DNA of 63,222 bases, filler included, from Octopus bimaculoides (taxonomy: Eukaryota): assembly GCF_001194135.2 (NCBI RefSeq). It is 3 parts of 3 records of this genome, joined end to end, with 100 filler letters (N's around TTAATTAATTAA, not from the genome) between each part and the next. Parts side by side here need not be neighbours in the genome. Positions count along the whole stretch, not along the records: positions 1 to 28,426 come from NC_069007.1; positions 28,527 to 55,696 come from NC_068984.1; positions 55,797 to 63,222 come from NC_068985.1. The stretch is one strand, 5' to 3'. A model generated the notes under the pieces. That model had not been told where the DNA came from. It worked only from the letters and a program-made list of their open reading frames with translations, and ran no database searches. Below, piece by piece: positions 1 through 63,222 of this stretch (its first letter is position 1; each line of letters opens with the position of its first letter). Both the position numbers and the translations under genes were made by a program.

Positions 1-51
<51 letters not shown>

Positions 52-231
52 CATACATACATGTGTGTGTGTGTGTGTGTGTACATTTAATTTCGTTTAA
101 ACATATATACATATGCACGTGTTTTTGTATGTCTGTGTAAGATATGTGCATGTATAATATACATATATTCATATACAATACATCGTTTATTGTTATTCTT
201 ATTCCTATCATTGATTCAATTGTTGTTGTAT

Positions 232-375
232 AGCCGGTAGAGCGCTGCACAAAAATATTTCTTTCCAGTTATCCAGTTACAGTCGATTACCCTTATCGTT
301 GCGAGTTCAAACCCCGCTTTGACTGACTTAACTTTCATTCCAATCGTACCCCAGGTTCCATAAGTACCTGCTCCT
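232..375 (+). mobile_element. Divergent tRNA-derived SINE (Meta-type family) fragment
   Basis: B-box GAGTTCAAACC at ~302 followed by GACTGACTTAACTTTCATTCC...ATAAGTACC, a degenerate version of the family at 18398/36215/61525. Confidence 0.5.
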
Positions 376-688
376 CCCCATGGTCCCAGGAACCCATAAT
401 AGATCTGATTTAATGCTCTACTTCTGGTTGTAAGTATGGCCCGTGTAGTTTAAGATATCCACTTCGCAACTACAAGGGTTTCCACTTCAGTCGCTTTTCG
501 CGGCACTTTAGGAACGTGTCTTCTACTATAACTAGATGAACCAAAATCTTTGGAGTAAAATTTCGTCGATGGAATCCCTGGGGAAGCCCATATGAAAGAG
601 TACAGTATCTGTTTTATGGCTTGTTGTCTTTGAGTACCTTTGCTGGAGTCTACTCTGGGAAAGATTTCCGCCCGTCCCCTCTCCCCAT

Positions 689-870
689 CTACTAGAGGTA
701 CCCGAGGACGAAGTAGTGGTGTTAAACTGGGTGGACTTTACCAAAGGTACCCGAGGACCAGGTGGTTGTGTTAAACTGGGTGACATCAGAGTGGGCTCTA
801 CTAAAGATACCCGAGGGCCAAGTGATGATGTTAAATTGGGTGGGCAACAGAGTGAACTCTACTAAGATCA
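689..870. repeat. Minisatellite, 3+ units of ~49-61 bp
   Basis: Conserved blocks CTACTA-AG-TACCCGAGG and TGTTAAAYTGGGTG recur at ~689, ~738, ~797 and partly ~858. Confidence 0.8.
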
Positions 871-1145
871 CATTATCCAGCATGTCCTTCCATTGTTGTT
901 GTTCAGACAGAGACTTGGCTGCTATCTTTAGCGAATCGAACGACCACATAGAAGTCCATTCGTTGAATCTATACGTTGTTGTTGATCTGCTCCAGGTCAT
1001 CTCTTAGCGAGTAAGTCTATGATCAGACATTCCAACAGCGACTACCCCAACATTTTTACATGATTCCCCGAGTAGAATAACCTGAGCGTGTGCCGCCTAG
1101 CACAGACCTTCAGGTTGTCACTCCCCGCTCTCTGTACAGACTTAT

Positions 1146-1532
1146 TTTGTTGTAGGCACTCCGTCGCTTACGACGTCGAGGGTTCCAGTTGATCCGATCA
1201 ACGGAACAGCCTGCTCGTGAAATTAACGTGCAAGTGGCTGAGCACACCACAGACACGTGTACCCTTAACGTAGTTCTCGGGGATATTCAGCGTGACACAG
1301 TGTGACAAGGCTGACCCTTTGAATTACAGGCACAACAGAAACAAGAAGTAAGAGTGAAAGAAAGTTGTGGTGAAAGAGTACAACAGGGTTCGCCACCATC
1401 CCCTGCCGGAGCCTCGTGGAGCTTTAGCTGTTTTCGCTCAATAAACACTCACAACGCCCAGTCTGGGAATCGAAACCGCGATCTTATGACCGCGAGTCCG
1501 CTGCCCTAACCACTGGGTCATTGCGCCTCCAC
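1146..1532 (-). mobile_element. Full-length tRNA-derived SINE with 10-bp target site duplication
   Basis: Minus-strand head GTGGAGGCGCAATGACCCAGTGG (A box)...GGTTTCGATTCCC (B box); TSD ACAGACTTAT at 1136-1145 and 1533-1542; tail fragment of same family at ~20820-20920. Confidence 0.9.
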
Positions 1533-1906
1533 ACAGACTTATACGGCAGACCCGAAAGTGCCACCCAGAAATGACTACCTCCATATCCCCCACCCCAGTT
1601 ATGCTACTGCATTCAAAATGTCCCTTTTTTTTCGCTCTAAAGCTATAAGGTGTAGTTTTAAGGAAATTTGACTGCTATTTTTAGCAGACAGAATGCTCAC
1701 TTTGAAACTCCCACTAGTGCCGGTGTTAAATTGGATGTAATGCCCTGCTGCAGCTTGGCCTGGTCGTCCTGTCTCCAGTGTCTACTCTGTTGGAAAGTGG
1801 TTGTAGTCAAAACGGAGATAGCCCAGGATCAAACACAACTACTGCTGTGGCCCTTCCCGGTGGGGCATCAGGTTAATGATGCTAGCTTCTGTTTGTGTGT
1901 GTTAGA

Positions 1907-2115
1907 AATAGCAGCTAAATCTCCCTCCAACTTCTCCCATCCTGTCTTTATTGTCTTTAAATCCCAGGTCAGACATATTTGAGGTGGCTTGTAACCAAAG
2001 ATATTCCAGCCATGACCATCACGTCTATTTAGCAGTATGTAGGAGTATGTTGGTTAATGTATCTTTTATTTAAGACTGAAATGTAGTATGAGGGAAATTT
2101 AGCTATTAATTCTAC
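1907..2115. mobile_element. MITE-like repeat with ~25-bp terminal inverted repeat
   Basis: TAGAAATAGCAGCTAAATCTCCCTC (1907) vs GAGGGAAATTTAGCTATTAATTCTA (~2090); same terminal motif recurs at ~6560, 18620, 19045, 19570, 23860, 25240. Confidence 0.55.
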
Positions 2116-2257
2116 CAGGTCAGGTGTTGGAAAATAACAAAAATAAAAATGAAATTTAAAAAAAAAATGATTGAGTTCAGAATTACATTTGATGCTGTGG
2201 TTAGAGAGGTCTCAACAGGCTAGGGTCAGCTTTGCTTTACACACACACACACACATA

Positions 2258-2632
2258 TTCTTTTATTGGTTTCAGTTGTTTGACTGCAGCCATGCTGGAG
2301 CACCGCCTTTAGTCAAACAAATCAACCCCAGGACTTATTCTTTGTAAGCCTAGTACTTTTTCTATCGTTCCCTTTTGCCGAACCGCTAAGTTACGGGGCA
2401 TAGACACACCAACAGCGGTTGTCAAGCGATGTTGGGGGGACAAACACAGACACACAAACATATATATATATATATATACGATAGGCTTCTTTTCAGTTTC
2501 CATCTACCAGATCTACTCAAAAGCCTTCGGTCGGCCCGAGGCTATAGTGACACTTACCCAAGGTGCCACACAGTGGGACTGAACCTGGGACCATGTGATT
2601 GAGAAGCAAGCTTCTTACCACACAGCCACACA
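2258..2632 (-). mobile_element. tRNA-head, CORE-like SINE with internal (TA/CA) microsatellite (dominant family)
   Basis: Head GGTTCAGTCCCACTGTGTGGCACCTTGGGTAAGTGTC on minus strand; tail block GGCGGTGCTCCAGCATGGCTGCAGTCAAAC; >15 copies in window. Confidence 0.9.
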
Positions 2633-2659
2633 CACACACACATACATATGTATACCTTT

Positions 2660-3064
2660 TAACTTTTACTTGTTTCAGTCATTGGACTGTGCCCATGCTG
2701 GAGTACTGCCTTGATGGGTTTAGTCAAACAAATCAACCCCAGTATTTTTTTTTTTTTAATGCAGTACTTCGTTTGTCAGTCTCTTTTGTGGACTGCTAGG
2801 TTAAAGGGACTTGAACAAACCAACACTAGTTGCCAAGCAGTGGGTGGGACAAACACACGCACACACACACACACACACACACATACACACACACACACAC
2901 ACACACATATATGACAGGCTTCCACACAGTTTCCATATATCAAATTCACTCATAAGGTGTTAATTGGCCTGGAACTCTGGTAGAAGACACTTGCTCAAAG
3001 TTCTATGCAGTGGGATTGAACCCAGAACTACATAGTTACAAGGTGAGTTCTTAAACACATAGCC
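2660..3064 (-). mobile_element. Older copy of dominant CORE-like SINE
   Basis: Same tail, body and head blocks, more diverged. Confidence 0.8.
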
Positions 3065-3675
3065 TTGCCTGAACACATCAAACAGCAAATAGTTTTTTCT
3101 ACTCTTTACAATTTTCAAAAACTGTTGTCCAGTATCAATGAAAACAAAGAAAAAAGTTTAAACATTCTTATTAACAATCTGTNNNNNNNNNNNNNNNNNN
3201 NNNNNNNNNNNNNNNNNNNNNNNNNNNNNNNNNNNNNNNNNNNNNNNNNNNNNNNNNNNNNNNNNNNNNNNNNNNNNNNNNNNNNNNNNNNNNNNNNNNN
3301 NNNNNNNNNNNNNNNNNNNNNNNNNNNNNNNNNNNNNNNNNNNNNNNNNNNNNNNNNNNNNNNNNNNNNNNNNNNNNNNNNNNNNNNNNNNNNNNNNNNN
3401 NNNNNNNNNNNNNNNNNNNNNNNNNNNNNNNNNNNNNNNNNNNNNNNNNNNNNNNNNNNNNNNNNNNNNNNNNNNNNNNNNNNNNNNNNNNNNNNNNNNN
3501 NNNNNNNNNNNNNNNNNNNNNNNNNNNNNNNNNNNNNNNNNNNNNNNNNNNNNNNNNNNNNNNNNNNNNNNNNNNNNNNNNNNNNNNNNNNNNNNNNNNN
3601 NNNNNNNNNNNNNNNNNNNNNNNNNNNNNNNNNNNNNNNNNNNATATATATATATATATATATACACACACATAC

Positions 3676-3724
<49 letters not shown>

Positions 3725-3726
<2 letters not shown>

Positions 3727-3905
3727 TATATATACGTATATACGGTGGGCTTCTTTCAGTTTCCGTCTACCAAATCCACTCACAAGGCTTTGGTCGGCTC
3801 AAGGCTATAGTAGAAGACACTTGCCCAAGGTGCCACGCAGTGGGACCGAACCCGAGACTATGTGGTTGGTAAGCAAGCTACTTACCACACAGCCACTCCT
3901 GCGCC
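3725..3905 (-). mobile_element. Dominant SINE, head half (rest in gap)
   Basis: TCTACCAAATCCACTCACAAGGCTTTGGTCGG...GTGCCACGCAGTGGGACCGAACC. Confidence 0.9.
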
Positions 3906-5040
3906 TTAAGTTTTAACATCGTCTCCTTCGAAATAGTCACCTTGCACAGCAAAGCTGTGCTGAAAATTGAGATTGAGCGAGCTTTTGCCCTTTTGCTTGA
4001 CGTGTGGTTTCCGTCCACGCTGAGCCTGCTTTGGGCCACCTGCGTTACCGTTTGACAGACGTACCGCCCCAGTCAAACTCCAGCATTCCTGCCACTTTTG
4101 GAATCCAGCCTGGAAGTCATTTTTCATAAGCAAGTCAAAGACCTTCTGTGATTCACTCTGGGTCTCGACAACAGTGTTAAAACGGTGACCTTCAAGCTGC
4201 ATTTTCATCTTGGGGGAAGAGATAGAAGCCTACAGGTGTTTAAATCTAGTGAATAGGGTGGGTGCAGAATTGATACCATGTTGTTTTTGGCAAGAAGCTC
4301 TGAGTGCGGAGAGCTCAGTGACAGGATGCATTGTCGTTGTGAAGACTTCAATTTTTTGTGCTCCGCAGATTCAGTCACTTTCACTGAATGTCCTCCTTTA
4401 ATAGCAGAGACTCCAGCTAAGAAGATTTGAAGAAGGAATTGTAATTCCGAAATATCATCGGACTATAGATAACCAAATTACAACAGGTATATAGTCCATT
4501 TTTTGTTCTATAGTGCATTGTTATACCATTCTAAACTTTTTATTCTTTACAAACAATACACAATGCTTCAAGCGAACTACAATACTCTCTTATCTCCTTC
4601 AAACGTTTTAAAACATCACAGTCAAACTCTCAACTGATGGTCTGTCCTGAGGGATGAATTCTTGATGCACAATACCCCATTTCCTGGGGTGACACTCATT
4701 GCAGGTCTTCCAAATCACAGGGATGTTATTCTGCTTTTGAAGCACCTGTGCTACTTGAAACATTGTGTATGACCCATTGCCTCATGGCTGTAAGCTTGCT
4801 GAAGCATGCTCAATGTCTTTGTAGCAGACTTCCCAAGTTTAATCCAAAATTTTACATTGGCTCTTTGTTCTTGTCCATGACAAAATCACGGTCTACAACA
4901 TACACATGATCACGAAAACACAAATTTCCCAACTTGCAAAGTAAACACAGCGATGTCACCTGGCATACAGCCTCGTGAAGGTCACTGCTAGCTCTCACTG
5001 TACACGCAACCATCTGCTGCCATCTGTTGGAGCACTACAG
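3906..5040 (-). mobile_element. Decayed, internally deleted mariner (DD34D-type) transposon
   Basis: Minus-strand translations: N-term EQRANVKFWIKLGKSATKTLSMLQQAY (~4870-4780), GIVHQEFIPQ (~4670), LHNDNASCH, HPPYSLDLTPVGFYLFPKMK (~4270-4200), C-term FQKWQECW..AVQGDYFEGD; stops and frameshifts present. Confidence 0.9.
3960..4081 (-). rRNA. 28S: 28S (LSU) rRNA pseudogene fragment, domain V including the P-loop (H80)
   Basis: Minus strand GGAGTTTGACTGGGGCGGTACGTCTGTCAAACGGTAACGCAGGTG...CAAAAGGGCAAAAGCTCGCTCAATCTCAATTTTCAG matches the conserved eukaryotic LSU segment GGAGTTTGACTGGGGCGGTACA-CTGTCAAAC...AAGGGCAAAAGCTCGCTTGATCTTGATTTTCAG. Confidence 0.95.
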
Positions 5041-5766
5041 AACAAACGTCTCCCAGCAATGGTGATAGAATCAATGGCTCAAGATTTCTGCTTGTTAGCC
5101 ACATCAGCAGCAAATATTCACGTTACTTCGTGTCAAGGAAACATCAGCTGCTGAGATACTTTCTTCTTAAGGTTCTTATTAGTTTGGTTACCTCACTGAA
5201 AACTGGGTTGTGTGGATTCACTTGTACCACATTTGTTGTTTCGTTTACTAGAGAGGATGTTTATAATGTTTATGAGGTCTTCCTCGGAGATTCATGAAGT
5301 CCATACACTTCCTGTCCACTTCAGAAATCCCTGAAGGAATGTCTGCAAGTAAAGCATCTGCATTGGGATATGGTGTTGGTATGTAAGCATATAATGATGC
5401 AGGGTATAGTTGAGTGGTGTAGTGTATCTTGGAGTACAAAGATGTGACATCAGGTATACTTGGGGTATAATAATCTATAAAATAACATAGGATGCTGGGG
5501 CATGACATGGATTCTATAGGGGTACGATGATGTTGGGCAGTGATTCTTAACCTATTTTTTGTTTTTGTAGCACCCCTTTTTTAAGTATTTGTTATACCTA
5601 GCACCCACCTAAGTGGTGAGTGAAGCATCGTGACTAAACCAACTTAAAATGGATGATAGTTTATAGATTTTACTCAAAAAATGGATTATAGAAATACTGG
5701 TTAAAGAAGTAATGGTTATATTGTGAGCTGGAGTAAATTCCTGCTATATCTCTAGCAGTCAGTTGT

Positions 5767-5815
5767 TCACCACTGAAGATGGGAACAAATAACCCGAAAC
5801 CTTTCGGTTTAGTGA
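5767..5815 (+). ncRNA. Minimal type I hammerhead ribozyme motif
   Basis: TCACCA-CTGAAGA-T-GGG/aacaaataa/CCC-GAAAC-CTTTCG-GTT^TAGTGA; helix I 5/6 bp, helix II 3 bp, helix III 3 bp. Confidence 0.8.
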
Positions 5816-6123
5816 TCTCATCATCTGCTAGACAATAGTAAGGGTTTGCTCCCCTGCTTGCAATATATACATGGTGCAGACTGCACTGATAACCAGCTGG
5901 CTTGGGATTAAACCTCTGGTTGGGGTTAAACAGTAGTAACATCAAACAGCCATATTGATGTGGTGACAAACATTACTCCTCAGTATAGCTACTACTTTCA
6001 TCTCTTATTGAGATTTTTCTAACTAGTTACTTTGCCTGTTGTAAGACCAGTGACCGATGGTCACTTATTTTTCTACATATAGCAAGCTGAAGCTAATCCC
6101 TACTATTTCTAACAGTTGAGTGT

Positions 6124-6172
6124 TTATGACTGAAGATGGGCACAAACAATCAGAAACCATTTGGTCTCGTGA
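6124..6172 (+). ncRNA. Minimal type I hammerhead motif (helix II decayed)
   Basis: TTATGA-CTGAAGA-T-GGG/cacaaacaa/TCA-GAAAC-CATTTG-GTC^TCGTGA; helix I 6 bp with wobbles and different sequence from copy 1. Confidence 0.7.
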
Positions 6173-7041
6173 TCCCATCATTTGCTGGAAGACAGTAGGG
6201 GTTTGCTCCCTTGCTTGCAATATCTACAGGGTGCAGGTTGCACCAGTAACTAGCTGGCAGAGGCTCAGCCTGGGGTTAAACAATAGTAACATCAAATGAC
6301 CATATTGACATAGTGACAAACATTACTCCTCAGTATAGTTACTACTTTTGTCTTTTATAGAGATTCTTCTAACTAGTTACTTCGCTTGTTGGATTATAAA
6401 AGCTTTTAACAGTGAAATAATTAAAAAATTAATAGACAGAAGTTGTAAAATTTATTTTATAGATTACAAGTTAATGACTTCTCTGTACCTGATGAGATCT
6501 AGCTAAATTTTCTATGCAGGTTGAGCAACTATGGAGGTCCTACACAGTTGCTTGATCTGCAAGAAATAGCAGCACACTTCTCTCTTGTTTTATTTTAATC
6601 ACTATTACTAGTTATATCATGCATAATATAATTACTACTAGAGGTAAAATTTAGTATGTTAATTATGCTACCTCACCCCCACCCCTCAGCGCCCTTAAAG
6701 CCTAATGCCCCCTTCAACATGCACAGCAACCTCCTTGGGGGCAGTATCACCCATGATGAAAACCTCTGATGCAGGGTATAGTAAAGTGGGGTGGGTTATA
6801 TAGGGGTTATTTATGTAGGAAGTAACAGAGTTATAACAGGAAATTATATTGAAGATGTGTAAGTGTGTATCAACAACAGTATTGTCCCAAATGTCTGTGT
6901 AACGGCAGCACTGTCCCAGATATTTTTGTGTACCAGCAGTACATCTAGGACACTGTTTTTACACTGTCCCATTTGTTTGTGGTTATAATGTAGTGCTGAA
7001 AGCTCAGGCAAATAGCAGCTGCAGGTGAAAGTCTCCCAGCA

Positions 7042-7084
7042 TTGGTAGGCCTAGGTTTCTGCTTGTTAGCTTCATCAGCAGCAA
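7042..7084 (-). ncRNA. Hammerhead-like motif in 313-bp tandem unit
   Basis: TTGCTG-CTGATGA-AGCT/aaca/AGCA-GAAAC-CTAG-GCC-TACCAA (U16.1 to C; 10.1-11.1 A-A mismatch). Confidence 0.55.
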
Positions 7085-7355
7085 AAGTAACAGAGTTATA
7101 TAACATGGGATTACATTGGAGATATGTAAGTGTGTATTGACAACAGCATTGTCCCTGATGTCTTTCTGTAACAACAGCACTGTCCCGAATGCATTTGTAA
7201 CAACAACATTGTTCCTGATTTGTTTGTATAACAGCAGTACATCTGGGTCACTATGGCTGTTTACACACACAGACATTCACTCTCCCTGATGTCTGTGGTT
7301 AATATACTGTTAAAAGCACATAAAAATAGCAGCTGCAGGTGAAGGTCTCCCAGTG

Positions 7356-7397
7356 TTGGTAGACCTAAATTTCTGCTGTTAGCTTCATCAGCAGCAA
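7356..7397 (-). ncRNA. Hammerhead-like motif in 313-bp tandem unit
   Basis: TTGCTG-CTGATGA-AGCT/aac/AGCA-GAAAT-TTAG-GTC^TACCAA. Confidence 0.55.
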
Positions 7398-8112
7398 AAG
7401 TAACAGAGTTATAACATGAGAGAGATTACATTGGAAATATGTGTGTATCAACAGCAGCATTGTCTCTTGTGTCTTTGTGTTGCAGCAGCACTCTCCCAGA
7501 TTTGTTTGCGTAACAACAGCACATCGGGGACAGTTCTGCTCTTTATACACACACACAGACATTCACAGACTCAGATGTCTGTGGTTATAAAATTAGTGGC
7601 CCCTTCCTAGCTTTAGGAGTGGCACTCCATTATGGGCCCCACCTGAACTTTATAAAAGATTGTTAGTTGGGTGCGTTGGGGAGCTGAAGTATTTCTTGGC
7701 CCAGAAAGGAAAGACCAGTGTCTTTGATGTAGTTTTTACAATATCAAAGATGACTGCTGACCAAAAGAGAAATCCTCAATGATGACAAGGCCAGGCATTT
7801 AAAGTAATCAAGAGGTCTCAAGGTTAAATGCTGTTCATGTTTAAGGGTCCAATGTGCAATAATGTTTTCTTCATAGGAGTTGTACTGGATTTATAAAAGT
7901 TTGGTAGTGTCATAGCTAGAACATTGATGATCACATGTCTGTTTGAATAATAAATGGCCAAGGGTTAAACAGTGACAAAAACCACTCATCAAAGACAAAT
8001 GCACACTACATATATATTCACAAAAACATACATGCACTTTGGTGTGTGTACGTTTATATATATGCACGTATGTATGTCTGTCTGTATGTATGTATGTAGG
8101 TATGCTTTTATT

Positions 8113-8387
8113 CTTTTATTTGTTTCTGTCATTTGACCGCAGCCATGCTGGAGCACCGCCTTTAGTCGAACAAATCGACTCCAGGTCTTATTCTTTGTAA
8201 GCCTAGTACTTATTCTATCAGGCTCTTTTGCTGCACCGCTAGGTTATGTGCAAGCTTGCACTAAGAATAAGGACAAAGTAAAAATTACTACCTGCCTTTG
8301 TAACAAGTTGATGCAGGTAGTTTATCCTGTCCCCCCTCCAGCTTTAAGTTCAGGCAATTAAAAAAACCGCATTAATTATGGGCTGAC

Positions 8388-8440
<53 letters not shown>

Positions 8441-8645
8441 TTGTCTCCCACCACCACTTGGCAACTAGTGTTGGTGTGTTTACATCCTTGTAACTTAGCG
8501 GTTCAGCAAAAGAGACCAATAGAATAAATTCCAGGCTTTAAAAGGAAAAAAAGTACTGGTGTTGATTCATTCAACTAAAAATTCTTTGAGGTGTGCCCCA
8601 GCATGGCTGCAGTCTAATGACTGAAACAAGTAAAAGATAAAAAGA
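8113..8645. mobile_element. Two tail halves of dominant SINE in inverted orientation (8113-8250 minus; 8430-8645 plus)
   Basis: CATGCTGGAGCACCGCC...AAGCCTAGTACTTATTCTATC and its reverse complement. Confidence 0.8.
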
Positions 8646-9934
8646 TTTGTGTGTGTGTGTGTGAATCAAATTGTTGTCTTCAACTGTAAATGTATGTATG
8701 TAGGTACATGTGCGTGTGAATGTCTTTGTGTTAGTGAAAAGTTAAAGCACAATAGTATGCCTGTTATAAGTACAACCATCTGACCAAACTATAAAAACAC
8801 ACACACACACACACACACACTGACAACAAGATTCCTCCACGCAACTTTTATCTATCAAATATTCCATTCACAAAGCTTTGGTCAAACATCCAGTAGAACT
8901 CCACCGAAAAAGGGTGCTGCACTTGCAGCTGCTGCTGCTGCTATTAGCTGCCATATAGTTGAATCTGACACAGAACCACATGGTTGGGGGTCAGACTGCT
9001 TAACCACATGTAGCTGCACCTGCAAACCTCAAATTACATTACCCAACTATGAAGAACTGAATGCTGTGTGTATGCATATGTTTAGCATCTATATGTGTAT
9101 ACATGTGTGTGAGTGTGGTTAACCAAAAGAATTATTACAATTTTGTTTTTTCAAAGTAAAACCATCGCATCATAACTCACACCCACATCATAACACACCC
9201 ATAATCTAAAATAACACTTTAAAATAAAATGAAAGGAAAAATAAACAAGTCAGATGAAAATACTTAATGAAGACAAAAACTTCAAAACAGGCTGCTTATA
9301 ATTATAGTAACTTCATTCAGGTCACCCCCTCACCATTCTTTTCCTTCCTCCTTTCTCCTCCTATATGTTAAACATTTTGTGGAACATTCTAGAATACAAA
9401 CAGCATTGTAGAGTTTTTCTGTTTCAATATATTCATTTTCTTTCTCTGCTTATGTTCTCTAATTTTAGAACTTTTGTTGTCTGTGTAATGGCTGGTAGAG
9501 AGGTTATTATTATTATTATTATTATTACTTGTTTTCTTTGTATGTAACAACTGTTAATCACTCAATTATTTGAGTTTAGTTTTTCACTTCTATCAAGACA
9601 CTAAATATGTCAGCACTTAACCACAGTTTTGGAGTTTGGATTTTGTTTTGCTTTTTTAATATTTTCTTTTACTAATGGCTGATATCTTTGATCTATTTAA
9701 AATGAGACTTGGACAACCTTTTGGGGGGAAACAAGTCACATGGGACATAGCACATAGTCAGGTGGGCTGCTCTACTTAAAAAATTCAGGGTAATTTGTCA
9801 TTGGGTGTGCCATTCAGAAAGTCTTGTGCATCAGTTTTCCCATGGTAAGTTTAATCTCTGTTTATTGTATAAGCATCCTTTGGCAAAAGATGATGTGAGT
9901 TCAAATCCTGCTGAGATCCAACTTTTTATCTTTG

Positions 9935-10135
9935 TGTTTCAGTCATTGGAATTTGGCCATGCTGGGGCCATACCTTGAACAAATTGGCCTCAGTACTTAT
10001 TTCTTTTAAGGTTGATTCTTATTCTACCAGTCTCTTATACTGAACTGCTAAGTACAGGAACATATACAAACCAACACCAGCTGTCTTGCAGTGGTGGGTG
10101 ATGAACACAGACACACAGATGTGTGTGTCTGTGTA
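9935..10135 (-). mobile_element. Old copy of dominant SINE, tail/body
   Basis: GTTTCAGTCATTGGAATTTGGCCATGCTGGGGC...AAACCAACACCAGCTGTC. Confidence 0.65.
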
Positions 10136-10642
10136 AATATATATGCATCATCAGGTTGGATCAAATTGACTTGTAAATACCACCTTTAGTTGAATAAATA
10201 TACTGGGTCCTGAAGTACATCTGGTTAAATATTCAGGTTTGCATACAGAGAATTTAACCCTTACAAGTATTTAGTGCCTAGGGACTGGCCCAAAGCATAC
10301 GTTGTATTGGTCACACGGTGTTTGGTATGCTCCAGGATGTCCGACAGGTCAAGAATCCCTTTTGGTGTATTATAAGCTAATAAATAGATAACAAACCATG
10401 AATGAATGTCAATTCATTACAGCTGTTTCTAATGCATTTTTTAATAGATCAATGAGTACGTTACATCATAGCAAAAAACTGTTTTCATCAGATGATACAC
10501 AGAATTTCAAACAATAGAAGAACAATCCATGAACACAGTAGAAACACTGCTATGATGTAATGTAGTCATTTGTCTATTAAAAAATGTGTTAGAAACAGCT
10601 GTAATGAACTAACATTCATCCATCGTTTGTTATTTACTTGTT

Positions 10643-10710
<68 letters not shown>

Positions 10711-11082
10711 CATGGTCTGATCATTAAGTATCCAGACTGTTGCCATAGTAACAAAGCTAAAGCATGCAGAGTAATGCTGCTTGGCACAGATTGACCTTGA
10801 ACTCTGCTGTGCATATGCACTAAGTTTTAACGTTCTAGCTCACTTCCATTGTTTACAGCAGTGCTTCGAAGGAAGGTGTGTAGTATGTGATTGTCACATT
10901 GACCATACTACACACCCTCCTTCCAAGCACTGCTGTAAACCGTGGAAGTGAGAGCTAGAATGTTAAAACTTAGTGCATATGCACAGCAGAGTTCAAGGTC
11001 AATCTGTGCCAAGCAGCTTCACTCTGCATGCTTTAGCTTCGTTACTGTGGCAACAGTCCGGATACTTATTGATCAGACCTCA
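10711..11082. mobile_element. Fully palindromic mariner-type MITE (~370 bp hairpin)
   Basis: GGTCTGATCATTAAGTATCCAGACTGTTGCC... vs ...GGCAACAGTCCGGATACTTATTGATCAGACC; arms pair almost to the centre at ~10895; inserted in TA/CA tract. Confidence 0.85.
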
Positions 11083-11299
11083 CACGCACACACACACACA
11101 CACACATAAAACAAGTGATAAAAGGGATTAATAAATCCAGACAGATATCTCAAAAGCATTTAGTGTTAAGCAAACTTAGTTATATTCATCAAACAATCAG
11201 ATACCAATAAATTTAAGTAGAAGGTAATTCCTCATGTATGACAAGCAGATCAAAATATTGCTTCAAAGAATTTCAAGAAATGTGGACTATATGACAATA

Positions 11300-13030
11300 T
11301 GAACAATTGATGATTATACCATACATTTTCAATGATTATTTTTATTGTTTCTATTTATAAATAGAAAAAGATGTACTAAACACCAGTCAAACCAATATAT
11401 CTGAAAACTTATGCCAACACAATGTTATCAAGGTAATACAAAACAGATTAAATTCAAAGTAAAATGAGATAATATCTCTAATACATGAATACATACAAAA
11501 AGGACATTTAGGGGAAATATAATAGTTTAAGAAAAGCCAGTTTAGTATTTAAAATTATGATGACGTTGGTAGATAATGAAAAAATAAAAATAAACATAGA
11601 CATGCTACATCACAACGTTTAGTTATGCAGTTCTTAATATATACTGAAAACATTTAGAAAAATTATGCTTAACAACTATAGTTATTTAGTATTGAAATAC
11701 TTAAATGTTCTTCTATATTTATTGGAACATTTCAATGTAAGATTGTTTCTGCAATTTAATAATTTCAATCTAGAAGTAGTTATATAATACATTTCCTCTA
11801 GCCATAGATCACATTTACAATTACCAGTATTGTATGATGGAGTGTAACTAATAATGGACCACTTTTAATCATAGTTAATATTCCTCATATTCAAATTTCA
11901 AATGCATTTGCTAAGATTCGTAAAATTACATTTTCTTCTATACTTAAATGAAGAAGAATGAAGAATGGTTATGTAATCTAGATTTCCAAATTGTAGCAGA
12001 AGAACCTATGTAATAGTATGTATGATCCCCTGCAACTATCTAACATTGATATACTTTATTCTTCCTTAAACACTGGTTTTCTAAGGGACACAATTTTGTT
12101 TATGACATTACATTGGTGTTTATTCACTCATATGTAGCACTCATGGTTAAAGGAACTAGTACCAATTCTACTCTCAGAATTAGGTGTTAAACCAGAATTA
12201 TTAGCAGTATTATATTATAATCAATATTATTTTTAGGTGTTATAATAAAGGTTTTATCAATCTCACAGTTGAAGGTACCTTCACCTAAAGTATCAAAAAC
12301 TAGTTCAAGAAAATGATTATAGGAGTTTATATCACAATTGAATAAATTTAGTACATTTCTTTATCTTTAATATCAATGAACCAATCAATTACTTCCAATA
12401 TATGCCAGTTGAAGTACCCCTGAAATTGCTGGCCTTGTGCCAAAACTTGAAATAAATATCAATATGTTTATTTCCAGTCTTATTTGCACCATTATTCTTG
12501 CTGTTACTCAGTTGCTTAAATAAAATTGTTTGATGTATTTATTTTTATTGCAATCTCAATGAAGGATCATCATATTTAATATCCTATCATTACCAGGAAT
12601 TTTATGAGCATTTTGATTCTGAATATAGTAAATTTTGTCCTTATACACAACTTCAGATAATGCATGGTTACAGTACTTTTCGTTTTATACAAATACATCC
12701 TCATTAGCAGGAAACCTCGAAATACAAGTTGATATATTTTTAATGATAGAATTTCTCATGTATCTAGGATGATTAGAATTTTTATTCATATACTTTAAGC
12801 CCTCATATGACATGGTTGGTAACATCAAGGAACTTAACCGTACTATATTAATTTTCTATGGAAATAGACAGACCAAGACACTTAAAGAATTTATAAAGAT
12901 TTTTCCAACACCTTTCGAAATTAACCTTACTAGACCTATGGATAGTGAAAAGAGTACTGTCCCTAAACATTCTACCCCCTTATTCAGGAAATTCAATATA
13001 TATACAGTTCATACAGAAAAACATTTAAGC
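11300..13030 (-). mobile_element. Decayed Penelope-like retroelement (RT C-terminus + GIY-YIG endonuclease + 3' UTR)
   Basis: Minus strand: GRMFRDSTL (decayed YRDD), FFKCLGLSISIEN*YSTVKFLDVT, YMNKNSNHP, CPLENQCLRKNKVYQC*...YYIGSS..WKSRLHNH (GIY-YIG), KWSII..TPSYN..CKCDLWLEE..LLN.RN..TLKC. Confidence 0.9.
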
Positions 13031-13460
13031 AGTAAATAACACCTTAAATATATTTGCCTTTCCTATAATAAGCATAATTTTTCTCAACTTTTTAGCATAT
13101 GTTAGTTAGTAGCTAGATAGCTAAATGTCATGATGTAGAACTTGTGTGTTTATTTTTTATTCTTTCGTTATCTGCTGACGTCATCATAAGTTTAAATACT
13201 AAACTGGCTTTACTTAGAATATTTTTTCTTCTTAACGTTCTTTTTTTATACGTTCCTTTATTAGAGATATTATCTTAGTTCACTTTGAATTTAGCCTGTT
13301 GTGTATTACCTTGATAACATTGTGCTAGCATAAGTTTTCAGATATATTGGTTTGACGGTATTTGGTACATTTTTTTTCGATATCTAAATATGCTGGAACA
13401 ATAGAAATGATCATTGCTAGTACATACAGTGTAATCATCAGCTGAAAATATAATATTCTC
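13010..13460 (+). mobile_element. Inverted 3'-end copy (pseudo-LTR) of the Penelope-like element
   Basis: Reverse complement of ~11310-11720 (AAATACTAAACTGGCTTT, TTAGAGATATTATCT, TATTACCTTGATAACATTGTG, AAGTTTTCAGATATATTGGTTTGA). Confidence 0.85.
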
Positions 13461-13854
13461 CATTTTTTGTTCATGTTGTTATATATATATATATATATAT
13501 ATAAATATCAGCTATATATATATATAACATATAAATTTCAACTATATATATATATANNNNNNNNNNNNNNNNNNNNNNNNNNNNNNNNNNNNNNNNNNNN
13601 NNNNNNNNNNNNNNNNNNNNNNNNNNNNNNNNNNNNNNNNNNNNNNNNNNNNNNNNNNNNNNNNNNNNNNNNNNNNNNNNNNNNNNNNNNNNNNNNNNNN
13701 NNNNNNNNNNNNNNNNNNNNNNNNNNNNNNNNNNNNNNNNNNNNNNNNNNAAACACAAAGACAGGTGTATGAACAACAAGCAAGTATATTAGTTTGATGC
13801 TCAGGAAAATGAAAAAGTCTTTTACATTTTGAGCCTACATACACATATATGCAT

Positions 13855-13912
<58 letters not shown>

Positions 13913-13919
<7 letters not shown>

Positions 13920-14089
13920 AGGCAAGGAAGAAAATGGAGAAGAGATTCAATTGACAAACATCAGTATGATTTATTTATTATAATAATAGGAATAAACATT
14001 TATTTATTTATTTCTAAGATTATAATAAATGGATCTTACTGTTGTTTGTCAATTGAATCCCTGTTCCATTTTCTTTCTTGCCTTATATA
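13913..14089. repeat. Palindromic MITE-like element, ~50-bp arms
   Basis: TATAAGGCAAGGAAGAAAATGGAAGAGATTCAATTGACAAACATCAGTA vs TACTGTTGTTTGTCAATTGAATCCCTGTTCCATTTTCTTTCTTGCCTTATA. Confidence 0.8.
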
Positions 14090-14279
14090 AATTCTGGATA
14101 AACTTTTGCTTACCTCCACTTGTACCTATTATTCAATTATACTATTGCTTTGCAACAGTAAGCATTTGGATATAAATATGTATCCCTCCAGTAGTATATT
14201 AGATATTTATTATCCCTTAGATGGTTGTCTAACCGCTAACTCATATATACTTATATATATATATCATCATCATCATCAT

Positions 14280-14328
<49 letters not shown>

Positions 14329-14330
<2 letters not shown>

Positions 14331-15175
14331 GGGTGTGATGGGTAAATTATTGCTGTTTTATATTTTTAATTTTACGCATGTGCGTTGTTTGTTTTTGATT
14401 TTGTCAATTACACAGTATAATAGGGTCAGTTAGGCACTGTCTGTGAGAAAAACAGCACCATGATGCAATTCACTCTGCCAGAAATTTGGAAACGACATGC
14501 AGTACTACTTGGAATTTGTGTCGGAAGCTCCAATATGAACATTTCAGTGTGTTTGGGTATCAATCTGAGGACATATACTGAGAGTGATAAAAATCAAACA
14601 TCCAGTCAACATCATGGTGTTTGGAGTGATCACTAGTGATGGCAACGTTATACTTACATTCATCTTCCCACATGGCCTCAGACTCGGCATGGAGGTCTAC
14701 ATCAAGTGCCTGGAGGAGATAGTGCTGCCCTGGATCAAGTGGGTGGTTACTAGAAGACTCTATGTCTGGCAACAGGACTCTGCACCATGCCACACAAGCA
14801 GGAGAACCCAGTCATGGCTGCCAGACAATTTCTGCAACCACATTAGCCTCTAACATCTGGCCCCCTAACTCCCCAGACTGCAACCCCCTTGATTATTATG
14901 TGTGGGGCGCAGCTGAGCGAGAGATCAACAAAACTCCTTGTAACACCAAAGATGAACTGAAGGCAAGGATTATGGCAGCATTCACCAACTTAAACAAAGA
15001 GACTGTCCAAGAGTTTTGCAGGAGATTCTCGAGTCATCTGTAGGCCTCAGTCGTAGCCAATAGCAATTTTATTGAATAAATTTACTCTTTAGTATTTCAA
15101 GATATTTTTATGTAATTTTGCTAAATATTTCTCTTAAAATGAGATGTCAGCATTATTTTCATTTTTGCATAATTT
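14329..15175 (+). mobile_element. Tc1/mariner maT (DD37D) transposon, internally deleted, 3' TIR lost in gap
   Basis: Starts CAGGGTG after TA tract; peptide MVFGVITSDG..FIF..WQQDSAPCH..W..(frameshift)..NIWPPNSPDCNPLDYYVW; 37 residues between the last two catalytic D after correcting one extra base at ~14848. Confidence 0.9.
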
Positions 15176-15376
15176 NNNNNNNNNNNNNNNNNNNNNNNNN
15201 NNNNNNNNNNNNNNNNNNNNNNNNNNNNNNNNNNNNNNNNNNNNNNNNNNNNNNNNNNNNNNNNNNNNNNNNNNNNNNNNNNNNNNNNNNNNNNNNNNNN
15301 NNNNNNNNNNNNNNNNNNNNNNNNNNNNNNNNNNNNNNNNNNNNNNNNNNNNNNNNNCGCTGTGTGTGTGTGTGTG

Positions 15377-15408
<32 letters not shown>

Positions 15409-15411
<3 letters not shown>

Positions 15412-15620
15412 GGGTGTGCTGAAAAGTTCCTGTCTTCGGGGAAAAGAAAATACAGGAGGATCAGTTAATTATGATTTTATTCAACATATTCCCCTCTCAG
15501 AGTCATACATTTATTGCAGTGGTCCTGCAGTTTTTCTAAGCCCTGTAAAAGAACTCAGAAGGTTGATCCTCCAACTAGGCCTTTTGCAATACCCTTAAAG
15601 CCAGGAACTTTTCAGCAACC

Positions 15621-15624
<4 letters not shown>
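15409..15624. mobile_element. Mariner-type MITE
   Basis: TIRs AGGGTGTGCTGAAAAGTTCCTG and CAGGAACTTTTCAGCAACCCCT. Confidence 0.85.
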
Positions 15625-15671
<47 letters not shown>

Positions 15672-15679
15672 ATATTTAT

Positions 15680-15990
15680 TACATGTTTCAGTCATTTGAC
15701 TGTGGCCATGCTTTGAAGGATTTTTAGTCAAATAAATTGACCCCAGGACTTAGCTTTTTTTAAAAGCCTGGTACTTATTCTTTTACTAGACCACTAAGTT
15801 ATGGGGATGTAAACACTCCAACTGGTTTTCAAGTGGTGACAGGAGACAAATACAGAAACAAACAGACACACACACACATACAATGGGTTTCTTTCACTTT
15901 CCATCTACTAAATCCATTCACAAGTCTTTGGTCCAGGATTATAGTAGAAGGCACTTACCTAAGGTGCCATACACAGGACTGAACCCAGAA
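15680..15990 (-). mobile_element. Dominant SINE copy
   Basis: GTTTCAGTCATTTGACTGTGGCCATGCT...ATAGTAGAAGGCACTTACCTAAGGTGCC. Confidence 0.8.
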
Positions 15991-15999
15991 CCCCAAAAA

Positions 16000-16655
16000 A
16001 TGTAATTCTACAAATCTTAGTGAATGCATTGGGAAAGACAGAAACATTAACTATGATATAAAGTGATCCATTATTAGTTACACTCCATCATACAATAGTG
16101 GTAATTTTAAATGTGGTCTATGCCTAGAGGAAATGTATCATATAATTACTTGTAATTTAGAATTATTAAATTACAGAAGCAATCATACATTGAAATGTTC
16201 CAATAAATATGGAAAAGCATTAAAATGTTTCAATAGTAAATAATGCCTTAATTATATTTGCTTTTCCTATAATCTAATAGGAATAATTTTTCTAATTGTC
16301 TTCAGCATACATTAATAGTGAGATAATTAAATGTCATGATGTAGAATTTCTGTTTATTTTTCATTTTCTTTGTTATCTACTGGTGTCATCATGAGTTTGA
16401 AATACTAAACTGGCATTTCTTAAAATATTATATTTCTTCTTAACGTGCTTTTTGTATGTGTTCATGTATTAGAGATATCATCTCAGTTCACTTAAACAAA
16501 GAGCCTGTTTTGTATTACCTTGATAACATTGTGTTGGCATACGTTTTCATATATATCGGTTTGATTGGTATCTCATACCTTTTGTTCTATATTTAAACAT
16601 GCTGGCACAATAGAAATGATCATTGGTAATCTATGGTGTAATCATCAATAAAAGA
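16000..16655 (+). mobile_element. 5'-truncated Penelope-like copy (GIY-YIG C-terminus + 3' UTR)
   Basis: NINYDIK*SIISYTPSYNSGNFKCGLCLEEMYHI..LLNYRSNHTLKC; UTR homologous to 11310-11880 (rc) and 13040-13460. Confidence 0.85.
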
Positions 16656-16861
16656 TGGTATTTTCTCCATTCTTGATCTCTTTTACCCCTTTTTATATAT
16701 ACATACACACACATATATATATGTATGCATATATATGTATGTATATATATGTATGTATGTATNNNNNNNNNNNNNNNNNNNNNNNNNNNNNNNNNNNNNN
16801 NNNNNNNNNNNNNNNNNNNNNNNNNNNNNNNNNNNNNNNNNNNNNNNNNNNNNNNNNNNNN

Positions 16862-16995
16862 NATGTGTAAAATTTGAATGAAATTGGTTGTGTAGTTCTC
16901 GAGTTTTAGAGATTCACACACACAGACAGACAGACAGCCAGCCAGCCAGACAGACAGACAGACACACATTCTCATTTTAATATATATATATAGAT
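16862..16995 (+). mobile_element. Helentron/HINE-like 3' fragment
   Basis: AAAATTTGAATGAAATTGGTTGTGTAGTT followed by (ACAG)n and CATTTTAATATAT, the typical HINE/DINE-1-like layout. Confidence 0.5.
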
Positions 16996-17058
16996 ATATA
17001 TGTATGTATATATATGTGTGTATTTATATATATGTATGTATATATATATGTGTGTATT

Positions 17059-17104
<46 letters not shown>

Positions 17105-17189
17105 TGTATGTATAATGTATATATATGTATGTATGTTTGTATATATATGTATGTATGTTTGTATATATTTGTATGTATGTATGTTTATA

Positions 17190-17263
<74 letters not shown>

Positions 17264-17267
<4 letters not shown>

Positions 17268-17421
17268 TTCAAAACTTATGAAAACAAGACATTTGTACTA
17301 CAGAGCCAGAAGCAGTTGGTAACGAAAGGGTTAAGAATTTTTTCTCTATTATATATTTTAGTCCTTTTGTTACCATATTTCTGTTGAGATGCTTTGTGCT
17401 TCTTTCAATTAACTTTAAATA
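17264..17421. mobile_element. piggyBac-type MITE junction fragment (3' half + spacer + 5' half)
   Basis: ...AAAGGG TTAA GAATTTTTTCTCTATTATATATT TTAG TCCTTTTGTTACC...; same as 18040-18210. Confidence 0.75.
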
Positions 17422-17640
17422 GAAACAGATGAAGGTTGGTGACAGGAAGAGCATCTTGCTGTAGAAAATCTCTCTCAATGGATTTCATTTGACTCATGAA
17501 AGCATGAGAAATTAGTAAAATGACAATGATGATAATATATATATATATAATGTACTGTTCTGTGACGGTAAGATCAACAAAAAAAGTACTTGATCTAGTG
17601 AGAGATAACTGTCATTTAATAGACACAATTCATGTTTTTA

Positions 17641-17696
17641 TGTACTAGTAATAATTTCATATGTTGAGAAATACCTCAAACATATCATCAGACACA
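17641..17696 (-). ncRNA. Decayed type I hammerhead (left arm of inverted pair)
   Basis: TGTGT-CTGATGA-TATGTTTGAG..CTCAACATAT-GAAAT-TATTA-CTA-GTACA. Confidence 0.55.
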
Positions 17697-17812
17697 AACC
17701 ACATATCCTTTCAGTGTCAATAAAATAAGTACCAGTTGAGCACTGGGGTGGAGGTGGGGGTCCCAAACTTGCTGAATAAAGTGTGTGTGTGTGTGTGTTA
17801 TGAAAGGTGGTT

Positions 17813-17872
17813 TGTGCCTGATGAATATGTTTGAGGAGGTATTTCTCAGCATATAAAACTATTAGTAGCACA
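17813..17872 (+). ncRNA. Type I hammerhead with G12>A (right arm of inverted pair)
   Basis: TGTGC-CTGATGA-ATATG..CATAT-AAAAC-TATTA-GTA^GCACA; helix I and helix II each 5 perfect bp. Confidence 0.7.
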
Positions 17873-17897
17873 TAAAAACGTGTATTGTGCCTATTAA

Positions 17898-18365
17898 CCT
17901 TTTTGTTACCGTATTTCTGTTGAGATGTACTGTGTTTCTTTCAATTAATTTTAAATATAACAAAGAATTTAGTAAAATAACTTAGTTATCATTAAGCCAG
18001 TGTTAGGAACATAAATTGTTACTAAGGTTTGGTGGAAGATTTTAATTCAATACTTATTAAAACAAGACATTTGTACTACAGAGCCAGAGCCGGTTTCAGC
18101 CAGTTTAGTATCTAAAGGGTTAAGAATTGTTTCTCTATCATATATTTTAACCCTTTTGTTACCGTATTTCTGTTGAGATGTTCTGTGTTTCTTTCAATTA
18201 ATTTGAAATATAACAAAAAATTTGGTAAAATAACTTAGTTATCATTCAGCTAGTGTTAGGAACATAAATTACGACTAAGGTTTGGTGGAAGATTTTAATT
18301 CAGAACTTTTGAAAACAAGACATTTGTACTCAGAGCCAGTTTCAGTTGGGTTGGTATCAAAAGGG
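17898..18365. mobile_element. Two tandem piggyBac-type MITEs (17898-18119, 18151-18365)
   Basis: Each bounded by TTAA|CC(C)TTT ... AAAGGG|TTAA; ~85% similar; partial copy at ~23668-23830. Confidence 0.85.
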
Positions 18366-18397
18366 TTAAATAATGTGTGTGTGTGTGTGTTTTAACA

Positions 18398-18545
18398 ACT
18401 GGCAGAATTGTTAACATGCCAGGCGAAATGCTTACCAGTATTTTGTCCATCTTTATGTTCTGAAATCAAATTCTGCCTAGGTTGACTTTGCTTTTGATCC
18501 TTTCTGGGTCAATAAAATAAGTACCAGTTGAGTACTGGGGCTTAA
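18398..18545 (+). mobile_element. tRNA-derived SINE, Meta-domain-like family
   Basis: CTGGCAGAATTGTTAACATGCC head, TGAAATCAAATTC B-box remnant, GGGTCAATAAAATAAGTACCAGTTGAGTACTGGGG; domain name from memory, needs SINEBase/Repbase check. Confidence 0.8.
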
Positions 18546-19130
18546 TGTTATTAGGTTACATGAATTATTATATACAGTTTCACAGGAGAGATTTTGTATA
18601 ACATATTTTGAGAAATAGCAAACGAATCTCCCTCAAACAACCCTTTACAGTCTGTGAAGAAAGAAGAGGAAGAGCATAAAATCATTGAAAAGTAGTAATA
18701 GGGGGTGAAGAGGAATTGTGGGAAATTGAACGAGAGCAGGAGGGGGTGGTGGGATTAAACAGCTTTCTAAACTGTGTTGTCCCTAACTTAAACCCTCCAT
18801 TTTCTATTCTCCCACCTTCAGTGATTCTTTTAANNNNNNNNNNGGGGGGGGGGGGGCGAAGACATTCTTTAATATTACTTTGTCTTTCTCTCTTTTGCCG
18901 TCTTCCTGTGTTTTACTGTCATTGGCAGCAGTTTGTTAGCAGTTTTATTGCAGTGTGAGGTTTTCTTATACACATACGCAATCCGCCTGTCTCGGGTATG
19001 TTACAAGCCAACAATGGAGACCTGTTCAAGGTAGATATACCTAATAGAAACAGCAGCCAAAAACTCCCCTTAATCACATCTACTGTCTTTTGTATGTATG
19101 GAGATTTCTGTATTGCATGATGTGGTAGAT

Positions 19131-19474
19131 CAGGGGTCTCAACCATTCTTTACCTATGGACCCCTTTGATTACTATTTTATTCTAGTGGACCCCTTTTGC
19201 CATTTGATGCTTAAAAACTAGTTTTACAGATGCTTCTTTCAAAATTCCTATTTTGTTTTTCATCCATTAATTTGTGTTGGTTGAACTATGTAAAATGTTA
19301 CAGAAAGGAACCTAACTGTAATACATACCAATACATACATCTGAAGCAAAATTGTTTTCAGGGGCCCTTAAAATACTATTGTGGACAAGTTACTAATTTG
19401 TTACATGAACCCGACCACCAAATCTTATATGGACCCTCAGGAGTCATATGGAGCTATACGGTTGAGAACCACTG
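19131..19474. mobile_element. hAT (Charlie-like) MITE
   Basis: TIRs CAGGGGTCTCAAC and GTTGAGAACCACTG; 8-bp flanks TGGTAGAT and TACTAGAT resemble the NTCTAGAN target. Confidence 0.85.
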
Positions 19475-19671
19475 TACTAGATAAAATAGCCAAATCATCA
19501 TTTCACATGCTATGTTCATGTGTATATATGAACCAATTAGTGAGTCTCTACATATCTTGGCCTGTTAGAAACAGTAGGCAAATCTCCCTCAAATTATAGC
19601 CTACTAGCATATGTGTGTATACCTGCATATAATCTAATGAGAGAGCCTTCTACATGATAGTTAGACTTGAC

Positions 19672-19702
<31 letters not shown>

Positions 19703-20136
19703 GGTAAGTGGTAGGTTTGCCTCGATCCTTCAGGGGTAGTCACATATATATATATATATATTCTTTGTTTTGCACACATGCTCTCACACACACACACACA
19801 CACACACATACACAAACATTTCCATTAAGATTACATTCCTTTTCACACTTCCCTCCCCTTCCTCACATAGGAGTGACCCTCAACACAAACAACACAAACC
19901 CTTCCTGGTTATGTAAACAATGAGCCTGATATGGTTCAATAGAAGCAGAACAGCCTGTTTCCCAAACATAAAGGGCCTGGCCAGACCTTATAACAATATA
20001 CATTTCTGCAAACACACACTGTATGGCGCCACCATGTCTAATCATCGAACAAAGAAAAACTAGCAGAAAGAGCTAAAAATCTTGGTTCTTAAAGCCTGCT
20101 GATCTCAAACATGGTAACCTAATGTACATACATTCT

Positions 20137-20332
20137 TTTATTCTTTTACTTGTCTCTGTCATTTGACTGTGGTCATGCTGGAGCACTGCCTTTAGTCGAA
20201 CAAACCGACCCCAGGACTTATTCTTTGTAAGCCTAGTACTTATTCTATTGGTCTATTTTGCTGAACCATTAAGTTAGAGGGATATAAACACACCGACATT
20301 GGTTGTCAAACGATGGTTGGGGGACAAAGATA

Positions 20333-20363
<31 letters not shown>

Positions 20364-20800
20364 GTTTAACGTCCGCTTTCCATGCTAGCATGGGTTGGAC
20401 GATTTGACTGAGGACTGGTGAAACCGGATGGCAACACCAGGCTCCAATCTAATTTGGCAGAGTTTCTACAGCTGGATGCCCTTCCTAACGCCAACCACTC
20501 AGAGAGTGTAGTGGGTGCTTTTACGTGTCACCTGCATGAAGGCCAGTCAGGCGGTACTGGCAACGGCCACGCTCAAAATGGTGTCTTTTACGTGCCACCC
20601 GCACAAGAGCCAGTCCAGGGGCACTGGCAACGATCTTGCTCGAAAATCCTACGAAGGCCAGTCAGGCAGTACCAAATCCACTCATAAGGCTTTGGTCGGC
20701 CCGAGGCTATAGTAGAAGACACCTGTCGAAGGTGCTATACAGTGGGACTAAACCAGGAACCATGTGTTTGGGAAGCAAGCTTCTTACCACACAGCCAAGC
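20137..20800 (-). mobile_element. Dominant SINE split by a nested (ATG)n-tailed SINE at ~20333-20672
   Basis: Tail half 20137-20330, head half 20672-20800; insert has CAGCTGGATGCCCTTCCTAACGCCAACC core and (CAT)n tail. Confidence 0.85.
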
Positions 20801-21277
20801 CTACACCTATACATATATAAACTGGCACTCTGATGATGGTTCTAGTTGATCCAGTCAATGGAACAGCTGAGGGTTCCAGTTGATCTGATCAAATGGAACA
20901 ACCTGCTTATGAAGTTAATGTGTGTGTGTGTATGTGTATGTGAATGTTGGCCTTGTATGCATGTGTGGTTGTACATTGGTACATTGTAGGCACGTGTCTC
21001 TATGTCTGTGTCTTGAACTTATACATTTGTAGAAAATTATATGAGTTTATATTGAATGACCTTTGACACCTATGTTGCTTATCTTTTCATTTCTCTACAA
21101 GGTGTTACCAATTTCACATTGGGTCATAACCCATTCTTACTTTTCCAATTCTTGGTGTGATTTTTCAAGAATTGTATTAAAATACTGACCATCACAATAC
21201 ACTCTATTCCCCTCCCCTCCCTTTCATACACTTCCTGCTTTTTCTGTCTTCTCCCTCGCCTACTTACATTTATGCAT

Positions 21278-21624
21278 TTATTACCTTTGCTTTAGGGGGG
21301 TATTGTTTGTTTGTCTCTGGACAAGATATCTCAAGAACAGCTGGATGGATTCAGATCAAACTTTCAGGGATGTTTGGCCTCATGACTGGCACGAACTGAT
21401 TAAATTTTGGGATCGATCCAGTACCAGACAAGAATACTGGTTTATTTTTCCGGCTTTTTTACTTAATTTTTGAGAGCGGTCGGGTTTATTTTTAGTATTC
21501 ACGTTTGTGAAAGCAGTCGAGTTTATTTCAGATATCCTCATTTTAAAAATCATCTCCGGCTAATCATTGAGAGGACATTGGTATTGCCTTGGTGGAGGTT
21601 TGTGCTCTCTGAGTGCTCTTGTTT
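21278..21624 (+). mobile_element. Helentron-associated non-autonomous element (HINE-like)
   Basis: 5' TTATTACCTTTGC.., GTTTGTTTGT tract, GGATGGATTCAGATCAAACTTTCAGG, 3' GCCTTGGTGGAGGTTTGTGCTCTCTGAGTGCTCTTGTT. Confidence 0.65.
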
Positions 21625-21840
21625 ATCATTTAATTCATTTTATTCACATATTTTTCCATTGATTTTCATTTTCATTTTTATTTTNNNNNNNNNNNNNNNN
21701 NNNNNNNNNNNNNNNNNNNNNNNNNNNNNNNNNNNNNNNNNNNNNNNNNNNNNNNNNNNNNNNNNNNNNNNNNNNNNNNNNNNNNNNNNNNNNNNNNNNN
21801 NNNNNNNNNNNNNNNNNNNNNNNNNNNNNNNNNNNNNNNN

Positions 21841-22243
21841 GACTGTGGCTATGCTGGAGCACCGCCTTTAGTCGAGCAAATCGACCCCAGGACTTATTCT
21901 TTGGAAGCCTAGTACTTATTCTATCGGTCTCTTTTGCCGAACCGCTAAGTTACAGGGATGTAAACACACCAGCATCGGTTGTCAAGCAATGTTGGGGGGA
22001 CAAATACAGACACATAAACACATACACACATATATATATATATACATATATATGACGGGCTTCTTTCAGTTTCCGTCTACCAAATCCACTTACAAGGCTT
22101 TGGTCAGCCCGAGGCTATAGTAGAAGACACTTGCCCAAGATGCCACGCAGTAGGACTGAACCCGGAACCATGTGGTTGGTAAGCAAGCTACTTACCAACC
22201 ATGTGGTTGGTAAGCAAGCTACTTACCACACTGCCACTCCTGC

Positions 22244-22245
<2 letters not shown>
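21841..22245 (-). mobile_element. Young copy of dominant SINE with 31-bp tandem duplication in head
   Basis: Near-consensus; ACCATGTGGTTGGTAAGCAAGCTACTTACCA repeated at 22167-22197 and 22198-22228. Confidence 0.9.
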
Positions 22246-22280
<35 letters not shown>

Positions 22281-23147
22281 ACACAAGAAAGTCAGTTACT
22301 TGCAATAAGGTGTATATTACGAAGAAAGAGGAACACATAACAATATCACCCAGATAATGATAGTAAAAATGTCACCCACACAAAAGAACTTGTTCTAAAA
22401 GTCTGATCTAAAAGTCTCACACAAACTTAAGCACCGTTAATTTATTAGTAGTAGCAACCTAGTTAGTAGTCGCAACAACCTGTCGGAGTAAACCAACAAG
22501 GAGTGACTAGACATTAACAAAAGATCTAACTACCCAGAAGACAATAAATCTTTGTAAAATGACATATATGAAACGCTTATGCACAGACACACACATCACA
22601 CATGTTCATATAATAATATCAGATGTTTATAAGAGCTGATTGTATTCTGGATGGTTGGAGCTTTTGTTAATATAGAATGGCCTTTATGTTGGGTTTCCTG
22701 ATCACACCACACACACACACACACATCTCCATATGCATGTGTGTATAATACATGAGAGCATACACACATGAATGCATATATATAAATATATATATATGCA
22801 TATATATTGAGAGGTAATATTTATGCCCACTTAAACATGAATGATCTGTTACAACAAATTATACTGCAGTAGCTAACACGAGAGGAACTCTCATATTGGC
22901 TTTCGGTGCAAAATGCACTCTTGTTTAAATTGCTAGCGGGGAGATAAACCTCTGCAACCTCCAACGCTGAGACCACCACATCACGTGTTTTCGACCTTCT
23001 TTGGTTTCATCAATGATGGACACTCAGCTGTTTCTTCTAACAGAACGTTGACATTAAGTAGGGATAAATATTATCTCTCGGTACTTATACTATCTCTGTC
23101 ACTAATATATATAAATACATACATACATATAGTAAAAGAGTAGAGTA

Positions 23148-23326
23148 ATATTCTGTTGTGTCTGGGGAGTCATTTTCTTTTTGTGCCTTATAATTTAACA
23201 CACTCACTGGTAAAATTTCCACTTATTCCTTATTAAAAATAAGGAATAAGTGGAAATTTTACTGGTGAGTGTGTTAAATTATAAGGCACAAAAAGAAAAT
23301 TACTCTCCCCAGACACAACAGAATAT
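23148..23326. repeat. Near-perfect ~87-bp-arm palindrome with 3-nt loop
   Basis: ATATTCTGTTGTGTCTGGGGAG...CCACTTATTCCTTATT-AAA-AATAAGGAATAAGTGG...CTCCCCAGACACAACAGAATAT. Confidence 0.95.
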
Positions 23327-24194
23327 GCTTCAACACACAAACTCACATAAAGAATCTTGCAAACCAAATCTAAAAACAAAATCTAGAGTAATATATAAAT
23401 GTATACATCGCTGATGGTAGGGTTTGAGTGGAGGAAAAATTGGTTGCTGGTCAGTCACCCATGTAAATTCTCACACGTTTGCTTGCTGATTGGTGTTGTT
23501 GCTGTTGTTACTGCTTCTGCTGTTGTTGTTGTCGTCATTGTTTTACCCAAACATCAGTAGACCATAGATCAAGTGCACCTATGATTAAGAAACATTCCAA
23601 CAATGACCATTCCATCTATTTCAGTTTTTTCAAGTACTATGTATCTAAACAACATTATTCAATCTGCCCTACCCTTTTGTTACCATATTTCTGTTGAAAT
23701 GGACTGTTTTTGTTTCAATTAATTTTTAAAATAATGAAGAATTTAGAAAAGTAACTTTCTCATTATTAAGCTGGTATTTGGAACATTGATATGAAATTAA
23801 TATGAAATTTTGATGGAAAGTTTTATTTTAAATCATTTTAAGAAAGTAAGATTTGAGGGAGATTTGGTTGTTATGAAGACACTCGTTCAGTGATTTCATA
23901 GCCTATTATGTAATTGGGTAGTAAGACAGGTGCATCTCCTCCGCCACCTCCACCTCCTCCTTTCTCTTGTTCTTTTCTGACTTGCAGATTACTTGGCAAC
24001 CACACTAGTGCTGGTGCCACTTAAAAAACTACCCGGAACACTTGGTCGATGTTAGGAAGTGCATCCAGCTGTAGAAACCACGCCAAAGCTGACCTGGGTT
24101 TCACTGGATCCTATCAAACCATCAAAACCTCACCAGCATGGTGGTGGTGGGGAGGAGCTATAACTCAAGAATCAGCCATCACAAGAGAATATAC

Positions 24195-24865
24195 CAGAAA
24201 TATATTCATAACATTGATTTCAAATTTGGGCACAAAGCCAGTAAATTTGAGGGGAAGAATTATGTCAATTACATCAACCTCTAGTACTTCACTGGTACTT
24301 ATTTCATTGATTTCCAGGAGGATGAAAGATAAAGTTGACCTCAGGGGAATTTGAACTCAGAACATAAAATTGAACAAAATGCCACTAAGCTAATGATTCT
24401 GCCAGCTCACCACCTTAATAATAATATTAATAATAATAATAATAATAATCCTTTCTACTGGAAACACCAGGCCTCAAATTTGAGGGAAGGCATTAAGTTG
24501 ATTACATCAACCCCAGTGTGTAACTGGTACTAATTTTATCAACCCCTAAAGGATGAAAGGTAAAGTTGACCTCAGCGGAATTTGAACTCAGAACGTAAAG
24601 ACAGAAATACCACTAAGCATTTCGCCTGGTGTGCTAACGATTATTTCTTTACTGCCCACAAGGGGCTACACACAGAGGGGACAAACAAGGACAGACAAAG
24701 GAATTAAGTCAATTACATCGACCCCCAGTGCGCAACTGGTACTTAATTTATCGATCCTGAAAGGATGAAAGGCAAAGTTGACCTAGGTGGAATTTGAACT
24801 TACAACGTAAAGATAGTTGAAATGTTGCGAAGCATTTTTCCCAGTGTGCTAACAATTCCGCCAGC
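24195..24865 (-). mobile_element. Three consecutive Meta-type SINE copies
   Basis: GGATGAAAG--AAAGTTGACCT--G-GGAATTTGAACT at ~24320, 24550 and 24760. Confidence 0.85.
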
Positions 24866-25794
24866 TATATTCATAACTAGTGTATTCATAACTAATGTAA
24901 AAACCGCACTCCATGCGGATCTTTAAGCTAGCTCATGCGGAGAGCTTATTGGGCCTGTGGCCCAAAACTAAAGAGAGCTAAACAGCATGACTACCATACA
25001 TCTATAATGACTATATGCCCTGCTGGTGTTTGATCAGAGGTTAAGGACAGATGAGAATTAATTTTGTAATGCAATCATTCTATTGTTCCAGTCCCAAGTT
25101 GAATTTCAAATGTCGGCCAATTTGTCCCAAAGATCTTATCTCGATGTAAAATTAACCAAGCAAATGTCTCTCCTTTGATTTCTGTCGTCATCTGACAAAC
25201 GCCAATTAAGATGGCATGAATCAACGAAGCTTTACCTGCTAGAAATAGCAACCCAAATGCTTTTACATCAGATCCTAATGCTGGATGTTGCAGAACTAAA
25301 TAAAGGGCAGATATTCAATCCTAGGATCATTCTGATTCCGAAAAGGTATAACATGTCTATGTAGAGTAAATATAGACTGAGATACAGGGGTCCCAGATGG
25401 ACAGACAGAATTCTGCTCTTATTAATATAAATATTACTGTCTCACAATGATAACCAGATTACACCAGAATCTATTCAATAAATAACGTAACCATAATGTT
25501 TACTGTGTCAGGGTAGAAGACGAGGCTGTCATTCTATCATAATAACGGAACTGTGTCAAAACATTTGATATTTACAGGAACACGGACGTGTCTATAGTGA
25601 AAGACAAGAGAAGAATAACAATAGCACACATACATATATGTACATACAAACATATACACAGATACTCACATACATACTCATGCATACATACACACACACA
25701 CGTCTCTTTTCTGAAACTTGCTGGCACATAGTCACATGACACCATTGTTGCAACATTGCTGTGGACGGGTATGGACAACTCTGTGTGTATGTAT

Positions 25795-26230
25795 ATGCGT
25801 ATGTATCTATACTAGCATGTATGTATATATGTATGTGTATGACATTGTTGCAATGTATCAGATAAAGGTGCTGTTTGTTGACCTTTTAAAATTATACATA
25901 TATGTATGTGTATGTATGTATGGATGGATGTGTATGTATACATGCATGTATGAGAGTATGGATGTATGTGTATGTATGCATGCATGCATGTATGTGTGTA
26001 TGGATGTATGTATATGTATGTATGCAAGATTGTATGAATGTGTGTGTGTATGTATGCACGTATATATTAGTGTTTGGATGTATGTATGTGTATGAAAGCA
26101 TGCATGTATGTGTTGTGTATGTATGTATGTATGTATGTATGTATGTATGTATGTGTGTGTGTGTGTGTATGAACGTATGTATGTATGTGTATATATGCAT
26201 GTATGTGTATATATGCATGTATGTATGTAA
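25795..26230. repeat. Compound (TATG/TG) microsatellite
   Basis: Direct reading; source of spurious MYVC/HTYI ORFs. Confidence 0.95.
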
Positions 26231-26231
26231 T

Positions 26232-26470
26232 CCTCGTTTTCATGTCCCCTTTTCCATGCTTGCACTGGTCAGAGTCCATTGAGGTAGATTTTCTATGGCT
26301 GAGTGCCCTTCCAGTCACCAACCCTCACTTGTTTCCAGACACGGTATTATTTCCACATAGCCTGAGATATTTTCATGTGGAAAACTGGAAATGAATGACA
26401 TCACCTACATTACAGTGACACGTGTTTACAATTATCACACCATGTCAAAACTAGAAGACATAAACACACA
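26232..26470 (-). mobile_element. Diverged (ATG)n-tail/Ceph-like SINE fragment
   Basis: TTTCCATGCTTGCA..TTTCTATGGCTGAGTGCCCTTCCAGTCACCAACC. Confidence 0.6.
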
Positions 26471-26744
26471 CATACACACACTTATGTACACCCAAACATA
26501 CATACACATTTATATATGTATGTATGCACGCTCACATATATATATATATATCTGTTTATATGTATTTCCTGCAGATTAAATGATCATGGCTTTATTGGAG
26601 CAGATGAAGAGGGGTTTTCCATTGCATGGATTGTTTCGTTGTCTCTGGGTTGAAATGATGAGCTCAACAATCCTCCAGAGTTAGAAAACCAGCTGGACCT
26701 GCTTTCAACTTATATATATATAACTCTTTTTTTTTTATAATTCT

Positions 26745-27130
26745 TTTTACTTGTTTCAGTCATTTGACTGTGGCCATGCTGGAGCACCGCCTTTTAGTCG
26801 AGCAAATCGACCCCAGGACTTATTCTTTGCAAGCCTAGTACTTATTCTATCGGTCTCTTTTGCCGAGCCGCTAAATTACGGGTACGTAAACACACCACAA
26901 TCGGTTGTCAAGCGATGTTATGGGGACAAACACAGACACACAAACATATACACACAAATACATATATACAACAGGCTTCATTCAGTTTCTGTCTACCAAA
27001 TCCACTCACAAGGCTTTGGTCGGCCCAAGACTATAGTAGAAGACACTTGCCCAAGGTGCCATGCAGTGAGACTGAACCCGGAACCATGTGGTTCGTAAGC
27101 AAGCTACTTACCACACAGCCACTCCTACGC
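26745..27130 (-). mobile_element. Dominant SINE, near full length
   Basis: All diagnostic blocks present. Confidence 0.9.
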
Positions 27131-27221
27131 CTTTATGTGTGTGTGTATATATATATATATAATTATAATTGAAGAAATTAGAGTCAAGAAGAAAGAGTAC
27201 GGTTGGACATTTATTTATTAT

Positions 27222-27325
27222 TCACTACAATTATTTCAACGCATCATAGTTCTCCAAGAATACAGGTGTTTGATTATGCAATTGTTTGTTTGCATAATGA
27301 GATCTAGTTGTGTTTCCTCAGGCGA
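27222..27325 (-). ncRNA. Type I hammerhead-like motif with long helix II insert
   Basis: TCGC-CTGAGGA-AACACA..~70 nt..TGCGTT-GAAAT-AATT-GTA^GTGA. Confidence 0.6.
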
Positions 27326-27484
27326 TATATGAGTGTTGTCTCTGTTAGTTTAAACTCATCAACTTCAATGATCTCGCAGCACACAACATAGGTTTATCAG
27401 CCACTACTAAATTCAAATCACAATGAACAGAGAAGATGGCCTTGAAGTCGACGACCTTAAACTAATGGAGACAACACTTGTATA

Positions 27485-27588
27485 TCACCTGAGGAAACAC
27501 AGCTAGATCTCATTATGCAAACAAACAGTTGCATAATCAAATACCTGTATTCTTTGAGAACTACACTGTGTCAAAGCAACTGTAGTGA
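27485..27588 (+). ncRNA. Decayed type I hammerhead-like motif with long helix II insert
   Basis: TCAC-CTGAGGA-AACACAG..CTGTGTC-AAAGC-AACT-GTA^GTGA. Confidence 0.5.
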
Positions 27589-28029
27589 ATAATAAATAAA
27601 TATCCAGCCATACTCCTTCTTCTTGACTCCAATTTCTTCAATTTTATATTCACACACAATGAATACCCAAATTTAAACTTGGAAGTTTAAAACTACTGAT
27701 AGTACTGGGTAATTCTGAAGGTGGACAAGTTTTGTACTCTACCACATTCCTAATGGAATATAATATAACTACATATATATATGTGTGTGTGTGTGTGTGT
27801 GTAGTTTAAGAAGACTCTACCAACAGTCTACTACTGTCATACCACTCCCGTCTTTTTCTTTCTCTTCTTTTCCTACACCCTCTTCTTCTTCACCATCTCC
27901 TTCCTCAGCTACTGCTGCGTAAACAATCAAAATCCAGAACCAACATCCCTCATATTAAATATTTCTTCAGATCTGCTACTACCTACCCATCAAGCCTTCA
28001 TAAAAGTAAAAGAGAGAGAGAGAGAGAAA

Positions 28030-28340
28030 GGAAAATGTCATTTCGAGCGAGGGCGTTGCCAGTGCCGCTGGACTGACTCCTGTGCAGGTAACACGTAAAA
28101 ACACCATTTGAGCATGGCCATTGCCAGTACCACCTGACTGGCCCTCGTGCTGGTGGTACGTAAAAGCACCCACTACACTCAGAGTGGTTGGCATTAGGAA
28201 GGGCATCCAGCTGTAGAAACTCTGCCAAATCAGATTGGAGCCTGGTGCAGCCATCTGGCTCGCCAGTCCCCAGTCAAACTGTCCAACCCATGCCAGCATG
28301 GAAAGCAGACGTTAAATGAGGATGATGATGATGATGATGT
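28030..28340 (+). mobile_element. (GAT)n-tailed SINE (RTE-type tail, Ceph-like core), 5'-truncated
   Basis: GTGGTTGGCATTAGGAAGGGCATCCAGCTGTAGAAAC core; CCCATGCCAGCATGGAAAGCAGACGTTAAA(TGA)n tail; same family as 20333-20672. Confidence 0.85.
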
Positions 28341-28526
28341 CCCTTGTACTTGAAAACTATGCTAATATTTTAAAGAAACATTTCATTTAATTTTTCCACA
28401 ATTCAATTGCTTTTCATACATTACTCNNNNNNNNNNNNNNNNNNNNNNNNNNNNNNNNNNNNNNNNNNNNTTAATTAATTAANNNNNNNNNNNNNNNNNN
28501 NNNNNNNNNNNNNNNNNNNNNNNNNN

Positions 28527-28562
<36 letters not shown>

Positions 28563-28610
28563 AGAAGAAGAATAAATGGAGCAAAACGCGTATGATCAAT
28601 AAGTTCCTTT

Positions 28611-28700
28611 AATTCCTACATATGTTTCAAAATTTATGTGCACTCTACTCCAAAGAAGTAAGAGGTGCTGGAAATGCACATAAATTCATCGTCAGGGAAC
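28611..28700 (-). ncRNA. Type I hammerhead with 13-bp helix II and palindromic helix III
   Basis: GTTCC-CTGACGA-T-GAATTTATGTGCA..TGCACATAAATTTT-GAAAC-ATAT-GTA^GGAAT. Confidence 0.75.
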
Positions 28701-29851
28701 CAACTTACAAAAGCAAAACATGCGCTAAATGCTAGGGTTGCGTACTAGTTATAACATTCTATAGCTAAGTAAATGACAGAAACCCTAACGGTCATTTACT
28801 TATATCATATGTGTTTGAGTGTGTATATGTGTATATGCATGTGTGAATGTTTGTGTGGTGCTGGTGAGTGTTATATTTCACGCGTATAAAATCAAGATAT
28901 GTACGAATATAAACGCAAATACATTTATATACATATATACACAGACATATTCGTACAGTGTTGATCATGGCATGAAAATTTCATGAAATTACTTGTTATA
29001 TAGAATTATTCAATGTAACTATCAATAGTGCACTGCCAGATTCGCATCTTTTTTATTAAACATTATGAAAGGCAGTAAGTAACCGTAGACTATATACTCT
29101 TAAACGGTAACTTTTGTTATACAAACACATACACACACATAAACACACACTACCGTAAAAATACACACACACTCCCCCCAATATATATACACTTACTAAC
29201 ATATGTGNNNNNNNNNNNNNNNNNNNNNNNNNNNNNNNNNNNNNNNNNNNNNNNNNNNNNNNNNNNNNNNNNNNNNNNNNNNNNNNNNNNNNNNNNNNNN
29301 NNNNNNNNNNNNNNNNNNNNNNNNNNNNNNNNNNNNNNNNNNNNNNNNNNNNNNNNNNNNNNNNNNNNNNNNNNNNNNNNNNNNNNNNNNNNNNNNNNNN
29401 NNNNNNNNNNNNNNNNNNNNNNNNNNNNNNNNNNNNNNNNNNNNNNNNNNNNNNNNNNNNNNNNNNNNNNNNNNNNNNNNNNNNNNNNNNNNNNNNNNNN
29501 NNNNNNNNNNNNNNNNNNNNNNNNNNNNNNNNNNNNNNNNNNNNNNNNNNNNNNNNNNNNNNNNNNNNNNNNNNNNNNNNNNNNNNNNNNNNNNNNNNNN
29601 NNNNNNNNNNNNNNNNNNNNNNNNNNNNNNNNNNNNNNNNNNNNNNNNNNNNNNNNNNNNNNNNNNNNNNNNNNNNNNNNNNNNNNNNNNNNNNNNNNNN
29701 NNNNNNNNNNNNNNNNNNNNNNNNNNNNNNNNNNNNNNNNNNNNNNNNNNNNNNNNNNNNNNNNNNNNNNNNNNNNNNNNNNNNNNNNNNNNNNNNNNNN
29801 NNNNNNNNNNNNNNNNNNNNNNNNNNNNNNNNNNNNNNNNNNNNNNNNNNN

Positions 29852-29906
<55 letters not shown>

Positions 29907-30380
29907 AATTTCTGTCACTACCGTTTAACATCTTAGTCCTTAACCAGTGAACCAATATTCACGAAACTTTGTATACATGTTACACACACATCCACTTCAA
30001 TAATAGTCTAATTAGATTTCACTAAAAGTATACAATGCCTCCTCAGGGCCTTGATCGAATTATATGATAAAATGAGGAAGTTGCAAAAAGTATTAATCTG
30101 AGGGAAAGGTAGTAACAGAGAGTGAATGACTTGTATCAGTGAAGGTGAGAATTGCTGTGACAAGGGGATAGTAGCATTACTACAACTATCATGTACACGC
30201 GACGCTGCCTGCATACTTTCGTAAATACATAGCTACAACACGCACACACACACACACACATACACACACACACTAAGGGGGTGCTTGAGGAGTACGTAGC
30301 TTTAAAGAGAGAGGTGTAGGTAGCTTTTCTGCTGTCCGTCGCAATGAAACACTTACACAGACAGACACACACACATATAT

Positions 30381-30460
<80 letters not shown>

Positions 30461-30550
30461 ATGTATACATACCTACATAAATACATACATATCTCTACTC
30501 TAGAACATTTTCAACTCGTGATTACCTGTGTGTAAGTTTGTAAATGTATG

Positions 30551-30615
<65 letters not shown>

Positions 30616-33600
30616 ACGTCTTATAACTTTCTGTCCTCTCTAATTTTCTAAGGTTTTCTCTGTTCTTGTCACAAATTGTGAGATTTTAGGATTACATCAA
30701 AATTTACGAATTTGCTATTATTAAAATAATTGTTCACGTTAAAATCTGATTTTGTTGTTTATTTGTTGCAGAAAGTGGTAAAATGTCACTGGGGTTTAAA
30801 TTTTAATCAATTTTACCTAATCAGAAAAGAGGGTTTGGAGGCTGGCATTTTCTGCATGATAGCTGGCATTTTCTGCACGATAGTTGTCTATCACAAAATG
30901 AAAGCAATTTTTATCAAACAAACGAAAGCAAAGTTGTTACAAATTCTGAAGTTTTAATGAATAAAGTCATGTGAAACGGTTGAACAGAAATGTTGAAAAG
31001 TTCGTTGCCAATTCCAGTAAGGTTAACGCATAATGAAAATTATTAGGAGGAACAATTTCTATTAAACAAACGAAAGGAAAGAATTATGACAACCAAAATT
31101 GTAAGAACTTCCGAAGTTTTAACGAATAAAGTAATGTGAAACGGTCGAATAGACATGTTGAAAATTCCAGGATATTTAAGGCATATGATACACAACTGTC
31201 TACGCATGGTCCTTGTTACAATAAATTGGATGGAATTAGTAAAATATCAAAAGAGTACAATTGCATAACTGAACTCCATATATAGAAATAGAACATACAT
31301 GAAATTCATTTTGGAAATATGGAATGAAATAAATGCTTTCAATATTTTCTTTTGCTACATGGTTTTCTTGCAGCATTTAAACTCAGTACTTTCCCCAGGA
31401 GCTTCAGCATACCTGTGAGTGACTTAAAATTAATTTGTTGCATAACTTAACAGTGAATGCTGTATATGATATCTGCATGCGTGACAGCTGTTCTGCTGTT
31501 TATTCGCAAGAGTTCCCCTATCCCTTGTCTCACCTCTACTTTATAGCGTGTTAACCTCATTCCTACTAAATATAGTACTTCCACTAATATATGCCAGAAA
31601 GAATTTCCATATTGTTTGACAAATGCATCGTCCGCTTTTTACATCATCATAATCAATGTGTATACAGATGATTCAGAGAAAGAGCATGCTCATTTGATAT
31701 GCTAGATAGAGCAGATGATATAAATAAGTTAAAGTAAAATCTTGTTTCAAAGCTGAACTCTCAGGTGTAATAATTTTAATATAAGGCGGGATAATCATGT
31801 TGCAATATTTTACTTTATATTAAATACGCTTGCTTATTTGATCGTGGTTGAGTCGAGTTTAAAAAATAACTACAGCAACAGCGCCAACAACGTGCAACAA
31901 CACGCATAGTGAGGTAGATTAGACGGTTTGAAAATAGAACAGCTAACGAGATAAAGTATTTATACAATACGGATATATATTTTCAAATGGTCTAATTTCT
32001 GAATCTACAAAAGTGCAGAAAAAAACATTTAAACACAAATATATTTAATGGGCTCTTTGCAATTCATTTTCCAGTACAGGCAGGTAATTGACATGCTACT
32101 GTAATATGTGACACAGAATAGATCACTTTTTCTGAGGCTCTAATTTATATATTCATGAGTCACTCTACTGATTCCGCCGCCTGGTTTTCAATACACATGG
32201 TGATACTCTACTGGTCAATTCACCTGATTAGATTGGGTTCACAATGTCGTTGACTTTCATACCTGAATACTAATTCATCTGACGTGAGCTCTCGTAAACC
32301 AATTAGGTGTAGAAACTTTTAAAAGGCTTGCGTTTGAGCTGTAAAATTTGGACGCTGTCTTGTTTAATATAAAAGGTGGATTGTTCACATAATTATCATC
32401 GGCTGATACTCACCTATTATAATATGCTACAAGCTGTTTCAGAATCAGTTTCAGAATCTTAGAGAAGTTTCTGAATAAGCTGTATATANNNNNNNNNNNN
32501 NNNNNNNNNNNNNNNNNNNNNNNNNNNNNNNNNNNNNNNNNNNNNNNNNNNNNNNNNNNNNNNNNNNNNNNNNNNNNNNNNNNNNNNNNNNNNNNNNNNN
32601 NNNNNNNNNNNNNNNNNNNNNNNNNNNNNNNNNNNNNNNNNNNNNNNNNNNNNNNNNNNNNNNNNNNNNNNNNNNNNNNNNNNNNNNNNNNNNNNNNNNN
32701 NNNNNNNNNNNNNNNNNNNNNNNNNNNNNNNNNNNNNNNNNNNNNNNNNNNNNNNNNNNNNNNNNNNNNNNNNNNNNNNNNNNNNNNNNNNNNNNNNNNN
32801 NGTTACAGCTAGAATCCATACTTTTATTGTTCCAGCACAAGCTTCTTATATGTGTTAACGTCTTTTAATTTTTTTTTAATTTTGGATATATATTTTTTTT
32901 TGATTTTCTTTGTTTCCTTTTTAATTGTGTGAATGTGTGCGTGTGTGAGTATTTGTATATGTATTTATATATTTCATCTGTATATGTGTGTACGCGTCTA
33001 TATATGTGTATGTGCATACGTATGTATATTAGTGTTTGTGTCCGTAGCATAAGTGCGAGTTTCATGCGCACGTCCCCTTTATTTATACGAACATGCATAT
33101 GTTGGTATATGAGCGGGTGTAGGTATGAGATAGGAGGATGTATATATATNNNNNNNNNNNNNNNNNNNNNNNNNNNNNNNNNNNNNNNNNNNNNNNNNNN
33201 NNNNNNNNNNNNNNNNNNNNNNNNNNNNNNNNNNNNNNNNNNNNNNNNNNNNNNNNNNNNNNNNNNNNNNNNNNNNNNNNNNNNNNNNNNNNNNNNNNNN
33301 NNNNNNNNNNNNNNNNNNNNNNNNNNNNNNNNNNNNNNNNNNNNNNNNNNNNNNNNNNNNNNNNNNNNNNNNNNNNNNNNNNNNNNNNNNNNNNNNNNNN
33401 NNNNNNNNNNNNNNNNNNNNNNNNNNNNNNNNNNNNNNNNNNNNNNNNNNNNNNNNNNNNNNNNNNNNNNNNNNNNNNNNNNNNNNNNNNNNNNNNNNNN
33501 NNNNNNNNNNNNNNNNNNNNNNNNNNNNNNNNNNNNNNNNNNNNNNNNNNNNNNNNNNNNNNNNNNNNNNNNNNNNNNNNNNNNNNNNNNNNNNNNNNNN

Positions 33601-36214
33601 NNNNNNNNNNNNNNNNNNNNNNNNNNNNNNNNNNNNNNNNNNNNNNNNNNNNNNNNNNNNNNNNNNNNNNNNNNNNNNNNNNNNNNNNNNNNNNNNNNNN
33701 NNNNNNNNNNNNNNNNNNNNNNNNNNNNNNNNNNNNNNNNNNNNNNNNNNNNNNNNNNNNNNNNNNNNNNNNNNNNNNNNNNNNNNNNNNNNNNNNNNNN
33801 NNNNNNNNNNNNNNNNNNNNNNNNNNNNNNNNNNNNNNNNNNNNNNNNNNNNNNNNNNNNNNNNNNNNNNNNNNNNNNNNNNNNNNNNNNNNNNNNNNNN
33901 NNNNNNNNNNNNNNNNNNNNNNNNNNNNNNNNNNNNNNNNNNNNNNNNNATATATAAACAGAATAGACACTCGTGGCGACACTCAAGAGACGGTTGCACG
34001 ATATAAGAAAGAATTCACACTACAGAGTGTTCAATTGCGTAGAAATACTCGTAGGCTGTCACACATTAAAATGATAGAAACAATCGTATTTGATCTCACC
34101 CGTTTATGTTCCTCTCTTTATCCATAGACATATGTGCCTTTGCCTGTGCTCATGTATGCGAATATGTATGTACGTAATAAATTTCGTTCACACACACATA
34201 TATGTATGTATATATGTATGTATATATGTATGCATGTGTGTATGTATATATATATTCAGAGAGATAGACAGACGTGGTAATTCTAATGTCACACCATGGA
34301 AGGAAAAAGTTAGAGAAAAGCCATATATCCAGCTTGTAATGCAGTCTAGGTGAGGTATGGTTCTGTTTTCTTATTTGTATGAATCCCAGTGTGTGATAAT
34401 GTCTATATCACATGCCTCGAAACAATATTGCATTCTCTAAAACCATAGGTTGTCTTTTGCATTATTAAATCGGATAAGTGTTTTGTATTCCCAAGTCGCT
34501 CTAAGTTGCAGATATGAAGATAGATGGAAAACTTTAGAAATTACTTTTATATCTTCTTTAATTTCTACGTCTAAATAGATTTATACTTGTATGTTTGTAT
34601 TCTCAGTTTGTGCTTGACATATAGTTGAAATGCACATGTGTATACGCGTGTATGTGTGTGTGCTTTTATTTGTGCCATTCTCTATACATATTTCACTGTG
34701 TTTTGCACATTAAATATGAAATTGTCTCAGGAAACAAGTGTTGTATGTTTCACTGGCATATTTCTTGAAATATAATATTTCTCTTCCTACAAACTTCCAG
34801 CATCTCTGGGACAACATTTATTTTATAATCATTAAATTTTGAAGTCCGAGCACGTTAACATAATCTAATCGCTCACCATGACTTGTAAGGTATCTCACCT
34901 GTCAGATTTCATCAATATATAACGACTACAAAAATATTAGACGCAGATCACGCAGTCGCTTCACAACAAGCGCAGCTACACATATATATCCATTATCATA
35001 ACACAATACTATAAATTCGGTAAAGAATTCTTCCTAAACGGATAATTCATTATTTTTCCATTTAGTTTCAATATTTCAGCTTTTGTTCGTGTTTTAAATC
35101 TTCGATTTGTAATGACAACACACAGAGTTCTTCAATACATACTTCTATGGATTAACGTCGTGTAAAGTAAACAGCAAGTAGTCAGAATATATGACTAAAG
35201 ATGGAAAGAGGATTTGCAAATCCTACAACAGATTTAACTTTAATATTTATACGATTAATTGTTTTCGTATTATGTTTACGTATTAACTGTCGTTATTTCA
35301 GTCAGTTTATCTTACTCTTCAATTGATGAAAATTTGTGTATAGCTCTCTGGTCTTCCGATGTTAGCTTCACATCTTGGTACCGTGTTCGATATGACTGCG
35401 CAGGTCGTTTTTACTTTTACACTATAACCCTAGAATCATAAACACACGCACGCCCCCCCCACACACACACACATACACACAAAAACTACCAGACGCGCAG
35501 AAGCACGTCCCTAGAACAGGAATGGATTAGTGAAATGCTTTTGTTTAAATGTAGATGTAAAATAAATATTTTCCGCAACTAATTCCAGTTATAATCGACA
35601 TCATTTTCATTATTTTACTTCGCCTGTTAGAGATGATGGCGGTGGCAACAACGGCTTTAGAAGTGGTGACGTTTGTGGTGAAACTAGTATTGTTGTTGGT
35701 GGGGTGGGGGAGCGAGTGATGGTTATAGAGCTAGTGCCTTTGGGTGTTGCACTGGTTTACTTTTGCCTCAGAATAATATTTAATATGTAGGATTACATTT
35801 TGATGCATGGTACTTATTACGATTTTTCCTTAATTTTTTTTCTTAATGGGATTGTGCATCTTTTAGAGCATTCATGTTCAGATCCTTCTGAACTTTATTC
35901 AAACGACATGGCATGTTTTCATGCAAATTTGCTTTCTCCACTCTAGCATGCCGAGTGTTTATGTAAAATTTAATTTTCTGGTTTGTTTTATCAATAGCTA
36001 CTCAGCCCGCAGATAAATTAATTTCCCATCGTCTTGTCCTGTGTACTTCTAAAATAATATTCGTATTTAACACTTTCCGTATGTGATACTTCATCTATAG
36101 TTTACTGATGGTTATGAATACTAACAAAAGATAATGTTTAAATATATTATAGTTATCTTAAAATCATTGCCGTAAATGTAAATATGAATGTGGATGATCA
36201 TTATAAGAGGAATA

Positions 36215-36430
36215 TGAGGTGGTGAGCTGGCCGAAGCATTAGCACGCCATGCAAAATGCTTAGCGGCATTTCGTCCTTCTTTAATTTCCGAGTTCAAGTT
36301 CTGCAGAGGTTGACTTTGCCTTTCATTTTCTTTGGGGTCGATAAAATAAGTGTTACTTGAACCCTGTTATCGATGTAACCGACAGACTACCTACTCTGAA
36401 GTTGCTGGCCATGAGCCAAAATTTGAAACC
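36215..36430 (+). mobile_element. Meta-type tRNA SINE
   Basis: GAGCTGGCCGAAGCATTAGCACG head, GAGTTCAAG B-box, GGGGTCGATAAAATAAG. Confidence 0.85.
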
Positions 36431-36746
36431 AATATATGAGGGAATATGGGTACACACTTAATCAAATAATATATGATCAGATCAATGGATTAAAACTACG
36501 ATAACATTATTGTACTACCATAAAATAGTGTCTGATGATCTTATAAAACTTTAGGGAAATATCTCCTTTTCTTAAATATAAGACACGAAATACTCAAACA
36601 TTCCGCAGAAATATATTTTTATCCCTAAACCATTCTAAAACTTAGTTTTTCAGACATTCAATATAAATTTTTACAAAATATATATTTCTTTATGCACTCA
36701 TTCTTATATGAATATTTTTACATTCTGCTTCATTTTGCTGCTGCTA

Positions 36747-36780
<34 letters not shown>

Positions 36781-39192
36781 GTGGTAACATTACTTAGAGT
36801 TAAAAGCTAAATGCCTTGACCAAAGACACAATGCTGCAATGCTGTCATATTAAACCGGCAGCCATAGAATGTCACCGTAGATGTTGAGATCATTCTCTCT
36901 TGATTGTAAATGTTTTAATTTAATGGTATTCCTGAGTCACAACCAAGTAGTTTAGTATGTATGATCCATATGTCATGTGAAGTAAATGTGTGATGCAAAT
37001 GTCAAATTTGACTTAGTTGGCGCGATAATATTGAGCGTTAATGACATAAAAACAGACACAATGGAAATATGTAGCCACAGGTAATTTCAGATAGACCTGA
37101 CATATGATCAATATTTCCCCAGGCATGGGCATGAACACTTTTAACTCTGGATGACATTAGCATAAGGAATATGATCTGAGTTGTTTAATTGCTGAATTTT
37201 TCAGACCAAGTAAACGCACGTAGCATCAATACAGTGAAACTGACAACGTAAATATATTCATATTACAATGAATATATAAAGAAATAAATATTTTCTAAAA
37301 GCATTTATTGGATGTCTGAAAATAGAACAAAACACTTTGATAGATACTGACTCTAAATAATGCTTTAAAAAAATTTGAAATATGTCATTTTTTTATCCTC
37401 GATACTCAAAATTTTCTCTGTATCACTTGTATCAAGACATCCCCCATATCCCAACAGCATCACGTGAATTCCCAGCTATGTACAACAACATAGGTATATA
37501 GAAATGCAAGTCATTACCAGACTTTAAGAAAGTATAACCCTCGTATCATTATTTACCGACTAAGCATCTTTGAGATGCGAGGATTAGCTCACGGCTGAAA
37601 ATATAGAGGAAATTATGTAAATTTCCTGTCAACTTGCATTTGTAGAAAGTTTTGCCAATTTTATGTAAATTGCTGATTTGGGACTCAAGCTAGTCAACAA
37701 GAATGTCATGAGGATCTTCATTTTGCTGCGCGTGATGCGCTTCCAGCTTCTAATTCTACGCTTCTCCTAACTATTTCAATCTACTTATGAACGCATTTAT
37801 TGTGTTTCGTTTTATTTCTATAATAATTTACAATATATGCAATATAAAAGAACTTACTGAGAAGCTCTTCTGTATCTTCTATGTTTTACATCTTTACTTA
37901 CAACCTACAGGTATGGAGAAATGATCACAAAATTATATAAGTATGTTTTGGTACATAAGTAATTTATAAACATTTAAATATAAATCTATGCAAATACATA
38001 TTTATATGTATGATGACTGTTGTCCACATAATAAAAGTCACAAAACATTGATACCGAATGTTTAGATGAAGAACTGGACACCTCTCTCCGGCACAAATAT
38101 TCTGTTCCCGAGCAGCATGTATAGGAAAATCCAACCACAACCAATTCCTTTTTATTTCCTCTGAATACATGGCAGATTTCTCGATACATTCCATCTGATA
38201 ATCACGAAGAAAATTATTTTTTTATTGATATTTATCCTTCATCGTCTTCGGTTTATTTTCACTGCCATAACTGGTTACAACAGTAAAACAAGCTTATTTA
38301 TTTGTAATGAGTCTTCGTTTTATAAATTAAACAATGTTTTTTCGTAGAGTTCGGGTAAGATATTTTTCATGCGCTATCCACTTCTCGCAACTTTACTTAA
38401 CATGCCGTATACTTTTACTTTTAATATCACTGTTATATCATGTTTATTTATTCTTACGATCACCGATAAACGCTAGTAATTTTTGCAAGCAAGGCCAGAG
38501 GCTACATTCCTCTCATCACATCTGTATAGGATCAAGGAAGCAGAGAATTCGCTTGCACAAATGGAGGCACATTTTTCAGCGAGCAATATGTGCTCAGAAT
38601 TGTATGAAATGAATTTGTTGATATATGTTCCTCTGCTAGCCTCAATTGGTGAATTAAAATGTTATATTAAAGGTCCTTTTGGTACTATTTCGTATATTGA
38701 AGTAAAACGGAGAATAGTAAAGCATGTGCAATTCGCTTGAAATTTTAGGTGAATAAAGAGAGATAAGTAACCTCCGCAACTATATGCATGAGAATGCATA
38801 CATAAAACATACAAATCTGCACATACATACATAAATACATACATACATACATACATACATACATACATACACAAATACTCTATTGCTGATGTTGAAATTC
38901 AGATGAAGGAGTCTTGGATCTAGGTGAGGAAACGGGACTTTCTCTATTGGCAAAAAATCTTGAAATAAACTGAATAATGACATACGTATATATCAGAGTA
39001 AGCACATACATGTGAAACGAGGTGGAAAAAAACAATACTCGAATGCCGAAGATTGAGTAATATGCCTTATTTATAAAGCAGCAAAGACACCACGAAAGCT
39101 GCTACCGTTCGTTGGGACGTTCTCTGCCCGACGAAAAGGAACGTAAAACTTTGAGTAACAGTTTTTGTAATTTTTACAGAATCTTTACTATA

Positions 39193-39269
<77 letters not shown>

Positions 39270-40211
39270 TGTATGCAAGTATGTGTATATATATATATAT
39301 ATGTATGTATGTATAGACCTTTGTTATTTTGCTCTGTATCATAAGTTAAGAACTCTTCATAATATGAATCATAAGACTATATAGATTAAACATTATTAAT
39401 GCCGACTTCATTTTCCCAGGCATAATGGATCTAGAACTACCTATTCTATGCACCCAGTGACAATACAATATGTGCGAGCAATTCCAGGGAAATATTTCGT
39501 GTGCTTATTACTAACAAATCAACTGTATGCGTGCATTCTAGATACCCCGTTGAAGATTATTTTATTATCTTTCTTAAGGAAATCATATTTGAAAGGGAAA
39601 ACAGGCACGGTGAAATATCAACAAATTTACAGATGGTAGTTATTTTCAAACCATAGAGTGGCCGAAAAATATTATAGTAATATTTTATTCTTTGAATAAG
39701 ATATTACTAGAATATGTTATTCTAGTAATAAAATATTACTTTGAATGAAGGCACTATGCTTCCGTGTATTAAATGGAAATTATTTTTGTGTTTATAAGCC
39801 ATGTTAAGTAAGTATATTTCTACTTTTGAATAAGACTGTGAATTTTATATTCGTCAGAATAATGCGATTTACTTTCTGGGCTTTAATATAGTATAAAGCC
39901 ATAGCTATATAAATGAAATAAAGTCACCTGAACTTTTTGGGCTCTGATATGGAATGCAACCATAGCTACTGATAAAGTATATAAATCATAACGTTTTAAA
40001 TTACTTCCAGGATATTTTGATATTTTGTATGGAAACATTCGATGCATCTAAAGAATTGTACGGCGGAAATATGAAAGTTATTTAATTTGGACAACATAAA
40101 ATATATATTTAATTAATAGTACATTACGTGGCGGAATAAATGTTATTGTGTTCTTACTGTTCTATCGGTTACCGATATACAAAATGTATTTTCAGTACGT
40201 GTATGTGTGAG

Positions 40212-40645
40212 GGAATGTGGCTGTGAGGTAAGAAGCTTCGTTCTCATTGGCATGATTCCGGGTTCAGTCACTCTGTGTGGAACCTTGTGCAAGTATCTTG
40301 TCTTATAGTTTCGTGCCGGCTAAAGCATTGCGAGTGAAAAATTCAATGGAGCCCGTCATGTGTGTATGTGTTTGTGTGTGTATGTGTGTGTATGTGTGTG
40401 TGTGTGGGTGTGTGTGTGTTTGTGTGTGTGTGTGTCTTTGCGTGTGTCTCTTTGTGCCTGTGCTTGACAACGTGTGCGTTGGTGAGTTTACGTTCCCGTA
40501 ACCTTGCAGATCGGCTTAAGAACCCGATAGAGTAAGTACCGGTACTAGAAGTTAAAATAAATACTGGGATCGACTCATTCCACTGTAATTTGTTCATGGC
40601 TATATCCCATCCACCGTGGCCACAGCCTAATAACTGAAACATGTA
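40212..40645 (+). mobile_element. Old copy of dominant SINE
   Basis: GGTAAGAAGCTT..CGGGTTCAGTCAC..CCTTGTGCAAGTATCTT head; GATAGAGTAAGTACC..TGACTGAAAC-like tail. Confidence 0.75.
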
Positions 40646-41154
40646 CAAGGTAAACGGTATATGCGTATGTATATATATCTATGTTGGTATAAGGTTGGGC
40701 TGAAAAGATAGTAGGTTCACTATGAAGGAATGCAGCTAGAGCTGTGAAATCTTGCATGCATTAGTTTCAACCCACCTTATTTATAACTTCTGCAAATTAT
40801 AAAGACGATCATATTGAAGAGTTGCGGACAATTACGGAAGTAATTACGTCAGTAGCTGACAACAAAACCTGTGTATGATTAATTTTTATATTTTGTATCA
40901 TTTCATTTGTCTTGCTGGCTTACGATCTGGTGTTTGCTGAATTTTCTTGGGAACAATCTTTTCTTCATCACGCACCGTTAGAAATGGACGCTAAAGTCTT
41001 TTAATTACCATAAAATCTTTTATTCTCGAAGATTTTAAGGTAGTAAAAAGGACCTTAGCTTCTATATCTAACGGTGTGTGGTGAGGCCTAAATCTGACTC
41101 CTTGTTATAATTATGTATATAATTATAAAATAATTTATATGTATATGTGTATAC

Positions 41155-41189
<35 letters not shown>

Positions 41190-42355
41190 NNNNNNNNNNN
41201 NNNNNNNNNNNNNNNNNNNNNNNNNNNNNNNNNNNNNNNNNNNNNNNNNNNNNNNNNNNNNNNNNNNNNNNNNNNNNNNNNNNNNNNNNNNNNNNNNNNN
41301 NNNNNNNNNNNNNNNNNNNNNNNNNNNNNNNNNNNNNNNNNNNNNNNNNNNNNNNNNNNNNNNNNNNNNNNNNNNNNNNNNNNNNNNNNNNNNNNNNNNN
41401 NNNNNNNNNNNNNNNNNNNNNNNNNNNNNNNNNNNNNNNNNNNNNNNNNNNNNNNNNNNNNNNNNNNNNNNNNNNNNNNNNNNNNNNNNNNNNNNNNNNN
41501 NNNNNNNNNNNNNNNNNNNNNNNNNNNNNNNNNNNNNNNNNNNNNNNNNNNNNNNNNNNNNNNNNNNNNNNNNNNNNNNNNNNNNNNNNNNNNNNNNNNN
41601 NNNNNNNNNNNNNNNNNNNNNNNNNNNNNNNNNNNNNNNNNNNNNNNNNNNNNNNNNNNNNNNNNNNNNNNNNNNNNNNNNNNNNNNNNNNNNNNNNNNN
41701 NNNNNNNNNNNNNNNNNNNNNNNNNNNNNNNNNNNNNNNNNNNNNNNNNNNNNNNNNNNNNNNNNNNNNNNNNNNNNNNNNNNNNNNNNNNNNNNNNNNN
41801 NNNNNNNNNNNNNNNNNNNNNNNNNNNNNNNNNNNNNNNNNTATATATATATATATACGCATACGTACATATATATGTATACACATACGTACATATATAT
41901 GTATATACATACACATATGCATACATACAACCATATATACACATATACATGCATGCATACACACACATATATGTATAAATACTAAGCTTTTCTCTTGCCT
42001 CTTTCGCCGTACTCTTAAAGGGACGTTGTTTCTTTCTCACTCAGTTTGCACTCGGAATTCTTTGAATTCATGGACCTGCTCTTAACGCTGTTACTATGAA
42101 ACGACTTCTAGTGAAATGTGTAAATTTCTACCTATAATTCATTGACCATTACAATTTGAAAGCAATTTAATCCGGGAATACCTGTGTTGTATGTTACACA
42201 AACTGGAGTAAATAAGTAAGCGTTTAGTCAAAACTATTTTATTCATATATATTTCCGTCATAACTGCCATATTTGGTGTACGTTACCATGTATATATTTC
42301 TATTTGAAATTCCTACTCATTTGAATGTATTGAGGGGTTTTATGAACACGAATGT

Positions 42356-42409
<54 letters not shown>

Positions 42410-42795
42410 TATATAGATATACATATTGTGTTTGGGGCGAGACATATTGTTTTAATGCTTTATTATCTAACACATTCATCACTTCGGTTTCCACTCAATT
42501 ATTATTTATATTTTATCTTCAAAAGGTTTTCTTTGAGCATGCAACATTATCAATGAAAGCTGACTGTTCGTTATTAGAGCTTGCGTTTTTTTCTCTGTTT
42601 CTGCGCATGCATGTGTGTCAGAGTCCATATGTGCTTGCGTATGCACATTATATGTATGCATGTATGTATGTATGTATGTATGCATATGTACATATTTGTG
42701 TGTATATGCATATATGTATGTGTGCGTGTGGGTATGTATGCATTCTGCATATTCATGTGAACATGAGTTCACATAATCTTGCCAGATACGAAAAA

Positions 42796-42990
42796 TATAC
42801 AATTATAGTTAAGGGATACTGGAAATAACCAGCACCTGCGCTAGAAGTAGATGCCAAATACCTACACTTCACTCTAAAATTTGTTCTCTATATTCAATAT
42901 ATATTGAATATAGTGAACAAAGTTTAGAATGGATTGTAAATATTTGATATCTACTGGTTATTTCCAGTAGCTCTTAACTATAATTATATT
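42796..42990. repeat. ~195-bp imperfect palindrome
   Basis: AATTATAGTTAAGGGATACTGGAAATAACCAG vs CTGGTTATTTCCAGTAGCTCTTAACTATAATT; centre TATTCAATAT|ATATTGAATA. Confidence 0.85.
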
Positions 42991-43113
42991 GTTATAATTA
43001 TATACGTAAAAAAATTCACGTTACCTATACAGTCATTTTATTCACTAGGCTACTGATGAAATCATTTTTATGATTATATCCTTGTCTTACCTCGTCTTAT
43101 AAGTTTATAAGTG

Positions 43114-43159
<46 letters not shown>

Positions 43160-43238
43160 GCTGTCTTCGTATATGTATTCAGAAAAATGCACTTTTATAA
43201 ATACAAACACTACTTCAAATGTAGACACACACTCACGT

Positions 43239-43321
<83 letters not shown>

Positions 43322-44091
43322 CACGCAGAAAGAGAGATAGAATGTGTATACAGGACGGAGCTATGCTCATTCGGAAATAGGGTTCAATTAGATATTCCTT
43401 TGTGAACCTATTTTAAAAGTAATCTTTGACAGATAACTAGTTGGGTGATATGCAATTAGTGTTTTCGGGGAGGGAGAGGTTTCCCAGAATTAGCTAAGTG
43501 AAATTATAATTTAGAGCTCAGTGAAAGTCATGTATTTAGTTTATATCGTTAAGAAAAATAGTAATAAATGAGAGAAAAATAGAGAAAGAGGGTGAGGTTT
43601 AGTGTGGTGACGTATAGACCTGCCCTCCCACATAAACTCAGTTATTTAAAAAATTCTTAATTTCCCAGATGTTTTGAAAATTATATCACATGAATCAGCA
43701 GAAAATTATTCCCTCACTACCATTGATGAAATATTCAACGAAAGAAATCTAGAAATATGTTCTCATACCTTATGAGAATATAATTTCAGGTGTTCGTCAA
43801 TTTTGCAACGAATTGTAAGAGATATATGAATATGTAAAACAACTTTTCAATTTGTATTACATTAAATATAAGAAATTCTTTTTATAAGAAATCAATATCT
43901 TCTTTTAATTCTATATTCTAGCAGGTAGTAATCGGGGACTAACTGAATGTGCTCTTATATTCTCATGTGTCCAGTTAATGATAAAAACCATAACATTGTT
44001 TGGGTGTTTATAGCTGAACAAATATTACTTATACACACGGACAAACAAATACACGCACACACATACACACACACTCATACACACACACACT

Positions 44092-44125
<34 letters not shown>

Positions 44126-44403
44126 CATATATATATATACCGATAGATAGATAAAGATATAAATGATGGAGAAATATTATGTTGATATTTATTCAACAAT
44201 AAACATCAAAATATCAGGACAAATTTGCTTCAGTAATTCCAAAACATGTAAATAGCATATATTATCGTATTTAATAATAAATAAGCTACTTACATGCCTG
44301 CATTAATTCGAAATACAAAACGTTCATTCACGATAATGCAGAATATGGGTTACCGCTTCGGGCGAAATTGTTTAAACGTTAAATACACATCGACTTTACT
44401 ATA

Positions 44404-44589
44404 TTGGGTTGGCAAGACTGTAATTTCGTTTTTTTCTTTTATAGTGTGAAATAAAAATCGATTATATATTTTGTTCGATATTTTCCATTTTGCCATCTTT
44501 CTGGCAACTTCATGATTCCGCGCTCATAGAACTTTTGGTTGTAACTCTATATATTTGGGAAAACCGAAATTACTTTCTTGCCAACCCAA
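44404..44589 (-). mobile_element. Mariner (Hsmar1/MADE-like TIR) internal-deletion MITE
   Basis: TA|TTGGGTTGGCAAGA-TGTAATTTCG ... CGAAATTACTTTCTTGCCAACCCAA|TA; internal minus-strand YERGIMKLPERWQ = mariner C-terminus. Confidence 0.9.
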
Positions 44590-44828
44590 TACCTTCTAAA
44601 CTTTATAGGATATACTCACTCTGCGTTAAGATTTAAAAAACGAACTACGACTTTTCTGATAAGTTAAAGGGAATTTAAGTAATATAGTGTAAAATGAATA
44701 TCGTATAAACATTATTAGTATTCAGAAAATGACCAAGCATGAATTATCATTATACTATACATGGTGTATTTAACTATATAGATAGATAACTATACAAACA
44801 TTTATATTTATATATGTATATATATCCA

Positions 44829-44893
<65 letters not shown>

Positions 44894-44903
44894 NNNNNNN
44901 NNN

Positions 44904-44941
<38 letters not shown>

Positions 44942-44986
44942 ATATATGTATACACACATCTACACATGTACAGGCATACACACTCA

Positions 44987-45022
<36 letters not shown>

Positions 45023-46034
45023 GAATTTGAGAAACCTATATCCACGTAAAGGATTGTTAGAAACAATACTGATGCCAACTGGGTTTAACCAAATATATTG
45101 ATAGGATGAAAATATGTAAATATTATCCTCAGATACGTTATTTTGTATCTCAAGACTAAAGTACACTTATTTTTCATGAAGACATCTAACAATATACAGA
45201 TTATTGCATCTTTTAAAGTCATAATTATTGATAATTCTTAAATATTGTTATATCGAAACATAAATGTGTATGTAGAGTATCTTTTTCTTTTTGATATTTT
45301 GGGTTATTTTGTTGGTTGGGGCGGTTCCATTCATTCTCTTATAGGTATAGTTTGTCATATTTTAATTTGCATTTCATTTCCAATCGTAATACAAATAAAA
45401 CAAAAACAAACATCTTTTTAATTTTTCTTCTCCATTTTCGTTTATTGAATTTTTAATTATATATACATTTATATTTATGAAAATTTGTTTTGGAGTTTTA
45501 AAATGCACGTGAATCTCCAAACGTGTAGCCTCTTTTAAATCTTGCAATAGATTTATTCAAATACCAAACAGTTTGCGAAAATGTTTTGCTAATCAATGGT
45601 AAAAATAAATATATAAAGGGTTGAGGAGAGTCTAAAATTACAAGGTGAAATTTGGAAAAAAAGAAAACATGTTTAAACGATCAACTATCCATGTGTTCAC
45701 AGAAATTTCAATAAGATTGACTGTAATATTAGTGTATATGTTGGATAAACATCATAACAAATATACATGATTGAAAATGCGATCATATTAAGTTTAAAAA
45801 TAAGGGGCAAATAAGAAAAAAAAGATGGAGTGAAGTACAAAAAGTTTTTTTGTTTCCAATGTATTTGGTAATGCTTGTCGTTCTTTTCTCAGTTGCAGTC
45901 GAAGTGCATGTGTCTCTTAACCTAGTCCGAAGTGTTTTAAGTCCAAATGTTTTAATATTTATGTATGCGTATGTGTGTGAGGTGGGGGGGGTCGTGTGTG
46001 TGTGCGCGAGTGCGAACGTATGCATGTATGTATT

Positions 46035-46247
46035 CTTTTACTTGTTTCATTCATTTAATTGCGGCTATGCCGGAGCACCGCCTTTAGTCGAGCAAATTGA
46101 CCCCAGGACTTATCCTTTGTAAGCCTACTACTTAGCATATCTGTCTGTTTTGCCGAACCGTTATGTTACGAGGACGTAAACGCACCAGCATCGGTTTTCA
46201 AGCGATGTTTGGGCGACAAACAGACAAATACACACACACACACATAC

Positions 46248-46286
<39 letters not shown>

Positions 46287-46445
46287 CGACGGCTTCTTAC
46301 ACTTACCGTCTACCAAATCCACTCACAAGGCTTTCGTCGGACCGAGGCTAGAGTAGAAAACACTTGCCGAAGGTGTCACACAGTAGGACTGAACCTGAAA
46401 CCATGTGGTTGGTAAGCAAGCTACTTACGACACAGCCACTCCTGC
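46035..46445 (-). mobile_element. Dominant SINE, near full length
   Basis: All diagnostic blocks present. Confidence 0.9.
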
Positions 46446-48237
46446 TCCAATGCATATATATTATGTTTTTATATTTCATGATCACCATGAGTGTTATATT
46501 CAGATTTGCATTCCCTAATTTGCCATTTTTCCATCAAATTCAATAGAAAAATCATCATCATCGTCGTCGTCGTCGTCGTTTTCTTCCTCGGCAGCGTCAT
46601 CTTAGTGTCTCTCATGTAAAAATACATCCTCCCTACGCATATATACAACCCAAGCGCTATCTTCATTATCATCATCATCATGAAAAATGTGTGTGCTGGC
46701 TGAATCATTTGTCTATCGAACAATAAAACCCAAGCAGTGTTTCTTCCGACTCATTACTTTTACCTGTGCAGTATTGTGGTTTTTGTCATCGTCTAACACC
46801 CTACCTCTAAACATTTATGGTCCAGTCTCTAAATTGAAAGCAATATTTGCTTTCATCACACCCCATTCGTTTGCAGAACGAAAGCAACCAGGCATTAGGA
46901 AATTTGGCATGAGGAAATTTATAAATTCACTTATCAAATTAGAGTACATTATACACAAGCCGATAGAATTCTAAGAGAAAGGAGACACGGAAACTCATAT
47001 TGTGTTGATATTATGGAAATAATAGGATTCTTCCACAAAGGATAGACTATCTTTAAAGAAGACAATTGCAACCTTTCATTAACAAAAAATATGGCTCTTT
47101 CTTTGCGAATTTAAAGAATTCTCTTTAGACCGAAGGTTCCAACAATTTACAGCAGACTACTACAGCCTAAAATGATATCCTACTCTTAGACGAAAACCGA
47201 TTTTAGTCTTGACGTTGGTTTCAGGGCTGAAAATATGATGGTTTAATGATTATGTCTTAGTGAGGTACGGAACTCAGATGTCCTCAAGGGATTACAGTGA
47301 GATGCGATTGCCATCAGTGATATTAGATTATGTTTGACACACTCACTCATCACACACATATAATACAACTGAATGATTCATTTCTTATGAGGCCCAACTT
47401 ATTCGGACGGTTTATTTGTGCTGTGGCATTTTACAAACGGTTATCGTACGAGCTGCTAAAAATATCCCGAATGGACACGAGCAACAGCGTTTTGATCCTT
47501 AGTTGTATTAAAAATAATATTTACACCATCTGCATTATGTTCAGTTTTCAAACAAATCTGTTAATTGATAATATTGGCGTCAGACACTCGTAGAATTATT
47601 TTCTCTAAATTGCAGGGACAATGCCATTAGATACAAGACAGATAGCCTACGATTTATATTTACAATGAGAGAAACATTTTTTTGGTTACTTTCTCCTGCT
47701 ATTTTGATGATATTTATAAATAGTGAACTTCATTCATATTAATTGTGAATAAATTAGATCCAACTATGAATGCATTTCTCACGGCAAAAGATGATTCTCT
47801 CTTGATGTATAATAACCATACTTAGACATGTGGACATTCAAGATGCGATCGATATATCATTTGAATTGTTTTTTCTCAAAAATGTCACTTCAATGATATT
47901 ATAGGATTAAAATCTTCTAGGTATTAAACAAATCTAGAGGGAGTCTCTAGCAATTAGATTGTGCATGGAAATTTAATTTTGTGCTTTCTTAATATTTTTG
48001 AACATTTCTCTTCCCTGTATAACACTTGCAAGATACTAGTGCACAGTCCTTTATATTTCTCCTGAAATCATAAGGTATGTTTTATAGGAGTATGCTTTAT
48101 AACAATCATTGCGTACAGACATCTTTGCTGCCCATATATTTACAATGGAATAATATTGTTCCATATTGTGTGCACAAAAATTCACGAGATTTCATAACCT
48201 TCGACAAGAATATTTTGCATTTAATCATTCAAATATG

Positions 48238-48556
48238 TGAAGGCGCTTGGCTCAGTGGTTAGAGCGTCGAGCTTACGATCGTGAGGTTATGAGTTCGAAT
48301 CCCGACCGGGCTGCGTATTGTGTTCTTGAGCTTTATTTCACGTTGCTCCAGTTCATTCAGCTGTAGAAATGAGTTGTGACGTCACAGGGGCCAAGCAGTA
48401 TCGGCATTCACGTTTCTCTTGGATAACACTAATAGCGTGGAGAGGGGAGGCCGGTATGCATGAGCGACTGCTGGTCTTCCATAAACAACCTTGTCCTGAT
48501 TTGTGCCTGAGAGGGTAACTTTCTAGGTGCAATTCCATGGTCAGTCATGACCGAAG
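48238..48556 (+). mobile_element. tRNA-derived SINE (octopus OR-type, tentative)
   Basis: A box TGGCTCAGTGG, B box GAGTTCGAATCCC, CORE-like TTGTGTTCTTGAGC..TTTCACGTTGCTCCAGT, tail CATGACCGAAG. Confidence 0.85.
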
Positions 48557-49133
48557 AAAAGTGGGGCTCAGTATGTGGGGGGAATTTAAATTAATTCGTA
48601 TTTAGCGAACACGATGGATGGAGGATGCAATATGGTGACTTACATACATTTATTGTCTTATTCTACGTCAGACTGAGTAATAAATACATATATAAAATAA
48701 CAGGTTCACACAAACATGTATAATGACACATATCCCAAAATATATAAATACATATATCGATACATACATAAATAAATGTATATATGTTTTCAAAAGAATA
48801 GACATTTCATATTAGATTTTCATTTTCTTATTATATTCATGGTGAAATATAAAATAATACATGAATCAGGACTTATAAAACTGTCATTCACACCAAGAGA
48901 CACAAAAACACACACTCCTACACATATAGTTCCACGTTTGCGTGTATATGTATATATACTTTTAAATACATGCGTGTGTGTGTTTGTGTGTACATGTAGA
49001 TATGAAATATTACACACATAAGCATACACACGCGTGTGGGCACACGGGCACACACACGCACGCACACACACACACATATATATGAACATGTAATAACCAT
49101 CAAAAACAGAATTTAGCTATACTTTCAGTTCAC

Positions 49134-49174
<41 letters not shown>

Positions 49175-49184
49175 NNNNNNNNNN

Positions 49185-49221
<37 letters not shown>

Positions 49222-51019
49222 TATGTGTGTGTGCGTACGTGCATCAATGTGTTTACGTGTATGTGCGTTTGATATCCTCTTTTTTACAAGTAATTCTGTA
49301 TTATATATGGGGTGCAACATTGTACACAAGCTGTTCTACCGTGATTTTTTCTACTTGTCATCAAGGGATATAGTTGAATAGCACTTAATCATTTATGCAT
49401 ATATTTATTCCATTAGATAACATGATGTGTATTAATGCTTGCTAGATGTATTGCTTTTTCACTTCAATATTTATATATCAATATATATATTCTCTTCTCC
49501 AAAGAAAAGTAATTTTGGGGAGAATTTTACATATTAAAGAATATGCATTATGATACTTGAATATTATTAAATTGTGAAAGTGTATCCTGTATAATATGAA
49601 ATAGTTTTGGCTAAGTTAAAATGCCTATCACTTGATCCACTCGTCTACTTTGTGCGTCCTTGAAGAAGTGTCTAATGGTATACTAACAAGGTAGAAATGA
49701 GATTAAATATCTCCATTTACCCTTCTAATGTTTCAAGTATACGTAGGAATTACCAAATAAAGTAGTCCTATCTCGAATCATACGAGATGTGATTGCTACA
49801 TCAAATGTGTAATACTCTTCATAGATTTAGCGGGTTTTAAACCTAATTATATTGTATATGTAAAATGAATGACAAATTAAGGTGTGAAAATACTACAGTA
49901 CTAATATTGAGGTAAGATTTGTTAATGATGATTCGTTTTCGTTTGGTCTCAAAGTTTTAGCACATAGTGCATTCCACTTTAAAATATTTTACTTGAACTT
50001 TTACATTTAAACGTGACTACTTAGCTAAAGAAAGAAACTAAATTATCATCACATTTTAACGATTCTGAAATCAGCAGTGGAAAAAAAAAGTCTTCCTCAA
50101 AAACTATGAAGTACAGTGATTCAAGGACGAGGTAATGTACGTGAAAGTGCCCAAAGCTGATAGATACACATCAGTAGATTTCCTTTGTGTTTATTCTAAC
50201 TCATAACGAATATTAGATATTTCTGCAACATAGCTCAATAGCATCAAACTGACTAACAACTTATAACGAACGAATCCTTTTCTATATATTAATGGCAGCG
50301 CGCTTTTTCAAGATAACATTTTTTCTGCATAGTGATTAGGATGACCGTTTATTATTTAAATGAGAAGTGAAAATTAAAAGGCAAGAGACAGTTTTGAATC
50401 GGTATGTTCATTTAATTCAATACTGCATTCAATTAATTCTTGGAATTAACAAATCTACATGCTATATATCTTTCCACAGAATAGTATTCGATTTAGAAAT
50501 ATATTCAACTCTCGTCTCACCACTTATGCTACGATCTGAGAATTAATTTATTGGTTTATTCCATCAAAAATTACTCTTACAGTATAGTAGGCCTGGAATT
50601 TGAAATACAATTTGAATTAGCAAAATGATCACACAAGGACGTTAACATCCTTTGCACTAAAAGGGTATTTTTGAAATAAATATACAGATAAACATGCTAT
50701 ATGTATACGTTTGATAGAGAGTAGACATCAAATTATGTTATGCTCTTTGGAATACTGTGAACACTATTGCATTCATATCATTGCCAAAAATGTAATTGAA
50801 CAAATTTGTTAACAGACGTTTTAGAGCCTTATTCTTTAGACTAAAATATCATTATTTTCACATTGCACCGCGGAAGCTGAAACGAATATTTGTGTACATC
50901 AAATAATAACTTTTTTCTTGTTCGACAACAGTGTATTCATCAAGCTTAGATCATTGACGTACAGAATTGTGGGTGAGACAAGTAGCAATAGATTAGGGTA
51001 ACGTATATCGTCGTTTGAA

Positions 51020-51300
51020 CAGCATGGGAGAGAGAGACAGACAGACAGACAGACAGATGTCGCAATGAACGAGTCTGAGCATTCTGATAGAAGCGTGTGC
51101 TTGAATCAATTATAGCTAAAGAGCCTAATTTTGATAACAAAATATTAAGATTGAAACTTCCCAGGGATGTTATCTTTTATTTCACGGTTCCTTTGAGCTT
51201 TGGAAGTCACGGCTTCAGCCGAAAATCTAAGCTATGCATAGTTTTCAGCTCCAAAATTTCATTTAGAAGCGTAATCTTTATACAAATGTAGACAACATAA
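51020..51300. mobile_element. HINE-like fragment
   Basis: (ACAG)n tract followed by TTGAAACTTCCCAGGGATG and AAAATTTCATT motifs. Confidence 0.4.
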
Positions 51301-54300
51301 CTGTTGGCAAAAATCATTTTATATATGTTATAATGTATATTATACCACGAAGTAACGAAACCCTGGGAACGCATCACTGATTAAGTGAGTTGAGAGAACT
51401 GGGTTCCAAGTTATTTGAGTTATGCTTCTGCCGAGATCAAAAAAATATGTAGTGCAGCAGTGTAGGTTGAGAGAAAATAAAACAGAAATTGGTGGATCAA
51501 ATATTGGAGTTTGTGAGTAACTTGATGTAGATCAGGAAACTGGCAAATCTTTCTGCGTGGCAAATCTTTTGCGTGGCAGGTGTATGCATGTGTGTAGTTA
51601 GGGCATAGCTTCCTTCCAGAATTGTGCGTAGTTTCATGAAACTCGTGTAAGTAAGAAGTATTGTTCGCACAAATGTGTGTATGTATACTGAGTTTGAGCA
51701 CTTCTGTTATTAAAGACGATAAAATGACCTTAATAGAAATGGAGGCTGATTTCAATGATGCTAATCATGGAGTTATTTGGAGATCTGTCTGCTCGTGTTT
51801 AATGTTTCAGTTATGTACGCAGTAAATTTATCTTGTGCCTTTGTATTAAAAATTCGTAAAATGTTTGAACACGTGTATGTTTCAGAGGGTAATCGTCGGT
51901 GTTGTACTTCTCACATTCAATTCGGCATTTATTCGTACAGTTAGAGAAATGTGATTAGTGAAATATAAGCCCATGACTAGAATTACAAATTTGCTTCCGA
52001 GATCACGCATGCAACATTTCTGCTGATAATTTAATACCTATTTCTCATAGGGATTATATCAGTGAGTTGTGATAAAAACATTTGCCTCATCTTGTAACAC
52101 TGCGACTCTGCTGTCATATACTAACAATACAGTAACAAATGTATTAATATTGATTTTCACCTTTGAAACAAAGCCTCATATATTCGGTGTTATTATAGCC
52201 GATTACATTAGTACAAGTACTTCTCTAGCACTTTCTTTTATTGAACACAAAAATATATGCAGTGTTGTCTCAAGTGTGGTTCTAGTTGAAAATGGCAAAA
52301 CGAAAGCGGTCTCGTAATGAATATTCATGTGTCACACCCTTTAATAAAGTTAACGGCATTTGCACAGCTTACGTCATTCTTGAAATAGTAAGAAAATTTA
52401 TTCTGTCAAAGATGTAGAAATGAATATCAATCGCTTGTAGGACAATTATAGAAGATGAAAAATACCCTTACCTTTTCGGTCTTCTAATGATCAGAATCAT
52501 ATTTATGATACCCACTCACATTTCAAGAGATTTGTCCCTTTAACATAGTTTCGTTAGTAACATTAAGAATCTGTAAGGATACATAACTAATGGTTTGCAG
52601 TAATTATGTCCATTTTTGTTCTGAAATCTAAATCCTTCTACATCAACCTTTCTATACATCTTTCGTGGTTCGATATGTTAAGGGCCATTCTAGAACTGAA
52701 GAGTATTTAATCAAATATATACGATGGAAAATAAGGTTGTTTTCGATGTGTTGGAATGAATCATTTACGTATTTTCTAAGGTTCTATTTAATGTAGACAT
52801 TTATGTATTTATTGGAAAGTAAAATGAAATTGACTAACATTTAATAATAACCTATAATCATATTTATCCTACGACTGGCAACCAGATTTTAATCAAATCC
52901 CTATATGAAATATGTTATTTTTACTTGCTATACTAACGCTAAATTAAAAAGCAAGCTTATCAAATTTGTTTTATTTCAAATCGTTCAGTTATAGTTCAAA
53001 TGCCAAATAGGCTCTTTTTTAAAATTTGTTCATATATTTGCAGTATCCCTTCGGGACAACGTTTTATGACTACATAAAAGACATTCCCTTTCTTAGAGCG
53101 TTGCGGTTGTGGAAGTGAAAAAAAGACATTGAGATAAAATATTATTAGAATTTTATTTTGGTGTATTTTTGATATCTTATTACGCTGTGTAGATATTATA
53201 CTATACCATCATAAAATAAAATCTATTTAAGTATTTACTAATATTTCTGTCCATTATCTCCTGACTACATTATTCAGAGAGCAAAACAAAATAAAAGTGA
53301 ACAAAATAGCATGCGATAAAGACCATAATAATATTAGTTGTATCTTATTTCCTGAGCTTAGGGATATTGAAAGTAGTCAGATAGTGGGGTTATAGCTTCA
53401 TGTTTTCTAAATGAAGTTATCTATTTTCTATTGTTCACTTTGATATTCAGAAATCCTAGATACACTAGGCAGTCAACAAAGATTAGAAGTGCACGATTTC
53501 TTTCATGTACATAAATGTGAGAATATGTTTTTGCGTGTGTTCATGAGTATATATATGATTGTATGTAGGTAGGTAGGCATATGTATGTGTGAATATATGT
53601 TTATATATGTCTGTGTAGATCTGTATTTATATATATATATATATATATANNNNNNNNNNNNNNNNNNNNNNNNNNNNNNNNNNNNNNNNNNNNNNNNNNN
53701 NNNNNNNNNNNNNNNNNNNNNNNNNNNNNNNNNNNNNNNNNNNNNNNNNNNNNNNNNNNNNNNNNNNNNNNNNNNNNNNNNNNNNNNNNNNNNNNNNNNN
53801 NNNNNNNNNNNNNNNNNNNNNNNNNNNNNNNNNNNNNNNNNNNNNNNNNNNNNNNNNNNNNNNNNNNNNNNNNNNNNNNNNNNNNNNNNNNNNNNNNNNN
53901 NNNNNNNNNNNNNNNNNNNNNNNNNNNNNNNNNNNNNNNNNNNNNNNNNNNNNNNNNNNNNNNNNNNNNNNNNNNNNNNNNNNNNNNNNNNNNNNNNNNN
54001 NNNNNNNNNNNNNNNNNNNNNNNNNNNNNNNNNNNNNNNNNNNNNNNNNNNNNNNNNNNNNNNNNNNNNNNNNNNNNNNNNNNNNNNNNNNNNNNNNNNN
54101 NNNNNNNNNNNNNNNNNNNNNNNNNNNNNNNNNNNNNNNNNNNNNNNNNNNNNNNNNNNNNNNNNNNNNNNNNNNNNNNNNNNNNNNNNNNNNNNNNNNN
54201 NNNNNNNNNNNNNNNNNNNNNNNNNNNNNNNNNNNNNNNNNNNNNNNNNNNNNNNNNNNNNNNNNNNNNNNNNNNNNNNNNNNNNNNNNNNNNNNNNNNN

Positions 54301-54859
54301 NNNNNNNNNNNNNNNNNNNNNNNNNNNNNNNNNNNNNNNNNNNNNNNNNNNNNNNNNNNNNNNNNNNNNNNNNNNNNNNNNNNNNNNNTATATATATATA
54401 TATGTATATGTATGTATATATGAATTTATGTACGTCATTCATATATTCATATATTTCACCCTGGGCACCACAATGTCTGTTATTTCATTTAAAGTTTTGT
54501 CCATTGATTTTTCATACATTTTGTGAACAATATTTGTGGAAATAAATATATTTCTTTATGTCATTCAACTCCTTAAAAAAACACTTTGTTTAAGGTTAGT
54601 TTGATGTAACATTAATACATCTTTGATACAATAAAAGAAGACAATTTTCTAAACGCACACTTTTCGGAATCACAGTGAAAGAATATGCTTGATTGTATGC
54701 ACTCTAGAAACCCTATATAGAATATAATACAGCCACATTGCACAATCCCTCCAAAATTACCAATTTTCAAAATAAACATATTTCCTCTTAATTAATTCAA
54801 CTTTCGCCAAAGGCCTACAAAAACTGAAACAGCGAATTAGGAACAGGGAATCGGTGTGC

Positions 54860-55610
54860 CTCCCTACGGTCAAGTCTGGCAGACTTTCGATAGACAGCCC
54901 ATAAAACTATGTCCAGACCATGCTACAACATATCAGTAACACGAGAGAGGTTGCACCACAGGGAAATGAAAGAGTAGAAAAATTTCTCAGTGCAGTCCTA
55001 AGAACCTGGTGCAACTTACTGCAGCCCAGGACACGAACTTCACAAAACTTCCAAGCATTCAACAACAATGTTCTTACGCTGTATGGGTTACGAAATCACC
55101 ATAAACCCTACGTAAGCTCTGTAATGGGGCACTCAATTTTAAGTAATTATATCCTACTTCTTCTCACAGGTGTTACTACAACACATTGAAATGTGCCCAG
55201 ATATGTGTGTGAGCACAGATGATCTTCTCAGTAGAGTCAGTATTTACAACAAGTCCAACGACCTCGCAGTTTGTGTAGTGGTTTTACGCTACCCATTTAT
55301 AGACCTAGATTTTGCTGTGAGATTGAAGAAGAGTTCCGCGAAGTCAACACGAGGGAAATGGGCCTCCTCCTTACACTAAGCTATGACCGTTACTACCTAG
55401 ACAAGCATGGCCTAAGTAGATTCTGCCTCATCAGGTTACTGAGAGGAAGACCACCCACCCTCACCTCGACAGTGAAGAAAAGCTCCGCAGAGTGCTGGAG
55501 TTCCAACCTAGGAGCCGGAGAACAACACTCAGGTGAAAAAAACATGACTGCGCATGCTGTAGGATCCAGCGTAAGAACCACCTTGAAGCACGACATAATG
55601 AAGTTTGACG
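54860..55610 (+). mobile_element. Highly decayed RTE-like LINE 3' remnant
   Basis: Fragments ERVEKF (cf. VExFxYLG), AFNNNVLTLYG (cf. IFNSNVxSVLLYG), RLLRGRP (cf. RxRGRP) in the expected order across frames. Confidence 0.45.
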
Positions 55611-55611
55611 G

Positions 55612-55696
55612 GGGTGGCGGTGGAGGTGGCGGCGGAGGTGGCGGCTGTGGCGGCGGCAGTGGTGGCGGCGGCAGTGGTGGCGGCGGCAGTGGTGGC
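55612..55696. repeat. (GGC/GGT/AGT) trinucleotide repeat running into gap
   Basis: Direct reading. Confidence 0.9.
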
Positions 55697-55796
55697 NNNN
55701 NNNNNNNNNNNNNNNNNNNNNNNNNNNNNNNNNNNNNNNNTTAATTAATTAANNNNNNNNNNNNNNNNNNNNNNNNNNNNNNNNNNNNNNNNNNNN

Positions 55797-56293
55797 TGTA
55801 CGATGTGTGTGACTGTGAGAGAGAGTTAGAAAGAGAGAGAGAGAGAGAGAGACTATACGCTTGTATGTGTAAGATGTGTGTGAGAGAAAGAGAGAGAGAG
55901 ATAGAGAGAGAGAAAGAGAGAGAGACTATACGCTTGTATGTGTAAGATGTGTGTGAGAGAAAGAGAGAGAGAGAGAGAATGAGAGAGGGAGAGCAATTCT
56001 TTGTGCGATATGTGTGAGTGACAGTGAGAGAGTGGCACTGAGAGAAGGAGAGAGAGAGAGCAAGCTTGTATGTGTGAGGTGTGTGTGACAGATACAGAGA
56101 GAGTGAGAGAGAGAGAGAGAGAAAGAGATTGAGAGGGTGAGAGTGCGTGCCTGTATGTGTGAGGTGTGTGCGTGTGAGAGAAAGAGAGAGAGAGAAAGCG
56201 TGTACGTGTAAATTGTGAGTGTGAGAGGGAGAAGAAGAGAGTGCGCGCCTGAACGTGTGAGGTGTGTGTGCTTGTGTGTGTGTGTGAGAGAGG

Positions 56294-56337
<44 letters not shown>

Positions 56338-56430
56338 TAGAGATAAGGAGAGAAAGAGACATAAGGAGAGAAAGAGACAGACAAACAGAAACAGATTTTG
56401 GGCATCATATTCTCTGTGTGTGTGAGTGTG
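55797..56430. repeat. Compound minisatellite of (AG)n + (TG)n blocks, ~60-75 bp unit
   Basis: GACTATACGCTTGTATGTGTAAGATGTGTGTGAGAGAAAG repeated at ~55852 and ~55925, degenerate thereafter. Confidence 0.85.
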
Positions 56431-57204
56431 AGTATATATNNNNNNNNNNNNNNNNNNNNNNNNNNNNNNNNNNNNNNNNNNNNNNNNNNNNNNNNNNNNN
56501 NNNNNNNNNNNNNNNNNNNNNNNNNNNNNNNNNNNNNNNNNNNNNNNNNNNNNNNNNNNNNNNNNNNNNNNNNNNNNNNNNNNNNNNNNNNNNNNNNNNN
56601 NNNNNNNNNNNNNNNNNNNNNNNNNNNNNNNNNNNNNNNNNNNNNNNNNNNNNNNNNNNNNNNNNNNNNNNNNNNNNNNNNNNNNNNNNNNNNNNNNNNN
56701 NNNNNNNNNNNNNNNNNNNNNNNNNNNNNNNNNNNNNNNNNNNNNNNNNNNNNNNNNNNNNNNNNNNNNNNNNNNNNNNNNNNNNNNNNNNNNNNNNNNN
56801 NNNNNNNNNNNNNNNNNNNNNNNNNNNNNNNNNNNNNNNNNNNNNNNNNNNNNNNNNNNNNNNNNNNNNNNNNNNNNNNNNNNNNNNNNNNNNNNNNNNN
56901 NNNNNNNNNNNNNNNNNNNNNNNNNNNNNNNNNNNNNNNNNNNNNNNNNNNNNNNNNNNNNNNNNNNNNNNNNNNNNNNNNNNNNNNNNNNNNNNNNNNN
57001 NNNNNNNNNNNNNNNNNNNNNNNNNNNNNNNNNNNNNNNNNNNNNNNNNNNNNNNNNNNNNNNNNNNNNNNNNNNNNNNNNNNNNNNNNNNNNNNNNNNN
57101 NNNNNNNNNNNNNNNNNNNNNNNNNNNNNNNNNNNNNNNNNNNNNNNNNNNNNNNNNNNNNNNNNNNNNNNNNNNNNNNNNNNNNNNNNNNNNNNNNNNN
57201 NNGG

Positions 57205-57465
57205 GGACATAAACACACCAGCATCGGTTGTCAAGCGATGTTGGGGGGAAAAATACACACATACAAACATATACACACACATACATATATATATACATAT
57301 ATACGACGGGCTTCTTTCAGTTTCCGTCTACCAAATCCACTCACAAGGCTTTGGTCGGCCCGAGGCTATAGTAGAAGACACTTGCCCAAGATGCCACGCA
57401 GTGGGACTGAACCCGGGACCATGTGGTTGGTAAGCTAGCTACTTACCACACAGCCACTCCTACGC
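57205..57465 (-). mobile_element. Young copy of dominant SINE
   Basis: Near-consensus; further fragments at 57875-57940 (-), 58405-58555 (+), 62990-63135 (+). Confidence 0.9.
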
Positions 57466-58068
57466 CTATATGTATATATATATATGTATATATATGTATA
57501 TATGTATATGTATATATATGGGTGTGTGTATGTGTGTACATATTTCTGAATATCGTATATGTGTATATCTATATATGGATGCATATCCCTGGATGCACAC
57601 AGAAAAACACACACGCTCACACACACACACGCACACGCACATACACACACACACACACACTCATACACGACCACATAAACAGTCACATACATACCCACAC
57701 TTAAATACCAATGTGGATAGAGAGGGAGAAAGGGAGAGAAGGAGAACAAATGAGAGAGAGAGAGAGAGGGGAGAGCGGGACATACCTGACTAAGTAATAA
57801 TCGATAGGCAATTATGTGTGTGTGGGGGGGATTTATGTGTGTACATCTATGTGTATTTCATTCTTTCATTCTTTTATTCGTCTCAGGCATTTGACTGCGG
57901 CCATGCTGGAACACCGCTTTTAGTCGAACAAATTGACCCCAGAAGATTCGATGTTTGCAAGATTCAATAATATAAAACATACAGTTCTATATTAAGAGAT
58001 GCGGAATTATGTGCATTATTTACATTATTTACATTTGACGGATATTTGTCCTCATCTTGTTTGTTGTT

Positions 58069-58114
58069 AACACAACGTTTCGGCTGATACACCCTCCAGC
58101 TTTCTTCAGGTGTC
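58069..58114 (-). ncRNA. Minimal type I hammerhead (left arm of palindrome)
   Basis: GACAC-CTGAAGA-A-AGCTG..CAGCC-GAAAC-GTT^GTGTT (one helix II mismatch). Confidence 0.7.
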
Positions 58115-58165
58115 TTCGGGAAATTTCGAAACTGGTGTCTCATTCCAGGTTCGAAATTTCCCCAA

Positions 58166-58211
58166 GACACCTGAAGAAGGCTGGAGGGTTTATCAGCCGA
58201 AACGTTGTGTT
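58166..58211 (+). ncRNA. Minimal type I hammerhead, intact core, zero-loop palindromic helix III
   Basis: GACAC-CTGAAGA-A-GGCTG/gagggtttat/CAGCC-GAAAC-GTT^GTGTT. Confidence 0.8.
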
Positions 58212-58817
58212 ATTGAATGTAAATAATGAATATAAAATGTTTTAAATGATTATGTAAATACATTAATTTAAAACAATTAGGTTCATTTTCAGCAACAAAT
58301 TTTCCTATACACACACACACATATTCGTAGAGAAAGAGAGAGAAGTGAGAAAGAGGGAAAGGGGTTGGAGAGAGAGTGAGAAAGCGGGGAAGAGAGATCG
58401 AGGCGCAACCGTGGTTGTGTTGTAAGAAGCTTGCTTCATAATCACATGGTTCTGGGTCCAGTCACACTGCATGGCACGTTGGACAAGTGCCTTCTACTAT
58501 AACTTGTGAGTGGGTTTGGTAGACGGAAACAGAAAGAAGCCCGTCGTATATGTATATATTTTTCGCTGCCTTAATAATAACAATAATAATAATAAAGAAA
58601 CAAGAAGAGAGCGAGTGTAATCGAATGAGCAATATATCGACACTTCGTGTCTTTCATCTCGATCTGCTTCATTATTGTTTCTTTACTTTCTGGAGGAGTA
58701 ACATCAATTCTCAAATATTACCAAAATGAAGTAGACTGAGATGATTATTTTGAACTTGTGAAAGACACACTTGCGGATTTATTCAAGAATGGCGATTGGC
58801 TGGAAAAAAAAGGTTTG

Positions 58818-59027
58818 ATATATAATTATATAATAAAGGATAAAATCACTAATGATTTTAATAGGAGGCCAGCGCGAAAATAAAAACCTTATAAGGAAAT
58901 TTTACAAATATTATAATAATTTTATACATAATTGTAATAAAGGATTGTTATATAAAATTATAACCAGGGATTATTTTCGCGCTGATAATATCATTAATGA
59001 TTTTATCCTTTATTATATAATTAATAT
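58818..59027. repeat. Palindromic MITE-like element
   Basis: TAATTATATAATAAAGGATAAAATCACTAATGAT..CAGCGCGAAAATAA vs TTATTTTCGCGCTG..ATCATTAATGATTTTATCCTTTATTATATAATTA. Confidence 0.85.
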
Positions 59028-59816
59028 AGCAAAACATTTCACTCCTGATCAAATTTGCATTCATTGCGGTAATATTTTGATGTATAACACATGGTTGAAC
59101 AGAAAGATTGGAATTCTACTTTACTGTATATTTTTGCAGGTATATATATAGCCTGTATGGTTTGGCTAAGTCAAAATGGTTTTTTGTATTCTACCTTCCC
59201 ACTTGGAGTGTTTAAATGTAGTTACAATAAAATGTCCTTCTACTGAAATGAAATTTCAATAAATTTTCTGTATATTTGTGCAGCTGAACATTGCTCTGCA
59301 TTTTACATTTAATGTAATGATCACATTGCTTAAATAAATGGAGTCGCATGAAACGATCGTACTGCATTAACCTTCAATATCCTTGTTGCTTATTTTCATT
59401 TTTATCACCTTATTTTGGAATTGATTGGATAATACCATACTTAATTCTGGTGCCTAAACTTAAGTACCATATTCACCTTGAATCTAAATTTTATATATAT
59501 ATATATATATACATACACACATTGTTGTACCAAGTCGGTGTTCGTATGCGTACGTGTAAGTACCTGTAAATTTATACTGTGGAATAACAGTACTGAAGAT
59601 AGCAGTAGGTATAATTTTTTACCTTAAGCTTGAAACGTGATCTTGTACACGTTTAACCAAACGTTTAATTCATTATCTTTCTTTTGCTCGACTACAAACT
59701 GTGTCTTTGGAGTTTTTGAAGGTGGTGTTGACGTCATTTGGCGTCTATTTTCAGCGCGTGGAGAGGCATAATGCCAATCCCTTATTATGATTGTGTATAT
59801 AATTATTATGATATGT

Positions 59817-59851
<35 letters not shown>

Positions 59852-60219
59852 TCTAAATGTAATTAGAAGCTAATCACATATGTATTAGCACATATAAATT
59901 TATATATCTTGGTAAATAAATTTACTTTACTTAGAGTATAGAAAATACAGAATACTATAGAAAGAAGGCATAGATTTTTAACTCGGCAGCGGTTTCTGGG
60001 AGCTTGAAAATTAAGTAATAGTTGTAATGCTCATAATTTGCAAATGGGATGTGCGATAGATCATGGTTATGGAACGCGGAGGTGGATGCATAGAAATATC
60101 ATCGTAATAGCGTCTTTCTTCGTTAGGAGGGTAAGATTGGCTTGTATGTATGCATGTATATTTTTTTCATTTTATTTTCATTTTATCTAGTTTCAGCTCA
60201 TGAGCTGTGGTCATGCTGG

Positions 60220-60259
<40 letters not shown>

Positions 60260-60300
60260 GTATTAATAAAATAGATGGAACGTGTAATAGATTTTATTGG

Positions 60301-60342
60301 ATACAACACATGTTTCAACACGTTTTGGGTCTCTTCGGGTAC
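60301..60342 (-). ncRNA. Decayed minimal hammerhead (U4>C)
   Basis: GTAC-CCGAAGA-GAC/ccaaaacgt/GTT-GAAAC-ATGT-GTT^GTAT. Confidence 0.5.
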
Positions 60343-61524
60343 ATCACTAAAAAGTCTCACTAGAGATTTCCTGAGTCGGCTTACGTACCGCTATATGCCC
60401 ATCAAATTCGAAAATGAGTAAAAACAGAGAAAAATTATTGAAACGCATTGAAAAAATTCAAATATGAACGTGAGAATTATATGTTCTAGTTTAGAGAAAA
60501 TAACGCAATGAGCCTTCGCTATTGTAACTGTTAAGAGAAAGAAAAGGAAGTAGAAGCTGAAAGGAAGATACTACTTAGACGAAAATTTTTGGGGGTTCGT
60601 GTTTAGTCGCACATATACATACACAGATACATATATCATACGCACATATACATACGCGCTCACATACGCACATCCAAGTATATGGGCATATACAAACAAA
60701 TAGATACAGGCGCATACGCACACGTATAGACGAATACATACATATATATGTATAGGAACTCATACATGCAGGTACACACGTGTACATATACGTCTGTATC
60801 TTGCTTTACGTACGAATATATGCACATATTTATCTATGCTACGTATATTTACACTCGTTCTGGTCTAACGACCCTCCATGTATGTTTTCGTTCAGTTTCG
60901 TTGTAAGACTCCACTGTCCTGTTTTTGTTCCTAACTGTGACCCTCCATAAATCCCAAATTTTATTTTGGCACTTATGGGAGCAAATATCTTCGAAAACTC
61001 ATATTGTCGTTCAATGCTCGAAATGAGGAGTAGATAGTCAGCCTACAACTGATGAAGGGTCGTTCTTTGTGTTACTTGTCCTGTTTTCCATTTNNNNNNN
61101 NNNNNNNNNNNNNNNNNNNNNNNNNNNNNNNNNNNNNNNNNNNNNNNNNNNNNNNNNNNNNNNNNNNNNNNNNNNNNNNNNNNNNNNNNNNNNNNNNNNN
61201 NNNNNNNNNNNNNNNNNNNNNNNNNNNNNNNNNNNNNNNNNNNNNNNNNNNNNNNNNNNNNNNNNNATATATATTATTTATATATATATATATACATACA
61301 TATATATGTGTGTGTATGTGTGTTTGTATATACACACATATATGTATATATAGAGAGATTTTTATATATACATACATATTTATATGTGTTTTATGTCTGT
61401 GTGTGTGTAATATGTCTGGTGAACAATGAAAAGCAATCACAAAATGAATTCATCTAAATTTATTTGTTCACGAGATGACTATGGATCTTTCATTATATAA
61501 TCAATATCGTATAATCAACGGAAG

Positions 61525-61735
61525 GCGGCGAGCTGACAACATCTTTAGCACACCAGGTTTAATGCTTAGCAGTATTTTCGTCATTCCTTTTTTCCTGAGT
61601 TCAAATTTCGCCGAGGTGGACTATGTCTTTCATCCTTTTGGGGTCGATAAAACAAGTTCCAATGGAGCACTGGAGTCATTGGAATCGACTTACACAATTC
61701 GCGCAAAATTGCTGGCCTTGTGCAAAAATTTGAAA
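61525..61735 (+). mobile_element. Meta-type tRNA SINE
   Basis: GAAGGCGGCGAGCTGAC head, GAGTTCAAATTTCGCCGAGG, GGGGTCGATAAAACAAG..GGAATCGACT. Confidence 0.85.
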
Positions 61736-62044
61736 TCATCATCATTATTATTGTTGCTGGCCTTTTAAACCAATATTTTATAGTCGATGTTATATGCTGT
61801 TTCAAAATTATTTGTTATAAATTTGTCCTTGGAACAGCTGTAAAGCTTGAAATGAATGTGATATTAGAAAATCCATTGTTCGCTTGTTATTTTATACTCC
61901 GTGACTGAATGTAATTTCCGGGATTTTCAGTTTGTCTGAAACATTCTTCAACTGAAGAGTGGTTCATTCCTATACAATTTCATTGACAGTGTTCGCTGTA
62001 CAACTAAGATAACGAAGCGGATTGCTGTATGTGTGTGTGCATGC

Positions 62045-62095
<51 letters not shown>

Positions 62096-62365
62096 TACAA
62101 GTATTGAGTAAATTTTAAAAAGATGTTTTTTTTAATAAAAATGACGCACATACACACATGCACATGTTTGCACACATACGAACTCGTAAACAGGTAAACA
62201 GACATGCAGATACAGAGATACACAGTTTTTTTTTCTTGAATCCATATACGAAGCTGGAGCGTGATGATATGTGTAAATATATATACTCACGAAACATTCA
62301 GATTTTGAGTTATTCTGTTACTTTAACTCATATTTTGAGCTCTACTTCTGTTTACATCAACATAA

Positions 62366-62411
<46 letters not shown>

Positions 62412-62444
62412 GTCTATCTGTCTGTCTGTCTGTTTGTCTATCTA

Positions 62445-62490
<46 letters not shown>

Positions 62491-62502
62491 CACACACAGA
62501 TA

Positions 62503-62572
<70 letters not shown>

Positions 62573-62665
62573 AACAAAGAGTTATTAATCAGGTATTATC
62601 AATCCGGGCAAAATACTATATAAGCTTTCTGTTAATACACAAGGCAAGATATAAATATATTGAAT

Positions 62666-62930
62666 TAAGTTTGACTTACAAATGTTTCCGATTATCATTG
62701 TAGGTTTGCTCATTGATTGGTTTACTCAATCGGTTCATTGATTGATTGAGAAAAATTGAATTTTCTCAAGAGAATTAATGCTATCCTCATCAGTCATGGC
62801 TGTCTGGTTACCAGAATACCATACTTCTAATGAGTCTCAGTTTTTCTCAACCAATCAATGGACCAATTGAGTAAACCAGTCGCTGGACGAACCTATAATA
62901 ACTATTGAAACCTGACGTAAGTCAAATTTA
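62666..62930. repeat. ~265-bp imperfect palindrome
   Basis: TAAGTTTGACTTAC..GGTTTACTCAAT..TTGATTGAGAAAAA vs TTTTTCTCAACCAA..ATTGAGTAAACC..GTAAGTCAAATTTA. Confidence 0.8.
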
Positions 62931-63186
62931 CTACAGCAAAACAATATGTAATGATCACTGTTTATACATTGTCTTATATATATACGAGGCGTAGCTGTGT
63001 GGAAAACAGCGTGCATCTCAATCATTTGGTTCGGGGTTCAGTCCCACTGTGTGGCATTTTGGGCAGGTGTCTTCTAATATAGCCTCGGGCCGACCAAAGC
63101 CTTGTGAGTGAATCTGGTATACTGAAAAAAGTCTATCGTATCTATCTATCTCTCTCACTCTCTCTTTCACATACTCTCTCTCACTT

Positions 63187-63222
<36 letters not shown>

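Follow-up and report, generated by a model that had tools for sequence, protein, structure and literature searches.

Type I hammerhead motifs in probable Penelope-like ends and a likely tandem retrozyme of Octopus bimaculoides

Hammerhead-like motifs recur along a stretch of Octopus bimaculoides DNA (63,222 nucleotides, filler included; hereafter, the window). Are they real hammerheads, and if so, what kind of element carries them? A preliminary description of the sequence listed 11 near-complete and five decayed motifs and assigned them to the minimal type I hammerheads of Penelope-like elements (PLEs) and non-LTR retrozymes, thought to work as dimers, a class assignment that our analysis supports. 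The type I motifs are real, and self-cutting is predicted for them. Very probably, their carriers are about 10 unrelated repeats, with seven intact motif cores among them, most being 5'-truncated Penelope-like ends and one a 357-base tandem retrozyme, with self-cutting as a prediction.

Hammerhead motifs in the window

The motifs display the type I layout: C3-U4-G5-A6-N7-G8-A9, G12-A13-A14-A15.1, U16.1-H17, and helices I–III, with helix I open. A strict descriptor (exact CTGANGA and GAAA, helix II of at least 3 bp, helix III of at least 2 bp, NUH, and helix I of at least 4/5) finds seven intact cores in the window, with C3 at 5773+, 6130+, 7391-, 27321-, 28695-, 58109-, and 58171+. As controls, di- and trinucleotide shuffles, both local and global, were made in three sets of 200; the set means are 0.13–0.17 strict matches, with a maximum of 2. 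None of the 600 reaches seven, and the reversed and complemented window sequences hold no strict match. The motif density in the window thus exceeds that of shuffled sequence. Allowing one core mismatch yields 14 matches scoring at least 9 versus 1.7 ± 1.2 (maximum 6) in 60 shuffles, and four scoring at least 12 versus 0.05; at any score, each shuffle gives 6.5 matches. A scan for the core plus a 4-bp helix III and helix I returns eight matches versus 0.55 expected, one of the eight (10489) being an artefact of fold-back J, described below. The one-mismatch matches 10489+, 20408+, 28861+, and 52696+ were left uncounted because they score at shuffle level. The suggested check against Rfam models went the other way: five scans of the window returned no hammerhead match, one of them judged on the best 150 of its 179 rows.

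Seven of the 11 sites first called near-complete pass the strict descriptor. The other four are damaged partners of paired copies: 7042 has U16.1>C, 17641 a mismatched helix III, 17813 G12>A, and 27485 a broken GAAA, so that 4/11 carry core or helix damage. Among the sites called decayed, 60301 stands, with one core change. Three others lack support and were returned by none of our scans, and the last runs into an assembly gap:

4427..4475, plus strand: C3>U, no helix I; not supported
22975..23015, minus strand: C3>U, G at the cleavage position; chance level
39124..39165, plus strand: two core changes, no helix II; not supported
61049..61093, plus strand: CTGATGA, 38 nt without GAAA, then the gap

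Read as a type II/III hammerhead, 61049 shows no helix III by eye.

The palindromic helix III proposed for these motifs is present as written for ACATATGT and AACGTT, and for ACCTAGGT and ACAATTGT emerges only when damaged paired copies are combined. Isolated motifs fold with z between -5.19 and +1.97 (3/8 below -2), and their lowest-energy state is often not the hammerhead. Comparison of paired copies, at 2–3 copies per family, gives core differences of 4/43 (9%) and flank differences of 111/678 (16%; Fisher P=0.28); cores decay at about the flank rate. As first described, the families are diverse, with differing flanks and helix II: across nine families (F left out), 2/36 pairs reached 2/200 shuffles in one of two segments compared, which is chance level.

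Fold-backs, single elements, and tandem repeats

The motifs fall into about 10 insertions: five outward-facing fold-backs (C, D, F, J, K), three single elements (E, G, H), and two tandems (A, B). With 10 elements in 57.8 kb, five of them with an intact core, there is roughly one every 6 kb. Fold-backs J and K and element H were missed initially.

5718..6041, plus strand: family A copy 1, C3 at 5773, predicted cut after 5809
6077..6391, plus strand: family A copy 2, C3 at 6130, predicted cut after 6166
5082..5114, minus strand: decayed relic, akin to family B in its core and helix II region
6820..7587, minus strand: family B tandem, ~314-nt unit, cores 7391 (strict pass) and 7078 (U16.1>C)
10379..10642: fold-back J, left arm with full core, C3 10491 (minus)
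17616..17897: fold-back C, outward motifs 17691 (minus; helix III damaged) and 17818 (plus; G12>A)
27164..27646: fold-back D, cores 27321 (minus; strict pass) and 27489 (plus; broken GAAA)
58068..58212: fold-back F, two minimal motifs, C3 58109 (minus) and 58171 (plus), helix III AACGTT
62661..62935: fold-back K, left arm with CTGATGA at 62793 (minus)
28609..28703, minus strand: single element E, the best motif, with helix I 8/8, long helix II, and palindromic helix III ACATATGT
59278..59367, plus strand: single element H, G8>C core, helix I 6/6
60299..60344, minus strand: single element G (the earlier 60301), U4>C core, 4-bp helix III

In eight of the 10 elements, all of them short stumps or fold-backs, no strand bears more than one motif. 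In fold-back C, neither arm is intact. The arms of D span 205 nt and are 86% complementary, with a 77-nt helix II region and (TA)n ending the left arm. Folding of this one pair predicts an arm–arm hairpin in which the helices of the sense motif have probability 0.0. Those of F span 68 nt and are 94% complementary. J has palindromic helix III ACAGCTGT in its left arm, and its right arm, 5'-truncated within helix II, ends at (TA)n. K possesses a ~97-nt helix II region, a helix I out of register, and a 5'-truncated right arm. In both J and K, the second arm starts inside helix II. Lesions of paired copies lie at different positions and complement one another. Since the inverted pairs face outward, a transcript would contain a single sense motif; the five pairs are footprints left by insertion, not partners in a dimer. 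Two further fold-backs, 10714-11079 and 23157-23315, contain no core and were excluded.

Element E, with (TA)n 63 nt downstream, is predicted to homodimerize through an 8-bp intermolecular helix III (ddG -7.6 kcal/mol). Element H has palindromic helix III ACGATCGT and (TA)n 130 nt downstream; for element G, the distance is 55 nt. In D, E, H, J, and K, the helix II region measures 55–97 nt. Overall, (TA)≥5 occurs within 150 nt downstream of 7/10 elements versus 1.7 expected (P=2.6e-4, in a test designed after the Hydra-clade table of PMC8557442 was known), the preference being absent in A, B, and F.

Family A is likely a non-LTR retrozyme, with predicted self-cutting: it is multi-copy and non-coding, and consists of head-to-tail units within 150–400 nt, each with one type I hammerhead. 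The cut-to-cut unit, 5810-6166, is 357 nt long with 39% GC. A distal stem prolongs helix I in copy 1 (fold z -5.19), and copy 2 has a circular fold z of -2.63; in A2, helices I and II have a predicted pairing probability of 0.0. Summed contig depth is 1848-2869 over the body of copy 1 versus ~16 at single-copy sequence, and other contigs pass from unit end to unit start (6059>5717, 6066>5748). The family A pattern had no match in metagenome contigs. Neither the minus-strand CTGAGGA at 5983/6333, tried as a type II/III hammerhead (no helix III by eye), nor 6489, tried as a decayed family A motif (it fails to align with the family), was retained.

Family B has weak helices I and II, lacks the motif in its third copy, and lies near single-copy depth; as a circle, its unit is no more stably folded than shuffled sequence (z +0.26). 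The measurements of copy number and expression cover A and B (5000-7650). RNA reads on the two numbered 310 and 301, on both strands and from relatives, with none at or above 99% identity (0/310, 0/301). In the ~6% examined of each of two raw runs, there were no shared ends or end pile-up, and no back-joint was listed. RNA circles could have been missed because library selection for these runs is not on record.

Origin of the elements

Partial tandem copies, a 5'-truncated copy in inverted orientation, and insertion into (TA)n characterise PLEs (PMC8557442, in its available text). The window holds the first two types of arrangement in its two tandems and five outward fold-backs, and the (TA)n preference is that of the Hydra/Neptune type. 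In Hydra-clade hammerheads, according to the same source, helix III is mostly 3-4 bp long with a short loop, and helix II is preceded by an additional base. The likeness is close: a type I hammerhead near the 3' end, a short helix III with its short loop, the additional base ahead of helix II, (TA)n targets, and an inverted 5'-truncated copy, as in Penelope-13_HM. Specifically, helix III of fold-back C, ACTA-T-TAGT, is identical to that of Penelope-1_HM, and helix III of A2, ACCA-TT-TGGT, resembles that of Hydra-1_Obim, an O. bimaculoides element whose hammerhead is given in File S2 of PMC8557442 (Craig et al. 2021). Unlike Hydra-clade PLEs, the window elements have no ORF attached, and five of them (D, E, H, J, and K) possess helix II regions much longer than those of the Hydra motifs listed there. 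The available part of that supplement contains none of six window motifs searched for. Pfam models for reverse transcriptase (RT) and GIY-YIG matched in 0/148 frames scanned (of 322 candidates), as expected for truncated ends; a single weak HALZ match fell below cut-off and was rejected.

The notion is that a PLE RT/GIY-YIG endonuclease would nick AT-rich or (TA)n DNA, after which the 3' end of an RNA with a hammerhead in its pseudo-LTR would be copied. Were copying to stop early, the result would often be a second copy in inverse orientation with its own truncation point (C, D, F, J, K), or else a lone stump (E, G, H). Within the source RNAs, two motifs could pair through their short and mostly palindromic helix III to give a double hammerhead; cutting at two sites in family A RNA would set free a 357-nt unit capable of circularising. 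The genomic copies seen here would be passive and decaying, and the arm–arm hairpin of a fold-back is predicted to bury the motif.

Could all families instead be dedicated non-autonomous retrozymes, now expressed as abundant circular RNAs, and not stumps of coding PLEs? The size, tandem layout, and self-paired fold of family A fit, and no ORF adjoins any motif in the 148 of 322 frames scanned. Moreover, a preprint (10.64898/2026.07.22.740005), in the text available, argues for a derivation of animal retrozymes from PLE pLTRs, and therefore the two classes intergrade. We nevertheless judge this account improbable: the eight stumps and fold-backs argue against it, as do the low depth of family A RNA, its presence on both strands, and the missing near-identical reads and shared ends. 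The preliminary claim that every family is non-autonomous may hold for family A, which alone has a tandem layout of the 350-390-nt retrozyme kind; most copies resemble 5'-truncated ends, from which non-autonomy does not follow because autonomous PLEs leave them too.

That the copies are host-kept ribozymes processing a host transcript is very unlikely. Cores differ slightly less than flanks, and a putative RNA run has near-exact contigs over family B; against this, the core–flank gap is not significant, the damage in 4/11 of the first-listed motifs touches core or helix, and no host gene is established. Least credible of all is that the motifs are chance hairpins or MITE parts. The lack of an Rfam match, the AT-rich window, and the core-less fold-backs would suit such an origin, and the relaxed matches in every shuffle account for 4427, 22975, and 39124, for which it stands. 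For the strong motifs it is already refuted, by the 600 shuffles, by the helix III scan (its artefact notwithstanding), and by the complementing lesions of paired copies. Truncated Penelope-like ends, with one retrozyme family, remain our preferred reading.

Relation to published elements and meaning

Mussel retrozymes have units of 350-390 bp (PMC7229834; Cervera and de la Pena 2020). Like these metazoan non-LTR retrozymes, family A has a head-to-tail, non-coding, 39% GC unit with a self-paired fold. Unlike them, family B is near single-copy, and family A is known here from sequence, its cleavage and circles being predictions. The available text of PMC4209133 describes hammerheads paired on opposite strands at distances of 100-700 bp and genomes with many unrelated families, and proposes dimer cleavage. 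Fold-back F shares with those motifs the palindromic AACGTT, an extra base after A9, and a G10.1-C11.1 pair; unlike in that study, seven strict motifs in 57.8 kb is a density far above its counts (~9,000 in Xenopus, 4,000 in coelacanth). Cephalopods are not named in the available text of PMC4209133, and octopus and cephalopods are absent from what was available of the main texts of PMC7229834 and the preprint cited above (Li, Clavereau and Pollet 2026). Elsewhere among cephalopods, Octopus vulgaris has 30 recently active Penelope families (PMC13282606), and the giant squid genome paper reports 235 Rfam Hammerhead_1 matches.

The suggestion that this diversity and arrangement may be new in a cephalopod is accordingly weak, given the published Hydra-1_Obim hammerhead and opposite-strand pairs. 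Elements of these kinds have been described in many animals, their layout is in the literature, and a hammerhead has been reported in an octopus PLE; novelty may lie in their density, roughly one every 6 kb. Tentatively, and with rather more doubt than confidence, we extend this density to the genome, which would carry hammerhead PLE stumps and retrozymes at ~1/6 kb, many with a 55-97-nt helix II and invisible to Rfam.

If so, scaling to the 2.8-Gb octopus genome would give 2-5 x 10^5 copies in many families, placing octopus among the most ribozyme-dense animals, above mussel (~5,000), Xenopus (~9,000), and axolotl (up to 120,000). The fold-backs would then be a large source of double-stranded RNA. 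Should the density hold genome-wide, a simple RNA descriptor could move a sizeable share of "unknown" or MITE-like octopus repeats to the Penelope-like elements. Finally, insertion in vitro does not need cleavage (PMC11167929), and the many unrelated families would provide a natural covariation set for the role of PLE hammerheads considered there.

Hammerhead motifs and their arrangement

The window is AT-rich and abundant in microsatellites (63,222 bases, including 5,383 N). A strict type I hammerhead descriptor, requiring exact CTGANGA and GAAA, helices II, III, and I, and NUH, recovers seven motifs (core position C3 at 5773+, 6130+, 7391-, 27321-, 28695-, 58109-, and 58171+), versus a mean of 0.13-0.17 and a maximum of 2 in three sets of 200 shuffles. 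The reversed and the complemented window yield none. With one core change tolerated, 14 matches score at least 9, versus 1.7 in 60 shuffles; at any score, shuffles yield 6.5 one-change matches each, and thus weak decayed calls carry little meaning. The hammerhead motifs are real, and their density lies far above that of shuffled sequence. Rfam scans returned no hammerhead family among the 150 of 179 matches listed in one scan or in further scans.

Self-comparison of the window groups the motifs into ten insertions: two tandems, five fold-backs (inverted pairs of arms), and three singles.

Hammerhead-bearing insertions (cut site, predicted cleavage position)
5718-6391: A, tandem of copies A1 and A2, their cut sites 357 nt apart
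6820-7587: B, tandem, with a related relic at 5082-5114
10379-10642: J, fold-back, motifs facing outward
17616-17897: C, fold-back, motifs facing outward
27164-27646: D, fold-back, motifs facing outward
28695 (-): E, single
58068-58212: F, fold-back, motifs facing outward
59284 (+): H, single
60338 (-): G, single
62661-62935: K, fold-back, motifs facing outward

There are slightly more elements, and fewer intact motifs, than the preliminary description listed. Specifically, it overlooked J, K, and H. Seven of its 11 near-complete sites pass the strict descriptor, and the others (7042, 17641, 17813, and 27485) are damaged partners in pairs. Among its five decayed sites, 60301 is plausible, 61049 meets a gap, and 4427, 22975, and 39124 are unsupported. 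Its view that the families are unrelated holds: when helix II regions and 3' flanks were compared across nine families (F left out), only 2 of 36 pairs got to 2/200 shuffles, and these in a single segment.

In J and K, the second arm begins within helix II and is therefore a 5'-truncated copy. Most of the elements also have (TA)n ends. In seven of the ten, one or more cut sites are followed within 150 nt by (TA)5 or a longer run, versus 1.7 expected (P=2.6e-4), in a test designed only after the Hydra table of Penelope-like element (PLE) hammerheads in PMC8557442 had been seen; A, B, and F have no (TA)5 inside that distance.

Folding, copy number, and RNA

E is predicted to dimerise, one copy joining another via an 8-bp intermolecular helix III (ddG -7.6 kcal/mol). 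In the predicted fold of D, the two arms pair with each other, which leaves the hammerhead helices at probability 0.0. Family A regions are predicted to fold much more stably than their shuffled counterparts (z -5.19 and -2.88), and in the lowest-energy fold of both copies the core end pairs with the strand just beyond the cut site. Such pairing would keep the monomer inactive, possibly as a built-in off-switch. Both copies retain a distal stem prolonging helix I (5738-5845 and 6095-6205). Folded as circular units, A gives z -2.63 and B z +0.26, and five of eight isolated motifs do no better than z -2. Paired copies differ at 4/43 core positions versus 111/678 flank positions (P=0.28), so the genomic copies bear no clear sign of selection. 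Scanning 148 of the 322 candidate frames turned up no remnant of an RT or GIY-YIG.

Four of 24 listed sequencing runs were mapped to 5000-7650, the A/B region only. Summed DNA-contig depth, which does not equal copy number, is 1848-2869 across the body of A1 and 458-1153 across A2, and 146-215 in the hammerhead bins, all versus ~16 for single-copy sequence. Because DNA contigs from elsewhere rejoin unit end to unit start (6059>5717 and 6066>5748), the head-to-tail junction is a trait of family A, a multi-copy tandem family. Family B, at 14-37, is near single copy. About 6% of each of two raw RNA runs supplied 310 and 301 reads in this region, on both strands; none is at least 99% identical to it, starts and ends show no pile-up, and no back-joints occur among the joints listed, there being at least 94 further joints.

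Across 6826-7376 in family B, a possible RNA run has contigs with 0-1 differences at a depth of about 3, one of them lacking 7188-7194; these may be pre-mRNA or DNA. Directly after A2 lies a second multi-copy repeat (6424-6690; DNA-contig depth 261-1586), with CTGATGA at 6489, possibly a decayed hammerhead. An 18-nt motif from this repeat occurs six times in the window versus 0.06 expected, once antisense inside A2.

Other features of the window

Frame 3906-4229 (-), which we take to resemble the C-terminus of a mariner transposase, has no Pfam match and is split by a 135-nt 28S rRNA piece (3940-4074, -; RF02543, 91.7 bits). Three inverted structures lack a hammerhead or its core. The fold-back at 13911-14092 (86-nt arms, TA at both ends) has an AATAAA/CTT-rich end resembling family D, and is possibly a stump ending short of the ribozyme. 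The fold-back at 10714-11079 (128-nt arms, 95% complementary, flanked by (TA)n and (CA)n), with termini that are presumably mariner-like, is likely a true MITE. The hairpin at 23157-23315 has 78-nt arms, 91% complementary. Finally, an open frame at 55235-55744 (154+ codons, a GGC repeat at its end, then a gap) has no Pfam match and could be a host exon or an element remnant.

Relation to known elements

All elements are further members of already known kinds. As described in PMC4209133, minimal PLE hammerheads occur as many families in each genome and as pairs on opposite strands 100-700 bp apart, with weak dimer cleavage. PMC8557442 reports inverted, 5'-truncated PLE copies as well as (TA)n targets, and lists Hydra-1_Obim of Octopus bimaculoides with a hammerhead. 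Mussel retrozymes (tandem hammerhead-bearing repeats) span 350-390 bp (PMC7229834), and a 2026 preprint (10.64898/2026.07.22.740005), whose main text makes no mention of cephalopods, traces retrozymes to PLE pseudo-LTRs. In the window, a PLE RT/endonuclease probably inserted truncated 3' ends, often bringing a second, inverted copy. Source RNAs, with cleavage as predicted, would be cut as dimers, and family A may release a putative 357-nt circle. In vitro, PLE insertion proceeds without need for cleavage (PMC11167929).

Our search of the literature found no survey of octopus hammerheads, though subscription papers or supplements may contain one. In O. vulgaris, 30 Penelope families are counted as recently active (PMC13282606); in the passages covered, neither this paper nor PMC8967140 mentions ribozymes. 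PMC6962438 gives 235 Hammerhead_1 matches in giant squid.

Beyond these known kinds, density is the one noteworthy point. The window, a biased sample flagged for this very feature, holds 10 elements in 57,839 called bases, which, scaled to a 2.8-Gb genome (derived from the O. vulgaris figure in PMC13282606), would correspond to 2-5 x 10^5 elements.
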